DNA of 64,000 nt from an uncultured bacterium (GTDB taxonomy: Bacteria; Krumholzibacteriota; Krumholzibacteriia; JACNKJ01), in contig CAVOFT010000001.1 in the NCBI GenBank assembly GCA_963695095.1, forward strand, positions 3,488,001 through 3,552,000, given 5' to 3'. Below are positions 1 to 64,000 of this stretch, one piece after another. A program made the translations under genes and the position numbers. The notes under the pieces are model-generated. The model had not been told where the DNA came from. It saw only the letters and a list, made by a program, of their open reading frames with translations, and did not search any database. Position 1 is the stretch's first letter. Every line of letters starts with the position of its first letter.

Positions 1-1612
1 CCCTGCCGGAGGACGACTTCCCCCGGCGCGTGGAGGTCTGGGACCGCGATGGCCGCCTCGTGGCCCTGCTCGCGGATCTGCCGCTTCAGGACGCCGTGCC
101 CATCGCCTTCGGCTCGGTGCCCACGGGTCGCCGCAGCTTCTCCTGGCGGACGGACACGGCGGCCACGCTCTGCTGGGCCGAGGCCCTGGACGGCGGCGAC
201 GCGGGCGTCGAGGCCGCCGAGCGCGACCGCGTCTTCACCCTGGCCGCGCCCTTCACGGGCCAGCCGCAGCCCCTGATCACGCTGGCCTATCGCTACGCGG
301 GCGCGCTCTGGGGCAACGACTCGCTGGCCGTGGTCAATTCCATGTGGTGGAAGACGCGGCAGATCCGCAGCTGGCGCGTGGAGCCCGGCCGCCCGGGCGC
401 GGCGCCGGTGCTGATGCAGGAGCGCTCCTACCAGGACCGCTATGCCGACCCCGGCCGGCCCGTGCTCGCCCCCGGCCCCTTCGGGCGGGACGTGATCCTC
501 ACCGCCGCCGGCGGCCGCGCGATCTACCTGATCGGCGACGGCGCCTCGCCCGAGGGCAACCGGCCCTTCCTGGATCGCCTGGACCTGGCCGGCGGCGAGG
601 CGACGCGGCTCTTCCGCTCCGAGGCGCCCTACTACGAGCGGCCCGTGGAGCTGCTCGATCCCGCGGCCCCGCTGATCCTCACGCTGCGCGAGAGCCAGGG
701 CGAGCCGCCGAACTACTTCCTGCGCGACCTGGCCGCCGGCAGCCTCGCGGCCGTGACGGCCTTCCCCGATCCCACGCCCCAGCTCGCGGGCATGCAGAAG
801 GAACTGATCCAGTACCCCCGCGCCGACGGCGTGCCGCTCACCGGCACGCTCTGCACGCCGGCGGGCTTCCGGCCCGGCGTCGATGCGCCCTTGCCGCTCA
901 TCGTCTGGGCCTACCCGCGCGAGTTCAAGAGCGCCGCCGACGCCGGCCAGGTGACGGACTCGCCCTATCGCTTCAACCGCGTGGGCTGGTGGTCGCCGCT
1001 GCTCTTCCTCACGCGGGGCTACGCGGTGCTCGATGACGCGGCCATGCCCATCGTCGGCGAGGGGGATGCCCAGCCCAACGACAGCTTCATCGCGCAGCTC
1101 GTGGCCAGCGCCCAGGCCGCCATCGACGAGGCGTGCGGCGCGGCGTGGCCGACCGCGAGCGCGTCGCCGTGGGCGGGCACAGCTACGGCGCCTTCATGGT
1201 CGCCAACCTGCTCGCGCGCTCGGACCTCTTCCGCCTCGGCCTGGCGCGCAGCGGCGCCTACAACCGCTCGCTCACGCCCTTCGGCTTCCAGGGCGAGGAG
1301 CGCAGCTTCTGGGAGGCGCCCGAGACCTACTTCGCGATGAGCCCCTTCATGCACGCCGACAAGATCGACGAGCCGCTCCTGCTCGTGCACGGCGAGGCCG
1401 ACAACAACTCGGGCACCTTCCCCATGCAGAGCGAGCGGCTCTACGACGCGATCAAGGGCCTGGGCGGCACCGCGCGCCTGGTGCTGCTGCCTCACGAGAG
1501 CCACGGCTACCGGGCGCGCGAGAGCGTGATGCACCTGATCTGGGAGACCGACACCTGGCTCGAGCGCTACGTGAAGAACGCGCCGCCCCGGGAGCAGGCG
1601 GCGCGCGAGTGA
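1..1612 (+). CDS. S9 (prolyl oligopeptidase-family, glutamyl-peptidase-like) serine peptidase; 5'-truncated by the window, one frameshift near 1131
   Basis: ORFs 30..1340 and 1133..1612 join into one protein with the GHSYG nucleophile motif, HGEADNN (Asp) and HESHGY (His). Confidence 0.9.
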
Positions 1613-1716
1613 TCGCAGCGAGTGCGCTCGGCGCCGTTCTAGGCGGGCGCTTCTTGGACGAAGGCCCTTTCCGGCGTGAGGCGGAGCGGTCTTTCATGGC
1701 GCTCCCTTCGCGCTAC

Positions 1717-2136
1717 TCACAGCGGCGGCAGCGCCCGTAGTGCCGCCGACACTTGGCCACAAGCCTCGATCACGGATGCGAGGAGGCGCTCGTCAACGGA
1801 GGGGTCGCCTTCGTACTCGCTCCGATTGCGAACGTTGTGCGCGCGGTCGAGTACTCGCCACACCTCGGGGCCGAGTCCCAGCGTGTGCGGCAGTGCCTGG
1901 AAGACCACGTAGCGCTTGGACGAGCGATACCCAGTCCGCCGCAGAGCCGCGAGGCACAGCGCGTGGGCGGCATTGCAGGCCAGGTCAAAGCGGCTCACGA
2001 GCGAGTTCGCCAGCCGCATCGAATCGGCGAGACGCGCCTCGCCGGAGTCGATCAGGCCGAGGTACTCGGCAGCGTCGGGCGGCTCCTGCTTCAGCGGCCC
2101 ACCAGGTCCGCAGAGCGCCTCAAGGGCCGAGCTCAT
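1717..2136 (-). CDS. HEPN-like toxin partner of an MNT antitoxin
   Basis: ~140 aa helical protein with 'AHNVRNRSEY' (R-x4-Y HEPN-like motif); overlaps the stop of the upstream nucleotidyltransferase gene. Confidence 0.7.
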   Translation of the reverse strand: MSSALEALCGPGGPLKQEPPDAAEYLGLIDSGEARLADSMRLANSLVSRFDLACNAAHALCLAALRRTGYRSSKRYVVFQALPHTLGLGPEVWRVLDRAHNVRNRSEYEGDPSVDERLLASVIEACGQVSAALRALPPL

Positions 2137-2752
2137 CTTCACCACCGATCAGCCACAGCTTGGGCTGGGCCATGACACGGACCGCAAAGGTGTTCTCGCT
2201 CTCAAGCCGCTCCTGGAACTCCTTCCCCGAGTAGATCGTCGGGGCCACCTTGCGGCCGAGTCTCTGCGATGCCGGTTCGAGCGCGGCGAACAGGTCAGCG
2301 TAGGCAAGACGGTCGCTGACGACCAGCACGTCGATGTCGCTCTCGCCGGTGTCTTCCCCCTTCGCGACGGAGCCGTACACGAAGGCCGCGCTGATCTCCG
2401 TGGCGAGGGGTTCGAGCGCCTCGCGCAGGATGTCGGCGAGTCCGAAGGTCTTGAGCACAAGCCCGTGCAGCTCTTCGAAGAGCGGGGACTTGGCGTTGGC
2501 TTGATAGTGCTTCTGCTTGCCCACCCGGCAAGCGCTCACGAGGCCCGATTCTTCGAGCCGGGCGAGTTCGCGCTGCACCGCGCCGGTGCCCGAGCGGGCA
2601 AGCCCGATGATCTGATTCGTGTAGAAGGAGCGGCCGGGGTTGCCGAAAAGCACGCCGAGCACGCGCTGCTGGACCTTCGAAAACAGCGCGTCCGCCAGCC
2701 CTGCAGATGCGGACTTCGGGCCGGGTTCAGGGGCTTCGTCATTCATTCCCAT
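2120..2752 (-). CDS. HTH-fused minimal nucleotidyltransferase (MNT) antitoxin
   Basis: N-terminal winged HTH (GAVQRELARLEESGLV) followed by the Pol-beta motif YGSVAKG..DTGESDIDVLVV. Confidence 0.85.
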   Translation of the reverse strand: MGMNDEAPEPGPKSASAGLADALFSKVQQRVLGVLFGNPGRSFYTNQIIGLARSGTGAVQRELARLEESGLVSACRVGKQKHYQANAKSPLFEELHGLVLKTFGLADILREALEPLATEISAAFVYGSVAKGEDTGESDIDVLVVSDRLAYADLFAALEPASQRLGRKVAPTIYSGKEFQERLESENTFAVRVMAQPKLWLIGGEDELGP

Positions 2753-2788
2753 GCTGGGTATGTTACTACCCAATCTGGGTACGGTCAA
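2746..2788 (-). promoter_or_regulatory. Sigma70-type promoter overlapped by two palindromic operator boxes
   Basis: Minus strand TTGACC(2788-2783)-17 nt-TAACAT(2765-2760); boxes TACCCA-N3-TGGGTA (2767-2781) and TTCCCA-N3-TGGGTA (2746-2760). Confidence 0.65.
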
Positions 2789-2790
2789 GG

Positions 2791-3340
2791 GCGGATAGGC
2801 ATTTCATAGCCGCTTTCGGTGCCGCGCGCCTGACCATGGCTCGCCTTCAGCGACCGCTCGCTCTCTTGGAGCCGCTTCGAGTATGCGCCTGGCCTTCGCG
2901 CCTGCCAACACGAGCGCCACGTCGAGGGCGCGGTTGACACGCTGCGGTGTCAGCGGCGGCGGGGGCCTGAGTTGACGCCTTTCCTCGACTTCGCTGGCCC
3001 CGGCAATGGCGCTCGGCCGGGCACTCCGCGCGCAGACTCCGCCCCCGCGCGCGATGCGCACCGCCTACCAGGGCTCATCGGTGTAGGCCGTCCGCTGATC
3101 GACGCAGTCCTCGCCGCCCCCCTCCCATGCGAACTCCGCCCACGGCGGCGCCCGCGAGGGCGACAGCGGTGAAGGCCTCGCGGACTTCCCCAGGTGCTCG
3201 AGGATGCGCCGTACCGCGGCGGCTTCCGTCACGAAGGCGAGAATCCGCATGGCGCCGCCGCAGCGCGGGCAGACCAGGGGCAGCACCGCGTAGATGCGCG
3301 CCAGCAGCATCGCCCAGGCGTAGCGCGCCGCGCGCGGGGA
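2791..3340 (-). mobile_element. IS91/ISCR-like element 3' remnant, copy 1
   Basis: Encodes YAWAMLLARIYAVLPLVCPRCGGAMRILAF..SRAPP (IS91-family transposase C-terminus); ends in an oriIS-like sequence (minus strand GGCTATGAAATGCCTATCC); similar to 8177-8650. Confidence 0.75.
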
Positions 3341-3374
3341 TGGCGGCTCAGCCAAGGAGCTGTGCCGGCGCCAC

Positions 3375-4307
3375 GGGCTCGCCGAACAGGTCCTGGATAA
3401 CCAGGCGCTCAAAGTGATGCTGGAGACGGCAAGAAACCTCTGAGGCCGTCGGAGCGGCGGGAGTGCATCCGCGCGGCCAGAGAGCGACTCCCCATCAGTG
3501 AGCGGCGAGCCTGTCAGGTAGCGGGCCTGTCGCGCTCGACCTGCCGCTATCGCGGGCAGAGGCGGGAGGATTCCCGGCTTCGCGAGCGGCTACGTGAGCT
3601 AGCCGGCGAGCATCGGCGCTACGGGATGCCGCGGCTGATCGTCTTGCTACGACGCGAGGGCATCATGGACAACCACAAGCGGATCGAGCGGATCTATCGC
3701 GAGGAAAGCCTGCAGGTCAGGCTGCGCAGGCGCAAGCGGACCGCCGGTTGCTGCGGGTACCGCTGGTCGAGCTGCCCGAGCGGGCGAATCAGCGCTGGTC
3801 GATGGACTCTGATCACGATGGCCTGGCTTCGAGCCGCACCTTTCGCTGCCTGACGCTGGTCGTCGATTTCACACGGGAGTACCCGCACATCGAGGTGGCT
3901 CGCTCGATACCCGGAGCACGTGTGACGCGCGTGCTGGACTACCTGGCCTGGTCCCGGAGGCTGCCCGAGGAGCTCGTCGTGGACAACGGTCCTGAGTTTC
4001 GAGGCTTGGACATGGATCGTTGGGCGCACGAGCGCGGCGTCGCGTTGCGCTTCATCGAGCCGGGCAAGCCGGTTCAGAACTGCTTCATCGAGAGCTTCAA
4101 CGGCAGCTTCCGGGACGAGTGCTTGAACGAGCACTGGTTCGTGAATCTGGAAGATGCCAAGCGGAAGATCGAAGCCCGGCGGACAGAGTACAACACCTTC
4201 AGGCCGCACAGCTCGCTGGGGCAGATGACACCGGCAGCCTTCGCGGCCAAGCACGATGAGACCGCGGGACTAACTCCCGAGTTGGCCTAGAAGAAGGGGG
4301 AAGGTCA
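3375..4307 (+). mobile_element. IS3-family transposase remnant (end of orfA plus frameshifted orfB) with right end
   Basis: DDE core WSMD..DNGPEF..PGKPVQNCFIESFNG..RPHSSLG; terminus GGGGGAAGGTCA at 4307. Confidence 0.9.
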
Positions 4308-4918
4308 CCGTTACCCTCGCGCTGTAGCTGTTTCCACACCTTGCGGGCACCGTAAACCTGGCGATTCTCCTGCCAGACACGCTCAATGGTTGAACTCAGC
4401 TCAAGATCGCGCTGTGCATGCGGAGGCAGCCGCGAGGGATCGGCCTCTCGCACCTTCTGCTCGTAGTTGGTCGACGGGGCGATCGGCAACTGGCCGCAGA
4501 TCGGCTCGACCCCGTACTGCTCGCGGCGCGCGTCGATGAACGCGACCATCACTTCCGTTTGTGGTCGAGCTCCGCTTGGGCGAAACAAGCTGAGGCCTGG
4601 CGCAGGATCTCGTTCGCTCGTCGCAGCTCGCGATTCTCCCGCTCCAGTTCCTTGACGCGTGCCCGCGCGTCGGTGCTCAGGCCACCGCGACGGCCGGCAT
4701 CAACCTCAGCCCGTCGCACCCAGCGCCGCAGCGACTCGGCCGTGCAGCCGAACTTGCTTGCGAGCGACACCACCACTTGCCACTGCGACGGGTACTCGCC
4801 CTCATGCTCGAAGACCATCCGCACCGCCGCTCTCGGACCTCGGGGGAATATCGGGTAGATCGTGTCATGCCCCAATCCTCTCGAAGATTGGAGCCTCCGG
4901 CAATCCCGGGGCGGTTCA
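4308..4918 (-). mobile_element. IS3-family (IS51-group-like) element, left part, truncated at the neighbouring IS3 end
   Basis: orfA ..[35 protein letters not shown]; orfB start MVAFIDARREQYGVEPIC; left end TGAACCGCCCCGGG at 4918. Confidence 0.85.
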
Positions 4919-4920
4919 GT

Positions 4921-5000
4921 CTTTCAGGTTTCGTACGGCCGTCGGCGCCCTTGTAGATATTGATCCAGGCCCGCCATGTTTTGTCATCCATAATCCCAAT
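4921..5000 (-). pseudogene. Fragment of the 3' end of an FAD-dependent oxidoreductase gene
   Basis: Translates DDKTWRAWINIYKGADGR, against DDENWRAWINILKGADGR in the 51233..52972 protein. Confidence 0.7.
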
Positions 5001-5049
5001 CCGCGTCCGACGTTCTGTTGGGCGCCCTCTCGGCGCTGTGTGAAGCTCG

Positions 5050-6756
5050 CTATTGCTGCGGATCGCCATCGCCATCCGGAAGCTCGAACCCGAACTCAAT
5101 CCATTCTCCGTACTGTCCATCGACTCCAACACGCCCACCATGCAGGTCAATGATCTTCTTGACGAGATAGAGTCCGACCCCAGTACCTTTGCGGGATCGC
5201 AACTCGGGGTCGTGGATTCGACGGAATTTCGTGAAGAGCTCGGGGAATCGTTCCCTCGGCACCCCCACTCCCTGATTGCGAACCCCAACGTGCAGCCCCT
5301 GCGGGAGCCGGTCGGCAGTGACCCGGATCTCCGTTCCTGTCCGACCGTACTTGACGGCGTTCCCGATCAGATTGTCCATGACCACTCGCATCAGGTCGGG
5401 ATCAGCCCGCAGAGGAATCTGGGCCGCTTTGAGAGAAATCGTCATCTCCTGTTGGGACGCCGGGGAGGAGAGGTCGGTGATCGCCGGGCGGATGACCTCT
5501 TGGCAGAAGTCGGCCAGCGGCGTCTTCTTCGGGGCGAACCCCTCACTTTCTGCCCGGCTCAGGTTGTTGAAGCTGAGCGCGATCTCATGCCCGTAGTCCA
5601 GGTAGCGACGAATCGCGGCCAGCGGGCGTTGAAGCGCCTCGGGCACATCCCCCGCGTCGCCGCTGTCTATCAGTGTCATTTGCATCAGTGCACCCGCGAC
5701 GGGGCTTTTCAGCTCATGGGCGACGAACCCCAAGACCTCCATGTAGTCGTCCAGAACCTTCTTCACTTGCCGGTTGCTGGCTTCCAGGGCAACAGTCCTG
5801 GCGTTGACCTGGTCCGCCATCTGATTGAACGTATCGGCCAGCGACCTGACCTCCTCTGGATCCCTTCTCGATACCTCTATACGTTCTCGCTCTCCGCTGC
5901 CAAGGGCGGCCGCAGCCCCGGTCAGTTTCGTCAGAGGGTACGCCAGACGCCTCCCAAGATACCAGCCTCCCGCCGACATGATCAGGGTGAGGCCCAGGAT
6001 GAAGACGAGGAACAGGACGATGCTCCGTTTTCCCTGTGCGACATACGGATATTCGTCAAGTCCAGCGTAGAGCATTCCGACAACATCACCGTCGATGGTG
6101 CGAATGGGCAAGTAGGAAGAGATCACCCAGCGGTCCACGACGAACGCCCGATCGTTCCAGGGCCGTCCTTCTCCGAGGACCCGCCGGGCCACTTCCTCTG
6201 AGACACGCGTCCCCGTCGCCCGGCGACCGTCGGGCAGTCTCACATTGGTGGCGATGCGGGTGTCTCCTTCAAAAATCGTGATGGTCGCAGGATTCGGCTC
6301 CAAACCAGAGGATCCGAAGACCATCGCGCAGATCTCGTCGGGCAACCGGTTCGCCCCCCGGAGCGGCGCAGCAGCCACCAGGAGTTTCTCCGCGTCCGGG
6401 GCACGGCGCACCGAGACCACGCACAGACCGTCCGTCAATAGGGCAAACCCTTCTGCCTTGGTATCCGTGAGCGCCTTCTGGACAAGGGCGTACAAGGGCA
6501 CGCCTGGGCGCACGTCCTCGGCCAAGACGGCGGTCAGTTTCGCGGCGCGGGGGAAAGGACCACCAGGATCCAGGCGAGCGAATTCCGCATCGAGAAGTCG
6601 TCGTCCGACCCGGGTGGCTTCATCGACGCGAGCCATCGCCTCACGGCGCACGGCCTCGATCATCTGCTGGTAACCCACCAGTCCGACGACTCCGCCTACC
6701 ACGCACGTCAGAGCTAGACCAAAAAGGGCGAATCGATTTTCCAGCTTGCTTAGCAT
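5050..6756 (-). CDS. Cache + HAMP sensor histidine kinase
   Basis: Two TM helices, RIATNV..RATGT Cache motif, HAMP, H-box AHELKSP, N box NAVKY, G2 box GTGVGL. Confidence 0.92.
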   Translation of the reverse strand: MLSKLENRFALFGLALTCVVGGVVGLVGYQQMIEAVRREAMARVDEATRVGRRLLDAEFARLDPGGPFPRAAKLTAVLAEDVRPGVPLYALVQKALTDTKAEGFALLTDGLCVVSVRRAPDAEKLLVAAAPLRGANRLPDEICAMVFGSSGLEPNPATITIFEGDTRIATNVRLPDGRRATGTRVSEEVARRVLGEGRPWNDRAFVVDRWVISSYLPIRTIDGDVVGMLYAGLDEYPYVAQGKRSIVLFLVFILGLTLIMSAGGWYLGRRLAYPLTKLTGAAAALGSGERERIEVSRRDPEEVRSLADTFNQMADQVNARTVALEASNRQVKKVLDDYMEVLGFVAHELKSPVAGALMQMTLIDSGDAGDVPEALQRPLAAIRRYLDYGHEIALSFNNLSRAESEGFAPKKTPLADFCQEVIRPAITDLSSPASQQEMTISLKAAQIPLRADPDLMRVVMDNLIGNAVKYGRTGTEIRVTADRLPQGLHVGVRNQGVGVPRERFPELFTKFRRIHDPELRSRKGTGVGLYLVKKIIDLHGGRVGVDGQYGEWIEFGFELPDGDGDPQQ

Positions 6757-6922
6757 GATCTTCAGTCCACTTCAGTGACAACGCAGGGAGCCGCGTGGGG
6801 CGCCACTCTCTCGGATCGCATGCCGAGCGATGGCCGTAATCTCAGATACTTTCGCCAGCACAAGCGGTGGGCGGTGGGCGAAACGCTTGATGCCGTCCTC
6901 CGTGGTCACGCCGACAAGCACG

Positions 6923-8018
6923 GGTGCATCCGGGTTTTGTGTTGGTAGCCGCCGCTCATGACGGCCGCGCCGCGGCGGGGTAGAGGTCGAGTCCACCGAG
7001 ATGAAAGTAGATCGCCAGACGGAAGCGCTCCCGGTTGTGAAAGCCGCAGGCCTTCCTCTTAATCGCCTGGATACTCGCGTTGATCCCCGCCGCAGCCCGC
7101 TGCGCCACCGCGGTCACGATGCCCTCGAGATGCCGCTCCAGCATCACGGCCACCCGCGTCAGCTTCGTGCAGCCCATCGCCAGCAGCCCGCGGTGCTCCC
7201 CGCGTCGCACGGCATTGACCGCATCCCCCAGGTGCTTCGCCACGTGGAGCTCGTCGAAAGCGATCTTCTCGGCGGCGCCCGGCGCAAAGGCCAAGGTGGC
7301 CTGGATGTAGGGCTGCCACATGTCCATGCACACCGACGCGATTTCGGCCAAAGCTCGCGGACTCAGGGTGGCGTAGTGGCCTTCCAGACTCGCTTGATCG
7401 CGGTCATCGGCCATGTAGAGAACATCACCGCCGACCGAATCGGAGACCACCGTCGCGTACTCGTGCCGCTTCTGGAACGAAGTCTCGTCGACGCCGAGGC
7501 GCGTGGGCGGATCCAGTTGCCGGCGCTGAAAGCCTCGCCGGACTGCCCGCTGCTGGATACCCGCGGGCTCATCCCAGCTCAGCTTCAGCAGACGGCCGGC
7601 ACCCGAAAGTCTCGCTTCCTTGAACCAGTCGATGGCCCGTGCCTCGAACGAGGCCGTGAAGTGCGAGCTGGGCTCGGCCCAGGACACATGAATCTGGTGG
7701 ACGCCGTGCACTGCGCACTCGACCCGTGGGATCTCCGCCTCGATCACCGTGCGATACTGGCAGGCGTCGAGATGGCGCCAGCGGCGGCGGCAGGCATCGT
7801 AACCCGGTGCCACCTCGCCGCAGACCGGGCAGGTCAACACGCCGGATAGTTCCCGATCGAGCAGGACGAGAACTTCGCCGGCTTGGAGCCGAAGCTCCAC
7901 GTCACGCACGAACCAGAGCGATCGGATGCCGGGGAGCTGGGCATAGAGTCCTTTGTCTCGCATGCTCGCGAAGATAGCGGCTCAGGCGGTTCCTACCCAT
8001 ACGAAATCCTGAAGCGCC
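6923..8018 (-). mobile_element. ISL3-family element with an internally deleted transposase (ORF 6956..7963)
   Basis: CPVC..RWRHLD zinc finger, GVDETSF, CMDMW; imperfect 26-bp terminal inverted repeats at 6923-6948 and 7993-8018. Confidence 0.85.
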
Positions 8019-8176
8019 AGGCTGGGGAAGACCATCTCAACCGCTGTCCCAAGTGCAGCTCCAGAGTCGAAGAGCGCTACGAAGCTCTCATTCTGCCTAT
8101 AAACATCTTCAATGAACCACACGGGCCAGCCGTGGGAATGTCAACGATCTCCTTCCCGAACCGAGCTTCGTCCCCG

Positions 8177-8650
8177 GCGGATGGGCGTTTCAAAGCCACT
8201 TTCGGTGCCGCGTGCTTGGCCATGACTCGCCTTCATCGACCGCTCGCCCTCTTCGAGCCCACGTCGAGTATGCGCCTGGCCTGCGCGCCTGTCAACGCGA
8301 GGGCGCGGCTGGCACGCTGCGGTGCCATTGGCTGCGTGGCCCTGAGCTGGAGGCTTCCCTCGACTTCCCCGGCCCCGGCAATAGCCCCTAGCCGGGGGAC
8401 TTCGCGCGCAGACTCCGTCCCCGCGCGCGTTGCACGCCGATTATCAGGGCTCGTCGCTGTATCGGGTGCGCTGATCGTCGTCGCCATCGCCGCCCCCCCC
8501 CTCCACGTGTTCAGGGACGCACCGCGCTGTGGCCGCCGCCGACACGAAGGCAAGGATCCGCATGGCGCCGCCACAGCGTGGGCAGACCGGGGGCAGCACC
8601 TCGTAGATACGCGCCAGCAGCATGGCCCAGGCGTAGTGCGCCGTGCGCGT
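8177..8650 (-). mobile_element. IS91/ISCR-like element 3' remnant, copy 2
   Basis: HYAWAMLLARIYEVLPPVCPRCGGAMRILAF; downstream non-coding DNA and oriIS-like end align with 2791-3340. Confidence 0.75.
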
Positions 8651-8850
8651 GGATGGCGGCGGCAGGATCAGCGCTGCCAGACGCGCGATTCGGTTCGAGT
8701 CTCTGGCGCTGAGCATTGCCGACGGACGGGCGACCGACGCCAGGAAGGATGCTGCGCATTGCGCGAACCCGCTATGTGTTTCCCCTGATTCCGCCAAACA
8801 GGCCAGCTTGGCTAATTCATACCAGCAGACTCAGACATCCGAGGTGTAGC

Positions 8851-10332
8851 ATGAGACACGAATCAAGATCGCACGGGGAAGCCAAGAGGGAAGGTGCCGG
8901 GACGACGACGGAGCGCCCGCCCGCCGGCGGGCAACAGCACCTCCGGGACGAGGTGCAATGGGTCGGCGAGCGCAAGAGCACGGACGTGCTCGTCGTCGGC
9001 GGCAGCGCCGCGGGGTTGACCGCGGCGATCACGGCGAGGCGGCACCACCCGGACAGAAGGATCCTGCTCCTGAGGCGTGAGGCGAAGGTCCTTGTTCCTT
9101 GCGGTATCCCGTACATCTTCGGCACTCTGGGCTCCCCAGACAAGAACCTGATCCCGGATACGGTGCTTCAGGACAACGACATCGAGCTGAAGATCGGCGA
9201 GGCGCTTGCCCTGGATCCGGCACGGCACCGGGTGAGCCTCGTCGGCGGCGGGATCCTGGAGTACGACAGGCTCGTTCTCGCCACGGGCTCGAATCCGACG
9301 TACCCGCCCATCCCCGGCCTCGAGAAACAGAACGTCTTCGCCGTCTGCAAGGACGTCGACTATCTACGCCAGATGCAGCAGGCGCTACAATCCGCCAAGG
9401 AACTGGTCATCATCGGCGGCGGCTTCATCGGCGTGGAACTCGCGGACGAGTGCAGGAAGCTGGGCGACGTCAACGTGAGCATCGTCGAGGCCATGCCACA
9501 CTGCCTCAACCTGGCTTTCGACGAGGAGTTCTGCCAAGTCGCGGAGGCTCGCCTCGCCGAAAGCGGTATCAAGACCTATCTGCGGCATCGCGTGCGGGAG
9601 ATCTCGGGCGGGGCCGCCGTGACGGGCGTCGTCCTCGACAATGGCGAAGAGCTGCGCGCTGATGCCGTGGTGCTCGGCATCGGATCCCAGCCGAACGTAT
9701 CGCTGGCGAAAGCCGCGGGTCTCGAGATCGGGCCGACCGGAGGAGTTGCTGTCGACCGCTGGATGCGGACATCCGCCGGCGACATCTTCGCCTGCGGCGA
9801 CTGCGCGGAGAAGGTCTCGTACTTCGACGGCAAGCCCTGCAACCAGAAGCTCGCATCCATCGCCACGGTCGAAGCGAGAATCGCTGCCGCCAACCTCTAC
9901 GAGGACCGCCGCGAGAACGCCGGTACGCTGAGCGCATGGGGCACCGTCGTCGGGGGGACGGCGCTGGGCGGAGCTGGCATGACCGAAGCCATGGCGATCG
10001 AAGCCGGCTACGACGTGGCAGTCGGAGTCGCCGAAGCGCCGAACCGCCATCCCGGCTCGATGCCGGGGATGTGCCCGACGAAGGTGAAGCTCGTCTTCGA
10101 CCGTAGCCGTGGCACGCTCCTGGGGGGCGAGCTAGTCGGCGGACACGACATCGGCGGCGACGTGAACGTGATCAGCGCCCTCATCCAGGGCAAGGCCAAC
10201 GCGGATGAAATCGCAGTGTTTCAGATGGCGACCCATCCGGCGCTGACGGCATCGCCTCTCGTTTACCAGATCGCCAATGCTGCCGAAGCGGCCTTGCGGA
10301 AAATGCGACTCGCTCCCTCGGCTAGCCTCTAG
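8851..10332 (+). CDS. FAD-dependent pyridine nucleotide-disulfide oxidoreductase (CoA-disulfide reductase / NADH oxidase family)
   Basis: GGSAAG FAD motif, redox Cys in PCGIPY, GGGFIGVE NAD motif, GDCAE; start codon uncertain. Confidence 0.88.
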   Translation: MRHESRSHGEAKREGAGTTTERPPAGGQQHLRDEVQWVGERKSTDVLVVGGSAAGLTAAITARRHHPDRRILLLRREAKVLVPCGIPYIFGTLGSPDKNLIPDTVLQDNDIELKIGEALALDPARHRVSLVGGGILEYDRLVLATGSNPTYPPIPGLEKQNVFAVCKDVDYLRQMQQALQSAKELVIIGGGFIGVELADECRKLGDVNVSIVEAMPHCLNLAFDEEFCQVAEARLAESGIKTYLRHRVREISGGAAVTGVVLDNGEELRADAVVLGIGSQPNVSLAKAAGLEIGPTGGVAVDRWMRTSAGDIFACGDCAEKVSYFDGKPCNQKLASIATVEARIAAANLYEDRRENAGTLSAWGTVVGGTALGGAGMTEAMAIEAGYDVAVGVAEAPNRHPGSMPGMCPTKVKLVFDRSRGTLLGGELVGGHDIGGDVNVISALIQGKANADEIAVFQMATHPALTASPLVYQIANAAEAALRKMRLAPSASL

Positions 10333-10417
10333 CCCACGGGGGGTGGGGGGTGGATTTCAAGCGAATCTAACCGTCGCCGGGAATCGTCGAGCACTCGGGC
10401 TAGATCCGGGAGAGGCC

Positions 10418-10600
10418 ATTGACCACCTGACCTTCGACGGCGAAGGGGAGCCGAAGCTCTGCGGGGATCCGGGCTACCTGATCCGTCGCACCAGGAAACG
10501 AAGCGCGACCCCCATGGCCGTTGTCACCAACGGCGTCCCGGTTTCAACGGGGGAGGTCCGGCGCGAGCTGCTGTCAGCCAATGTCGTGTTAGCGCCCGTA
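10418..10600 (+). pseudogene. Degenerate fragment of a COG0731-like radical SAM protein
   Basis: IDHLTFDGEGEPKL..LIRR..PMAVVTNG..EVRREL resembles the TFSG.GEPTL..VAVLTNG core; no CxxxCxxC, no start. Confidence 0.5.
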
Positions 10601-10881
10601 CCAAGTGCACGACCCATCTCGATCCCGCTGATGAGTCCATCCACGTATGCCACCGCAATCGTGACCAGGGCGCGACCGCAAGCCGGGCGGGTTCCGTAGT
10701 CTGTGCCGACCGCTGGCCCGGCACTCGGCAATCTAGCCCACGGAATCCGTCCGTTCGGCGGCGCCTTCCGTCGCGGGATCACGTCAAGCGCGACTTAGCT
10801 ATGTAGATGCCCTGATTCACAGATTGGTCCTCGTGCCCGATATTGACCGTGGCACACGGAAGCCAATCCCAGGAGCGCAGC

Positions 10882-11358
10882 ATGAACGATCTCAGTCCAG
10901 AGTGCGGCAAAGCGACAGCGGCCGATGCCAGGCCGATCGTCCACATCATCGACGCCGACGGCCTCTGCCGCGAAAGGGTGCGCGCCCTGCTCGGCAAGCT
11001 GGGCGTCTCGACGCAAGCCTACGTCAGCGCGGAGGACTTTCTCTCCCGGTACGCGCCCCACCGGCGAGAGTGCATCGTCACGGCGGCTTCGCTGCCAGGC
11101 CTGAGCGGGCTTGCACTTCAGGACGCCATGAACCGTAAAGCGGGAGCTCCCCCCTTCATCTTCATCTCGGACGACTCCAACATTCGTGTGGCGGTGGAAG
11201 CGATGCAGGCCGGGGCCGTCGGCTTCATGGAGAAGCCCATCATCGGCCACGTCCTCCTTGACTACATTCGTGCCGCCTTGAGTTCCTTGGCCTCATCTGG
11301 CCCCGAGATCATCTCCCGACCGCCCGCCCTGGCTTCTCACGCCCAAGGAAGGCGATGA
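10882..11358 (+). CDS. Stand-alone FixJ-like receiver domain lacking the phospho-acceptor Asp
   Basis: REC fold with the conserved KP; CIVTAASLPG aligns with CLVLDIRMPG of the 11841..12452 protein. Confidence 0.75.
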   Translation: MNDLSPECGKATAADARPIVHIIDADGLCRERVRALLGKLGVSTQAYVSAEDFLSRYAPHRRECIVTAASLPGLSGLALQDAMNRKAGAPPFIFISDDSNIRVAVEAMQAGAVGFMEKPIIGHVLLDYIRAALSSLASSGPEIISRPPALASHAQGRR

Positions 11359-11831
11359 AGCGGAGGATCCTGCCGGCCGTGGACGGATCGGCGCATTCGC
11401 GGAAAGCGGTTTTGAACGTCAGGGACATGGTGGCCGAAGTGAGCGATGTGGACATCACCCTGTTTCAGGTACCGATAATCGAGGTAATGTTCGTCAACAG
11501 CGAGCATCTGTCCGCAGATCCGAAGAGGGGTTTCGACAATCTGGTGGCCTCCTTCCTTGCCGACGCGGAGACGCACGTCGTCGCGCAGGCAAGACAAGCG
11601 CTCGCGGCCTGGCAAGGGCTGCCGGCCGGAGTGAGGGTTCACGACTAGATGATCAGGGACGTGGTTCCCGATGCGTCCAGCGCGATCCTCGATGAAGCCT
11701 CCGCAGGCACTTACGACACCCTCGTGCTCAGCCGCCGGGGCAGGAACGCGATCAAGGAATTCCTGCTCGGCAGCGTAACCTCAAAGGTACTGCACCAAGC
11801 GAACGACTGCGCAGTGTGGATCGTGGAGTAG
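11355..11831 (+). pseudogene. Universal stress protein interrupted by an in-frame TAG (11646-11648)
   Basis: ILPAVDGS N-terminus and RRGRNAIKEFLLGSVT..VWIVE C-terminus lie in the same frame. Confidence 0.8.
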
Positions 11832-11840
11832 GAGATGGCG

Positions 11841-12452
11841 TCAGCTATCCTGATCCAAAGCCATGCGCACGAGTGCTGCCAACGACTCCGCTTTCATCTT
11901 CATCATCACCCGTGCGCGGTGTATCTCAACGGTTCGCTCGCTGATGTTCAACTCCTGGGCGATCCCTTTGTTGGGCTTGCCCGCGACGACGAGTTGCATG
12001 ACTTCACGCTCGCGTTTGGTCAATTTGGCCAGCTTGCTCTCGGTCTCCCGCCGACTGGCCATCTCGCGTCGCCGCGAAACGTCGGCGTCCAGCGCCTTCT
12101 GGACGCTGTCGATGAGTTTCTGGTCCCGGAAAGGCTTCTGGATGAAATCGAAGGCGCCAGCCTTGAGCGACTCCACGGCCATCGGCACGTCCCCGTGAGC
12201 GGTGATGAAGATGATGGGAATGCTCGCCCCCATCGCGGCCAGCTTCTCCTGAAGCTCAAGGCCGCTCATCCCCGGCATGCGGATGTCCAGGACGAGGCAT
12301 CCTGGCTGGTCGCCGTCGTAGGAATCGAGAAACTCCTGCGCGGAAGAAAGTGCTTCGGACTGGAGGCCGATGGAGCGCATGAGCAGTCTGATGGAGCGAC
12401 GAACACCGACATTGTCATCGACGACGTAGACGATGGGTCTTTCATCCGGCAT
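11841..12452 (-). CDS. FixJ-family response regulator (REC + LuxR HTH)
   Basis: VVDDN, LDIRMPG, KP and LTKREREV..NK.IA..L.ISERTVEIHRARVM. Confidence 0.93.
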   Translation of the reverse strand: MPDERPIVYVVDDNVGVRRSIRLLMRSIGLQSEALSSAQEFLDSYDGDQPGCLVLDIRMPGMSGLELQEKLAAMGASIPIIFITAHGDVPMAVESLKAGAFDFIQKPFRDQKLIDSVQKALDADVSRRREMASRRETESKLAKLTKREREVMQLVVAGKPNKGIAQELNISERTVEIHRARVMMKMKAESLAALVRMALDQDS

Positions 12453-13845
12453 GGTCTCCTCCGGGATCGACCGGTAGCGTGAAGTGGAAGGTCAGTCCGG
12501 ATCCCTTGTTTCTGGTGAACCACAGGTTTCCGCCGTGGGAATTGACGATTGACTTGCTGATCGATAGCCCGAGGCCCATGCCCGACTCCTTGGACGTGAA
12601 GAACGGATCGAACAGCTTCTCTTCGTCGGCGGTGGGGATACCGGGCCCGCTGTCGGCTACCGTAACTTCGATCATTTCCTCAACCTGTGAGGCTCGCACG
12701 CTCAGCGAGCGCCTCCCCGTGTCCCCGGCCATCGCCTCGATCCCATTTCGCATGAGATTCAAGATCACCTGCTGAATCTGGACACCATCCGCGATGACCT
12801 GGGAAAGCCCGACAACGTTCTCGAGGACAATTCTCACGCCGGCGCTCTTGGCTTCGACCTCGGCCAGCTTGACCACGTCCTGGATCAAGGCGGACAGGTC
12901 GCAGGGCTCGCGGTGTCGGTCCTGCCGCTTGACCATGGTGCGAAGCCGCAGGACGATCTCGCCGGCCAGCAACGCCTCGGAGCTGATGCTCTCTAGAGTA
13001 TCCTGGAGATCCGGACGACAGCGATCACTGGCGCCCAGCATCCGCAGCCCCGCTTGGGCGTAGGTCGCGATCGCCGTCAGCGGCTGGTTGACCTCGTGGG
13101 CGATGCCCGTCGCCAGTTCTCCTAGCGTGCGCAGGCGATCCATGTGGGCCAGGCGCGTCTGGGTGAGCAGCGCCTCCTCCTCGGCCTGGTTGCGCTTCAG
13201 AAGCAGCTCGATTTGCCTGGCGACAGTGTCGATCAGCGACTTCTCCTCGGCCAGGAAGGCGCGAGCGGATGATGGGACGGAGGCGGGTGGGTAGGCGACC
13301 GCGATGCGACCCCGGGGAATCCCGTCCACGACGATGTCGGCGCTCAGCCCGCTGTTGTCACTTGGGAAGCCTGGAGTCGAGTACTCCTCTCCGTCCAGGC
13401 CGATGCTGCACCGTGCCGCTTCCGGAAACAGCATCGCCTTTGCGACGATCTTCGCCACCTTGGTCATGATCTGCGGAAACCTGCCGTCGTTGCTCTCGAT
13501 GATGGCGGCGGTTTCGTGCAGGCACTCCAGTTCTCTGACCCTGTTCTGGAGAAGCTTGCGGTACCCGCCCGCCGTTTCGACCTGTCGCTTCATCAGCGCG
13601 TAGACCAGGACGCCCGTGGCGCCGATGAAGATAAGGTCCTTCGCGATCTGCCCCTGCGTGAGATCAAGGGGATCGCTGAACAGCTTGAACAGCAGCACGT
13701 CGAGGAAGATCACCCAGAACCCGCAGGCCAGCGCAAAGATCGCGGCGATCCTGAGCGGCGTCGGGCGCGTGCGTAGCCTGCCTTCGGATCCCGTCAGGGA
13801 TGGGACGTCAGTGGGCACGGGGCTTTGATCACGCTGGGGTTTCAC
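12442..13845 (-). CDS. FixL-like membrane sensor histidine kinase
   Basis: Two TM helices, GAF-like segment, H-box IAHEVNQPL, FFTSKESGMGLGL; overlaps the regulator start; start uncertain. Confidence 0.85.
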   Translation of the reverse strand: MKPQRDQSPVPTDVPSLTGSEGRLRTRPTPLRIAAIFALACGFWVIFLDVLLFKLFSDPLDLTQGQIAKDLIFIGATGVLVYALMKRQVETAGGYRKLLQNRVRELECLHETAAIIESNDGRFPQIMTKVAKIVAKAMLFPEAARCSIGLDGEEYSTPGFPSDNSGLSADIVVDGIPRGRIAVAYPPASVPSSARAFLAEEKSLIDTVARQIELLLKRNQAEEEALLTQTRLAHMDRLRTLGELATGIAHEVNQPLTAIATYAQAGLRMLGASDRCRPDLQDTLESISSEALLAGEIVLRLRTMVKRQDRHREPCDLSALIQDVVKLAEVEAKSAGVRIVLENVVGLSQVIADGVQIQQVILNLMRNGIEAMAGDTGRRSLSVRASQVEEMIEVTVADSGPGIPTADEEKLFDPFFTSKESGMGLGLSISKSIVNSHGGNLWFTRNKGSGLTFHFTLPVDPGGDHAG

Positions 13846-13959
13846 GTCTATAGAATAGGTACTACAGGCCCAGGGTGGAAGACCGGCCGGGCGTTTTCCG
13901 GCGGGGACCTGGGACTGCGATTCGACCCGATTTCTGCGGATGCGTCCCGCCAGTCCCGC

Positions 13960-14310
13960 GCCTGCGAAGCGCCGGTCAGCGAGCCGATCACGGGACATCC
14001 GATGCCAGGCGGCCCGTCCACGATCAGTAGGTCCTTCGCTTCGAGTTCCGCCAGGCGGCGCGCCTCCCTGCGCACCACGGACACGAACCTGCCGGAGTTC
14101 TCGGCGGCGATGTCCAGATGCACGTGCACCATGGTGCCGCTGCGGGTCGTGGATACCATCCACTCCCCACAAGGGCGCGTCTCGAGATCGATGGCATGGC
14201 TGCGGCAGAACCTCGCACTGACGCCGCAGCCGGCGCAGGCGTCCTGCCTGATGACCGCCTCGTGTCCGCTGTGGAACTCGTGGCGCTCCTTGACCTGCAG
14301 CGCGAGCACG
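13960..14310 (-). pseudogene. Fragment of a MinD-like P-loop ATPase with ferredoxin insert (COG1149-like)
   Basis: CAGCG, AENSGRFVSVVR and IVDGPPGIGCPVIGSLTGA; both ends missing. Confidence 0.75.
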
Positions 14311-14359
14311 AGATGCAGGCCCGCTGCATCGACGGCGCAATCGGCGAGGACGGTGCGGA

Positions 14360-14970
14360 CTTCCCCACGTGCTCAAGGATGCGCCGCACCGCGGCCGCCT
14401 CCGTCACGAAGGCGAGGATCCGCATGGCGCCGCCGCAGCGCTGGCAGACCAAGAGCAGCACCTCGTAGATCCGCGCCAGCAGCATGGCCCAGGCGTAGTG
14501 CACCGTCGCCCGCAGGAAGATCCGCAGCACCGGGCTCAGCGTCTCGGCCAGTGGCGCAGGTACCAACGCACCCGCTTGGGCAGGGAGAGCACCCACTGGC
14601 GAATAGGCACGCGCGGCAGCACCTGAGCGGTCAGGGCCGCCGCTGTCTCCACCATCCAGCGCGTGTCGCAGCTCGGGCACAGGCCCCGCGTGCGGCAGGA
14701 GAAGGCCACCAGGAAGCTGTGCCCGCAGCGGCCGCAGCGCACCTTGGCGAAGCCGTGGGCCAGGACGCCGCACTCGAGGTACTGGCGGAAGCTGCGCTCG
14801 ACGAAGGCGGGAACCGGATCGATCTCGGCGTCCGCCCGCCTTGCGAGGTCCAGGAAGGTCTCCAGGTGCTCCCGCACCAGGCGGTGTAGGAGGCACTGCT
14901 CCGGCCGCCGGGGGCGGCAGATCCCAGGCTCCGGAACGCTGGCTCGGCTGGCAGAGTAGGCGGGCAAGAG
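14360..14970 (-). mobile_element. IS91-family transposase pseudogene, copy 3 (N-terminal Zn domain fused to the C-terminal tail)
   Basis: YLECGVLAHGF..C..C..VAFSCRTRGLCPSC..RQWVLSLP followed shortly by HYAWAMLLARIY; catalytic core absent. Confidence 0.85.
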
Positions 14971-15041
14971 GCTCCCGCGAGGGCAGTGACGGCAGCGGGC
15001 GGATCAGCCTAACCCGGGAGTATCGAAAGTCGTGCCAAAAA

Positions 15042-15074
15042 GAAAGGCTCAATGACGCGATCAAGGGCCTGGGC
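15042..15074 (+). repeat. Direct repeat of S9 peptidase 3' sequence
   Basis: GACGCGATCAAGGGCCTGGGC is identical at 1445-1465 and 15054-15074, with imperfect upstream extension. Confidence 0.8.
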
Positions 15075-15122
15075 AGGCGGTGCGCTAGGAGTCGCAGCGG
15101 CTACGCCCGCGCGGGGCGCGGG

Positions 15123-16862
15123 CTACTTGATGAGCAGCAGCTTGATGGCGGCGCCCGCCTCGCCGGCCTGCAGGCGCGCGAGATACACACCTGTCGGCAG
15201 CGCGCGGCCGGCCGCGTCGCGGCCATTCCACTGCACGCGCTGCTCGTCGCCGGTGGCCGGGCCGTCGAGCAGGATGGCCACACAGCGCCCGGCGAGATCG
15301 TGGATGGCCAGTTGGACGCGCGTGCCCGCCGACGCGCTGAAGCGCAGCTCGGTCGCCGGATTGAAGGGGTTGGGCTGCGCGCTGAGCGCCAGGTGCGCCG
15401 CCGGCACCGCGGGCGCGGCCGTGAGGTCGCCCTCCACCAGCATCAGCCGGATGTTGTCGAAGTAGGGCGCCTGGTTGCGATGCTCCGTCTCACCGTAGCC
15501 CCAGATGCCCTCCATGTCCCGCACGGCCAGGCGTAGGCCGATGGCCTCGACGTTCCAGTACTCTCCGCCCGCCGATTCCCAAAGGGATTCGGTCAGGTCT
15601 ATGGTCCAGGTGTCCCAGCGCGCCCCGTCGCCATAGTAGAGCTGGTTGTTGTTCTCCCAGTGACCGAGGCAGTCGCTGCCTTCCGATCGCGTGGCGAGCT
15701 CCCAGTAGAAGAAGATCAGGTCGTTGAGCGGCAGATCCCGGTACACGTCCGCCTGCAGGATGACGTGCGTGGCCGGGCCCAGGAGCAAGGGCTGGCCGGC
15801 TGCATCTACGCTCAAGAACGGGCTCTCGATGGCGTCGTTCAGATACGGTTTGCCCCACACGATCCCGAACTCGTAACCCGGGGCGTTCCAGGCCGGCGTC
15901 AGGCTGTCGAAGCAGGCCCAGACGAAGCTGTCGTTCGCGGGCTGGACGCTGCCCTGGTAGAGGCCCGCGTAGAGCCCGGCGTAGTCGCCCGTGGCGGGAT
16001 AGGCCAGGAAGCTGATCTCCGGGGGGAGCGCTCCATCCTCGAAGTCCGCGGCGAAGACCTCGACACCGTCCACGCTGGCGCGCACGTTGTCGATCCACAC
16101 AGCACCCAGGTTGGAGAGATAGGAGCCGTCCTCGTCCGACCAGCCGCCATCGGAGAAGAAGCGAAAGGCCACGCGGGGGCGGTCCGCCTGATCCCCGAAC
16201 TCGAAGCGGGGGATGCTGACGCTGAGCTCACGGTAGGTCCGATCGCTCGCGATCGACTGGATGTAGACGCCGTCCCAGCGCAGCGGTCCCTCGCCGTACT
16301 TCACGTCCACCGCGAAGTAATCGTAGTAGCCGCCTTCGAAGTCGCTGCGAAAGGCAAAGTCCAGGCGCAGCGTGTCGCTCAGGGGATGCCCCGTTAGGTC
16401 CAGCACCGCAAACTGGTACCAGTCGTTGCCGTAGCCCGCAGGGTCGGACCAGCAGGGATCCTCACCGCCGCACCAGAGGGCGCAGTCGTTCTGCGCATCC
16501 TCTGGGTCGAAGGGAAGGGCCGGGCTCATGTCCGTGCCCGTGCCGGCGCAGATCGAAGTGCTCGCGAGCTGCCAATGGGTGGGCTGCACGGTCTTGTCCA
16601 CGCCCTGCCAGCCAGCAGGGGCCGCCTCGCCCGCGGGGCCGTCGAAGGTGAAGCCGCGGGCGTCGGTGCCCGGACTGCCGTAGCTGCCCGGACCCTCCGC
16701 CGCGAAGAGGAAGAGCGTGTCGCTGCGGGCGCCCGCCCCCGGGGGCGGCAGCTCGTCCGCCGGGCGGGGGGGTTCGCCGGCGCCGGAGGCCAGCAGGGCC
16801 GCGAGCAGAGTCAGAAAGGCGAGGGCGACCGGCGTCCGCCCGGGATGCGTCCTACCCATCAT
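15123..16862 (-). CDS. Secreted protein with C-terminal FlgD-Ig (T9SS-CTD-like) domain
   Basis: Hydrophobic signal, acidic beta-rich body, tail QPNPFNPAT..HDLAGR..WNGRD..GVYLARL; GGAGG RBS. Confidence 0.85.
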   Translation of the reverse strand: MMGRTHPGRTPVALAFLTLLAALLASGAGEPPRPADELPPPGAGARSDTLFLFAAEGPGSYGSPGTDARGFTFDGPAGEAAPAGWQGVDKTVQPTHWQLASTSICAGTGTDMSPALPFDPEDAQNDCALWCGGEDPCWSDPAGYGNDWYQFAVLDLTGHPLSDTLRLDFAFRSDFEGGYYDYFAVDVKYGEGPLRWDGVYIQSIASDRTYRELSVSIPRFEFGDQADRPRVAFRFFSDGGWSDEDGSYLSNLGAVWIDNVRASVDGVEVFAADFEDGALPPEISFLAYPATGDYAGLYAGLYQGSVQPANDSFVWACFDSLTPAWNAPGYEFGIVWGKPYLNDAIESPFLSVDAAGQPLLLGPATHVILQADVYRDLPLNDLIFFYWELATRSEGSDCLGHWENNNQLYYGDGARWDTWTIDLTESLWESAGGEYWNVEAIGLRLAVRDMEGIWGYGETEHRNQAPYFDNIRLMLVEGDLTAAPAVPAAHLALSAQPNPFNPATELRFSASAGTRVQLAIHDLAGRCVAILLDGPATGDEQRVQWNGRDAAGRALPTGVYLARLQAGEAGAAIKLLLIK

Positions 16863-16944
16863 CCACCTCCGAGCCAGGGGCAACGGAACAAGTCTAGCCC
16901 TGGCGAGAGGTGGCGTCAAACCGGCCGCGGCGGCGCCAGGGCGG

Positions 16945-18480
16945 CTAGTACGCCCCCAGCTCGCCCACCACGGCCTCGACGGCCTCGAGGATCTCGCCGC
17001 TCTTGACCAGCGCCGCCATCGCGTTGTGGTCGGGATAGAGCGGCCGGTCCACGTCGAGGAACTCCACGTGCTGGCGGATCACCGCGTGGGCCGCCCGCGT
17101 GCCCTTGCCGAAGCCGTAGTTGCGGAAGTCCAGGCGCCTGGGCCGCGGCCATCAGCTCGATGCCCAGCACGCCGCAGGCCGTGTCCAGGATCTGCCGCGT
17201 CTTCAGCGCCGAGTTCATGCCCATGGAGACGAAGTCCTCCTGGTCGGCGGCGGCCGGGATGGACTGGTGGTAGGCCGGCGTGGAGAGGATCTTCTGCTCC
17301 ACGATCTGCATGTCGGCCGTGTACTGGCTGAGCATCAGCCCGCTGAACATGCCCGCGCCCTTGGTGAGGAAGGCCGGCAGGCCCACGCTGAGCGCGGGGT
17401 TGGTGAGGCGGTTCAGGCGCCGCTCGCAGAGCACGCAGACCATGGTGATCGCCCCGCCCATGTGGTCGATGGGCATGCTGACCGGCGTGCCCTGGAAGTT
17501 GGCGCCGGTGAGCACGACCTTGTCCTCGGGCAGGAAGATGGGGTTGTCGCCCACGCCGTTGACCTCGATCTCGCAGCTGCTCGCGCGTCCAGCGCAGCTG
17601 GTCGCGCACGGCGCCGATGCACCTGCGGCGTCGAGCGCATGCGAGTAGGCGTCCTGCACCTTCACCTTCTCCTTGCCGCGTGAGCAGGTCCGAGCCCTCC
17701 ATCACCTTGCGCAGGTTGGCGGCGCAGGTCACGGCGCCCGCGGAAGCCGCGCAGCTCGTGCAGGCGCTCGTCGTAGGGCTTCATGTTGGCCTTGAGGGCC
17801 TCGAGCGTCATCGCCGCGGCGATCTCCGCCTGCTTGAGCCAGCGCTCGGCGTCGTGCAGGGTGAGCAGGCCGATGGCCGTGATCAGGTTGGAGCCGTTGA
17901 TCGTGGCCAGGCCGTCGCGCGCCTTGAGGCCGGGCACGGGGATGCCCGCCTTCTGGAAGGCGCGGTCGCTGGCCAGGCGCTCGCCCTCGTAGAAGCACTC
18001 GCCCTCGCCCATCATGGTCAGCGCGATCTGGCTCATCGGCGCCAGGTCGCCGCAGGCCCCCACCGAGCCCTTCGCGCAGACCACGGGCGTGACGCCGCGG
18101 TTGAGCATGGCGACCAGCGTCTCGGTGATCTCCGGTCGGCAGCCCGAGTGCCCGTGGGCGTGGACGTTCGCGCGCAGCAGCATGGCCGCGCGCACGTGCT
18201 CCAGCGGCGCCGGCTCGCCGATGCCGGCCGCGTGGTTGTAGATGAGGTAGCGCTGGAACTGCTGCACCTGCTCGTCGTCGAGCACGATCTCCGAGAACTC
18301 GCCGATGCCCGTGTTGACGCCGTACATGATCTCGCGCGCGGCGATGCGCTCTTCGATGAAGGCGCGGCAGGCCTGGATGCGCGCGCGGGCTTCGGGGTGC
18401 AACTGGACGGCCTCGCCCTGGCGGGCGACGGCGACGATGGCCTCGAGACTGAGCTGGGATCCGCTGATGACGACGGGCAT
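16945..18480 (-). CDS. hutH: Histidine/aromatic amino acid ammonia-lyase (MIO family), several frameshifts
   Basis: YGVNTGIG, GSVGACGDLAP, VQDAYS, DNP, GANFQG and QEDFVSMG spread over several frames (ORFs 17662..18867 and 16916..17665). Confidence 0.82.
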
Positions 18481-18730
18481 GCGCTGACCTCCGCGACGGC
18501 CCGGCCTTTGGCCGGGAGCCAATGGCTGACGGGTTGATCGCGCCCACCCACCCCGCTCGGCCGGAGTCCCGGCCCGCGCGCCGACAAGATGACGCGCGAG
18601 CCCAGCCTGCGTCAATGGGGCGCCTTCGGGTGGCGGGCTTGGGCTCGAGCTCCTGCGTTCCGCTATACTCGAAGCAAGCGGCTCCGGGCCTGATCGCCCC
18701 TCGACGACCCTACCCCGCACTGGACTGCCG

Positions 18731-19252
18731 ATGACGCGCTGGCCCCTGGTATTGCTTGGTCTTCTGCTCGCCGCCGCCCCCGGACCCGCCCAGGACATGA
18801 GCGGCAGCGAGGTCGCGCTGGTCTCGCCATCCCTGGTGAATGCAGGAGATGCGGGCGTCCTGTTCACCTTCTATGTCTACAATGGCAGCCCGGACGCGGA
18901 ATGGACCCGGACCCTGACCTTCAGCTTCCCGGCCTGCTTCACGGTGACGGGCGGCTCCTACGATGACGGCGGGCTCGGCTGGGTCTTCTTCTTCGCCGCC
19001 GCGGGCGCGGTCGGCAGCTTCACCGACGGCGACGGCGGCTACGGCGAGATCTACGACGGGGACGGCGGCTACTTCTTCCTCACCGTCGATGTCGGCGCCG
19101 ACTGCCCGGCCGGTCCCGCCACCGTCCACTGGCTCCAGGAGGGGGACGCCTGGGGCGCCGACCCCCACTCGATCGCAGGCGACCTGGGCTTCGCGATCGC
19201 CGGCACGGCCACCGCGCCCACTTCCTGGTCCCGCCTGAAGGCCCTCTACTAG
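18731..19252 (+). CDS. Secreted protein with C-terminal KxLY motif; paralog of 20561..21088
   Basis: Signal peptide MTRWPLVLLGLLLAAAPGPA; ends ATAPTSWSRLKALY. Confidence 0.85.
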   Translation: MTRWPLVLLGLLLAAAPGPAQDMSGSEVALVSPSLVNAGDAGVLFTFYVYNGSPDAEWTRTLTFSFPACFTVTGGSYDDGGLGWVFFFAAAGAVGSFTDGDGGYGEIYDGDGGYFFLTVDVGADCPAGPATVHWLQEGDAWGADPHSIAGDLGFAIAGTATAPTSWSRLKALY

Positions 19253-19334
19253 CCGGCCGGGGCGGTCCCGGGCAAGGCCCGCGCCTCCGGCTGGGGGACC
19301 CATTTCATGCCGACTTATCAGAAATCATCATCCA

Positions 19335-19364
19335 TTGATTTTGCGAACCCTCTCGCGCTATACT
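19335..19364 (+). promoter_or_regulatory. Putative sigma70 promoter
   Basis: TTGATT-18 nt-TATACT in an AT-richer intergenic patch. Confidence 0.5.
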
Positions 19365-19523
19365 CTGCGCGCCACACCGGAAGTCTCGAGGCCGCCTTTC
19401 GGCAGCCCGATTTCGTGCCCTGTCACGCTGCCGACCGGCCGAGCGGGGGTTAGGTGTGCGCAGACTGCGCCCAATCGCCTCCGCTCGCCTCGGGAGTTCC
19501 CAGGCAGCACCATAACCGGAGGC

Positions 19524-20246
19524 ATGAATATGAAAAGACTGCTCTTCGCTCTGGCCCTGACGGCCGTGCTGGCCCTGCCCGCCCTGGCCGAGAAGCCTGA
19601 GGTGTCCCCCATCAGCGACTACGAGCGGGTCGCCTGCGATCTCGTCTCGATCTGCTGGACCTGGGACGGCAGCTTCACCACCGAGGCCTGCGACGCCACG
19701 GGCGGTCTTCCCGTCTGGCAGTATGGCCCCTCCACCGGCATTCCGACCGTGGACTGCTACGGCAACCCGATCACCAACGTGCTCGGCACCATTCTCAACG
19801 GCAGCTATCCGAGCAACTCGGGGCATCGGGCGATCTTCGGCGGCAGCTTCCTCGTCAGCGAGTCCTGCTATCTGCTCGAGCTGTGCCACTACTATGACAC
19901 CGAGAACAGCTACGACGGCGGCAACCTCGAGGTGAAGGTGGGCAGCACCTACACCGTGGTGCCTCCGGTCGGCGGCTATCCCGACGCCCAGCTCTGCGAG
20001 AGCACGAGCTTCTATGCCTACTGCGTCGACATGCAGCCCGGCTTCACGGACGGCCCCACGGCGGGCTTCGTGAAGGACTGCTTCGACCTCAGCGCCTTCA
20101 TGGGCCAGACGGTCCAGATCGCGGTGAAGTTCGGCAGCGACAGCTCCGTGACCTACCCCGGCTGGTACATCGCCGGCGTGATGGCTGGCGGCCTGACCAC
20201 GGCGGTCGAGGAGAGCACCTGGTCCACGATCAAGCAGCTCTACTAG
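19524..20246 (+). CDS. Secreted Cys-rich protein (MAM / immune-inhibitor-A-like beta-sandwich) with C-terminal KxLY motif
   Basis: Signal MKRLLFALALTAVLALPALA; HYYDTENSYDGG..FGSDSSVTYPGWYI; ends AVEESTWSTIKQLY. Confidence 0.85.
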   Translation: MNMKRLLFALALTAVLALPALAEKPEVSPISDYERVACDLVSICWTWDGSFTTEACDATGGLPVWQYGPSTGIPTVDCYGNPITNVLGTILNGSYPSNSGHRAIFGGSFLVSESCYLLELCHYYDTENSYDGGNLEVKVGSTYTVVPPVGGYPDAQLCESTSFYAYCVDMQPGFTDGPTAGFVKDCFDLSAFMGQTVQIAVKFGSDSSVTYPGWYIAGVMAGGLTTAVEESTWSTIKQLY

Positions 20247-20275
20247 CCCGACCCTTCGTCTAGCGAAGGAGCGCT

Positions 20276-20311
20276 GGGTCCGCGTCCCTTGGACGCGGAC
20301 CCTCTTTGTTT
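20276..20311 (+). terminator. Intrinsic terminator
   Basis: GGGTCCGCGTCC-ctt-GGACGCGGACCC followed by TCTTTGTTT. Confidence 0.8.
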
Positions 20312-20418
20312 CTGGCCTCTGCACCCAGCGTCCGCCAACAGACGGGAGATCAGCCCCTTGTTGGTAATGAATAAGTTACGCAATTCGCGTGTCGGCCATA
20401 AATCTGCCGCTCGACGCA

Positions 20419-20448
20419 TTGACCGCTGCCGGCCCCTTTCGCTATACT
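20419..20448 (+). promoter_or_regulatory. Putative sigma70 promoter
   Basis: TTGACC-18 nt-TATACT upstream of 20561. Confidence 0.6.
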
Positions 20449-20560
20449 TGAGCCACTATCGACGACTCTCCGGGTATGCCTAGTCCGGGAGCCGCTTCGT
20501 AGCTGTACACCTTGTCGATGCAACATCGAACGGCTGCCATCACCCCTGGAGGGTGTCCCC

Positions 20561-21088
20561 ATGAAGATCCTCAGGCTCCTGGCGGGTCTCCTGCTGGTGA
20601 GCTCGCCGGCCTTGGCCGACATGATCGGCGGCACCGCGGAGATCCTCGGCCCGGGCATGGTCAATCCTGGCACTGTAGTCACGTTCATGATCGAGGTTAC
20701 GAACGGCAGCAGCGACGGCGAGGCGACCTCGGCCGTGCACTTCCGCTTTCCGGAGACTTTCACCGTTCTCGAGGGCTGGGTCGACGATCGTGGCCAAGGC
20801 TGGAGCTTCGCCATGATGCCCTCCGGGTCCTACAACGAGCGCGGCATCTTCTACGACGCTGACGACGACCTCGCACGGGGCGAGATCCTGCCCGACCAGA
20901 GCGGCACCTTTTTCATCCGGGTGGCCGTCACGGGCAGCACCGACTGCGGCATCTACGACATCGGCTGGAAGCAGTACGGCGACAATCAGGGCAAGCACCC
21001 GCACTACGTCCTCAGCAGCATTCCCTACGACGTCTGCGGCATCGCCGTGGAGGAGATCAGCTTCTCCAGCGTGAAGAGCCTCTACTAG
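20561..21088 (+). CDS. Secreted protein with C-terminal KxLY motif
   Basis: Signal MKILRLLAGLLLVSSPALA; ends AVEEISFSSVKSLY; GGAGG RBS. Confidence 0.85.
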   Translation: MKILRLLAGLLLVSSPALADMIGGTAEILGPGMVNPGTVVTFMIEVTNGSSDGEATSAVHFRFPETFTVLEGWVDDRGQGWSFAMMPSGSYNERGIFYDADDDLARGEILPDQSGTFFIRVAVTGSTDCGIYDIGWKQYGDNQGKHPHYVLSSIPYDVCGIAVEEISFSSVKSLY

Positions 21089-21147
21089 GAGTTCGGCAGA
21101 ACTGCGAGCCCCCGGCCATGGCGGCCGGGGGCTTGCCATAGCGGGAC

Positions 21148-22407
21148 CTAGCGCCCCCGCTCGAGGCTTTGGCGCTTGAGCTCGAGGAAGCGCGCCTTGA
21201 GTTCCTGGTTCTCCGGCAGCCGCGCCCGTTCCTCGTAGGCCTTGTCCAGGCGCAGCACGAGGAAGGCCGAGAGCAGCACGAACCAGGCCGGGACGATGAG
21301 CGGCACCAGCCGCCGCCAGCCGCGCCCGACCAGGACCCGCAGCATCTTCATGGTTCCCGTGGCGATCACCAGGCAGAACCCCGCCGAGGCCAGGTAGAGG
21401 TACTTGGTGTTGACCCAGTCCCCCGGCAGGTAGAAGAAGCAGAAGGGCAGGATCGTCAGCACCATCCAGGCGATGAAGAAGCGCAGGGTGGTGTTGCCGA
21501 ACACGAAGCCGTAGGCCGCGTAGCTGAAGATGATCACGGCGGTGAGCGGCCGGATCCAGCCGCTCCAGCCGTAGATCCGCGAGATCCAGGTGCCCTCCTC
21601 CACCAGCTCCGTGTAGTGGATGGGGTAGACCATGTGCACCAGGTAGCTGGGCACATTGCCGAGGAAGTTGCCGACGGCGAAGCCCAGCCCCCAGCCCGCG
21701 GGATAGGCGCTGGTGACGGCGCGGAAGTGCGCCCACTGGAAGCCGGTCAGCAGCCCGCCGTAGATCAGCAGGATCAGCAGCGGCCCCGCCAGCACGCGCC
21801 GTCCCTGCCGCTCGCGGCGGAGGAAGACGTTGTAGGCCAGCAGCACGCCGATGCCGCTGAGGAAGGCAAAGCGGTTGATCAGCGACAGCGTGAAGAAGAC
21901 CAGGGTGGCCAGGAACCAGAGTGAAATGAGGCGCCCCTTGCCGCGGGTCTCGTTGATCACGTAGAACATGACCGTGAGGATGAAGACCGCATGCATGAGG
22001 ATGCCGCTCACGCCCGCGGCGTACATCACCTCCTTGCCGTAGTTGCCCACGGCGAAGGCGAACAGGCTGGCGCTGAGGAAGGCGATCCCGAAGTCGTGCA
22101 GGATGAGGTCGATGAGCAGGTAGAGCAGGAAGGCGTTCACCGCGTGGATGAAGATGTTGAGCAGGTAGTAGCCGGCCGGCTTGTCGCCGAAGAAGAGATA
22201 CTCGAGCCGATGCAGCAGGCTCACGAGGGGATGCGCCTCGAGGCTCCTGCCCGCCAGCTCGTCGCCCGCCGTGCCCTGGAGGCTCTGGGCAAGGAACTCG
22301 TACTCGATGGCCGTCCAGAACTCGTTGTTGAGAATCCGTCCAAAGAGCAGGAAGCTGAAGCCGAGGAGGATGAGAAAGAGCAGCGTCTTGTTGTCCTTTA
22401 GCCTCAT
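21148..22407 (-). CDS. Polytopic membrane protein, GT-C (TMTC/ArnT/PMT-like) glycosyltransferase-like
   Basis: About 10-12 hydrophobic segments; FG..PAGYYLLNIFIHAVNAFLLY and late KYLYLAS motif. Confidence 0.65.
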   Translation of the reverse strand: MRLKDNKTLLFLILLGFSFLLFGRILNNEFWTAIEYEFLAQSLQGTAGDELAGRSLEAHPLVSLLHRLEYLFFGDKPAGYYLLNIFIHAVNAFLLYLLIDLILHDFGIAFLSASLFAFAVGNYGKEVMYAAGVSGILMHAVFILTVMFYVINETRGKGRLISLWFLATLVFFTLSLINRFAFLSGIGVLLAYNVFLRRERQGRRVLAGPLLILLIYGGLLTGFQWAHFRAVTSAYPAGWGLGFAVGNFLGNVPSYLVHMVYPIHYTELVEEGTWISRIYGWSGWIRPLTAVIIFSYAAYGFVFGNTTLRFFIAWMVLTILPFCFFYLPGDWVNTKYLYLASAGFCLVIATGTMKMLRVLVGRGWRRLVPLIVPAWFVLLSAFLVLRLDKAYEERARLPENQELKARFLELKRQSLERGR

Positions 22408-22475
22408 TCTCTGCCACCTCTCGCGCCGGGCTCGGCGCACTGACCAGTCTAGGCCGCGCGAAAGGGGCGGGCAAC

Positions 22476-23717
22476 GTGTTTCGTGACCGCAACCTGCTGC
22501 TCCTCGCCAGCGGCCAGTTCGCGAGCCGACTCGGCGACGCCAGCTTTCACCTGGCCCTGATCTGGCTGGCCAAGGAGCTGACCGGCTCCAAGCAGGCCAT
22601 GGGCCTGGTGGCCATGCTGGAGTACCTGCCCATCCTGCTCTTCGGCGCCCTGGCCGGCGTGCTCGTCGATCGCTGGGACCGCCGGCGCGTGATGCTGGGT
22701 GCCAGCCTCTTTCGCGCCTTCCTCATGCTGGCCGTGCCCCTCGCCTTCATGGCCGGCTATCGCGGCCTCGCGGCCGGAGCGGCGGCGGCCTTCGGCCTGG
22801 CCCTGGCAACCAGCCTCTTCACCCCGGCCCGCGACGCCCTCGTCCCCCAGCTCGTCGGCGGCGGCGACCGCGTGGGCGCCAACGCGCTGGTGCAGGTCTC
22901 GGACCAGTTCGCCTGGCTGCTGGGCCCGCTGGTTTACCCGCTGCTGGTGCCCTGGCTGGGCTTCACCTGGGCCTTCATGGGCCCGGCGTTCATCTTCCTC
23001 GTGAGCTGGGCGCTGCTGCGCCGCCTGCGCAGCCCGGCCCGCGCGCTGCCGCCGGCGGAAGGCCCCGAGGCGCTGCTGCGCGCCGGGGAGGCCGGCCCGC
23101 CCCCGGGGGCGGTGGCCCTGGCCTGGAGCGAGCTGAAGGCCGGCTACGCGCTGGCCTGGCGGCGTCGCGAGCTGCGCTGGCTGCTCCTGCTCACGGCGGT
23201 GAACAACTTCTTCATCATGGGGCCGGCCATCGTGGCGATGCCGGCCTACATCGGCATCGATCTCGGCCTGTCCGCGATCTACCTGGGCCTCATCGAGTCC
23301 GTGCTGGCCGCGGGCATGATCCTGGGCTCGCTCGCCATCATCCGCTGGAAGCCGCGCACGGGCATGGGCAAGCTCTGGCTCTTCGGCATGGCGGCCGACG
23401 GCCTCACCTACGTGCCGATGCTGCTCGGCCCGCCCTTCCGCTGGCTGGTGCCGCTCATCTTCGTCCACGCGCTGTTCATTCCGTGGATCACGGTCTACCG
23501 GATCAGCATCGTGCAGAGCGTGGTGGCGCCGGCCCTGCAGGGGCGGGCCTTCGCCTTCGTGGGCATGGCGGTGGTGGGCATGACGGCCCTGGCCAGCGGC
23601 GTCACCGGGCTGTTGCTGGGCGTGATCCCCACCCACACCCTCTTCGGCGCCTGGGGTTTCTTCGGCATGTGCTGCGGGCTGCTGGGCTTCGCCGTGCCCA
23701 GCCTCCGGCGCTTGTGA
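22476..23717 (+). CDS. MFS transporter
   Basis: GQFASRLGD, motif A GVLVDRWDRRRVM, about 12 TM helices. Confidence 0.92.
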   Translation: MFRDRNLLLLASGQFASRLGDASFHLALIWLAKELTGSKQAMGLVAMLEYLPILLFGALAGVLVDRWDRRRVMLGASLFRAFLMLAVPLAFMAGYRGLAAGAAAAFGLALATSLFTPARDALVPQLVGGGDRVGANALVQVSDQFAWLLGPLVYPLLVPWLGFTWAFMGPAFIFLVSWALLRRLRSPARALPPAEGPEALLRAGEAGPPPGAVALAWSELKAGYALAWRRRELRWLLLLTAVNNFFIMGPAIVAMPAYIGIDLGLSAIYLGLIESVLAAGMILGSLAIIRWKPRTGMGKLWLFGMAADGLTYVPMLLGPPFRWLVPLIFVHALFIPWITVYRISIVQSVVAPALQGRAFAFVGMAVVGMTALASGVTGLLLGVIPTHTLFGAWGFFGMCCGLLGFAVPSLRRL

Positions 23718-23794
23718 GCGCACTGCGGATTCCGGTATCCTTGGGCGCTGCGCACAGGTGCTGAACCTGTGCCGTCCGGGAGGAGTCGAGGCCG

Positions 23795-26242
23795 GTGCAC
23801 CGAGCGATGCGTGCCGCGTTCCGCCTGCGCTCTCTGGTCTGGCTCCTGTCGGGGTCGGCCCTCTTGCCCTTCGCCGGCCGCACGTCCGCGAGCCCCTTTC
23901 TCGTCGAGCGGCAGCTCTCCGACCGCCTCCGCCCCCTGCCCTACCGCGCCGAACTCGACGCGGAGAATTTCCTGCCCCTCGGCTCTGCCACCGGCGGCGC
24001 CTGGAATCGCGCCTACCTGCTGATGGACGTCGACGGGGATGGCAGCGAGGATCTGGTGTTCTCGGGACCGCGTAACGTCGTGGCGACATCCCGCGCGACT
24101 GGCCCCGAGGTGATCCTGCTTGACCATTACCCGCCTCCCCAGTTCGACAGTGGCGATATTGGCTTCGAGCTGCTCGCCGCCGACTGCGACGGGGACGGCC
24201 AGGACGAGATCGTCATCGGCGGCCGCACTCGCGACTGCTCGCGCTATGGCTTCTGGATCTACGATCCGCGGACGCGCAGGGTGGAGTCGGAGTTCTACCT
24301 CGACGCGGTCAGCGACCGCCGCCCCGATGGCGCCTGGGACGGCGTCTACGCCCCCATCGGCATCTTCAGTGTGCCCACGGCGAGCGGCGAGCGGCGCGCC
24401 CTGCTCATCGCCTGCACGGTGGGCTTCGACATCGACGGCCGCGGCCTGCTCGCCGTGGATCCGAGCAGCGGCGAGGTGCTCTGCCGCTTCAGCTCGGGCG
24501 CCGGCATCGACTACCGGCTCGTTCACCTGCTGGACCTCGACGGCGACGGCCGCCTGGACATCCTGGCCGGCGCGCGCTGCCCGGACAACCTGGGCGGGCA
24601 CGCGATCAACGGCTTCGACGATCACAGCCTCCGCCTCATGGCCTTCGATGCCACCGGCAGCCTGCTCTGGACGCGCGAGCTCTACAGCTACATCGCCTAC
24701 CTGCAGCTCGAAGTCGGCGACCTCGACGGCGACGGCAGGCCGGAGATCGTCACCAGCGCCGCGCGGGACAGCTCGCTGGAGAGCCGGCTCACGGTGTGGT
24801 CCAGCACAGGCGAGCCGCTGGCCGACTACCGGGAAACCGGGGCCTCCTACCGCGATATCGCGATCGCGGAGAATCCCCGTGGCCTGATCGCCGTCGGCGG
24901 CGCGGGCACGGAGCTGCGGACCTTCCGCTACCGGCAGGGCAAGCTGGACCCGCAGGTCCTCGCGCGGGGTCCGGGATCGCTGAAGGTCTGCCGCTTCCTC
25001 GACGTCTTTCCCGAACGCCCGGCGCAGGAGCTGGTCGTCGTCAGCGTAGAGGGTCCGCTCTTCGTGCTCGATGCGAGTCTGCGCGCGCTGGCGACGGCCC
25101 CCGACAACCCGGGACCCGCCGGCCGCTACGTCGACATCTGGCAGCCGCGCCCGGACCTGCGACTGCTGCTGCGGCAGAATCATCTCGGCCACTCGGGCAG
25201 CTCCCTTCGCTTCTCCGCTACTCCATGGCCGCTGCAGCGCTGGCCCGAGCTTGCCGCCGCGGGCGCGCTGGCGCTCCTCGCCCTGCCGGCCTACCGCCGC
25301 CTGCGCCGACCGGCGCCGCCCAGCGAGGAGCTGCTGCGCATCCGCCGGCGGGAACTGCTGGGGCGGCTGGAGGTCGCGGACCACGGCTCGCTGGCGGCCT
25401 TCCGCCCCTTCCGGCGCCTGCACTGGTACCTGCAGGGACTGGGCACCGATGACCCCGGCAAGCGCGAGACGCTGCGGGAGCAGGCCCGGCTGCGTTGCCG
25501 GGAGTACGGGGAGGGCGCCGAACTCCTGCTGCAGGATTGCCTCGCGCAGGCCGCTGCGGCAGGGCTGGACGCGCGCGCCGTCGAACGCGCCGGCGAGGAT
25601 CTGGAGCGGCTCCGCGAATTGATCGATGCGCTCCTGCGCGCCGATCTCGACCCGGCGCTCTCCGCCCGCCTGATCCCCGAACTGCGCGCCGCCCAGGACA
25701 GCGCGGAGGCGAGCTTCCTGCGCCTGCGCCGCCACCTGGAGGCCGATCTCCGCGCCGATTTCGGCACCGTGCTGCAGCGGGTCCTCGCCGAGTATCGGGG
25801 AGAGATCGACAGTCGCGCGGTGGAGATCCAGGTCGCGGGGCCGGCGGGCCTGCCGGCCTGCCGGATGGATCCGGACGATCTCGCCTTCGTCCTCGACAAC
25901 CTGGTGGCCAACGCGCTGCGCGCCCTGACCAGCAGCGGGGAACGCCGCCTCCGCATCGAGACCAGCGTGGAGCATGGCCTGCTCCACTGCCTGTTCAGCG
26001 ATACGGGCGCCGGCATTCCGCCCGAGGACTGGGATGCGGCCCTCGACACGAGCTTCACCACCAAGGAGGGCGGCAAGGGCGGTCTCGGCCTGCCGAAGAG
26101 CCGCGAGTTGCTGGCCCGCAGCCGCGGCGCCCTGAGGATTCGCGAAAGCCGGGCGGGGGTCGGCACCACCCTGGAGCTGCAGCTTCCGCTCGCGCTGGCC
26201 GGCGCCGACGAGCAGACCACGGCCGAGGCTCCTCTCGGCTAG
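23795..26242 (+). CDS. Sensor kinase with extracellular FG-GAP/VCBS repeats and C-terminal HATPase
   Basis: Repeated DxDGDGxxE/D motifs, one TM segment, NLVANA, DTGAGI and FTTK..GGLGL. Confidence 0.8.
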   Translation: MHRAMRAAFRLRSLVWLLSGSALLPFAGRTSASPFLVERQLSDRLRPLPYRAELDAENFLPLGSATGGAWNRAYLLMDVDGDGSEDLVFSGPRNVVATSRATGPEVILLDHYPPPQFDSGDIGFELLAADCDGDGQDEIVIGGRTRDCSRYGFWIYDPRTRRVESEFYLDAVSDRRPDGAWDGVYAPIGIFSVPTASGERRALLIACTVGFDIDGRGLLAVDPSSGEVLCRFSSGAGIDYRLVHLLDLDGDGRLDILAGARCPDNLGGHAINGFDDHSLRLMAFDATGSLLWTRELYSYIAYLQLEVGDLDGDGRPEIVTSAARDSSLESRLTVWSSTGEPLADYRETGASYRDIAIAENPRGLIAVGGAGTELRTFRYRQGKLDPQVLARGPGSLKVCRFLDVFPERPAQELVVVSVEGPLFVLDASLRALATAPDNPGPAGRYVDIWQPRPDLRLLLRQNHLGHSGSSLRFSATPWPLQRWPELAAAGALALLALPAYRRLRRPAPPSEELLRIRRRELLGRLEVADHGSLAAFRPFRRLHWYLQGLGTDDPGKRETLREQARLRCREYGEGAELLLQDCLAQAAAAGLDARAVERAGEDLERLRELIDALLRADLDPALSARLIPELRAAQDSAEASFLRLRRHLEADLRADFGTVLQRVLAEYRGEIDSRAVEIQVAGPAGLPACRMDPDDLAFVLDNLVANALRALTSSGERRLRIETSVEHGLLHCLFSDTGAGIPPEDWDAALDTSFTTKEGGKGGLGLPKSRELLARSRGALRIRESRAGVGTTLELQLPLALAGADEQTTAEAPLG

Positions 26243-26258
26243 AATCCCGGCCACGGGT

Positions 26259-26350
26259 CGTGGTGGCGCCGGCCCTGCAAGGGCGAGCCTTCGCCTTCGT
26301 GGGCAAGGCGGTGGAGGGCATGGCGCTCCCGGCCGGCGGCGTCAGCGGGC
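26259..26350 (+). repeat. Diverged ~92-bp copy of MFS gene segment 23519-23610
   Basis: GTGGTGGCGCCGGCCCTGCA(G/A)GGGCG(G/A)GCCTTCGCCTTCGTGGGCA.. is collinear in both places. Confidence 0.9.
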
Positions 26351-26437
26351 CGCCACGAGTCGGAAACCCCTTCCCACTGCCGGGAAGGCGTGTAGAGTCC
26401 CCTTCGAGACTTGCCTTCTCGTGCCGGGTGGTGGTCG

Positions 26438-28903
26438 ATGGCGATGCCTGCAAGTCCGGAATCCCAGCGCGCCGCCCGCCGGCGCCGGGCCCTGCTTCTC
26501 TTCCTCAGCGCTCTTCTCCTGGTCCAGCTTGGGATCGGCATCGCAGCCATCGTCAGCCTCAGCCATCTGCCTTGGGCAGGCGACAGCCGGGTGAGCAGTC
26601 GCAGCTTCCTGCGCGACCTGCCGGCACTGCGGCAGGCGGGCGGCTTTCCAGGCGACGCCACGCCTGCCGGCGCCGCCGCCGAGGGAGCCGAGAGGGCAGC
26701 TTCCCCGGCGCGCATCTGGCTGCTCTACGGGCCCCTGCTCGCGCCGTCCCTGCTCCTGCTTCTCGTGGGCGCCCTGGTGGGGCTGCTCAAGCCCCTCGAT
26801 GCGCGGGCCTGGGCCGTGGCACTTGCCTTCCTCTCGCTTGCCCAGGGCGTCTCGCTCTTTCTCGAGCAGACGCCCCTGCTGGGTATTCTTCCCCTCCCCC
26901 TGCTCGCCGTTCTGCTGGCGCTCGCCCGGCTCGCCCTCTATCCCTTGGCCCATTTCAGTCTGGTCATGCTGTCGAGCTTCCCCAGCGAGTCCTGGCTTGG
27001 CCGCGCTCTGCGGCCCTGGCGCTGGCTAGTGACCCTGCCCTTCGCCCTGCTTGCCCTGGACGGACTGCTCGACAGCCTCGTGATCGGCGGCGCCGGCACC
27101 CGTCCGCTTGGGACCTTCGGCGCACTGCTGGAGCGCTTTGCGCACTGGGAGCTGCTGATCGCGCTGCTGGTCGCGCTCTGCCTCGCCCTTCTCGCCGCCC
27201 AACGCCGGAGCGCATCGGCGAGTGAAGAACGGCGGCGCGGGATCATCGAGGCGGGCATCCTGGCAGCCTGCGCCGGGGCTCTCTGGGCCGTTCTGGGCTG
27301 GAAGACGGGATGGCACCAGGGGCTGGCGGCCGCGCCGGGGGGGCCGGCGCCGCTCTGGGTGCTGAGCTGGTTGGCGCCTGTCTTCCTGTTCTCCTTTCTC
27401 CCCGCTTCCTTCACCTATGCCGTGCTCGCGCGCCGTGTCTTCGGCATTCGGCTCATCATCCGGCGCGGTCTCCAGCATCTGCTGCTCTCCCGCAGTGTCC
27501 TCGTGGTGGAGGGGATACTGATCTTCCTCATCCTCGAGAGCCTCCTCCGTCTGGAAGCGGGGCGCGCCGAGGGCGCGAGCGGCGCGGCGATCATCACCCT
27601 GGCCGCGATCGTTGGCATCGGCCGCATCAACCGCCCGCTCTTCAGGCGGCTCGACCGCCGCTTCTTCCGGGAACGCTACGACGCGCGGCGTCTCCTGCTC
27701 GGTCTTGGGCAGCGCTTCGGGATTCTGTCCCAGAAGAGCCTGATCCTCGCGGAGGCCGTGCAGGTGATCGGACAGGCCTTGCAGCTGGAGGGCGCTGCCT
27801 GCCTGAGTCGCGACCTTCGCGCCGGGCAGCCCCGCTGGCATGTCCTCGTCCGCTTCCCGGCGGAAACCGACGGTGTGAGCGCCCTCGACGGCGATGAGCC
27901 GCCCGTGTCGGCGCTGGAGGCCCTCAGCTGCGAGCGGCCGCTCCTCGATCTGCCGGCTACGGGTGCGCGTGAAGGCGCTGCTGCAGGGCACCCGCGCGCC
28001 GAGCTGCTCGTCGCGATCCCCGGCGCAGAGGGTGTCGTCGGTTGCCTGGCCCTGGCCGCCAAGCGCTCCGGCGAGCCCTTCGGTCGCGAGGACCGGACTC
28101 TCCTGACCACCGTGGCGGGTCAGCTGGGCCTCACGCTGGAGAACCTGGCGCTGCTCGAAACAGCCCGCCGCGAGGCGCGGCAGGTCCGCGAGCTCGAGAT
28201 TGCCCAGCAGGTGCAGCGACAGCTGTTTCCCGCCCGGCTGCCGGAGCTTTCCGGCTGGCGGCTGGCCGCCCTCTGCAAACCCGCGCAGGAAGTGGGAGGC
28301 GACTACTACGATGTCTTCCTCACGGAAGGTCGCCAGCTGGCGCTCGCGCTTGGCGATGTCTCGGGAAAGGGCCTTGGCCCTGCACTCGTGATGTCGAACA
28401 TCCAGGCGCTGATTCGTGACCGGATGCGGCGCGCCGACATCGAACTGCCCGCCCTCGCTCAGACCCTGAATCAGCACCTGCGCGAGTTCACGGGTCCCAG
28501 CACCTTCATCACGCTCTTCGTGGGACTCCTGGATCCGGATACGGGGCGCTTGCGCTACGTGAACTGTGGTCACAACCCGCCGCTGCTGCTGGCTCCCGGT
28601 GCTGCTGAGCCTTTGCGGCTCGAGGCCGGTGGCACTGTCCTCGGGCTCCTGCCTGCGCTCGCCTTCGCCGCCGCCGAGGCCAGGCTAGCGCCGGGCTCGA
28701 CGCTCCTGCTCTACAGCGACGGAGTGACGGAGGCTGCAGGCCCCGGAGAATCGCAATTCGGGGAAACGCGGCTCATGCAGGGTCTGGGGTCGGGGCTGCA
28801 GCCCGAGGCCATGCTCGCCGAGCTGATGACCGCCATTCAGGATTTCGCCGGTGGCCAACCGCAGTCGGACGACATCTCGGTCGTCTGCCTCAAGCGGCTC
28901 TAG
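26438..28903 (+). CDS. Membrane-bound PP2C/SpoIIE (RsbU-like) phosphatase with GAF domain
   Basis: Multi-TM N-terminus; VGGDYYD, GDVSGKG, NCGHNPP, YSDGVTE and DDIS. Confidence 0.92.
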   Translation: MAMPASPESQRAARRRRALLLFLSALLLVQLGIGIAAIVSLSHLPWAGDSRVSSRSFLRDLPALRQAGGFPGDATPAGAAAEGAERAASPARIWLLYGPLLAPSLLLLLVGALVGLLKPLDARAWAVALAFLSLAQGVSLFLEQTPLLGILPLPLLAVLLALARLALYPLAHFSLVMLSSFPSESWLGRALRPWRWLVTLPFALLALDGLLDSLVIGGAGTRPLGTFGALLERFAHWELLIALLVALCLALLAAQRRSASASEERRRGIIEAGILAACAGALWAVLGWKTGWHQGLAAAPGGPAPLWVLSWLAPVFLFSFLPASFTYAVLARRVFGIRLIIRRGLQHLLLSRSVLVVEGILIFLILESLLRLEAGRAEGASGAAIITLAAIVGIGRINRPLFRRLDRRFFRERYDARRLLLGLGQRFGILSQKSLILAEAVQVIGQALQLEGAACLSRDLRAGQPRWHVLVRFPAETDGVSALDGDEPPVSALEALSCERPLLDLPATGAREGAAAGHPRAELLVAIPGAEGVVGCLALAAKRSGEPFGREDRTLLTTVAGQLGLTLENLALLETARREARQVRELEIAQQVQRQLFPARLPELSGWRLAALCKPAQEVGGDYYDVFLTEGRQLALALGDVSGKGLGPALVMSNIQALIRDRMRRADIELPALAQTLNQHLREFTGPSTFITLFVGLLDPDTGRLRYVNCGHNPPLLLAPGAAEPLRLEAGGTVLGLLPALAFAAAEARLAPGSTLLLYSDGVTEAAGPGESQFGETRLMQGLGSGLQPEAMLAELMTAIQDFAGGQPQSDDISVVCLKRL

Positions 28904-29001
28904 CGCCCCAAGCGCAGGCTGCAGGGCAGGCCCTCGGCGAAATCCGCCGCGCCGGCCGGCCCCGACTTGTGCGGTCCGGGCCGCCGTGCTACTGCTTGCC
29001 C

Positions 29002-30468
29002 ATGCCCAGCTTCAAGAACCTGCGCGAATTCTTGACCTTCCTCGAGGCCCGCGGCGAGCTGGTTCGCGTGCGCGAGCCCGTCAGCCGCGACCTCGAGATC
29101 ACCGAGATCGCCCTGCGCACCGTGCGCGCGGGCGGCCCGGCCCTGCTCTTCGAGCAGGTGAAGGGCTTCTCGACGCCGCTGGTCATCAACCTGTTCGGCA
29201 GCGAGCAGCGCATGGCCTGGGCCCTGGGCGGCGAGAGCCTGGCCGAGGTAGCCGGCCGCATCGAGGCCATGGTGAAGCTCACCCCGCCGGGCAGCATCCG
29301 TGAAAAACTGGCCGTGTTGCCGAAGCTCGCCGGCCTTGCGCGCATCCTGCCGAAGTCCGTGGGCAAGGCGCCCTGCCAGGAGCTGGTCTTCACCGGCAGC
29401 GAAGTGGATCTCGAGCGCATTCCCGCCCAGCTCTGCTGGCCCGGCGACGGCGGCCACTACTTCACGCAGACGCAGGTGTTCACGCGCGATCCGGCCACCG
29501 GCGCGCGCAACGTCGGCATGTACCGCGTGCAGATCTTCGACCGCAACAGCTGCGGCATGCACTGGCAGATGCACAAGGTGGGCGCCCAGCACCACCGCGA
29601 GGCCGAGGCCCGCGGCGAGCGGGTCGAGGTGGCCATCGCCTTCGGCGGCCAGCCGGCGATGATCTACGCCGCCAGCGCGCCGCTGCCCGAGGGCATCGAC
29701 GAGTGCCTGCTGGCCGGCTTCCTGGCGGAGCGCCCCGTCGAGCTGGTGAAGGGCAAGACGGTGAGCCTCGAGGTGCCCGCCGAGGCCGAGTTCGTCATCG
29801 AGGGCTATGTCGAGCCCGGCGAGCGGCGGCTCGAGGGCCCCTTCGGCGACCACACCGGCTACTACAGCCTCGCCGAGCAGTACCCGGTGCTGCACGTCAC
29901 GGCGATCACGCAGCGGCGGGACGCCATCTACCCCAGCATCGTGGTCGGCCCGCCGCCCCAGGAAGACGGCCCCATGGGCAAGGCCACCGAGCGGCTCTTC
30001 CTGCCGCTGATCAAGACGCAGTTTCCCGAGATCGTCGACATGCACCTGCCGGTGGAGGGCGTCTTCCACAACATCGCGCTGATCAGCATCAAGAAGCGCT
30101 ACCCCGGCCACGCCCGGAAGATGATGCAGGCGATCTGGGGCACGGGCCAGCTGATGTTCACCAAGGTGGTCATCGTGGTCGACGAGGACGTCGACGTGCA
30201 GAACCTGCCCGAGGTCGTCTGGCGCGTCACGGCCAACATCGACCCCAAGCGCGACGCGGTCTTCGCCGACGGCATCACCGACGTGCTCGACCACGCGTCT
30301 GACCGCATCGGCCTCGCGGGCAAGCTGGGCATCGACGCCACGCGCAAGTGGCCCGAGGAGGGCTTCCCGCGCGAGTGGCCCGAGGTGCTGACGATGGACC
30401 CCGCCGTGCGCGCCCGCATCGACGCCCTCTGGCCCGCCCTCGGCATCCGCCTGCCCGAGCGGCCTTGA
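29002..30468 (+). CDS. ubiD: UbiD-family (menaquinone biosynthesis) decarboxylase
   Basis: RNVGMYR, EGPFGDHTGYY, VVDEDVD and GIDATRK. Confidence 0.93.
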   Translation: MPSFKNLREFLTFLEARGELVRVREPVSRDLEITEIALRTVRAGGPALLFEQVKGFSTPLVINLFGSEQRMAWALGGESLAEVAGRIEAMVKLTPPGSIREKLAVLPKLAGLARILPKSVGKAPCQELVFTGSEVDLERIPAQLCWPGDGGHYFTQTQVFTRDPATGARNVGMYRVQIFDRNSCGMHWQMHKVGAQHHREAEARGERVEVAIAFGGQPAMIYAASAPLPEGIDECLLAGFLAERPVELVKGKTVSLEVPAEAEFVIEGYVEPGERRLEGPFGDHTGYYSLAEQYPVLHVTAITQRRDAIYPSIVVGPPPQEDGPMGKATERLFLPLIKTQFPEIVDMHLPVEGVFHNIALISIKKRYPGHARKMMQAIWGTGQLMFTKVVIVVDEDVDVQNLPEVVWRVTANIDPKRDAVFADGITDVLDHASDRIGLAGKLGIDATRKWPEEGFPREWPEVLTMDPAVRARIDALWPALGIRLPERP

Positions 30469-31232
30469 GCAAGAACCCGCGCTCGAGCACGCGAGCGCCG
30501 CTGGACGCGGCTCCCGCCATCCCCACCGGCGAGGCGCCGGGCAAGCGCGCGGCCGTCCAGCGCATGTTCACGGCGATCAGCCCCCGCTACGATCTGCTCA
30601 ACCGCCTGCTCAGCGCGGGCCAGGATCAGCGCTGGCGGCGACGGGCCGTGCGCTGCTTCGGTCCCGAAGTGCGCCGCGCGCTCGACGTGGCCGCCGGCAC
30701 CGGCGACCTCGGCGCCGCCTGGCTCGCCGCGCGACCGGGCGCCGAGCTCATCGCCACGGACTTCGTGCCGGCGATGTGCGTCGCCGGCGGCGTGAAGCTG
30801 GCCGGACGACCGGGCTTCCGCGGCTACCTCGTCGCCGACGCGCTGGCCCTGCCGCTGGCCGATGCCTGCGTGGACGGCGTGATGGTCGCCTTCGGGGTTC
30901 GCAATTTTGAGAAGCTGGAAGCCGGCCTCGCCGAGATGGCGCGCGTCCTGCGGCCGGGGGGCGAACTCCTCGTGCTCGAGTTCTTCCCCCCGCGCAATCC
31001 CGCCAGCGCGCGGCTCTTCCGATTCTATTTCAAGAGCGTGTTGCCGCGCCTGGGCGGCTGGATCAGCGGGGATGCCCAGGCCTATCGCTACCTGCCGCGC
31101 AGCGTCGGCGACTTCGTCGACCGCGAGCGCTTCGCCTCGCTCCTGGCGGAGGCGGGGCTCTCCCCGCCCCGCGTGCAGGAATTCAACGGCGGCATCGCAA
31201 CCGCCTTCCTGGCTCGCAAGCCCACCGCCTGA
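30465..31232 (+). CDS. menG: Demethylmenaquinone methyltransferase (UbiE/MenG)
   Basis: MF..I..RYDLLNRLLS.G, LDVAAGTGD, AFGVRN and AYRYLP.S; TTG start overlaps the ubiD stop. Confidence 0.9.
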   Translation: MSKNPRSSTRAPLDAAPAIPTGEAPGKRAAVQRMFTAISPRYDLLNRLLSAGQDQRWRRRAVRCFGPEVRRALDVAAGTGDLGAAWLAARPGAELIATDFVPAMCVAGGVKLAGRPGFRGYLVADALALPLADACVDGVMVAFGVRNFEKLEAGLAEMARVLRPGGELLVLEFFPPRNPASARLFRFYFKSVLPRLGGWISGDAQAYRYLPRSVGDFVDRERFASLLAEAGLSPPRVQEFNGGIATAFLARKPTA

Positions 31233-31426
31233 TTGCCCGATTTCGGTGCCGGTGGTCCGCTGGATCTGATACACTGTTTGCGTCTGGAAGCGGCGCGAAC
31301 GACAGCCTGGCGCATTCGCGTTAGTCGCGCCCCGCCTGGCCCTGCGGGCGTCCAGTCGTTCTCTCAGTCTGGAGCCGACGCCCTCGGTGACGACCGAGGG
31401 TTTGCCATACATCCTTCGGAGGACAA

Positions 31427-32344
31427 ATGATGAAGAAGCTACTGCTGCTTGCCCTGATCCTGAGCCTGGCCGTGGGCGGCGCGCTCGCCAAGGAGCAGGA
31501 ACCGGAGAAGCCGCTCGTGCCCTTCCAGGGCGACATCCGCGCGACCGAGTCCGAGCCCAACAACAGCTGCGCCACGGCCTCGCTGGTCGTGCTCGGCGAA
31601 GCGATGCTGGCTTCGATCAATCCGATCGGGGACATCGACTACTTCCAGCTCAACGTCACGACGGCGGGCAGCTTCACGATCTCGACCGAGCCCGGCGTCG
31701 GCCAGACCGGCGGCGACACGCAGATGTACCTTTACGCCGCCGACTGCACGACCCAGCTCGCCTATGACGACGACGGCGGCACCGGCCTCTACTCGCTGTT
31801 CACCGTGACGCTTGGAATCGGTACCTACTACGCTCGCGTCAACGAGTACGGCAACAACGGCGTCATCACCGCCTACGTGCTGAACGTAGCCGCTCCGCAG
31901 CCGCCGCCGGCGAACGACACCTGCGCCGGCGCCATCAACCTGGACGGCATGCCCCAGAGCTTCACGGTGGACCTCTGCCCCGCGGCGAACAACTACAGCC
32001 CGGGCGTCTACCCCACCTCTTGCACCGGCTACGCCGCCACCGGGCCGGATGTCGTCTACTACGCGATCCTGGGCGAGGGCGGCCAGATCGACGCCTGCAT
32101 CAACGGCACGCCCGATCTCGCGCTCTACCTGATCACCGACTGCGGCGATCCCGTGGGCAGCTGCGTGGCCGGTGACGACACGGGCAACCCCGAGTGCATC
32201 AGCTACACGCACACGGGCACGGAGTCGACCTTCTACTACCTGATCGTGGACACCTACAGCGGCTGCGGCGTCGTGACCGTGACCATCGACCAGCTGGTGG
32301 CCACCGAGGAGACCAGCTTCAGCAGCATCAAGAGCCTCTACTAG
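31427..32344 (+). CDS. Secreted protein with PPC-like domains and C-terminal KxLY motif
   Basis: Signal MMKKLLLLALILSLAVGGALA; ESEPNN..DIDYF..DDDGG; PANDTC; ends ATEETSFSSIKSLY. Confidence 0.88.
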   Translation: MMKKLLLLALILSLAVGGALAKEQEPEKPLVPFQGDIRATESEPNNSCATASLVVLGEAMLASINPIGDIDYFQLNVTTAGSFTISTEPGVGQTGGDTQMYLYAADCTTQLAYDDDGGTGLYSLFTVTLGIGTYYARVNEYGNNGVITAYVLNVAAPQPPPANDTCAGAINLDGMPQSFTVDLCPAANNYSPGVYPTSCTGYAATGPDVVYYAILGEGGQIDACINGTPDLALYLITDCGDPVGSCVAGDDTGNPECISYTHTGTESTFYYLIVDTYSGCGVVTVTIDQLVATEETSFSSIKSLY

Positions 32345-32371
32345 CCGCACTTGATTTCCAGCCACGAGAGC

Positions 32372-32402
32372 GGCCCCTCCTCTTCGGAGGAGGGGCCTTT
32401 TC
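32372..32402 (+). terminator. Intrinsic terminator
   Basis: GGCCCCTCCTC-ttcg-GAGGAGGGGCC followed by TTTT. Confidence 0.85.
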
Positions 32403-32440
32403 ATGCTAGAATCCAGGCGTCCCCAGCGCGGGAGGTCACC

Positions 32441-34090
32441 ATGCGCCGCTTGATGCTCGCTCTCATCGCCTGCTTGCTTGCCCTGCCCGCCTTCGCCGCC
32501 GAGTTCACCCCCGGCGTGCTGCTGGCGATTGCCGAGGACCCGCAGGCCTTCATCGCCGATCCGGACGGCAGCCGCCCGGCCCCTGCCGATCCCGCGCTGG
32601 TCGCCCTGCTCGCGGCGCAGGGGCTGACCCAGGTCGACTACCTCGTCGCCAAAGTCCCCGCGACGCTCAGCACGCGCGAGCGGCGCTACCTGCGCCTCAG
32701 CGGCGCCGCGGACCTGGATGTTCTCGTCGCCCGCGAAGCGCTGGCCGCCAGCGGCGCCTTCCGCGCCGTCTCGCCGGACTGGGTCCTGCACTTCCTCGTC
32801 TTGCCCAACGATCCGATGCTGAGCCAGCAGTGGCACATCGCCAACCCGACCGCGGGCATTCACCTGCCCGAGGCCTGGGACAGCGAGCAGGGCGACCCCG
32901 CGAGCGTGATCGCCATCATCGACACGGGCATCGACTGGAGCCACCCGGACCTGGGGCCGAACATGTGGCAGAATCCGGACGAGACGCCCGGCAACGGCAT
33001 CGACGACGACGGCAACGGCTGGATCGATGACCGCTACGGCTGGGACTGCGGCGCGAACGACAGCGACCCGCGCCCCGAGGCCTACTTCGAGGGCGGCGTC
33101 GACGTGGGCTTTCACGGCAGCCACTGCGCGGGCATCGCCGCCGCCGCCACGGACAACGCCCTGGGCGTGGCCGGCGCCGGCTGGGATTGCCGCCTGATGG
33201 CGCTCAAGGTGGTGGGCGCGGGGCAGCCCTTCTCGGTGGCGGCCGTCACGATGGCCTTCAACTATGCCATCGCCGAAGGCGCCGACGTGATCTCGATGAG
33301 CTTCGGCGGCACGCTCACGGATTTCGGCTTCATGCAGGCGCTCGTCGACGACGCGAGCGCGGCCGGCATCGTCTGCGTGGCCGCCGCGGGCAACAACAAC
33401 ACCAGCGCGATGATGTACCCCGCCGCCCTGGACCGCGTGATCTCCGTGGCCGCCACGAACAGCGCCAACCAGCGCGCCTCCTTTTCGACCTATGGCGACT
33501 GGGTGGACCTCGCCGCGCCCGGCGAGCAGATCTGGTCGACGATCATGAGCAACTACCAGCTCGACTTCCTCACCGAGCTGCTCTTCATGCTGCTCTACGG
33601 CTACGACGGCGTGAACCCCTACATGTACAGCGACGGCACCTCCATGGCCTGCCCCCTCGTGGCCGGTGTGGTCGGCCTCGTCAAGAGCGCGGCGCCCTGG
33701 ATGGACCACGACGCCATGGTCCAGCACCTCATCGACACCGGCGATACCGTGGCCTACGACCAGCCCTGCGGCATCAAGGTGAACGCCGCCCAGGCGGTGG
33801 CCAGCCTCACCGCCGCCGGGACCGTGGCGACCGCCGGGCGCCTCGCCGCCTGGCCGAACCCCTTCAATCCCGCCGTGACCCTGCGCTTCACGCTCGCCGC
33901 GCCGGGCCACGCCCGCCTGGCGATCTACGACGCGGCCGGCCGGCGGGTGGCCCTGCTCATCGACGAGCTGCGCCCGGCGGGTGAGCAGCAGGTGACCTGG
34001 CGCGCGGAGGGCTTGCCCAGCGGCGTCTATCTGTCTCGCCTGGAGGGACCGGAGACGGCAAGTGCGGAGAAGCTCATCCTGCTCCGCTGA
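32441..34090 (+). CDS. Secreted S8 subtilisin-like peptidase with PNPFNP (FlgD/T9SS-CTD-like) tail
   Basis: DTG, HGSHCAG, AAGN and GTSMA catalytic motifs; WPNPFNP..SGVYL tail. Confidence 0.93.
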   Translation: MRRLMLALIACLLALPAFAAEFTPGVLLAIAEDPQAFIADPDGSRPAPADPALVALLAAQGLTQVDYLVAKVPATLSTRERRYLRLSGAADLDVLVAREALAASGAFRAVSPDWVLHFLVLPNDPMLSQQWHIANPTAGIHLPEAWDSEQGDPASVIAIIDTGIDWSHPDLGPNMWQNPDETPGNGIDDDGNGWIDDRYGWDCGANDSDPRPEAYFEGGVDVGFHGSHCAGIAAAATDNALGVAGAGWDCRLMALKVVGAGQPFSVAAVTMAFNYAIAEGADVISMSFGGTLTDFGFMQALVDDASAAGIVCVAAAGNNNTSAMMYPAALDRVISVAATNSANQRASFSTYGDWVDLAAPGEQIWSTIMSNYQLDFLTELLFMLLYGYDGVNPYMYSDGTSMACPLVAGVVGLVKSAAPWMDHDAMVQHLIDTGDTVAYDQPCGIKVNAAQAVASLTAAGTVATAGRLAAWPNPFNPAVTLRFTLAAPGHARLAIYDAAGRRVALLIDELRPAGEQQVTWRAEGLPSGVYLSRLEGPETASAEKLILLR

Positions 34091-34132
34091 GCCGCGCTTG
34101 CGGGTGACGGGTGCGGACGCTAGGCTGCGCCC

Positions 34133-34969
34133 ATGCCCGAGCTGCCCGAAGTCGAGTCCGTCGCCCGCAGCCTGCGCGCCGCCCTCCTGGGACGGCGCCT
34201 GGACGCCATCAGCGCGCGCTGGGCGGCCTGCATGAAGCCCTCGCCGGCGGCGGCGCGGCGAGCGCTCGTCGGCAAGCGGCTGCTCGCGGTGAGCCGGCAC
34301 GGCAAGTACCTCTTCCTGGACTTCGGCAGCCGCGCTAGCGCGCCTCCCGAGCGCCAGCTCCTGCTCCACCTGCGCATGACCGGGCAGCTCTTCACGGACC
34401 CCGCCTACCGGCCCGACAAGCACCTGCGCCTGCGGATGGATTTCGAGGGCCGGCCCGTCTTCTACCGCGACCAGCGCAAGTTCGGCGGCTTCACCCTGCT
34501 CGAGGGCCTGCCCGGGCGGGACGCCATCCCCCATGTCGGGCCGGACTGGCTGGTGATCCGTCGCGCAGTCTGGCAGGCGCGCCTGGCCGGCCGGCGGGCG
34601 CCGCTCAAGGCCCTGCTGCTGGACCAGGGGCTCGCCGCCGGGCTCGGCAACATCTACGCCGACGAGGCGCTCTTCCGGGCGGGGCTGCACCCGATGACGC
34701 CGGGGACGGCCCTCGACGAGGCCGATCGGCGCCGGCTCTACTCGGCTTGCCGGCAGGTGCTCCGCTCGGGCATCCGCCACGGCGGCACCACTTTCCTGGA
34801 CTTCGTGGACTTCGACGGCCGCCCGGGCAACTTCCGCGGCAAGCTGCGCGTCTACGGCCGGACCGGGGAGCCCTGCCGCACTTGCGGAACGCCCATTGCT
34901 AGGCTGAGGATTGCGGGGCGAGGCAGCCACTTCTGCCCCCTCTGCCAGCCGGATTCGGGTCGTGCATAA
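34133..34969 (+). CDS. mutM: Formamidopyrimidine-DNA glycosylase
   Basis: MPELPEVE, HLRMTG, GLGNIYADE and C-terminal CxxC..CxxC zinc finger. Confidence 0.96.
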   Translation: MPELPEVESVARSLRAALLGRRLDAISARWAACMKPSPAAARRALVGKRLLAVSRHGKYLFLDFGSRASAPPERQLLLHLRMTGQLFTDPAYRPDKHLRLRMDFEGRPVFYRDQRKFGGFTLLEGLPGRDAIPHVGPDWLVIRRAVWQARLAGRRAPLKALLLDQGLAAGLGNIYADEALFRAGLHPMTPGTALDEADRRRLYSACRQVLRSGIRHGGTTFLDFVDFDGRPGNFRGKLRVYGRTGEPCRTCGTPIARLRIAGRGSHFCPLCQPDSGRA

Positions 34970-35122
34970 CGCTAAAGCGGGTAGAATCCCGCAATGCGGG
35001 ACGAAATGGGTAGCACGGATGCATAATTAGGTGGAGTTTTAGCTTAATTCTGACGATGGTAAGTGCTAGCCTTGAGTCCGTCCGATTCCGATCCCCACCC
35101 GAAACAAGAGAGCGATCCGCCG

Positions 35123-36568
35123 ATGGAGAAGACCATGCCTCGCCTGCGTGAGTTCTTGGAACTGCCCTACGACCAGCTCGAGGAGCTGAACCTCGCCTCG
35201 AAGGCCCTCCAGGAGAGCTGGGCGCCCATGGAGGAGGTCGAGGCCGAGCGCCGGCGCTACCTGGAAGGGGAAAAGCGCATCAAGGCCGTCACCGTGGCCT
35301 TCACGGATATCGAGGGCCGCTTCCACATGCTGGACTACGACAAGAAGTTCCTCCTCAAGTCCGACCAGCTCACCTTCGACGGCAGCTCGATTCGAGGCTT
35401 CACCAAGATCGCCGAGAGCGACCTGCGCCTGGGCATCGACTGGCGGGCCTTCTACTGGATGCCCGCCGACGTCTTCGGCCCCGGCAAGGTGCTGGTCTTC
35501 GGCCATGTGCTGGGCAAGGACGGCCAGCCCTACGAGGCGGACTTCCGCGGCCGCCTGCTCCAGCTCACCCAGGAGCTCTACTGGAAGAACGGCACCGTGG
35601 CCAACGTGTCGGCCGAGATCGAGGGCTTCCTCTTCCAGGGCCAGGACGCCGAGCGCCGCTACTACGACCAGGGCAAGTTCAAGCTGATCTCCACGGGCGG
35701 CTACTACCACAGCCTGCCCCAGGATCCCCTGCGCCAGTTCATGGACACCGCCGCCGAGGTGCAGCGGGCCATGGCCTTCGAGAACGAGAAGGACCACCCC
35801 GAGGTGGGCCCCTCGCAGTTCGAGATGAACTTCAAGTACGCGCCGGCGCTGATCGCCGCCGACCGCATCCAGCTCTACAAGCTGCTCTGCCGGCAGGTGG
35901 CCCAGGGCATGGGCATGACGGCCTGCTTCCTGCCCAAGCCGATCACGGGCATCAATGGTAGCGGCATGCACTGCAACATTTCGCTGGCGCGCGAAGGCGA
36001 GAACCTGTTCTGGGACGAGCGCGGCAAGCAGCAGATGTCCGCGACCGGCTGGAGCTTCATCCGGCGAGTCCTGCACAACGCCGAGGACATCTGCCTCGTG
36101 CTCAACGCGAGCGTCAACGCCTATCGCCGGCTCGATCCGCACTTCGAGGCGCCGAACGAGATCGCGGTGAGCCCCACGGACCGCAGCGCGATGATCCGCA
36201 TCCCCCTGGCCGGCAAGGCCGGTCAGCGCATCGAGGTGCGTTCGGTGGGGCCGGACGTGAATCCCTACATGGCCATCTACACGCTGCTGCGCACGGGCCT
36301 GGAGGGGCCCGAGCCCGATCCCAAGGCGCCCCAGCCCAAGCGCATCCGCAAGCGCACGCTGCCGGGGAACATCTACGAGGCGATGACCGCGCACCGTCGC
36401 AGCGCCTGGGTGCGCGAGGTGCTGGGCGGGGATTGCCAGCTGAAGTACCACGAGCTGAAGGAGGCCAGCGCCAACCGCTGCCCCCACGAGCTGGGCACGC
36501 GCATCAAGCGAGCCGAGATCATGTTCCACCACGAGGTGACCAACCAGATGCTCTGGAACACCTTCTAG
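35123..36568 (+). CDS. glnA: Glutamine synthetase family protein
   Basis: FDGSSIRGF..ESDL, HPEV..QFE, PKP..NGSGMH, NAYRRL..EAP and R.E.R. Confidence 0.9.
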   Translation: MEKTMPRLREFLELPYDQLEELNLASKALQESWAPMEEVEAERRRYLEGEKRIKAVTVAFTDIEGRFHMLDYDKKFLLKSDQLTFDGSSIRGFTKIAESDLRLGIDWRAFYWMPADVFGPGKVLVFGHVLGKDGQPYEADFRGRLLQLTQELYWKNGTVANVSAEIEGFLFQGQDAERRYYDQGKFKLISTGGYYHSLPQDPLRQFMDTAAEVQRAMAFENEKDHPEVGPSQFEMNFKYAPALIAADRIQLYKLLCRQVAQGMGMTACFLPKPITGINGSGMHCNISLAREGENLFWDERGKQQMSATGWSFIRRVLHNAEDICLVLNASVNAYRRLDPHFEAPNEIAVSPTDRSAMIRIPLAGKAGQRIEVRSVGPDVNPYMAIYTLLRTGLEGPEPDPKAPQPKRIRKRTLPGNIYEAMTAHRRSAWVREVLGGDCQLKYHELKEASANRCPHELGTRIKRAEIMFHHEVTNQMLWNTF

Positions 36569-36594
36569 GCTTCAACCGCAGCTATTCCGCTCGC

Positions 36595-36628
36595 GCCGGC
36601 GGTCCCCATGGGCCGCCGGCTTCTTCTT
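36595..36628 (+). terminator. Intrinsic terminator
   Basis: GCCGGCGGTCC..GGGCCGCCGGC followed by TTCTTCTT. Confidence 0.65.
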
Positions 36629-36697
36629 GTCACGTGACAAGTCCCTCCGAATGCCCCAGACTGGCCCCATGTCCGGAAGCCGTGGGACCGGGTAGCG

Positions 36698-37627
36698 ATG
36701 TCCGCAGGGTGGGATACCCGCGTCCGGCTGGCCGCTTTCGAGTGGCTCGAGCGCATGCTCGCCGTCCATGGCGACTTGCTCCCTCGTTCACTGCTGCTGT
36801 CGGGTTTCGAGATCGACGGGCAGCGGATCCCGCTGGTCAGCGCCGCGTTGGGAATCCACAAGCCGCGAGCGATGGAGTTGCCCCTTTCCATCCTCACCGC
36901 ACCCGAAGTCGAGGGGCGAGAGCGGCCCTACGACGACGACATCGACGCCCAGGGGCTCATCGGCTACCGGTACCGCGGCGATGCACAGCACATCCACCAT
37001 CGCGACAACGAGGGCCTCCGGCGCGTGATGCGAGACCGCTTGCCGCTAGTCTACTTCGTCGGCATCGTGCCCGGCCGGTATCAGCCGTTCTGGCCGGCCT
37101 ACGTCACTGGCGACGATGTGCGCGCGCTGCGATTCACGGTGGCGATCGACGACGGCGCGCTGGTCTCCGCGGCTGCGGGAGCGGCCGTCGTGGCCGAGGA
37201 TGCGGCCAGCGCCCGCCGCGCTTACATCACGACGGTGGCCCGCCGACGGATGCACCAGACCGCTTTCCGGCACCGCGTCCTCACGGCCTACCGCGAGCGC
37301 TGCACGATCTGCCGGCTGGGGCATTCGGAGCTGCTTGATGCCGCGCACATCATCCCGGATCGCGAGCCGGAGGGCCTGCCCCTGGTTCGCAATGGGCTGG
37401 CGCTCTGCAAGCTTCACCACGCCGCCTTCGATCAGCACATCCTGGGCATCACGCCGGACTACGAGATCAAGATCCGTCTTGATGTCCTGGAGGAGGAGGA
37501 TGGGCCGATGCTGGTACACGGCCTCCAGGGCTGGCAGGGGCGGCGGATCCACCCGCCCCGGCAATCAGAGCAGAGGCCAGGCCGCGACTTGCTCGAGGAG
37601 CGATTCCGCCGCTTCCTCTCCCGCTAG
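36698..37627 (+). CDS. HNH endonuclease (putative restriction nuclease)
   Basis: FR..VL.AY..C.IC..LLDAAHI..NGLALCKLHH.AFD; SRA-like N-terminal region (GIHKP..YRYRG..DN). Confidence 0.88.
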   Translation: MSAGWDTRVRLAAFEWLERMLAVHGDLLPRSLLLSGFEIDGQRIPLVSAALGIHKPRAMELPLSILTAPEVEGRERPYDDDIDAQGLIGYRYRGDAQHIHHRDNEGLRRVMRDRLPLVYFVGIVPGRYQPFWPAYVTGDDVRALRFTVAIDDGALVSAAAGAAVVAEDAASARRAYITTVARRRMHQTAFRHRVLTAYRERCTICRLGHSELLDAAHIIPDREPEGLPLVRNGLALCKLHHAAFDQHILGITPDYEIKIRLDVLEEEDGPMLVHGLQGWQGRRIHPPRQSEQRPGRDLLEERFRRFLSR

Positions 37628-37763
37628 CTGCCCCGGCTCTGTACACGTGTACACCTCCCAGTAGCCGATTCCCGCCGCCGATTCGCCTTGCCCGGCCCGC
37701 CGGCGTCTCCTAGCATGGCGCCGCCGGGCCTCCACCCCGGCGCCCGCCGCCATGGAGGCTCGC

Positions 37764-38720
37764 ATGCATCTGGGAATCTGGGTCGGCTTCATCGTGCTGA
37801 TCATTGCGCTGCTCAGCCTCGACCTCGTGGTCGTGCACCGCCGCCATCGCGTGCCGACATTCAAGGAAGCCAGCCTCTGGAGCGCCTTCTGGATCTCCCT
37901 CGGCCTGGCCTTCAGCCTGGTCATCTACAAGCTCTACGCGATGGGCCTGGCGGGCGACGGCAGCATCGACCCGCGGGGCGCCGCCTTCTCCTACCTGACG
38001 GCCTACGTGGTCGAGGAGTCGCTGAGCGTCGACAACCTCTTCGTCTTCGCGCTCATCTTCTCGCGCTTCAGCGTGCCGCTGGAGCTGCAGCACCCGGTGC
38101 TCTTCTGGGGCATCCTCGGCGCGCTGATCCTGCGCGGCATCATGATCGGCGTCGGCGCGGTACTGCTGGCGCGCTTCGGCTGGATGACCTACGTCTTCGG
38201 TGGCTTCCTCATCTTCACCGCCGTGCGGCTGCTCCTCGCCCGCCGCGAGGAGATCCACCCCGAGGGCAACCCGCTGCTGCGCCTTGCGCGCCAGCTCTTT
38301 CCGATGACCGAGAGCTTCGAGGACCGCCACTTCTTCGTCCGCCGCGGCGGCAAGCTCTTCATGACGCCGCTCTTCGTGGTGCTGCTGCTGGTGGAGAGCA
38401 CGGATGTCGTCTTCGCCGTGGACTCGATCCCCGCCGTCTTCGCGGTGACGAACGAGCCGATCATCGTCTTCACCTCGAACGTCTTCGCGATCCTCGGCCT
38501 GCGCGCTCTCTTCACGGTGCTGGCGCGCGCGATCCACCGCTTCCGCCATCTCAAGACGAGCCTGGTCTTCCTGCTGGCCTATGTCGGCGTGAAGATGCTG
38601 CTGGCCAAGCACTACCACATCCCGGCCCCGATTTCCCTGCTGTTCATCGCCGGGATCCTGGCCGTGGGCGTGATCGCCTCGCTGCGCAGCGCGCCGGCAG
38701 ACGCGGAGCACGTGGCCTAG
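37764..38720 (+). CDS. TerC/Alx-family membrane protein
   Basis: SLSVDNLFVF, GALILRG, DVVFAVDSIPA and TSNVFAILGLR. Confidence 0.95.
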   Translation: MHLGIWVGFIVLIIALLSLDLVVVHRRHRVPTFKEASLWSAFWISLGLAFSLVIYKLYAMGLAGDGSIDPRGAAFSYLTAYVVEESLSVDNLFVFALIFSRFSVPLELQHPVLFWGILGALILRGIMIGVGAVLLARFGWMTYVFGGFLIFTAVRLLLARREEIHPEGNPLLRLARQLFPMTESFEDRHFFVRRGGKLFMTPLFVVLLLVESTDVVFAVDSIPAVFAVTNEPIIVFTSNVFAILGLRALFTVLARAIHRFRHLKTSLVFLLAYVGVKMLLAKHYHIPAPISLLFIAGILAVGVIASLRSAPADAEHVA

Positions 38721-40006
38721 GCGGGCCTGCCCGCCGCCTCGCGTACCCAGCCCTCGGCGATCTTGCCGATGAGCTGCGTGGCCTTCTCCATCGTCTGCAG
38801 CGAGGCCCACTCGCGCACGCTGTGGTAGTTCTGCCCGCCGGTGAAGACGTTGGGCGTGAGGATGCCCATGTAGGAGAGCCGCGCGCCGTCCGTGCCGCCG
38901 CGGATGACGTCGAGCCGGGGCTCGGCGCCCACCGCGCGCGTGGCCTCCATGGCGATCGCCACGATGCGCGGGTTCTCGGCGAGCTTGGGCCCCATGTTGA
39001 GATAGCTCTCCTTCACCTCCAGCTCGATCTGGGTCTTCGGGAACTCCCGCCGCACCTCGTCGCGGATGCGCTCGAGGATGGCGATCTTCGCCTGCGACGC
39101 CGCCATGTCGAAGTCGCGGATGAGCAGGTGGAGGGTGCAGGTGTCGACCACGCCCTCGATGGCCCGCGGGTGCAGGTAGCCCTGGCGCTTCTCCGTGGTC
39201 TCGGGGCGCATGTCCGCGGGCAGTCGCTGGATGATGGCCGCCGGCGGCGTAGAGCGTGTTGACCATCACGTCCTTCGCAGTGCCCGGGTGCACGTTGTAG
39301 CCCTTGAGGCGGAAGGTGGCCGCGTGGGCGTTGAAGGTCTCGTTCTCGATCTTGCCCAGCTCCTCGCCGTCCAGCGTGTAGGCGATGCGGGCGCCGAAGC
39401 CCGCGACGTCGAACTTATCCGCGCCGCGGCCGATCTCCTCGTCGGGCGTGAAGCCGATGGCGATGTCGCCGTGGAGCAGCGCCGGGTTCTCGACGAAGCG
39501 CTGCACGGCCTCCATGATCTCGGCCACGCCGGCCTTGTCGTCGGCGCCCAGCAGCGTCGTGCCGTCGCTGGTGACGATGTCGTCGCCCAGGCACTTGGCG
39601 AGCACGGGCGAGTCCGCCGCGCGGATCACCTGCGCCGGGTCGCCGGGCAGCACGATGTCCCCGCCCGCGTAGGCGCGGTGCACCTGCGGCTTCACGTTCT
39701 CGCCCGGCGCGTCCGGGCTCGTGTCCATGTGCGCGATGAAGCCGACGGCCGGCACCTTGCCGTGCGGCGGCGTGCCCCGTGGGCAGATTGCTCGGGCAGG
39801 GTCGCGTAGACGTAGCCGTGCTCGTCCAGGCGGGGCGCAAGGCCCATGGCCGCGAGTTCGTCGCGCAGCATCCGCGCGAGGTCGAGCTGCCGGGCGCTGG
39901 AGGGACAGCTCTCCGAGGCCTCGTCCGAGGTGGTGTAGACCTGGCAGTAGCGGATGAAGCGTGCGAGCAGGCGTTCGGTCTCGGGCGCGCGGGGTGTGGC
40001 GGGCAT
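38717..40006 (-). CDS. pepT: Peptidase T (M20B), three apparent frameshifts
   Basis: AHMDTSPD, LLGADDKAG, TPDEEIG, IRGGTDG and NYHS..EW; shifts near 39797, 39765 and 39240. Confidence 0.92.
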
Positions 40007-40207
40007 GGCACCTCCTGGAACGCGCGAGTCTACCCGCTCTTCGGGCATCGGTCAACGAGACCGGTAGGCGCTCCATGCCCGCCGCAGCCTGCCGAAGCCG
40101 GCAGGCCAGCATCCGCTGGTCCGATTGGCAGAAGACCATCTGCCGTCTTCCCCGCGGTGCTCCGCGACGCGCCAAGGGCCGCCCGCTGCCGCGGTCTCCG
40201 GCACGCG

Positions 40208-40906
40208 CTAGGTCTCGGCCTCTTCGCCCACGTTGAGACTGACGTTCGTCAACCCCTCCAGCGCGGAGAGCTCGCTCACCAGGGCGCTGTATTGCTCGGC
40301 GTCGCGCATGACGATATGGAAGGTCAAGCGCAGGAATTCGCCGAAGCGCAGGGACTTGATGTTGAGCAGCTCGTGGCGCAGGAGGTAGCGCTTGAAGACA
40401 GGCAAGTAGCGGGAGCTCCCCTCGCTATCGTCGCTGGGGATGAGCTGGAAGCTGAGCAGGAACTCGTTGCGCGCTGTAGCGCCGTGCCGCGTCCAGTGCA
40501 GGATGTTGATGAAGAGACCCACCACGAGCGAACCCAGCACCGCGATCTTGAGATTGCCGCTGCCGGCAGCCATGCCGGCGCCCAGGGAGAAGAAAACGTA
40601 GGCCGTGTCGCGGGTGTCCTTGACCACCGTCCGGAAGCGGATGATGGACATCGCGCCTACCAGGCCGAAGGCCCGGGCAATGTTGGAGCCGATGACCATC
40701 ATCACCAAAGCCATGAGCATGGCCAGCATGACCAGCGTATTGACGAAGCTGAACGAGGTGCTCAAGGAGCGCTCCGTGCTTCGGTAGGCCCAGGCAATGA
40801 ACAGGCCCAGCAGGAAGGCAACGAAGAGGTTGAGGCCGATTTCCGCCGCCGTCCACGGTTCGGGGCGCATGGCGAGGCTCTGGAGCAGGTCGTCCTGGGG
40901 ATTCAC
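40208..40906 (-). CDS. DUF4956-family membrane protein
   Basis: IGSNIARAFGLVGAMSIIRFRT.VKD signature. Confidence 0.88.
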   Translation of the reverse strand: MNPQDDLLQSLAMRPEPWTAAEIGLNLFVAFLLGLFIAWAYRSTERSLSTSFSFVNTLVMLAMLMALVMMVIGSNIARAFGLVGAMSIIRFRTVVKDTRDTAYVFFSLGAGMAAGSGNLKIAVLGSLVVGLFINILHWTRHGATARNEFLLSFQLIPSDDSEGSSRYLPVFKRYLLRHELLNIKSLRFGEFLRLTFHIVMRDAEQYSALVSELSALEGLTNVSLNVGEEAET

Positions 40907-40917
40907 GAGGCCCTCGG

Positions 40918-41715
40918 CTAGCGTGGGTGGGACTGCCAGGCGTCGATCCCATGGCAGTACTTGGAGTAGGATTGGCGGCGGAGGTCGAAGTCGCGAACCA
41001 GGCGAGCCATCCAACTCGGCATGCGCTGGTCGAACTTCAGCTCGAGGATGAAATGGCCATCCTCGAAGGCACGCAGCTCGCGCTCCGCAAAGAGCTGGTC
41101 CAGGCGGGGATCGATGAGACTGCGAAGCCTGAGATCGAAGGTCACGCGCGAATCCGGGTGATCGACGCCGACCATGGGCTCGCGCTCATAGCTCACCAGG
41201 ACCACCGGTCGCAGGTTGTTGGCGCGGACGTTGTAGCGAAAGCGCTGGATGACGCAACGCTTGGTGAAGGGCAGCGAGGCCTCCAGGCCGCTCCCGCCTG
41301 CCAGCGCCGGCAGCAGCTGGCTCGCGGGCAGTGACAGGCGTTCCTTGAAGCCGAGCCGGCCGTGCTTGCGCTTGATTTCGAAGAAAATCGGCGCATTGTC
41401 CGCGGGGCGTTCGTAGCCGCGGATGCGCAGCTTCTTGCGGACGCAGACGCTGTCCGCTTTCTCGTGATAGAAGACCAGATCCTCGCTATCGAAGTAGATG
41501 CTGCGCACCGTATAGCGTCGCTCCGGGCGGTTGAGCGCAAAGGGATCGGGCGCGACGCAGCCCACCAGCGCACGCCGAAGCTCGGGCACCATGGTCAGCG
41601 GCAGGCGGTACTTGTACTCGTAGCGATGGAAGCCTGCGGCGGGCGACGGAGCAGCGATGCGGTCGATCTGCGGACCGACAGCTTGCCCGGTGCCGGTTGC
41701 GCGATTCGCGCTCAT
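40918..41715 (-). CDS. VTC-domain (CYTH-like polyphosphate polymerase domain) protein
   Basis: RYEYKY, SIYFD, KLRIRGY, FEIKRK, RVTFD, LELKF and SKY. Confidence 0.9.
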   Translation of the reverse strand: MSANRATGTGQAVGPQIDRIAAPSPAAGFHRYEYKYRLPLTMVPELRRALVGCVAPDPFALNRPERRYTVRSIYFDSEDLVFYHEKADSVCVRKKLRIRGYERPADNAPIFFEIKRKHGRLGFKERLSLPASQLLPALAGGSGLEASLPFTKRCVIQRFRYNVRANNLRPVVLVSYEREPMVGVDHPDSRVTFDLRLRSLIDPRLDQLFAERELRAFEDGHFILELKFDQRMPSWMARLVRDFDLRRQSYSKYCHGIDAWQSHPR

Positions 41716-42812
41716 GGGCCCAGTTCCCGGAACAGGGCCGACTGGAGCCCACGCCTGGCGCGGGTGAGCAGGGTGCTGCGCCCCACGCTGATGCGCGCGC
41801 GGCCTTGCATACCTGCTTCGAGGCGGCCGTCGACATCGGGCAGGAGACCCACAGCGCGAATATAAGGCCCGCGCTCGGTGGGAATGACATCCTGCTCCAC
41901 CCGCAGCAGAGTGCCATGGAAGACCTCGTTGCCCAATCCGGGAATCAAGGCGTGGATAGCTTGCCCTGACTCGAGCTCATCCGCGCGCCGCTGGGGCAGC
42001 AGCACGCTGGCCACGAAGCTATCCGTGGCCGCGACGCGCAGCAGAACGCCGGCTTCAGGATTCATCCGCAGCTCGCCCGCGATGGGCGACCGGATCGCCA
42101 GGCTGCTGTGAACGGCTTCCACCGCCTGGAGCTCGCGCTCCAGGGCAAGCAGGGCATCCTCGGCGCGGGCGATCTCCGTGGGGCGATCCCCGCTCTCGAG
42201 CACTTCGATCTCGGCCGCCGCAAGCAACAGGTCGAGCTGGAGGAGGTCGTGCCGCGCCTGGATCTCCTCCCACTCCTGGACGCTGATCCCGCCCTCCGCG
42301 AAGAGCGCCTGGCTGCGCGCGTAGTGCGCGGACTGCGACGCCAGTTCGGAGGCCGCTCGCTCCCGCTTCAAGTGGGCATGGCTCAATTCCGCTGGCTTGG
42401 CTCCGGCCCGCAGGCTCACCAGCCGGCCCCTGGCCTCTGCCAGCGCAGTACTGCGTTCCGCCAGCTCCAGGTCGAGATTGCTGGAGCTCAACTCCGCCAC
42501 GACGTCACCGGCTCGGACCCTGGCGCCGGGAAGCCCGGTGTCCCCGATGCCCAGCTCCAGCACCGCCTCCCGGGAGAACTGGTGAATGCGGCAACCCAGG
42601 ATGCGCCCAGCGAGGCGATCTTCGGTGCGCGCTTCGTAGGAGCCCACCCGACGCTCCAGGAGCGTCCAGGCCCGTACCGGCTCGAGGACGCAATAGCCCG
42701 AAACTCGCCCCTCCAGGGGAAGGTAGGCGCTGCACAGAATCACCAAACCCAGCGCACCGAGGATACCGAGCCAAAGGCTCAGGACGCGGCGCGGTCTAGG
42801 GACGAAAGACAT
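41712..42812 (-). CDS. HlyD-like periplasmic adaptor protein
   Basis: N-terminal TM, VRAGDVVAEL lipoyl half, long coiled coil, IRSPIAG and L.AGMQGRARI. Confidence 0.75.
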   Translation of the reverse strand: MSFVPRPRRVLSLWLGILGALGLVILCSAYLPLEGRVSGYCVLEPVRAWTLLERRVGSYEARTEDRLAGRILGCRIHQFSREAVLELGIGDTGLPGARVRAGDVVAELSSSNLDLELAERSTALAEARGRLVSLRAGAKPAELSHAHLKRERAASELASQSAHYARSQALFAEGGISVQEWEEIQARHDLLQLDLLLAAAEIEVLESGDRPTEIARAEDALLALERELQAVEAVHSSLAIRSPIAGELRMNPEAGVLLRVAATDSFVASVLLPQRRADELESGQAIHALIPGLGNEVFHGTLLRVEQDVIPTERGPYIRAVGLLPDVDGRLEAGMQGRARISVGRSTLLTRARRGLQSALFRELGP

Positions 42813-42944
42813 GGCCTCCTGCACCTCGAGAGGCAGCGCCGACAGCTGGGGGAGCCCCGAGGCGGCGTGAATGTGCTGAGCGACGGTTGGGGCGGGTGCA
42901 ATGCCCGCCCCGCTGTTTCGATTCGGTGCTGTGCCGTGCCGAGA

Positions 42945-43394
42945 TCATGGCCGGCCTTCGTGCGCCCCGGGCGCCCCGCTGGCACGAGGCTGGGGGGCTC
43001 GCGGTCCATGGCTGCGGCTGAATGCCTCGAATTTCGAGACCTGTTCGCCGATCAGCAAAGCCTTCACCGAGTTCTCCAGTTTCTTGCGCAGGGCGTCCAT
43101 CGCCTCGCGGCCGGGCCGCTGCCCAGTTCCAGCGCCGGCCATCAGCTGCTCGACCTCGGCGAAGTGCGCGAAGTGGAGCGCCGTGATCCGCACGCGCTGC
43201 TCCTCGCTCAGGGAGACCGCCGCGGCCATCTCGGTCATCATCCGCTCGATCTGCACGGAGTCGGGCGGCGCGGGGGGCTGCATCTCGCCACCCCCGGGCC
43301 TCTGTCCGCGGCTGCCCGCGGGAGCGCTCAGCGCGGCACCCGCCCACAGCAGGCAGAGGAGCAGCAGTGCGGTCGATTTGCTTGGGTTCTTCAT
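42945..43394 (-). CDS. Small secreted Spy/CpxP-like helical protein
   Basis: Signal peptide; LSEEQ and LIGEQ (LTxEQ-like) motifs; Gly/Pro-rich ends. Confidence 0.65.
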   Translation of the reverse strand: MKNPSKSTALLLLCLLWAGAALSAPAGSRGQRPGGGEMQPPAPPDSVQIERMMTEMAAAVSLSEEQRVRITALHFAHFAEVEQLMAGAGTGQRPGREAMDALRKKLENSVKALLIGEQVSKFEAFSRSHGPRAPQPRASGAPGAHEGRP

Positions 43395-43597
43395 GACCTT
43401 CTCCTTCGTCGACTTGCGTTGCGCAGGGGTGTCACTGCCTGACTGAACGCCTGGGCCTGCCATCCCTTTCGCTGGAGCTACTTGCACTCGCATCATCGAA
43501 AGCGGGCGAGTTGCTGCAGTCCCTCGCTGTGCGTGGCCATGGCGTAAGCACTTCCGGCAGAGGCGGGTCCTCGGCGTCGTCTCGCCGCCGTAGGTGG

Positions 43598-46070
43598 TCA
43601 GCGAAGCAGGATCAGTCTCCCTGTCCGGAGCTCGGCACCGAGGGAAAGTTGCGACAGGTAGACACCCGATGGCGCGGAGTCACCACTCCGGTCGCGCCCA
43701 TCCCAGACGACCTGGTACCGTCCGGCCGGTAGGGTCCTGTCGAGGAGGTTGGCGATCAGCCGGCCTTCCACGTCGTAGATCTCCAGGCCTACCCGGCCCG
43801 CGCTGGGAAGCTCGAAGGAGAGCGTCGTCTGCGGATTGAATGGATTGGGAAAGTTGGTCAGGAGGCGCAGCGCGGCAGGCGCAGATGCGGGTACGCTGGA
43901 CGAGCCGCTATTGCTCGCACCCGGCGTGGGCGTGGTGAAGAACGCCCAGCTGTCCCCGCCGTCACGGCTGCGACCCTCACTGACATTGCTGGTCTGCGCG
44001 CCGAAGGCGTAGCCGTCGATCGCCTCGTTACCCGCGGCGAGACGCCCGAACAGGCCGATCTCCTCGCCGTCGCCGCTCAGCTTGAAGTTCGCGTGCAGGG
44101 GGCCGTCCGACTCGTCGCTGTCGCACCAGACCAGGAGGAAGCCGCCGGCCGCGAGCAGCGTGTCGGGGAAGGCCCACTGTGTCGTGAGCGCGAGGTCGTC
44201 GGTCAGGAACAGACCGGCCATCTGGACCGCGTCGGGGCCGGGATTGTAGATCTCGACCCAGTCCTCGTACTCGCCGGCCTCGTCCTGGATGCCCGCGTCG
44301 TTCAGGGCCATGAACTCGTTGATCCACAGCGTGATCGACTCGGGCTCCTGCGGATTCTGGTTCTCGGCGCCGGGCGTGGCCAGGGACAGCATGGACCAGT
44401 CGCCCGTCGCCGTCGGGCCAGCGGCCCCAGCTGACGTCCGTGCCGAGTGCGGGGAAGGTGACCTGATCGATGATCACGGCGCCGTCGGTGAGGAAGACAT
44501 CCTCCCCATCGGTGTCGAGCTTGAAGGGAGCGTGCAGAGCGCCCTCGGCGGGCTCCTCGTCCGCCCATACGATCACGTACTCACCGGGGGCCAGGGACAT
44601 CGACGGGAACACGAAGTCGGGCGTTCCCTCCAGGTGATCGGTGAGGCCCAGGCCGCTCAGATCGAGGCTCATGCTGCCGGTATTGGCAATCTCGATCCAG
44701 TCCTCGTAGTCGCCGGCCCCGTCGGCGATCGTAGCGCCGTTGTCTGCCATCACCTCGTTCAGGACCAGGCCCGTCGGCGCGGTCCAGGTGCCGAGCAGCC
44801 CCTGCAGGTAGTTGTACCGGGAGGTGACGAAGGTCTGCAGGGCGGGGATCAGGCGGGGCGGCCCACCGACCGCTGCGTAGACGTTCGCGGTCATGCAGGC
44901 CTCGAACTGAGCCGGTGTGAACATCGTGTTGGGGTCGTCATACACAAAGGGTCGGATCATGTCCCGGAGCTCTGCCATGCGCGCGACGAGCGTGGCTGGA
45001 ACCGCCGCCGTGGACATCAGCTTCCGCATGTGCCCAAGATAGACGTCGACGTAAGCGTCCACTTGCCAGAGGCGCTCGGCCAGGGGGCGATTCGCGCCGG
45101 GCTGGGGATTGGTCCAGTAGGGGCTCAGCTGGTGCATCTGGGTCGTCGAGAGGTTGTACATGTTGAAGATGCCCCAGGACTCATTCTGGTCCCACTTGGT
45201 GAAAACGAAGCGGTCGTCCAGATCGCGGTGGTAGAAGTAGAAGTTGGCGCAGCGGCCGACGTAGCTATCCAGGTTGACCGTGTAGTTGTCGACGGCGAGC
45301 ATCGCGAGCGCGGAACTGACGTCGAGCCGGTTGTGCAGACTATCGGACAGCGCTGAGATGGGCGTGTTGTTGAGCTTGTCGACGAAATCCACGAGATCGG
45401 ACCAGTCGTTGGCCGTCTCGTTGGTCTTCAGCTCGTAGTCGTCGTAGTAGGCGGACTCGGCGGAACCTAGATACTCGAGAGTGCCCGCGGGCTCACCCTT
45501 CCACAGATTGCCGTCCTCGCCGGTGCCCCAGCGGCTCTCGATGAACTCCTGGTCCTGCTGCTCTACCAATAGGTAGAGGCCCCAGTAGCTGCCGTTGATG
45601 GTCAGGGCGGTATAGTTCGTGCGGCAGGTGGCCATGCCCAGGGCCTCGCAGAGTTCGTAGGTCGCTTTCTCCCGGACATAGCTCGGGTCGAGGAAGCAGT
45701 TGTTCAGGCTGAGCTTGTCCAGCCCCTCGAACTCCTGGCCCGTCACGAACTCGTCGATGTCCAGCTTGAATGACTTCTTGAGCCCGTAATAGCCCCAGTA
45801 GCTGCTGTTGCCCTTGAAGCGCACGCCAATGGTCTCGAGATGCGTCGACCCCCAGTCGAGGCTGGCCTCGAGGTAGGGCGGGTCGTCGAAGTTCTCGAAG
45901 TTGGTGGTCAGCTGCTGCCACCAATCGGGCTGAGCAAAAGTCAACTGGATCTCGTGGACCGCGTCCCCTTCGAACAGGGGATTCGACGCCGGGCTCAAGG
46001 CCCCGAGGGCGGCAGTCCCCGGAAGGAGCAATGCAATCGTGACGAGGATCGAGAGCTTGACCTGATTCAT
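43598..46070 (-). CDS. CotH-family kinase with two lamin-tail domains and FlgD-Ig tail (frameshift near 44405)
   Basis: GVRFKGNSS, KKSFKLD, NFYFY..WDQN; two INE.MA..DW.EI domains; FPNPFNP..WDGRD tail; ORFs 44028..46070 and 43598..44392. Confidence 0.88.
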
Positions 46071-46121
46071 GGTGGGGTCCCCTGCTGGATCGGTGGATTC
46101 GAATTCGTCGGCTCGTTCGGC

Positions 46122-46721
46122 TCAACGAACGTGGACGCGAATCCTTTCGGACTTCTCGAGGGCTCTCGTGCGGCTAGGGCGGCGGCGGGCTCCCGTGGCG
46201 CGGCGGGGGGGGCCGCCCGGGCCGCGCTGCGGCCGGCCAGAGATCATGGGCTCCACGGTGGAGAACCTAAGCCGCTGCTCCGGCGTCAGCACGGCGCCTT
46301 CCGCCACCAGCATCACGGCGGAGAGGGAATCCATCCTGGCGCGGGCAGTCCCGACCGCCACGGCCAGCTGGCGAAACCCCTGCGGGTCGAACTCCGGTGC
46401 GGCGAAGGACGCCGCAAGTTCGCGGCCGGTCCGGGCCACGTCGGACTGGAGTTCGAGAAGCAGGGGGGCATGGGGCTCCAGCACCTCGCGAATGGCCTGC
46501 TGCTGCGTCACATCGAGGCCCAGGTGGCGGGTGATCCCCTGCAGGTGGATTTCCACGAACTGCTCGGGGCTAGGCGGAGGACCCTGGTCGGGGTGTCCGT
46601 CGCCCGGCAGTGGCGGCTGATCCTGGGAGTCACCCCAGCCATGGATGAGCGTTGTTGCGATCACGCCCACATTCAGGCCGACGGATAGGGCGAGCAGCAG
46701 GACGATGAGCCGTTTCGACAT
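46122..46721 (-). CDS. Periplasmic heavy-metal-sensor / Spy-CpxP-like protein
   Basis: SVGLNVG TM motif and VLTPEQR; follows the anti-sigma gene. Confidence 0.8.
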   Translation of the reverse strand: MSKRLIVLLLALSVGLNVGVIATTLIHGWGDSQDQPPLPGDGHPDQGPPPSPEQFVEIHLQGITRHLGLDVTQQQAIREVLEPHAPLLLELQSDVARTGRELAASFAAPEFDPQGFRQLAVAVGTARARMDSLSAVMLVAEGAVLTPEQRLRFSTVEPMISGRPQRGPGGPPRRATGARRRPSRTRALEKSERIRVHVR

Positions 46722-46732
46722 GGTTTGCCTCC

Positions 46733-47146
46733 TCAGTCCTGCCCGGACTGGTAGACGCCCAGCAGGGAGGAACTTGCGGCGCTGTCCCAGAGGGTCACGG
46801 TTTCCATCCAGGCCAGCTCGTTCCCGGCCTGCTTCTCGCCGAAGCGGACCGGCCCCAGCAGCACGCCGAGGAGGATGCCCGCTGCGCAGGCAGCAATCGC
46901 GTAGGCAGGCCTGAACCTCGATCCGTGCCTCTCTCCGGGCTGCACCCGCGGCCAGACTGCGCGGGCCAGCTTGGGGGCCGGAGTGCTGGCCAGGATTCCT
47001 GACAGGCGCTGCAGTTCGGCCAGTTCTGCTCGGCAGGTCTCGCAGCGCTCACAGTGCGAGGCAAGCTCCGCCGCGGTGACCGGATCCAGTTCGTCGTCAT
47101 GATAGGCCTGCAGCACCGGTCCGGCCGGATGCTTCGCCTTGCTCAT
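46733..47146 (-). CDS. Zinc-finger (ZAS) anti-sigma factor
   Basis: H..LQAYHDDEL..HCERCETC and one TM helix. Confidence 0.85.
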   Translation of the reverse strand: MSKAKHPAGPVLQAYHDDELDPVTAAELASHCERCETCRAELAELQRLSGILASTPAPKLARAVWPRVQPGERHGSRFRPAYAIAACAAGILLGVLLGPVRFGEKQAGNELAWMETVTLWDSAASSSLLGVYQSGQD

Positions 47147-47700
47147 TGCTCATTCCTCCAAGATACGAGGTCCTTTCTCAGCGCGTTCATCGCCCGGTGC
47201 AGCAGCATCTGCACTGAGGCGATCGAGGTCCCCATCGTCTCGGCGATCTCCTGGTAGCGCAAATCCTGGTACTGCTTCAGCACCAACGCCTGCCGCTGTC
47301 GTTCAGGCAGGCGCCCGATGGCCGCCTGCACACGGTCGCTCTCCTGCCGACCGGCGAGTTCGTCGAAGGCGTCCGGCCCCGATGCCGGCCTCTCGGCATG
47401 ATCCTCTGTCAGCGGCAGCCAGCGCAGGATCTTGCGGCGGCGCAGCCGGCTGCGCGCCTGGTTGCCCGCAATGCGGAAGAGCCAGCTCTGGAACTTCCCT
47501 TCGGGCTGATAGCCATCCGCAGCCTTGATCACGTTGACGAAGGTGTCCTGGCACAGGTCTTCAGCCTCCTCCGCCGAGCCGAGCATGCGCACCAAAAAGC
47601 CGAACACGGGCTGTTCCCAGCGCTCCACGAGAATCCGGAGAGCGTTCTCGTCGCCCGCACGATAGTCGCTCATCAGGGCGTCGTCGTTTCGGTCTGTCAT
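47143..47700 (-). CDS. ECF RNA polymerase sigma factor
   Basis: AEDLCQDTF, WLFRIA.N and LPERQR..YQEIAE..LHRA. Confidence 0.93.
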   Translation of the reverse strand: MTDRNDDALMSDYRAGDENALRILVERWEQPVFGFLVRMLGSAEEAEDLCQDTFVNVIKAADGYQPEGKFQSWLFRIAGNQARSRLRRRKILRWLPLTEDHAERPASGPDAFDELAGRQESDRVQAAIGRLPERQRQALVLKQYQDLRYQEIAETMGTSIASVQMLLHRAMNALRKDLVSWRNEQ

Positions 47701-47972
47701 GCAGTCCGTTCTGCCCAACGCAGGGTGCGGCATTTTCTTTCGGGATATCTGCGGACGATTCGAGGCCAGAATAGGCAAGAGCGGCGGATGCTGTCAAAGC
47801 GGGGCGGAAGAAAAGCCCGAAAGGCCGAGAGTCTCCAGACGTTCTGCCGGACGATAGCAGACCATCGGAGAATCGGTGGATCGACCGGCAAGCTGGCTCG
47901 GATCGACCCGGATGAGGAGCGCTGCAATGGTCATCAGACGAATCGGCAGCTGCATCGGCTGATCTGGGTCCG

Positions 47973-48683
47973 TGTAAACCGAACACCTGCCTTCCAATCA
48001 GCAAGGCTCGCCAGTTGATGGGCTACAGCCGCGCCAAGTTCTACGAGATCCTCCGCAAATACCTAGCTTACGGTTCCCAGGGCCTGCTGGACATGCTGCC
48101 GGGTCCAAGACCCCCCACCCCAATCGCGTAACTCCCGAGGTCGATCAGGCCGTGCTCGAGCATGGCCTCCGGCATCCGAGCCACGGGCCAATGCGGGTCA
48201 GCCAGGAGCTGCGGCTCGAGGGTATTCACGTCAGCGGCAAGGGCGTCCGCAGCGTCTGGAGCCGACACAAGCTCCTGACGAAGCTTGATCGGCTGTTGCG
48301 CCTGGAGAAGACGATGCGTGAGCAGCGCCTCTAGCTGAGTGACGAGCAGATCCGCCTTCGTGGACACGCTCAAGGGCGTAGGCCGCATCTGCCTGCAGGC
48401 TGTTCCTGTAGCTGAAGGAGATCGAGCACAGCAGAACCTGGGTGCAGCGGCCCCAGAGCAACGGCTATGTGGAGCGCCTGCACCGGACGCTTCTCGATGA
48501 ACACTTCCGATGATGGGCCGCACCAGGGTCGAGGCATGGAGAGCCGGACGCCCTGGCAGGCTTTCAAGGATGGCCCGAAGCTGCGACCGAAGACGAAGGC
48601 TGTCAAGGAGGAGGTCGAGAAGGAGGCCGCCTAGAGAGCAACCCAAGCAGGTGCGACTGCCAGGTGATTTTGGACTCGGTACA
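47973..48683 (+). mobile_element. IS481-family transposase remnant, heavily degraded
   Basis: MGYSR..FYEI..YG..GL, PHPNRV..HGPMRVSQEL..GVRSVW.RH and NGYVERLHRT..EHF; TGT...ACA ends; stops and deletions. Confidence 0.75.
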
Positions 48684-48822
48684 GCCTAGCGGTACGTGTG
48701 GGGCATGAAGGCCCATCGAATCTTCGAGGCACTATTTCGTGCGAAGGTATTTTCGACCTCAGGAGTTTGGCCCGGCAAGAGTCGACGCCTTTTCTTCCAT
48801 CGCCCGATTCAGGAGTTTTGTC

Positions 48823-50238
48823 ATGAAAGGCCCCAAGAACAGCTCCATGCCGACCGTATTGGCGTCAGTCGTCCTTTTCCTGGCCCTAGCCTTCATGGCC
48901 GGCTGCAGCAATGACGACATCACCCAACCCACGACGGTTAATGACACCGTGGACGATACCGATTTCGAAGCCACAGACTGGACCAGCGCCACCCATAGCA
49001 AGGATGCGGACCTGAATTTCGACGAGGTGTTCGAGGACAATACCGTCAAGAGAATCGACATCGTCATCACCGCTGCGCGCTGGCAGACCATGCTGGACAA
49101 CATGACGGACCTGTACGGGGCATTCGGTACCCATGGGGGTATGCCGCTCGATTTCGACCAGGATCCGGTTTTCGTACCGGCCGAGGTGTTCTACAACGGT
49201 GTCGAGTGGTATCGGGTTGGTTTGCGCTTCAAGGGAAACTCCAGCTTGGTTTCAGCCTGGCAGAGAGGAATCTTGAAGCTGGCCTTCAAGCTCGATTTCG
49301 ACGAATTCGAGGATACTTACCCACAGATCGACAATCAGCGGTTCTACGGCTTCAAGAAGCTGAGCCTCAAGAACAACTACGACGACCAATCCATGCTGAG
49401 AGAAAAAGTCGCCGGTGATGTTTTCCGCAATGCCGGGTTGGCCGGATCTCATACGGCGTTCTACACCCTCTATGTCGATTTTGGGGAGGGACCCGTCTAT
49501 TTCGGCGTCTATACCCTGGTCGAAGAAGTCGACGACACCGTCCTGGAAACCCAGTTCGCGGATGACGGCGGCAACCTGTACAAGCCCGACGGTGACGGAG
49601 CCTCCTTCGAAGCTGGGACCTTCAGTCAAGACGTCTTTGTGAAGAAGACCAACGAGGTTGATTCCGACTGGTCGGACATCCAGGGCCTGTTCGACGCCTT
49701 GCACGACGACACCCGAACCCTGGACCCCGCGACCTGGCGCACCAACCTGGATGCTGTCCTTGATACCGAGGCCTTTCTCAAGTATCTGTCGGTCAACACC
49801 GTCATTCAGAACTGGGACACTTACGGGCGAATGACCCACAACTACTACCTCTACAACAATCCTGACACCGGCAAGCTGACCTGGATCAGCTGGGACAACA
49901 ACGAAGCCCTGGAAGAAGGAAAGCTGGGGGGATCCCTGGCCCTAGATTTCTCAGACCTGGAAAGCGGTCGGTGGCCCCTAATAGAGTACCTGTACGCGGA
50001 CGACGTCTATCGGTCCCGATACGACGCATTTGTTTCAGAGACCATCGATGGCGCCTTCAACACGAGTGCGATCCAGGCCACGTATGCGGCCTATGCATCG
50101 CTGATAGAACCGTATGCCACCACAGAGATCGCCGGGTATACCTTCCTCAACGGAGGCGGGGATTTTCATAGGGCCATTTCGGAGCTGAACCAGCACGCTC
50201 TCCAAAGAGCCTTGGCCGTAAGCAACTACCTGGACTAG
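48823..50238 (+). CDS. CotH-family kinase lipoprotein
   Basis: Lipobox FMAGC; GLRFKGNSS, NWDTYG..HNYYLY and WDNNEA. Confidence 0.9.
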   Translation: MKGPKNSSMPTVLASVVLFLALAFMAGCSNDDITQPTTVNDTVDDTDFEATDWTSATHSKDADLNFDEVFEDNTVKRIDIVITAARWQTMLDNMTDLYGAFGTHGGMPLDFDQDPVFVPAEVFYNGVEWYRVGLRFKGNSSLVSAWQRGILKLAFKLDFDEFEDTYPQIDNQRFYGFKKLSLKNNYDDQSMLREKVAGDVFRNAGLAGSHTAFYTLYVDFGEGPVYFGVYTLVEEVDDTVLETQFADDGGNLYKPDGDGASFEAGTFSQDVFVKKTNEVDSDWSDIQGLFDALHDDTRTLDPATWRTNLDAVLDTEAFLKYLSVNTVIQNWDTYGRMTHNYYLYNNPDTGKLTWISWDNNEALEEGKLGGSLALDFSDLESGRWPLIEYLYADDVYRSRYDAFVSETIDGAFNTSAIQATYAAYASLIEPYATTEIAGYTFLNGGGDFHRAISELNQHALQRALAVSNYLD

Positions 50239-50340
50239 TGAAAGCTCCATGCTTCAAGTTCAGCGGCAGCGCGAAAGGGAGAGCGGCGAAGCGGGGGGCT
50301 AACTTGGACCGGAATCACCGCAATCCGCAGGAGCTAGGAA

Positions 50341-50556
50341 ATGACCATAAGTAGCATAAATGGATGCATCGGTTGCGAGGAATGCGTGCAGTCTTGCCCA
50401 TGCGATGTCATTCAAATGGACAAGGCGACCGGCAAGGCGATGATTGCATATCCGGCCGATTGCCAGATCTGCCATCTGTGTCGGATGTACTGCCCGGTGG
50501 ACGCGATCACCATCTCGCCGGAGAAGTCCATCCCGGTCGCGGTTTCCTGGGGGTAG
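50341..50556 (+). CDS. 2x[4Fe-4S] ferredoxin (AprB-like)
   Basis: CIGCEECVQSCP and CQICHLCRMYCP. Confidence 0.92.
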   Translation: MTISSINGCIGCEECVQSCPCDVIQMDKATGKAMIAYPADCQICHLCRMYCPVDAITISPEKSIPVAVSWG

Positions 50557-50558
50557 TC

Positions 50559-51236
50559 ATGAAACCCAACGCAAGAGCCTTTGTCCTTGCCGCCGCCCTG
50601 GCGGTTTTCATCGGCCTGCCGCTGCTCCTTTACACGCTGGACGGCGTGCCCCGCCGGTCGTTCCTGAAAGAGGCGATATCGGTGCTGACCCTGCTGTCCT
50701 TCTCCCTGATGCTGGGCCAGTTCTTCCTCGCGCGCAGCAACGCGGCGCTCCTGGAACTGTTCAGGCCGCGCCAGATCCAGAAGGTACACAAGGTCATCGC
50801 CTACGGCGCGGTAGGCGTGTTCTCGGTGCATCCGTTCCTGATCGTGCTGCCGCGATACTTCGAGGCGGGGGTAAAGCCCGGAGATGCGCTGATCACCCTG
50901 TTGACCACCTTCGCCAGCCTCGGCGTCCTGCTAGGTATTGCCGCCTGGGGGTTGATGGTGGTGATGCTGGTCACGGCGATGTTCCGCATGGCGCTGGTCA
51001 AGCGCTTTTCCATCCACTATCGCCACTGGCGCTTCTTCCACAGCGGGCTGACGGTGACCTTCATTGCCATCGCCATGTGGCATGCGATTGAACTGGGGCG
51101 TCACACCGACGCCGCCATGGCCACGTTCATGATCACGCTCGCGGCGATCGGTGTGGCGATGCTGGCGCGTCTGTACTGGGCCGCACGACCGAAGACACCC
51201 ACACCTGCTGTGGTTTCTGAAGGAGCCAAGTCATGA
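50559..51236 (+). CDS. Ferric-reductase-like transmembrane (heme b) protein
   Basis: About 6 TM helices with His pairs (VHK..VHP; FH..WH). Confidence 0.8.
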   Translation: MKPNARAFVLAAALAVFIGLPLLLYTLDGVPRRSFLKEAISVLTLLSFSLMLGQFFLARSNAALLELFRPRQIQKVHKVIAYGAVGVFSVHPFLIVLPRYFEAGVKPGDALITLLTTFASLGVLLGIAAWGLMVVMLVTAMFRMALVKRFSIHYRHWRFFHSGLTVTFIAIAMWHAIELGRHTDAAMATFMITLAAIGVAMLARLYWAARPKTPTPAVVSEGAKS

Positions 51237-52972
51237 CCCAATCACACGATGCATCCGCCCTCACGCGCCGCGAATTCCTGGCCATGTCGGGCAGCGTTGT
51301 CGGGCTTGCCTCGATGGGGCTGGCTGGCGCCTGGGCGAGGAACATGGTCGAACTGGATCCCAGCGCGATCACCAACACCGACCACGCGACCGATGTGCTC
51401 GTCATTGGCGGCGGCATGGCAGGGCTGTTCGCTGCGGTGAAGGCGCACGACGCCGGGGCCAGCGCGATGATCGTGTCCAAGGGACGGCTGGGATCCTCCG
51501 GCATGACTCCCTTCGCCAAGGGGTTCTTCCTCTATGATCCCGAGACCGAAGAGATTTCGGTGGACGAGTTTGTGGACACCGTATCCCGCTCGGCGCTTGG
51601 CACCAGCAATCCGGTCTACACTCGCCAACTGGCCGAGCATTCCCTGGATCGGGCGCGCGAGCTGCGCGAGTGGGGCTTCTTCGATCAGACCCTGGCGAAC
51701 CGGCCGTTCATGAAACCCATCACGGAACGGGACATCCCGCTGATCGAACGGGTGGTCATCACCCATCTGATCAAGGAAGACGGGAAGATCGCAGGTGCCG
51801 CCGGCTTCCGCCTGGACGCCGAGGAGACAATCACCATCCAAGCAAAGACGGTGATCCTGTGCACCGGGGCTGGCGGCTTCAAACCCAGTGGTTTTCCGGT
51901 CTGCGATCTGACCCACGACGGCACGATCATGGCCTATCAGATCGGTGCGAAGGTCACCGGCAAGGAATGGAACGACGGCCACGCCGGAAGGTCCGTCAAT
52001 CCCGCGGCCTGCTATGACGGCTGGGGCGACATGTTCGATCGCATCCCGGGCACGAACGGTGTCGAGGTCCACCATGATCTGGGTGTCGAGGCGAACTACC
52101 AGGCCTACGTGCTGGGAAACCCCGTTGGCGGGGGCCCGCCGGGCCGCGGCAACGGCAGCACCGTTGCCGGCGGCCCGACCACGCCGCAGGAATTCCAGCG
52201 TACGGGGCGCCCCGGCCCCGGGCCGGACGGCGAGGGCGGAGGCCCGCCTCCCGGCGGCGGCGCCCCGGGCGCGGACGCCATGCGAGGCCATTCCATGGGC
52301 GGAGCTTCCGCAGGCATGGCCATCCACAAGTCGGAAGGAGTGGTGCCAATCGATGATCGCTGTGCCTCCAACATCCCCGGCCTTTACGCGGCGGGCGATG
52401 CCCTGGGCAGCTACATGGCGGGCGCCATCTATACCCAGATCGGCTCGTCCCTGGCTGGATCCGCCGTGCAGGGCGCCATCGCGGGCGAAGCGGCAGCGGA
52501 ATTCGCCGCAACGGTGGCTGCGCCGACCATCCCCGACGCCAAACTGGCCGAAGTGATCGACGACATCCTCGCGCCCCTGAAACGCGAGGCCGGCTATGGG
52601 CCCGCATGGGTCACTCAGACGCTTCAGGGCGTGATGATCCCGAACTTCGTGCTCTACATCAAGAAAGAGCCGATCATGCTAGCCGCGCTTGCCTATATCG
52701 AGGAACTGCGCGACCACCACGCGCCGATGCTGCGCGCAGCCAACATGCATGAGCTGCGACTGGTGTTTGAGACCCGCAACATGATCCTGAGTGCCGAGAT
52801 GAAGCTGCGGGCGTCACTGATGCGCACCGAAAGCCGGTGCAGCCACTATCGGTTGGACTACCCGGACACGGACGATGAGAACTGGCGGGCCTGGATCAAC
52901 ATCCTCAAGGGCGCGGATGGCCGCATGCGACTCGAGAAGCAGGCCTTCGACAGCTGGCCCGACCGGGCTTAG
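51233..52972 (+). CDS. Tat-exported FAD-binding oxidoreductase (SdhA/AprA superfamily)
   Basis: TRREFL twin-arginine signal, GGGMAG, ILCTG, GLYAAGD and RTESR..HYRLDYP. Confidence 0.88.
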   Translation: MTQSHDASALTRREFLAMSGSVVGLASMGLAGAWARNMVELDPSAITNTDHATDVLVIGGGMAGLFAAVKAHDAGASAMIVSKGRLGSSGMTPFAKGFFLYDPETEEISVDEFVDTVSRSALGTSNPVYTRQLAEHSLDRARELREWGFFDQTLANRPFMKPITERDIPLIERVVITHLIKEDGKIAGAAGFRLDAEETITIQAKTVILCTGAGGFKPSGFPVCDLTHDGTIMAYQIGAKVTGKEWNDGHAGRSVNPAACYDGWGDMFDRIPGTNGVEVHHDLGVEANYQAYVLGNPVGGGPPGRGNGSTVAGGPTTPQEFQRTGRPGPGPDGEGGGPPPGGGAPGADAMRGHSMGGASAGMAIHKSEGVVPIDDRCASNIPGLYAAGDALGSYMAGAIYTQIGSSLAGSAVQGAIAGEAAAEFAATVAAPTIPDAKLAEVIDDILAPLKREAGYGPAWVTQTLQGVMIPNFVLYIKKEPIMLAALAYIEELRDHHAPMLRAANMHELRLVFETRNMILSAEMKLRASLMRTESRCSHYRLDYPDTDDENWRAWINILKGADGRMRLEKQAFDSWPDRA

Positions 52973-53071
52973 CTGCCGCGTTCATGTGCGGCCAGCAAGG
53001 AAACGCGTGTACGCCCGCTTCACTTCTGTTACCTTTCAAGCCCTTTCCCGAACCGGCCGGAACTGGCCCAT

Positions 53072-53755
53072 GTGTCCACCGATCACTCGCCAAAGGAGCC
53101 TATTGTGGAAAGCCCTGGCGTCAGACGGACCACCAACCTGATTCTGTTCCTCCTCGTGTTCGGATGTATGGGCCTCTTCGCGGGAGGCTGTGGAACTTCA
53201 CGGCTCGTAGAGCTTTGGAGCGATTCCGCGTATACCGCAGGTCCTTTGAACAGGATTCTGGTTATCTCCTTCCGACCGGATCCGGTCCAACGCCGGATTT
53301 CGGAGGATGCTTTCGTCGCGGCGCTCCAGAAGCGGAACGCGGTCGCGGTACCGTCTCACCAGCTCTTCCCCGAGGCAATTCCCGACACGACCGCTTTGCG
53401 TCAGAAGCTCGAGGAGGAACGCTTCGATGGGGTCCTCGTGCTCGTCAAGGCCGAGCGCGAGATGATCGAATCCCACGTGCCTGGCTACACGACCCGCGAT
53501 GAGGTCACCACGTTCGATACTCGATGGAATAAGTACGTGACTCACCGCGAGACGGTTCAACATGAGGGGTATACGGAAACGGTCATGTCGATACGGATAC
53601 AGACCGACCTTCTGCTGGCGCAGGAAGGGGGACGACTGCTCTGGTCGGGGACGAGCGAAACGATCGACCCAACCTCCCGTCAGCAGGTGAGGGAAACCGT
53701 TGCGGAACTCGTTGCCAGAGAACTACAGAGACAGAAGTTGATCCCGGCGGAGTAG
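53072..53755 (+). CDS. Hypothetical lipoprotein
   Basis: Hydrophobic stretch ending FAGGC; RR..ED and LLWSG.SET motifs; start uncertain. Confidence 0.7.
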   Translation: MSTDHSPKEPIVESPGVRRTTNLILFLLVFGCMGLFAGGCGTSRLVELWSDSAYTAGPLNRILVISFRPDPVQRRISEDAFVAALQKRNAVAVPSHQLFPEAIPDTTALRQKLEEERFDGVLVLVKAEREMIESHVPGYTTRDEVTTFDTRWNKYVTHRETVQHEGYTETVMSIRIQTDLLLAQEGGRLLWSGTSETIDPTSRQQVRETVAELVARELQRQKLIPAE

Positions 53756-53841
53756 TGAACCTGCCTCCCTGTCCCGCAGATTCCGTCGGCCTTGGCCCAG
53801 ATCAGGCTAAGACCTTCTCGTCATGGTGAGATCGGGAGACG

Positions 53842-53935
53842 GAACCGCCCCGGGATTGCCGTCGACTCCACGTTCTCGAGCAGATGGAGTTATGGCACGG
53901 CCTAAGCAATAGCCCCGGGAGCTGCGAGAGCGGGC
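53842..53935 (+). mobile_element. IS3-family left-end remnant
   Basis: GAACCGCCCCGGGATTGCCG matches the element end at 4918 (minus strand); followed by a degenerate orfA start (..SPELRERAIR). Confidence 0.65.
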
Positions 53936-54103
53936 GATCCGCCCGATCCGATTTTTGCGGTTACTTGCTCCTTATCGCAACTCCTCTCCAGATAGGTGCT
54001 GCGATGACCATTTGAATCAGGGCAGTGCGCATCGATTCGTTTCGCTGGGCTCGTGTGTTCTCAGCTCACCCGCGCCAGGACGCGCCGCCAAGGGAGGATC
54101 TGC

Positions 54104-54547
54104 ATGCCGGAAGCACTGCGCGTTGTCGCCCGATTCAGCGATGGCAGCATCCTCAAGGGCAACACCTGGGATTTCAATCCCACTGGCCGGATGTTCCACC
54201 TCTTCCCGATCGGCAGCACCGAGGCCTGCGAGGTCCAGTGCGACCAGCTCAAGGCGCTCTTCTTCGTCAAGACCTTCGAGGGGGACCGGGAGCGGCCCAA
54301 GCTCAAGGGCTTCCTCGCGGCTCCGTCCGAGACCTCCAAGGGCAAGAAGGTGGCGGTCCTGTTTCGGGATGGTGAGCTCGAGTGCGGCTACTCGTTGACC
54401 TACAACCCGAACCGCAGCGGGTTCTTCCTCTTCCCGGCGGACAACGCCAGCAACAACATCCGCGTCTTCGTCATCGTGGCGGCCGCAGCGGAGATCAAGG
54501 CTGGTCCGGCGGCCGATGCCCTCGCGGAGCGGGTGCTCGCGAGCTAG
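54104..54547 (+). CDS. Conserved hypothetical protein (DUF6982-like, two repeated beta modules)
   Basis: VVARFSDG..LKG.T.DF and V.FRDGE..G..YNP..GFFLFPAD..SNN; GGAGG RBS. Confidence 0.7.
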   Translation: MPEALRVVARFSDGSILKGNTWDFNPTGRMFHLFPIGSTEACEVQCDQLKALFFVKTFEGDRERPKLKGFLAAPSETSKGKKVAVLFRDGELECGYSLTYNPNRSGFFLFPADNASNNIRVFVIVAAAAEIKAGPAADALAERVLAS

Positions 54548-54764
54548 GCGGGCGCGACCAGGGACCCTGCCGCTCCCTAGGCCATGAGGACTTGGCTGGC
54601 GAGCCGCGTTGCCTGCTGGCGATTGATCTGCTAATATTATCGTGTTCGCCGGACGCCGGATGGGGAGAGCGCCTTCCCCCGCATCCGGTGCCCTCCAGTA
54701 CTGCAGAGGATGTGATTCGGGAAATGGGCGGGTGTCGACTCCAAGCGGCACGAGGAGTGGCAAC

Positions 54765-55340
54765 ATGAAGCGACTCGCGATTGCCTTCCTGATTCTGCTC
54801 GCGGCTGGGGATGCCACCGCCCAGTGGTACCCGCTCATTGGAATCTACGGCAGCGAGGCCGGAGTCACCTGCGAACTGGACATGGACCCGTACGTCCAGG
54901 CCACCGCCTACCTCCTCGCGGTCCTGCCCGACGACATGCCCGGGATCACGGCTTGCGAGTTCCGCATCGACAACCTGCCGACGCCGGAAATGGCGCTCAT
55001 CTTCTACGACTGGAATACGCCGCTGGTCATCGGCAGCGCGGGCTACGGCATCGCCCTCGCCTTCTCCCCGCCCCTGATCGGCCGTGCGGTCCCCCTGGGC
55101 TCGATCTCCCTTTATCCGCTGCTCAACATCCCGGACGATTGGCGACTGACCATCGAGCCCAGCTACAGCAGCGGCCAGCTCCTCGTCGTCGACCTGAGCT
55201 ACGAAGAGATCCCCGCCAACGGCGACTTTCTCACCCTCAATTGCACGGGGGCCATTTTCTGGGGCTGCAATTGCCTGTTTCCCTGGTGGACCACGGCCGT
55301 GCAGGAGAACTCCTGGGGTCAGATCAAGGCCCTCTACTAG
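54765..55340 (+). CDS. Secreted protein with C-terminal KxLY motif
   Basis: Signal MKRLAIAFLILLAAGDATA; ends AVQENSWGQIKALY. Confidence 0.88.
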   Translation: MKRLAIAFLILLAAGDATAQWYPLIGIYGSEAGVTCELDMDPYVQATAYLLAVLPDDMPGITACEFRIDNLPTPEMALIFYDWNTPLVIGSAGYGIALAFSPPLIGRAVPLGSISLYPLLNIPDDWRLTIEPSYSSGQLLVVDLSYEEIPANGDFLTLNCTGAIFWGCNCLFPWWTTAVQENSWGQIKALY

Positions 55341-55455
55341 CTGCCGCGATCAGTCAGATTTCGCAGCGCGGTGTAGAGGGCTCTGCTCATGCCGCCGCGG
55401 GCGCCCTCCCGGCCTGCGGCCGCCTGTGCTATCTTGGGCGCCGGAGGTAGCCACA

Positions 55456-56094
55456 ATGGAGCCCACGCGCGTCATCGTCGCCATGACCGGCGCCAGCGCC
55501 ACGCCCTACGCCTGGCGCCTGCTCGGCCTGCTCGCTGAGGCCGGCGTGGGCGTCGAGCTGATGCTGAGCGAGAACATCGACGCCCTCTGCCGCGTGGAGC
55601 TGGGCACGAGCGCCGCGGACGAACTGGCCAAGGTCTACGGCCGCCCGCTCGCCGCCGGCGAAACCCTGGGCAAGGCCGCCGACGGCGGGCCGCTCCTGCG
55701 TCGCCACGGACTCCAAGACTTCGCCGCCGCGGCCGCCAGCGGCAGCGGGCAGGACGTGCCCATGGCCATCGTGCCCTGCTCGACGGGCACGCTGGGCCGC
55801 ATCGCGGGCGGCATCAGCGACAACCTCATCACCCGCGCCGCGGACGTCTGCCTCAAGGAGCGCCGCCGCCTGGTGCTCGTGCCCCGCGAGACGCCGCTCT
55901 CCGCCATCCACCTGGAGAACATGCTGTGCCTGACCCGGGCGGGCGCGGTGATCCTGCCCGCCAGCCCCGGCTTCTACCAGGGCAGCGAGCGCGTGGATCA
56001 GCTCGTGGACTTCGTCGTCGCCCGGATCCTGGGGCAGCTCGGCCTGCGCCGGCTCTCGCCGCAGGCCGGCTGGGGCGAGGAGCCGCCGGCGTGA
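55456..56094 (+). CDS. ubiX: Flavin prenyltransferase
   Basis: TGAS, ASGS, PCS..TL, RAADV.LKERR and PRETP. Confidence 0.95.
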   Translation: MEPTRVIVAMTGASATPYAWRLLGLLAEAGVGVELMLSENIDALCRVELGTSAADELAKVYGRPLAAGETLGKAADGGPLLRRHGLQDFAAAAASGSGQDVPMAIVPCSTGTLGRIAGGISDNLITRAADVCLKERRRLVLVPRETPLSAIHLENMLCLTRAGAVILPASPGFYQGSERVDQLVDFVVARILGQLGLRRLSPQAGWGEEPPA

Positions 56095-56999
56095 GCGCGC
56101 CCGCCGCCACCCGCGAAGCCCCCCGCGGCTTCCTCGGCCGCCTCGGCGCCGTGCTCGCCATGATCGCCTTCCCGCACACGCTCTTCGCCCTGCCCTTCGC
56201 CCTCTTCGGCACCATGCTCGCCGCCCGCGAGGCCTTGCCCCCCGGCTGGCCGGGCTGGCGCGCTCTGCTGCTCATCCTCGGCTGCATGGTGACCGCCCGC
56301 AGCGCGGCCATGGCCTACAACCGCCTCGTGGACCAGCGCCTGGACGCCGACAACCCCCGCACGGCGGGCCGCCATCTGCCGGCGGGGCTTCTCAGCCGCG
56401 CCTGGGTGGGCGCCTTCGTCGTCGTGAACGCGGCGCTGTTCATGGCCCTCGCCACCTTGCTCGGGCCTCTGCCCGGGCGGCTCGCACCCCTGGCCCTGCT
56501 GTGGTTGCTCGGCTACTCGCACGCCAAGCGCTTCACGGTGGCCAGCCACTTCTGGCTGGGCCTCTCGCTGGCCATCGCGCCCATCGGCGCCTGGGTCGCC
56601 GTGCGCGGCACGCTCGCCGGCGCGCCCTGGCTGCTCGCCCTCGCCGTGCTGCTCTGGGTGGCGGGCTTCGACCTCATCTACGCCCTGCAAGACGCCGCCT
56701 TCGACCGCGAGCGCGGCCTGCATTCGCTCGCCGCGCGCCTCGGCCCGGCGGGCACCCTGCGCCTGGCCGCGCTCTGCCACCTCGGGATGCTCGTCGCCCT
56801 CGCCCTGCTCGGCGTCCAGCAGGGGCTCAGGCTTCCCTTCGGGGTCGGCCTGGCCCTGGCCGCGATCTTGCTGTTCTGGGAGCACCGCGTGGTGCGCGGG
56901 GGCGATCTCGCCCGCATCGACCTGGCCTTCTTCCGCATCAACAGCTGGATCGGCGTGCTGATCTTCCTGGCCGGGGGCCTGGCCATCCTGCTCGGCTGA
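56091..56999 (+). CDS. ubiA: UbiA-family prenyltransferase (MqnP-like)
   Basis: HTLFALPFA, ARSAAM..NR..D..D..NPRT..R and GFDLIYALQD. Confidence 0.92.
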   Translation: MSAPAATREAPRGFLGRLGAVLAMIAFPHTLFALPFALFGTMLAAREALPPGWPGWRALLLILGCMVTARSAAMAYNRLVDQRLDADNPRTAGRHLPAGLLSRAWVGAFVVVNAALFMALATLLGPLPGRLAPLALLWLLGYSHAKRFTVASHFWLGLSLAIAPIGAWVAVRGTLAGAPWLLALAVLLWVAGFDLIYALQDAAFDRERGLHSLAARLGPAGTLRLAALCHLGMLVALALLGVQQGLRLPFGVGLALAAILLFWEHRVVRGGDLARIDLAFFRINSWIGVLIFLAGGLAILLG

Positions 57000-57127
57000 G
57001 GCGCGCGCGGGCCGCAAGCGAGGCCCTGCCGGGCCGCGTCCGCACGCGGGAATCTGCGCTTGCCGGATCGGGCGGGCCTGCCTATCCTGGCGCCTCACGC
57101 CCGGGCAAACACGCGCAAGGAGGCTTC

Positions 57128-57991
57128 ATGCACAGGCTTCGCATCGGTGTGATCTCGTTCGTCAACACGCTGCCGCTCACGCGCGGCCTCGAGCGCGATC
57201 ACAGCCCCGATGTCGAGCTGGTCTATGCAAGCCCCAGCGCGCTGGCCGACCGCCTGCGCTACGGTGAACTCGACGCCGCCCTCATTCCCGCCGTCGAGTT
57301 CTTTCGCGGTGTCGGCGCCGGCGTGGTGCCCGGGCTCTGCATCGGCAGCCGCGGCGCGGTGGAGAGCATTCGCCTCCTCAGCAAGAAGCCCCTGGCCGAG
57401 CTGGACGCCGTGCTCGTCGACCAGGCCAGCCGCACCAGCGTGGCCATGCTGCGCCTGCTGCTCGATCGCGTGCATCGCGTGAACCCGGACTTCTTCAGCT
57501 TCCGGCCGAATCCCGCGCGGCCCTTCGTCGGCCCCGACGGCGAGGAGGCCCCGGCCGCGCTGCTCATCGGCGACGCTGCCATGGAGCTGAACCCCCAGGG
57601 CGCGGCCCTCGACGTGGACCTCGGCGCCTGGTGGCAGTCCAGCTTTCAGCGCCCCTTCGTCTACGCGCTCTGGGTGACGCGCGCGGCGCCGGACACGCCC
57701 GACTTCGAGCGCCTGGCGGAACTGCTCCAGGCCAGCGCCGAGCGCGGCCGCCGCGAGCTGCCGCTGATCTGCGAGGAAGTGGCCGAGGCGCGGCGCTGGA
57801 CGGAGACGCGCGTGCACGAGTACCTCACGCGCTCCATCCACCACCAGCTCGACGAGGAGGCCCTGGCCGGCCTCGCCCGCTTCCGCGAGCTCTGCGTGGA
57901 GAGCTATCTCTGCCCCGATCGGCCCGAGGTACTGGCGAGCCTGACCGCCTTGCGCGGCGAGCCCCTGCGCACGAGCGGCCTCGGCGCCTGA
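57128..57991 (+). CDS. mqnA: Chorismate dehydratase (futalosine pathway)
   Basis: ISFVNTLPL, SRTSV, LLIGD.A and DLG..W..PFVYALW. Confidence 0.9.
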   Translation: MHRLRIGVISFVNTLPLTRGLERDHSPDVELVYASPSALADRLRYGELDAALIPAVEFFRGVGAGVVPGLCIGSRGAVESIRLLSKKPLAELDAVLVDQASRTSVAMLRLLLDRVHRVNPDFFSFRPNPARPFVGPDGEEAPAALLIGDAAMELNPQGAALDVDLGAWWQSSFQRPFVYALWVTRAAPDTPDFERLAELLQASAERGRRELPLICEEVAEARRWTETRVHEYLTRSIHHQLDEEALAGLARFRELCVESYLCPDRPEVLASLTALRGEPLRTSGLGA

Positions 57992-57996
57992 TCCCC

Positions 57997-59394
57997 ATGG
58001 CCGAAGCGCCCTGGTTGCGCTGCCGCCTGCCCGGCTTCGCGCCGGAGGCGATCGCGGAGCGCCAGGCGCTTGATCCCGACAGCGTCGACCTCTATCGCGC
58101 CGGGCTCATCCTGCCGGTCACCGCGCCGCCGATTGCCGACGGCGCTCTCGCCGTGCGGGCGGGCCGCCTCCTCGCCCTCGGCCCTGCCCGCGCAATCCTC
58201 GCCGCCCACCCCGGCGCGCGGCTCGTGGCGGAGCTGCCGGGCGCGGTCCTCATGCCGGGCCTCGTCAACGCGCACTGCCACCTCGCGCTCAGCTTCGCCC
58301 AGGGCGTAATCCCCCCCACGCGCGACTTCGTCGCCTGGATCCAGCGCCTCCTGCCTCTGCGTCGAAGCTGGACGGAGACGGAGTGGCGGCTGTCCCTGCT
58401 CGCCGGCCTCGGCGAGACCCTGCGCGGCGGCTGCACGCTGATCGGCGAGATCGCCACCGAGACCGAGGAGGCCACGGGCGACGTGCTCGCCGAGCTGGCA
58501 GCGCCCCTGCGCATTCGCGCCTTTCACGAGGCGCTGGGCTGGCTGCCCGCCCAGCGCGAGGCGGCCCTCGCGCGACTCGCCGCGCGCCTGGCGGCGCCGG
58601 GGCCGCGGCTGGCGCCGCCCGCCGAGCTCGCCCCCGGCATCAGCCCGCACGCGCCCTACAGCAGCCATCCTGCCCTCTACCGCGAGCTCTTCGCGCTGGC
58701 GCGCGAGCGCGGCCTGCCGCTCTCCACGCATCTGGCCGAGACCGAGGACGAGCGCCGCTGCGAGCGCGAGCACGCCGGGTCTCTCGCCGCGTTGCGCGAG
58801 CGCCTGGGCTGGCTGGCCGAGGGGCCGCGCCTGTGGAACGGGGGAGCGAGTGTCGTCGACTGGCTTCTGGATGCAGCGCCGGTGCCGGCGCTGCAGATCG
58901 TCCACGGCACCTGGCTCGACGAGGAGGAGATCGCGCGGCTCGCGGCCCGGCCCGAGATCAGCGTGGCCTACTGCCCGGGCTCGGTGGCCTGGTTCCATGG
59001 CGGCGAGGACGCGCATCCCGTCCTCGCCATGCTCGCGGCCGGGCTTCCCGTCGCGCTCGGCACGGACTCGCTGGCCAGCAGCCCCACGCTGAACCTGCCG
59101 CTCACCTGCACGCTCGCGAGGCGCGCGCACCCCGAACTCACGCCCGGGCAGCTCTTGTGGATGGTCACGCGGGCGGGAGCCCTGGGCCTCGGCTTCCCGG
59201 AGCACGGCGAGCTGCGCGCGGGCGGCCCGGCGGACTTCGTGGCCTTCGACCTGCCGGGGCGGCGGCGGACGGCGACCCCTGGCGTGGCCGAGGCCGTCGA
59301 GGGAGCGCTGCTCTCGGGCTATCAGGTGCCGGGGCTGTCCGTGATCGGCGGCCTCGCGCACGCCTTCGCCGCCATCAAGCCCTTCCCGGTCTAG
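57997..59394 (+). CDS. Amidohydrolase, probable aminodeoxyfutalosine deaminase
   Basis: NAHCHL, SPHAPYS, THLAE and LGTDSLAS; cotranscribed with mqnA. Confidence 0.8.
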   Translation: MAEAPWLRCRLPGFAPEAIAERQALDPDSVDLYRAGLILPVTAPPIADGALAVRAGRLLALGPARAILAAHPGARLVAELPGAVLMPGLVNAHCHLALSFAQGVIPPTRDFVAWIQRLLPLRRSWTETEWRLSLLAGLGETLRGGCTLIGEIATETEEATGDVLAELAAPLRIRAFHEALGWLPAQREAALARLAARLAAPGPRLAPPAELAPGISPHAPYSSHPALYRELFALARERGLPLSTHLAETEDERRCEREHAGSLAALRERLGWLAEGPRLWNGGASVVDWLLDAAPVPALQIVHGTWLDEEEIARLAARPEISVAYCPGSVAWFHGGEDAHPVLAMLAAGLPVALGTDSLASSPTLNLPLTCTLARRAHPELTPGQLLWMVTRAGALGLGFPEHGELRAGGPADFVAFDLPGRRRTATPGVAEAVEGALLSGYQVPGLSVIGGLAHAFAAIKPFPV

Positions 59395-60632
59395 TCGGTG
59401 AGGCCGCGCCCCTCGACGCAGAGCGTCTCGATGAGATCCAGCTCGCGGGCGACGCGCGCGTCCCAGGAGTCGAAGCCGGCGGCGCTGCGGCGCGCACCCG
59501 TGGCCAGGCGCGCGCGCAGGGCCTCGTCCTCGAGGACCGCGCGCAGGGCGGCGAGCAGGGCCGCGTCGTCCCCGGGCGGCACGAGGCGGCCGTTGGCGCC
59601 ATCCACCACCATCTCGCCCGTGCCGGCCACGTCGGTGGCCACGACCGGGCAGCCCATCACCATGGCCTCGCAGGTGGGGATGGACCCGTTGGAGTAGGTG
59701 TTCAGCGTGAGGAAGCAGTCCGCGGCGGCGAAGAGCGGCGGCACGGCGTCGTGGGCCACGGCGCCCAGGAAGAGGACGCGCTCGGCTTCCACCAGGCCGG
59801 CGGCCGCGCGGCGCATCCAGGCCTCGTCCTCGCCGCTGCCGGCGATCAGCACGCGCAGGGGACGCCGGCACTCGGCGAGCAGGCGCGGCAGGATGCGCAT
59901 GAGCTGGCGGGTGCCCTTGAAGGGGGACAGCCGCGCGAGGAAGAGCAGAACGGCCTCGTCCGGCGCCGCGCCCAGTTGCGCCCGCTCGCCCTCGCGATCG
60001 AGGGCCAGCTCGCCCCACTCGGTGTGAATGCCGTTGAGCAGGTAGACGATGCGTCCGGCCGGCACGCCCGCCGCGAGGGCGGCCTCGCGCCCGCGCGTGC
60101 CGTCGTTGAGGATGACGAGCCGGTCCACCGGGCGCGTGAGGCCGTAGAGGGTCTCCCAGTTCTTGTAGCGATACTTGAGGCGCGGCCACTGGTCGAAGAA
60201 GCCGGCCGTGTAGACGCCGAAGTGCTTGACCACGCTCGGAATCCCCAGCTCGCGCCCGATGGCTTCCGCCGCGCGCGCACCGTGGTAGCTGAAGCCGAGC
60301 ACCAACTGAGGTTTCACGGTGCGAGCAACCCTCAGCGCGCGGCGGACCACCGGACCGCAGTACCAGCCCATCCAGAGCAGGCGCCTCAGCGGCGTGGGCA
60401 GCCAGCGCGTGCTGCGGGTGATGTCGGGAAAGGGGTGCAGCAGGAGGCGCGGGTGTCGCTCGCCCGCGTCGAAGTTGCCGCCGGCCGGCAGCACGAAGTG
60501 CAGTTCGTGGCCCGCGGCGAGCGCCCGGCGCACGAACTCGGCGTCGTCGCTGACCCCGGCCTTGCCGGGCATCGACCAGAAGTCCGCCCAGGGCGTGACG
60601 ATGAGGATGCGGCGGGGCTGCCTCGGCTGCAT
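59391..60632 (-). CDS. GT4-family glycosyltransferase
   Basis: NGI, RL..FKG and EAM..GCPVVATDV.G..E.V. Confidence 0.9.
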   Translation of the reverse strand: MQPRQPRRILIVTPWADFWSMPGKAGVSDDAEFVRRALAAGHELHFVLPAGGNFDAGERHPRLLLHPFPDITRSTRWLPTPLRRLLWMGWYCGPVVRRALRVARTVKPQLVLGFSYHGARAAEAIGRELGIPSVVKHFGVYTAGFFDQWPRLKYRYKNWETLYGLTRPVDRLVILNDGTRGREAALAAGVPAGRIVYLLNGIHTEWGELALDREGERAQLGAAPDEAVLLFLARLSPFKGTRQLMRILPRLLAECRRPLRVLIAGSGEDEAWMRRAAAGLVEAERVLFLGAVAHDAVPPLFAAADCFLTLNTYSNGSIPTCEAMVMGCPVVATDVAGTGEMVVDGANGRLVPPGDDAALLAALRAVLEDEALRARLATGARRSAAGFDSWDARVARELDLIETLCVEGRGLTD

Positions 60633-60711
60633 GGGGCGAGCCTAGCATGCGGGCGGCCGGCCGGGAAGCGGGGCTTGTGGCCGCCGTGGCGCTTGCGCTA
60701 GCCTGCGAGGC

Positions 60712-61215
60712 ATGCCCACGCGCCGCGACGCCTTGCTCTGGCCGCTCGCCCTCCTGGCCATCTTCGCAGGCGGCACGCTGCTCTTCGCGCTGCTGTGGAT
60801 GCCGATCTGGCTGCGTCCCTTCGGCTGGACCCTGCAGCGCACGGCCCTGGCCGGCCTGGTGCTCGCGCTGATTCCGCTCACCTATGGCCGGCGGCGGGCG
60901 GACGAGGCGGCGCGGCTGAGCAGGGCGAGCCGCTGCCTGCTGCGTCCCCCCGGCTGGCCGGCCCTGGCCGCGAGTAGCCTTGCCGCCACCCTGCTCGCCA
61001 CGGGCGCGCAGCTCCTGCTCATCCGCAGGAATCCGGATCTCTATCTGGCGCAGTACTGGCGGGAGGAGATCTGGGCGCTCTGGCTGCTCATGCTGCCGGC
61101 CAGCGCCCTGGGCCTGAGCGGACACGCGCTCTGGGTGCACCTGCGGGCGGATGGGTTGCGCGGCGCGCCGGAACAGCCCCCGGCCGAGGCGGCACCCGAG
61201 GAGCCGCCACGCTAG
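60712..61215 (+). CDS. Hypothetical membrane protein
   Basis: Four hydrophobic segments; fills the gap between flanking genes. Confidence 0.55.
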   Translation: MPTRRDALLWPLALLAIFAGGTLLFALLWMPIWLRPFGWTLQRTALAGLVLALIPLTYGRRRADEAARLSRASRCLLRPPGWPALAASSLAATLLATGAQLLLIRRNPDLYLAQYWREEIWALWLLMLPASALGLSGHALWVHLRADGLRGAPEQPPAEAAPEEPPR

Positions 61216-61224
61216 CGGGGCCGG

Positions 61225-61932
61225 CTAGCCCAGGCCCAGCCAGTCGTCGACGAGGAAGATCACCCGGCCGATCAGGATCGACACGCGGCCCATGATCGTG
61301 TAGCCGAAGGCGGCGCCGAAGGACACCATCAGGAACCAGATGCCCACCCGCCCGACGCCGCCCACAACACCCTTGTGCTCGGCCGAGAAGAAGAAGTAGA
61401 CGAGCACGGCCAGCACCCCGACCACGAAGACGAGGCTGGAGATCCACTCGCCCGTGCTCACGGCCTGCGTTTGCGCCTCCACCCAGATCGGCAGTCGCTC
61501 CGGGATGAAGCGCCAGAAGCTGCGGATGGTGTCGGCCGACTGCGGCAGCACCTCGCCCTGCAGCTTCTGCATCATGTTCAGGCCCGTGTAGTAGCCCACG
61601 TAGACGGCCAGCGCGAAGCGGCTCACCCAGGCGATCTTGGGGATGTAGCGCGTGTAGAGGATGAGCGCGAGCAGGAAGGGCACGACGAGCAGCCACTGCT
61701 GCGTCGTGTGCACCGGGTAGCGCTCGGGGCTGTAGGCCGGTCCGGCGTGGAAGAGCGGCGCGATCAGGTTGGGCACGAAGGTGTTCTTGAAGGTCAGGTT
61801 GATGTAGTAGCCCATGCTGATGCCGGCGAAGGCGCTTTCCGCAAACCGGAAGAAGGGGTTGTCCTTGTAGAGGAAGCTCAAGATGAAGAGCGTGAAGAGC
61901 GCTCCGACCCAGACCCAGACTTCGGTGGACAT
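61225..61932 (-). CDS. Conserved hypothetical membrane protein (DUF6754-cluster member)
   Basis: SFLYKDNPFFRFAE and LMVSFGAAFG.T.MGR; about 5-6 TM helices. Confidence 0.8.
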   Translation of the reverse strand: MSTEVWVWVGALFTLFILSFLYKDNPFFRFAESAFAGISMGYYINLTFKNTFVPNLIAPLFHAGPAYSPERYPVHTTQQWLLVVPFLLALILYTRYIPKIAWVSRFALAVYVGYYTGLNMMQKLQGEVLPQSADTIRSFWRFIPERLPIWVEAQTQAVSTGEWISSLVFVVGVLAVLVYFFFSAEHKGVVGGVGRVGIWFLMVSFGAAFGYTIMGRVSILIGRVIFLVDDWLGLG

Positions 61933-61940
61933 AAGCTCCC

Positions 61941-62849
61941 CTACTGCCGACCGCGCTGACGCCGCTCCACGAGGAAGCCGACGTTGCCGATGATGATGAA
62001 GAGCGTGATGATCGAGTAGACGATGGACTGCACGTCCCAGCCCTTGCCGGCGTTGTAGACGTCGGCGGCGGTCGCCGTCGCGACCCGGGGGTGCTTCTGC
62101 TCGACCAGGTACTCGTACTCCGCGGCGCCCTTGAGCCCGGGCAGGAGCGCGAACATCTGCCCCGCCTTGTAGTAGGCGAAGTACTTGGGCGCGCTCACCG
62201 CCGTGCAGCCCACCGCCACGGGCGTGCCGTACTGGGCGTTGACCAGATTCGCCCACCACTCGCCGATGATGCCGGTGGCGAAGCTCATGACGAAGGCGAC
62301 GTCATCGTAGCCCTGCACCGTGTTGGACAGCTCGTACTCGGTGACCGACGCCTGGAAGTACTCCTGGGGGAACACCGCGTGGACGTTCTCGCCCATCTGC
62401 CGCATCGTGGCCTGGCCGCCGTCCTTGTAGCCCAGGTAGACGAAGTCCTTGCCGTAGAACTTGCCGGGGAAGGCCGTGCTCTCGAGCTTGCCCGTCGCCG
62501 GGTCGATGTCGCCCACCGCGCGCTGCAATTCCTCGAGCCCCTCGGTCACGCCGCCCAGCGGATAGAGCGCGATGCAGATCACCTTGATGTCCCGCGCCAT
62601 GCAGTGCCGGATGAAGGTGTCGGCCATCGGGTCGTTCTCGGGGCCCGTCGAGGGGCCGTAGTCGAAGGAGGCGAGCACGATCGAGCCCGCCGGCAGGCTC
62701 TCGACGCGATCGTAGAGGTCCTGCACGGACTGGGCGACATTCACCGGCAGGTTGAGCGGCGCCAGGATGGGAATCACCGCGGCGAGGCCGACGAGGAGGA
62801 AGAGCCAGCGCCGGTCGAGGTTCATCAAGCGCTGGAAGAGATCAGTCAC
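61941..62849 (-). CDS. Conserved hypothetical membrane-anchored protein (DUF6754-cluster member)
   Basis: DRRW, FDY.P, YLGYK.G, GCTAVSAP and GL.GAAEYE; TM at both ends. Confidence 0.8.
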   Translation of the reverse strand: MTDLFQRLMNLDRRWLFLLVGLAAVIPILAPLNLPVNVAQSVQDLYDRVESLPAGSIVLASFDYGPSTGPENDPMADTFIRHCMARDIKVICIALYPLGGVTEGLEELQRAVGDIDPATGKLESTAFPGKFYGKDFVYLGYKDGGQATMRQMGENVHAVFPQEYFQASVTEYELSNTVQGYDDVAFVMSFATGIIGEWWANLVNAQYGTPVAVGCTAVSAPKYFAYYKAGQMFALLPGLKGAAEYEYLVEQKHPRVATATAADVYNAGKGWDVQSIVYSIITLFIIIGNVGFLVERRQRGRQ

Positions 62850-62850
62850 G

Positions 62851-63537
62851 CTACTCTCCCTTCTGCAGGCCGAGGTAGGAGCGCTCGATGCCGATCAGGA
62901 TGCGCAGGGCCATCGAGGCCGCGCCCAGCGCCGCCCCGATGATGATGCCGCGCTGCGCCGCCGCGTTGGGAATGTTCAGGGTCCACTGGGTGAGATCGGG
63001 CAGGAAGGGCAAGACGCGCACCACGTAGGGGTTGACGCCCAGCATGATGAGAAGCGCGGCCGCCAGCAGGATGCCCGCCTCCAGGTTGCGCACGCGGAAG
63101 GCGCGGAAGGCGGCCGAGGCCACGTAGAAGGCGAGCAGGCTGAACATCGTCGCCTGCAGCGGCTTGAAGCCGGCCTCGACGATCCAGTTGTAGGCGGCGT
63201 GCGCGTACCAGGCCGTGTTCTCCACGCGCGCGAAGGCGTCCCAGAGGCCGAAGACGGCGGTGACGATGAGCGCGGTCAGGAAGACCCCGGCGTAGGGCCA
63301 GCCCTGGCTGCGATTGGAGATCTTCTTGAGATTGACCTGGAACACGTTGACGACGCCGAGCAGGAGCGCGCCCGCGGCGAGGATCACCATCCACTGCTCG
63401 AAGGTGTCGCTGACCTGCACGACGCCGTTGCCGCCGGGATCGTCCCTGAGCACCGCCGGCGATCTGAAGAAGAAGGACAGGATCGGCAACATGCCGGCGA
63501 TGAAGGTGAGCAGGAGCGGGAGTCGCTTCTTGAACAT
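62851..63537 (-). CDS. Conserved hypothetical membrane protein (DUF6754-cluster member)
   Basis: ATMFSLLAFYVASAAFRAFR.RN.EA and RGIIIG..LG..LR...GIER. Confidence 0.8.
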   Translation of the reverse strand: MFKKRLPLLLTFIAGMLPILSFFFRSPAVLRDDPGGNGVVQVSDTFEQWMVILAAGALLLGVVNVFQVNLKKISNRSQGWPYAGVFLTALIVTAVFGLWDAFARVENTAWYAHAAYNWIVEAGFKPLQATMFSLLAFYVASAAFRAFRVRNLEAGILLAAALLIMLGVNPYVVRVLPFLPDLTQWTLNIPNAAAQRGIIIGAALGAASMALRILIGIERSYLGLQKGE

Positions 63538-63547
63538 GCTGTCCTCT

Positions 63548-64000
63548 CTACTGCGGCATCAGCCAATCTTGCATCGCGAAGTTGCTCGTGAAGGTGACGA
63601 TCAGGATGCCGACGACGATCCACACGAGCAGGATCAACTTGACGAAGTCCTGGCCCTTGACGCTGCCCAGCATGATCGGCTCGCGCGAGAGATAGGCGCT
63701 GGCCGCGTAGAGCTCCTCACCGATCAGGGTGTAGTCGCAGGTGACGACGAAGAAGGGGATCTGGGCCACCTCGGCCGTGCCCGCGATCTGGATCGCGCCC
63801 GTCGACTGTCCGGCCTCGGCCAGCAGCAGGCTCTCGGCATAGAAGGAGCCGATCAGGAAGTTCGCCGCCGGCTTCTCGCGCACCATGATCCCCGACACCG
63901 CGGCGGTGTAGGCGAACTGGTCGTAGGTGACGTAGTGCACCATCTCGTCGCTGAAGAGATCCGGCCGGCCCGCCTCCAGGTAGGCCTCCTTCACCGTCTC
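63548..64000 (-). CDS. DUF6754-like protein, C-terminal part (truncated by the window)
   Basis: QFAY, G.FYAESL.LAE.G...GAIQIAGT and QIPFF..CDY.LIGEELYAASAYLS. Confidence 0.8.
   Translation of the reverse strand, partial: ETVKEAYLEAGRPDLFSDEMVHYVTYDQFAYTAAVSGIMVREKPAANFLIGSFYAESLLLAEAGQSTGAIQIAGTAEVAQIPFFVVTCDYTLIGEELYAASAYLSREPIMLGSVKGQDFVKLILLVWIVVGILIVTFTSNFAMQDWLMPQ

Follow-up and report, generated by a model that had tools for sequence, protein, structure and literature searches.

A short C-terminal tail on Sec-exported proteins, near-universal in two bacterial phyla, as a probable sorting or anchoring tag

A peptide of about 15 residues was found at the end of Sec-exported proteins of unrelated folds, and it is probably a C-terminal tag for sorting or anchoring that is used across the lineage and read by a specific protein. 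It had been noticed in an earlier note on five proteins encoded in the window (the whole stretch of 64,000 nucleotides that was analysed), where it was attributed to a dedicated export or surface-anchoring pathway. The observation was confirmed and the interpretation is partly supported; we infer that machinery reads the tail. No description of the tail was found in the literature search. New in this study are the Y-ending form of one family, the count of Lys against Arg, the mutual exclusivity of the tail and the T9SS C-terminal sorting domain (CTD), the cohesin-like fold of one tagged family and the cassette in which a PorU-like enzyme is encoded.

Tagged genes in the window

All five translations have a signal-peptide-like N-terminus and a shared C-terminal motif, as the earlier note had stated, and the common ending is T-A-[VT]-E-x-[ST]-S-[WF]-[SG]-x-[IV]-K-[SA]-L-Y-stop. 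T41 (18731..19252, forward strand, 173 aa; ATAPTSWSRLKALY) consists of a signal peptide, a body of no known family and the tail, whose 14 residues are encoded at 19208..19249 of the same strand. In the other four genes, which also lie on the forward strand and also begin with a signal peptide, the tail occupies the final 42 coding bases. The body of T42 (19524..20246, 240 aa, tail at 20202-20243; AVEESTWSTIKQLY) is an InhA-like MAM domain that scores slightly under the Pfam cut-off. T43 (20561..21088, 175 aa, tail at 21044-21085; AVEEISFSSVKSLY) is, with T08, a paralog of T41; the paralogy proposed for the genes at 18731 and 20561 held and extends to one gene beyond the window, and a further paralog in the genome has a T9SS CTD in place of the tail. 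T44 (31427..32344, 305 aa, tail at 32300-32341; ATEETSFSSIKSLY) carries a pre-peptidase C-terminal (PPC)/DVUA0089-type domain. T45 (54765..55340, 191 aa, tail at 55296-55337; AVQENSWGQIKALY), in which a flexible linker joins a cohesin-like beta-sandwich to the tail, belongs to the tagged family with the widest conservation.

Genes with a T9SS CTD are neighbours of the tagged genes. An ORF on the reverse strand (15123..16919) has a FlgD_ig-type CTD, matched by our own CTD model and at 23.5 bits by the Pfam model, which is below the Pfam cut-off of 27, and a T9SS cargo gene at 43598..44392, also on the reverse strand, encodes a lamin-tail domain and a FlgD_ig CTD. A subtilase (Peptidase_S8) with a T9SS CTD is encoded at 32351..34090 on the forward strand, 7 bases downstream of T44; the tail protein and the CTD protein probably share one operon.

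Number, position and conservation of the tail

A six-frame scan of the 3.64-Mb genome with the pattern [WF][GSA].[ILVM]K.[LIMVF][YF] gave 50 matches. A stop directly followed 36 of them and was no more than three residues away in 46 and no more than 11 in 48; the two internal matches were weak F...F variants, one of them inside a SecA-like ORF. The DNA version of the tail had 30 sites in the genome, against none for the reversed pattern. The tail is far beyond chance and strictly C-terminal. A usable start was found for 46 of the 48 C-terminal matches, and these 46 proteins form the analysed set, in which the Tyr is the last residue of 35 and lies no more than three residues from the end in 44. 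At least seven more degenerate tails, missed by the regular expression, were recovered through paralog and profile searches, and the total for this genome is at least 50.

The analysis supports the earlier view of the tail as a portable module, carried by Sec-type exported proteins whose folds are unrelated. After the signal peptide and tail had been trimmed, the bodies formed 28 BLAST clusters, with beta-helix (12), cupredoxin, PD40, PPC and MAM-like domains among them, and in T10 the Pfam domain stops before the tail. The tail is portable among these unrelated bodies. A crude signal-peptide rule was passed by 42 of the 46 tagged proteins and by 1068 of 2283 other genes, the control being deliberately permissive. 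The tail proteins had a median length of 232 aa, compared with 648 aa for CTD proteins.

The Lys of the motif was present in 46/46 tagged proteins of this genome. Arg replaced it in nine matches in five tail-rich genomes (three in the reversed control), as against about 336 Lys tails, a figure summed from slightly different patterns in the same five genomes. The near-invariance of the Lys favours selection by a specific reader. Arg at this position is rare yet present, and its presence counts against such a reader. The form ending in Y-stop was found in this genome and in all 11 other genomes of its family. Elsewhere the tag has one extra residue after the Y, mostly Arg among the matches listed; of the 208 genomes of the phylum, 205 have the tag with one further residue, and the tag was present in 31/31 genomes of a second phylum. 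It is near-universal in the two phyla. The last residue varies (Tyr, Arg, Lys, Asn, Gln or Glu, with 0-3 residues after the motif), and the Lys, Leu and Tyr, together with the upstream T-A-V-E element, are kept over both phyla on dozens of unrelated proteins per genome.

According to the explanation preferred here, the proteins would be exported by Sec first and the tag would act afterwards. A specific protein reader, not the bulk membrane, would recognize T-A-[VT]-E-x-[ST]-S-[WF]-[SG]-x-[IV]-K-[SA]-L-Y(-R/K) at the C-terminus or within about three residues of it, and would send the small passengers to an envelope or surface destination unlike that of T9SS cargo. Several of the tagged bodies, i.e., the cupredoxin and T38 with its CxxCH haem motif, are of kinds classically found in the periplasm, and this speaks against the explanation.

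The earlier note had also taken the spacing of the motif to fit an amphipathic helix. A short helix is indeed predicted by AlphaFold2 across WGQIKAL, with a pLDDT of 40-57, but the helical hydrophobic moment of 0.32 compares with 0.29 ± 0.13 for shuffled tails, 40% of which reach 0.32, and the argument for amphipathicity is weak. These results also bear on the possibility that the tail is an autonomous anchor, an interfacial amphipathic helix that binds a membrane leaflet without enzyme or receptor, like the C-terminal membrane helices of MinD and PBP5. The predicted two turns of helix, the Ile and Leu flanked by Trp and Tyr with the Lys adjacent, and the tolerance of 0-3 additional residues beyond the Tyr would suit such an anchor. 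However, the helix has just 8-9 residues and is predicted with low confidence, its moment is no higher than that of shuffled tails, and an anchor would be expected to allow Lys/Arg exchange and sequence drift, whereas the Lys, Leu, Tyr and T-A-V-E have been held over two phyla. This possibility is considered very improbable.

Nor is it easy to credit that the tail is a degron or maturation signal read by a periplasmic PDZ protease of the Prc/CtpA/DegP type, the least probable of the explanations weighed. Such proteases read hydrophobic or aromatic C-termini, and the tail lies at the extreme C-terminus with an ending of this kind. However, a distance of 0-3 residues between the motif and the carboxylate and a varied last residue fit poorly with carboxylate-anchored PDZ binding, and one degron on about 50 stable-looking secreted proteins would be unusual.

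Comparison with known C-terminal signals

Pfam and NCBIfam were found to hold no model that covers the tail. The CTD models had no match in 45 tagged proteins (Pfam) or in the five window proteins (NCBIfam), and 34 tails searched against the NCBIfam families, sorting-signal models included, had no match at E values up to 10. The LPXTG/sortase, PEP-CTERM/exosortase, GlyGly-CTERM/rhombosortase and MYXO-CTERM systems resemble the tail in that a short C-terminal motif is carried by unrelated secreted proteins, numerous per genome. The tail was rejected as a signal of any of these four types, being without TM helix, basic cluster or model match; as 44 of the 46 proteins end 0-3 residues after the Tyr, there is no space for a TM helix, and in this respect, as in its being far shorter than a T9SS CTD, the tail was described correctly from the five proteins.

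A dockerin of type I or II was rejected as well. Dockerins contain two segments of about 22 residues, and each segment combines a Ca-binding loop with a helix. The tail, of about 15 residues, lacks these duplicated Ca-binding segments, has no D-x-N-x-D-G-type loop and is about one fifth as long as a dockerin. Dockerin-type repeats do occur in two other proteins of the genome. The beta-signal of outer membrane proteins, a C-terminal beta-barrel strand in which hydrophobic residues alternate and an aromatic one stands last, was likewise rejected, as the passengers have folds that are small and soluble (cohesin-like sandwich, cupredoxin, beta-helix, PPC). The strand-periodicity moment of the tails (0.21) was under the helical moment (0.32), and the terminal aromatic residue of a beta-signal is lacking outside this family, where the Tyr is followed by a residue that is mostly Arg among the matches listed.

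Tail and T9SS CTD

The T9SS type A CTD, for which PorU is the sortase, resembles the tail in being C-terminal on unrelated Sec-exported proteins of the same genomes, and the two are interchangeable on homologous passengers. The CTD folds as a domain of about 70-100 residues, whereas the tail is a linear peptide; with no such folded domain and no match to the models (TIGR04183/PF18962/PF13860), the tail was rejected as a type A CTD. For each of four tagged bodies (beta-helix, T22, T41 and cohesin-like) the genome also encodes paralogs in which a T9SS CTD replaces the tail, and about 177 ORFs of the genome were matched by our own CTD HMM, none of them tagged. On homologous passengers in this genome the tail and the CTD are mutually exclusive and never occur together. 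Replacement of this kind among paralogs is what a signal for sorting or anchoring would be expected to show.

In this genome SprA and PorU score above their cut-offs. The best PorV-like match adjoins PorU and, at 112 bits, is under the cut-off of 250; six further, weaker matches to the PorV model were found, one of which shares an ORF with another. These genes show the presence of a T9SS only, and its use by the tail proteins does not follow. The ordinary T9SS (SprA, a PorV-like shuttle and PorU) could nevertheless read the tail as a minimal substitute for the CTD, which we consider improbable. Besides the T9SS genes themselves, such a reading has in its favour that a CTD gene lies within 6 kb of 31 of the 46 tagged genes, compared with 36% of other genes (about twice as often), that T44 is so close upstream of the CTD-bearing subtilase, and that most CTDs seen in this genome finish with a hydrophobic stretch plus Arg or Lys, as do the tails outside this genome's family. 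On the other hand, known T9SS signals are folded Ig-like domains several times as long as the tail, and the CTD model matched no tagged ORF. Moreover, the tails of this family have lost the terminal Arg, whereas the CTDs seen have mostly retained theirs, which points to different readers.

Cohesin-like family and the PorU-like peptidase

The body of the T45 family has a cohesin fold, and the top Foldseek matches in the PDB were almost all cohesins (best E 6.7e-6). In the AlphaFold2 model of T45 the pLDDT is above 95 for the body and 40-57 for the tail, in keeping with a tail that is separate from the fold, and the monomer's own tail is not folded back on the cohesin-like body. Among the top 150 cohesin-like relatives the tail ends 112 of 121 single-module proteins, and a CTD recognized by regular expression ends 19 of 29 long ones (260 aa or more, mostly multi-module). 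About 14 cohesin-like modules are encoded in the genome, some of them in split scaffoldin-like genes of four modules, one of which has a CTD; dockerin-like modules number only two.

These findings raise the possibility, which we rate as unlikely, that the tail is a miniature dockerin that docks non-covalently on cohesin-like modules. Multi-cohesin scaffoldins with a T9SS CTD would then display the tail proteins, or carry them out as piggyback cargo, and the proteins with both cohesin-like module and tail would be adaptors, as in cellulosomes. The cohesin fold, the presence of at least 50 tails beside so many cohesin-like and so few dockerin-like modules, and the division of CTD and tail between long and single-module relatives are consistent with docking. 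In dockerin-cohesin cellulosomes, too, a C-terminal module is carried by many unrelated secreted proteins and cohesin-fold modules are single or multiple, the multi-module ones bearing a cell-surface anchor. For Cloacimonadota, a scaffoldin that combines cohesins with a T9SS CTD has been proposed (PMC8542988). However, the T45 model leaves the low-confidence tail off the cohesin-like body, the Ca-binding repeats that define dockerins are missing from the tail, and a true dockerin-like protein encoded beside the cohesin-like genes is the more obvious ligand.

That arrangement is a cassette in the order dockerin-like gene, one to four cohesin-like genes with the tail, and a gene for a PorU-like C25 peptidase. 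It was seen in this genome, in five genomes of one genus (g15) and in loci whose titles name Krumholzibacteriota, Eisenbacteria and Latescibacteria, and also in 18 of 20 further sampled genomes; in the other two, the region upstream of the PorU-like gene showed no such cassette. The PorU-like protein has about 1400 aa, with a Peptidase_C25 domain (E 1.7e-43) and its own T9SS CTD (FlgD_ig, E 3.9e-9). In all ten PorU-like sequences that were aligned, the His and Cys match in position those of the PorU of this genome, and both are invariant in an eight-row alignment; the PorU-like proteins score 86-165 bits with NF033707, under the cut-off of 420. Judged by its sequence, the enzyme appears to be a paralog, PorU itself being encoded elsewhere beside PorV.

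The PorU-like gene directly adjoins the most conserved tagged genes, and in tripartite sorting systems the processing enzyme is often encoded next to the flagship substrate. For the specific reader favoured above, this second PorU-type C25 peptidase or 'sortase' is our preferred candidate, although we rate it as less likely than not. C25 enzymes of the Lys/Arg-specific type cut at such residues, and a cut at or after the near-invariant Lys is proposed for this reason; the candidate would then either set the passenger free or hand it to an acceptor at the surface. The cassette also makes sense as a surface complex of cohesin, dockerin and protease in which the tail plays no part. Furthermore, if the PorU-like enzyme is located at the surface, the tail proteins would need to cross the outer membrane, which counts against it as the reader; the genome encodes two secretins and a T9SS.

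A wider and more doubtful proposal is that, in FCB-type phyla with a T9SS, a second, PorU-like 'sortase' pathway reads the linear 15-residue tag in place of a folded CTD, cuts at the Lys and builds a cellulosome-like assembly. If this were true, the small proteins that the pathway fixes to the cell surface would number 20-100 per genome, and its flagship substrates would be the single-module cohesin-like adaptors, which together with CTD-anchored multi-cohesin scaffoldins and dockerin-like partners would form the assembly. As near-universality in the examined genomes holds for the PorU-like gene as well as for the tag, their co-occurrence could only refute the link between enzyme and tag and not support it. 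Of 128 genomes with a completeness of 90% or more, 111 yielded an ortholog of the PorU-like gene, and a profile search recovered it in all five of the misses that were retested. In the second phylum the profile matched 30 of 31 genomes with E values of 1e-40 or better, 29 of them with 1e-100 or better.

Position and anatomy of the tail

The five open reading frames (ORFs) of the window for which the earlier note had claimed a common C-terminal motif, i.e., T41 (18731-19252), T42 (19524-20246), T43 (20561-21088), T44 (31427-32344) and T45 (54765-55340), all on the plus strand, were translated and gave the proteins described there. All five N-termini resemble signal peptides, and all five C-termini have the tail motif S/T-[WF]-[SG]-x-[ILV]-K-x-L-Y-stop. 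The whole genome of this bacterium (3.64 Mb, 70% GC, two contigs) was scanned in six frames with the pattern [WF][GSA].[ILVM]K.[LIMVF][YF], which gave 50 matches. A stop codon followed immediately in 36 of them, within three residues in 46 and within 11 residues in 48; the other two matches were internal and both were weak F...F variants. At the DNA level the tail pattern was found at 30 sites, compared with none for the reversed pattern. Based on these stop-codon counts and the reversed control, the motif is genuine, lies strictly at the C-terminus and occurs far more often than chance would allow.

When 46 tagged ORFs with a usable start were aligned on the motif, the consensus upstream of the core was T(-7) A/P(-6) V/T(-5) E(-4) E/D(-3) S/T(-2) S/T(-1) and the residue counts of the core were [W30/F16] [S27/G19] x [I25/V17/L4] K46 [S23/A15] [L42/F4] [Y44/F2]. 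The protein ended exactly at the Tyr in 35 cases and with one extra Arg in four. Cys was frequent 9-10 residues N-terminal of the Trp, where it is part of the end of the body and not of the tail. Paralog and profile searches added at least seven degenerate tails (e.g., with Ile or Leu replacing Trp), and the true number in this genome is more than 50. A preference for TAG stops (34 of 46 tagged genes) was considered as a feature of the tag and rejected as a context effect, the genes ending in Tyr (50 TAG vs. 15 TGA) or Phe (60 vs. 17) being generally TAG-biased; in a crude gene set the genome overall slightly prefers TGA (1192 vs. 1004 TAG).

By a crude signal-peptide rule 42 of the 46 tagged proteins were positive vs. 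1068 of 2283 other genes, a control that was deliberately permissive; the signal peptides of T28 and T29 are lipobox-like. After removal of signal peptide and tail, the bodies formed 28 BLAST clusters rather than one homologous set, the largest comprising 12 right-handed beta-helix proteins, five proteins including T45 and three including T41 and T43. Beta_helix, Copper-bind, PD40 and PPC were the Pfam families above cut-off, and Laminin_G_3 and an InhA-like MAM domain fell below it; Pfam had no match for most bodies and none on the tail. No NCBIfam sorting-signal model matched the five window proteins, and 34 isolated 30-residue tails retrieved zero NCBIfam families with an E limit of up to 10. 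The enrichment on secreted proteins, the variety of passengers and the want of a matching sorting-signal model in Pfam and NCBIfam, all of which the earlier note had put up for checking, were supported.

Distribution of the tag

Related public loci are titled Candidatus Krumholzibacteriota, Eisenbacteria, Latescibacteria and Chitinivibrionia, and Krumholzibacteriota was the commonest taxon among the nearest ESM-Atlas clusters. The genomes of the Krumholzibacteriota, Latescibacteria and Chitinivibrionia loci (L073, L084 and L078, respectively) belong to the same GTDB phylum as the genome studied here, from which 208 genomes were surveyed. The form with a stop directly after Tyr is typical of the family of this genome, in which nearly all tails have lost the terminal Arg; it occurred in all 11 other members (5-51 sites each) and, outside this family, in a few genera of GTDB family f7. 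The form with one codon after Tyr occurred in 205 of the 208 genomes, commonly at 10-70 sites (0-1 with the reversed control), and among the matches listed this residue was Arg in most cases and Lys, Gln, Asn, His or Glu in some. In a second phylum, found through the loci titled Candidatus Eisenbacteria, all 31 genomes had 28-101 sites. Three genera, g14, g15 and g31, seemed poor in the tag but were rejected as tag-free relatives for phylogenetic profiling, having 3-15 tails if Phe in the first position or two extra residues were allowed; FGLLKVLF, an apparent tail recurring in these tag-poor genera, was a false positive from the end of a membrane protein. We conclude firmly that the tail is a lineage-wide, portable and strictly C-terminal module on Sec-exported proteins.

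Structure of the tail and the near-invariant Lys

With an alignment of 28 sequences, AlphaFold2 modelled the body of mature T45 as a confident beta-sandwich (mean pLDDT about 92-98 per 10-residue block to residue 140) and the last 20 residues had pLDDT of 40-57, with a short helix over WGQIKAL. This difference suggests that the tail is a flexible appendage rather than part of the fold. The earlier suggestion of an amphipathic helix was poorly supported, since the helical hydrophobic moment was 0.32 in the tails and 0.29 +/- 0.13 in shuffled tails, and 40% of the shuffles reached the observed value.

Lys was present at its motif position in 46 of 46 tails. In five tail-rich genomes the corresponding Arg form (CGN for AAR) gave nine matches, with three in the reversed control, compared with about 336 Lys tails, the latter counted with slightly different patterns (one without the S/T prefix, exactly one extra codon being required). 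At the GC content of these genomes, about 60-70%, the scarcity of Arg argues that Lys as such is selected and not just a positive charge. This suits a chemical function (e.g., as the P1 residue of a protease site or as an amine for cross-linking) better than contact with lipid. Selection on the tail appears too specific to be explained by a generic lipid anchor. The spread of 0-3 residues to the free carboxylate argues against strict PDZ-type recognition anchored on that carboxylate. The best reading is that the tail would serve as a sorting or anchoring tag recognised by a protein.

Relation to type IX secretion

SprA and PorU of the T9SS (type IX secretion system) are both encoded in this genome. 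The best PorV-like match adjoins PorU, and there are six weaker matches to the PorV model, one of which shares an ORF with another. A model of the T9SS C-terminal domain (CTD) built from the same genome matched 177 ORFs, none of them tagged. Homologous passengers carry either signal: in the beta-helix family 12 members have the tail, and each query found up to 10 paralogs with a CTD; a CTD-bearing paralog is also present for each of T22, T41 and the T45 family. The two signals are therefore, firmly, mutually exclusive on homologous passengers. Moreover, a CTD gene lies within 6 kb of 31 of the 46 tagged genes vs. 36% of other genes; in the window, T44 ends 7 bases 5' of a gene for a CTD-bearing subtilase. 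T9SS-CTD proteins were the sole recurrent family near the tagged genes, with about twofold enrichment, and this proximity may be caused by simple clustering of secretome genes. From the swaps and the proximity together, the tail occupies the position of a sorting module but marks a different, smaller class of proteins; the median length is 232 aa for tagged proteins vs. 648 aa for 139 CTD-bearing genes of the crude gene set.

A cohesin-like family and a conserved gene cassette

The recurrent tagged protein of the tag-poor genus g15 (about 185 aa) aligns with T45, T19, T20 and T21. A Foldseek search of PDB with the T45 model returned almost only cohesin modules as top matches (best E 6.7e-6, TM 0.5-0.63), and the sequence profile of this family gave zero matches in PDB. 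A profile search found 2337 relatives among 1.84 billion representatives; in the best 150 of these, the tail ended 112 of 121 single-module proteins, and a CTD, recognised by regular expression, ended 19 of 29 proteins of at least 260 aa, which mostly had 2-4 modules.

Genes of this family are part of a conserved gene order, which begins with ileS, lspA, rluD, a STAS/kinase/PP2C module, ruvX and mltG (ileS and mltG confirmed by Pfam, the others named by eye from their sequences) and continues with a secreted protein (about 205 aa) whose duplicated C-terminus is dockerin-like, 1-5 genes for cohesin-like proteins with the tail, and a protein of about 1400 aa. The cassette of the last three elements was present in the genome studied here, five g15 genomes and loci titled Krumholzibacteriota, Eisenbacteria and Latescibacteria. 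Of 20 additional genomes sampled, 18, spread over families f4-f9, had it, and it was not found in the f2 sample or in one of two f9 samples. The dockerin-like gene in the cassette of the present genome (contig C1, 2531552-2532400, locus L087) has stops just upstream and lacks a start codon that would include a signal peptide; its orthologs in other genomes are intact, about 205 aa long and with a signal peptide. The gene may be frameshifted, misassembled or a pseudogene. At another locus (L088, contig C1, 3376001-3388000, minus strand), four consecutive ORFs have 1-3 cohesin-like modules each. These scaffoldin-like genes (3376-3387 kb) are apparently split into the four ORFs, one with a CTD; as their relatives in other genomes combine four modules and a CTD in one protein of 1300-1750 aa, they may be two genes split by frameshifts or recoded stops.

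The main rival explanation is that the tails are small dockerins themselves and plug into cohesin-like modules. The genome has about 14 such modules and only two dockerin-like ones for its more than 50 tails, and a study of Cloacimonadota proposes a cohesin scaffoldin with a T9SS CTD (PMC8542988). However, the T45 monomer model leaves its own tail undocked, and a genuine dockerin-like partner is encoded alongside the cohesin-like genes.

A candidate reader of the tail

Recognition by a protein could also involve the protein of about 1400 aa in the cassette (in the present genome contig C1, 2524937-2529136, minus strand), in which a Peptidase_C25 domain (E 1.7e-43) is combined with a FlgD_ig-type CTD. 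It scored 86-165 bits against the PorU model NF033707 (cut-off 420) and is distinct from the true PorU, which adjoins PorV elsewhere in the genome. His and Cys aligned to this PorU were conserved in 10 of 10 PorU-like sequences. With a single-protein query an ortholog was found in 111 of 128 genomes at least 90% complete, the 17 misses being all in family f7. These misses were rejected as true absences, a profile having recovered clear full-length orthologs in all five that were retested, which indicates a sensitivity problem of the query. In the second phylum the protein was found in 30 of 31 genomes at E 1e-40 or better and in 29 at 1e-100 or better. A second PorU-like C25 copy (contig C1, 1280420-1283949), about 50% identical, is apparently split into several ORFs and is without a CTD in the ORF read. 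In the literature, 'PorU2' matched only a superscript reference following 'PorU' and was discarded as a protein name.

The PorU-like enzyme is our favoured candidate for the reader, although we consider it a rather doubtful one. It is favoured because sorting enzymes are often encoded beside their flagship substrate, because two PorU-type proteins and two C-terminal signal classes coexist in these genomes, and because C25 enzymes include Lys-specific and Arg-specific peptidases, which would explain the Lys. A plain weakness of this reading is that a surface enzyme would require substrates outside the cell; two secretins and a T9SS are present in the genome. Since tag and enzyme are each near-universal in the genomes surveyed, their co-occurrence has no negative cases, and the cassette may be a cohesin/dockerin/protease complex independent of the tail. 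A complex prediction with the PorU-like C25 domain, one cohesin-like module of the scaffoldin and a 30-residue tail, run without controls, scored 0.00, which bears neither for nor against any binding.

Novelty and significance

The tag was not found in the Eisenbacteria literature on C-terminal sorting signals or type IX secretion, in a search of articles without their supplements for WGxIK-type strings, or in the titles and opening lines of abstracts on Krumholzibacteriota secretion systems. New are the Tyr-stop variant of this family, the count of Lys vs. Arg, the tail/CTD swaps inside a single genome, the cohesin-like fold of the core tagged family, the conserved cassette with its PorU-like enzyme, and the phylum-wide tail counts. 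Other C-terminal sorting signals (e.g., LPXTG, PEP-CTERM and the T9SS CTD) have in each case pointed the way to an enzyme system of their own, and surface proteomes are routinely predicted from them. In two entire uncultured phyla the tag described here marks tens of proteins per genome, and because annotation pipelines cannot see it, a sizeable part of their proteome at the envelope or surface is currently taken for 'hypothetical secreted protein'. A second PorU-type C25 enzyme offers a concrete, testable reader candidate, the cohesin-like proteins define a flagship substrate family, and the near-invariant Lys is chemically suggestive. A linear tag of about 15 residues directing proteins to a diderm envelope would make a useful display tool.

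Other features of the window

None of the window genes inspected resembles sorting machinery. Near a nucleotidyltransferase gene there are a fragment of an integrase core (rve; 3748-4290) and a transposase of the ISL3 family (6956-7963), and GC is 0.63-0.65 over 4-12 kb vs. about 0.70. A CotH-kinase-family protein (48739-50238) lies in the stretch with the lowest GC of the window (0.60) and is followed by a ferric-reductase-like membrane protein and an FAD-binding fumarate-reductase-like protein. Two large adjacent sensors are encoded at 23795-28903, the first with FG-GAP repeats and a histidine-kinase ATPase and the second with GAF and a SpoIIE-type PP2C phosphatase, a type which also occurs, at another place in the genome, among the conserved genes around the cohesin-like cassette.
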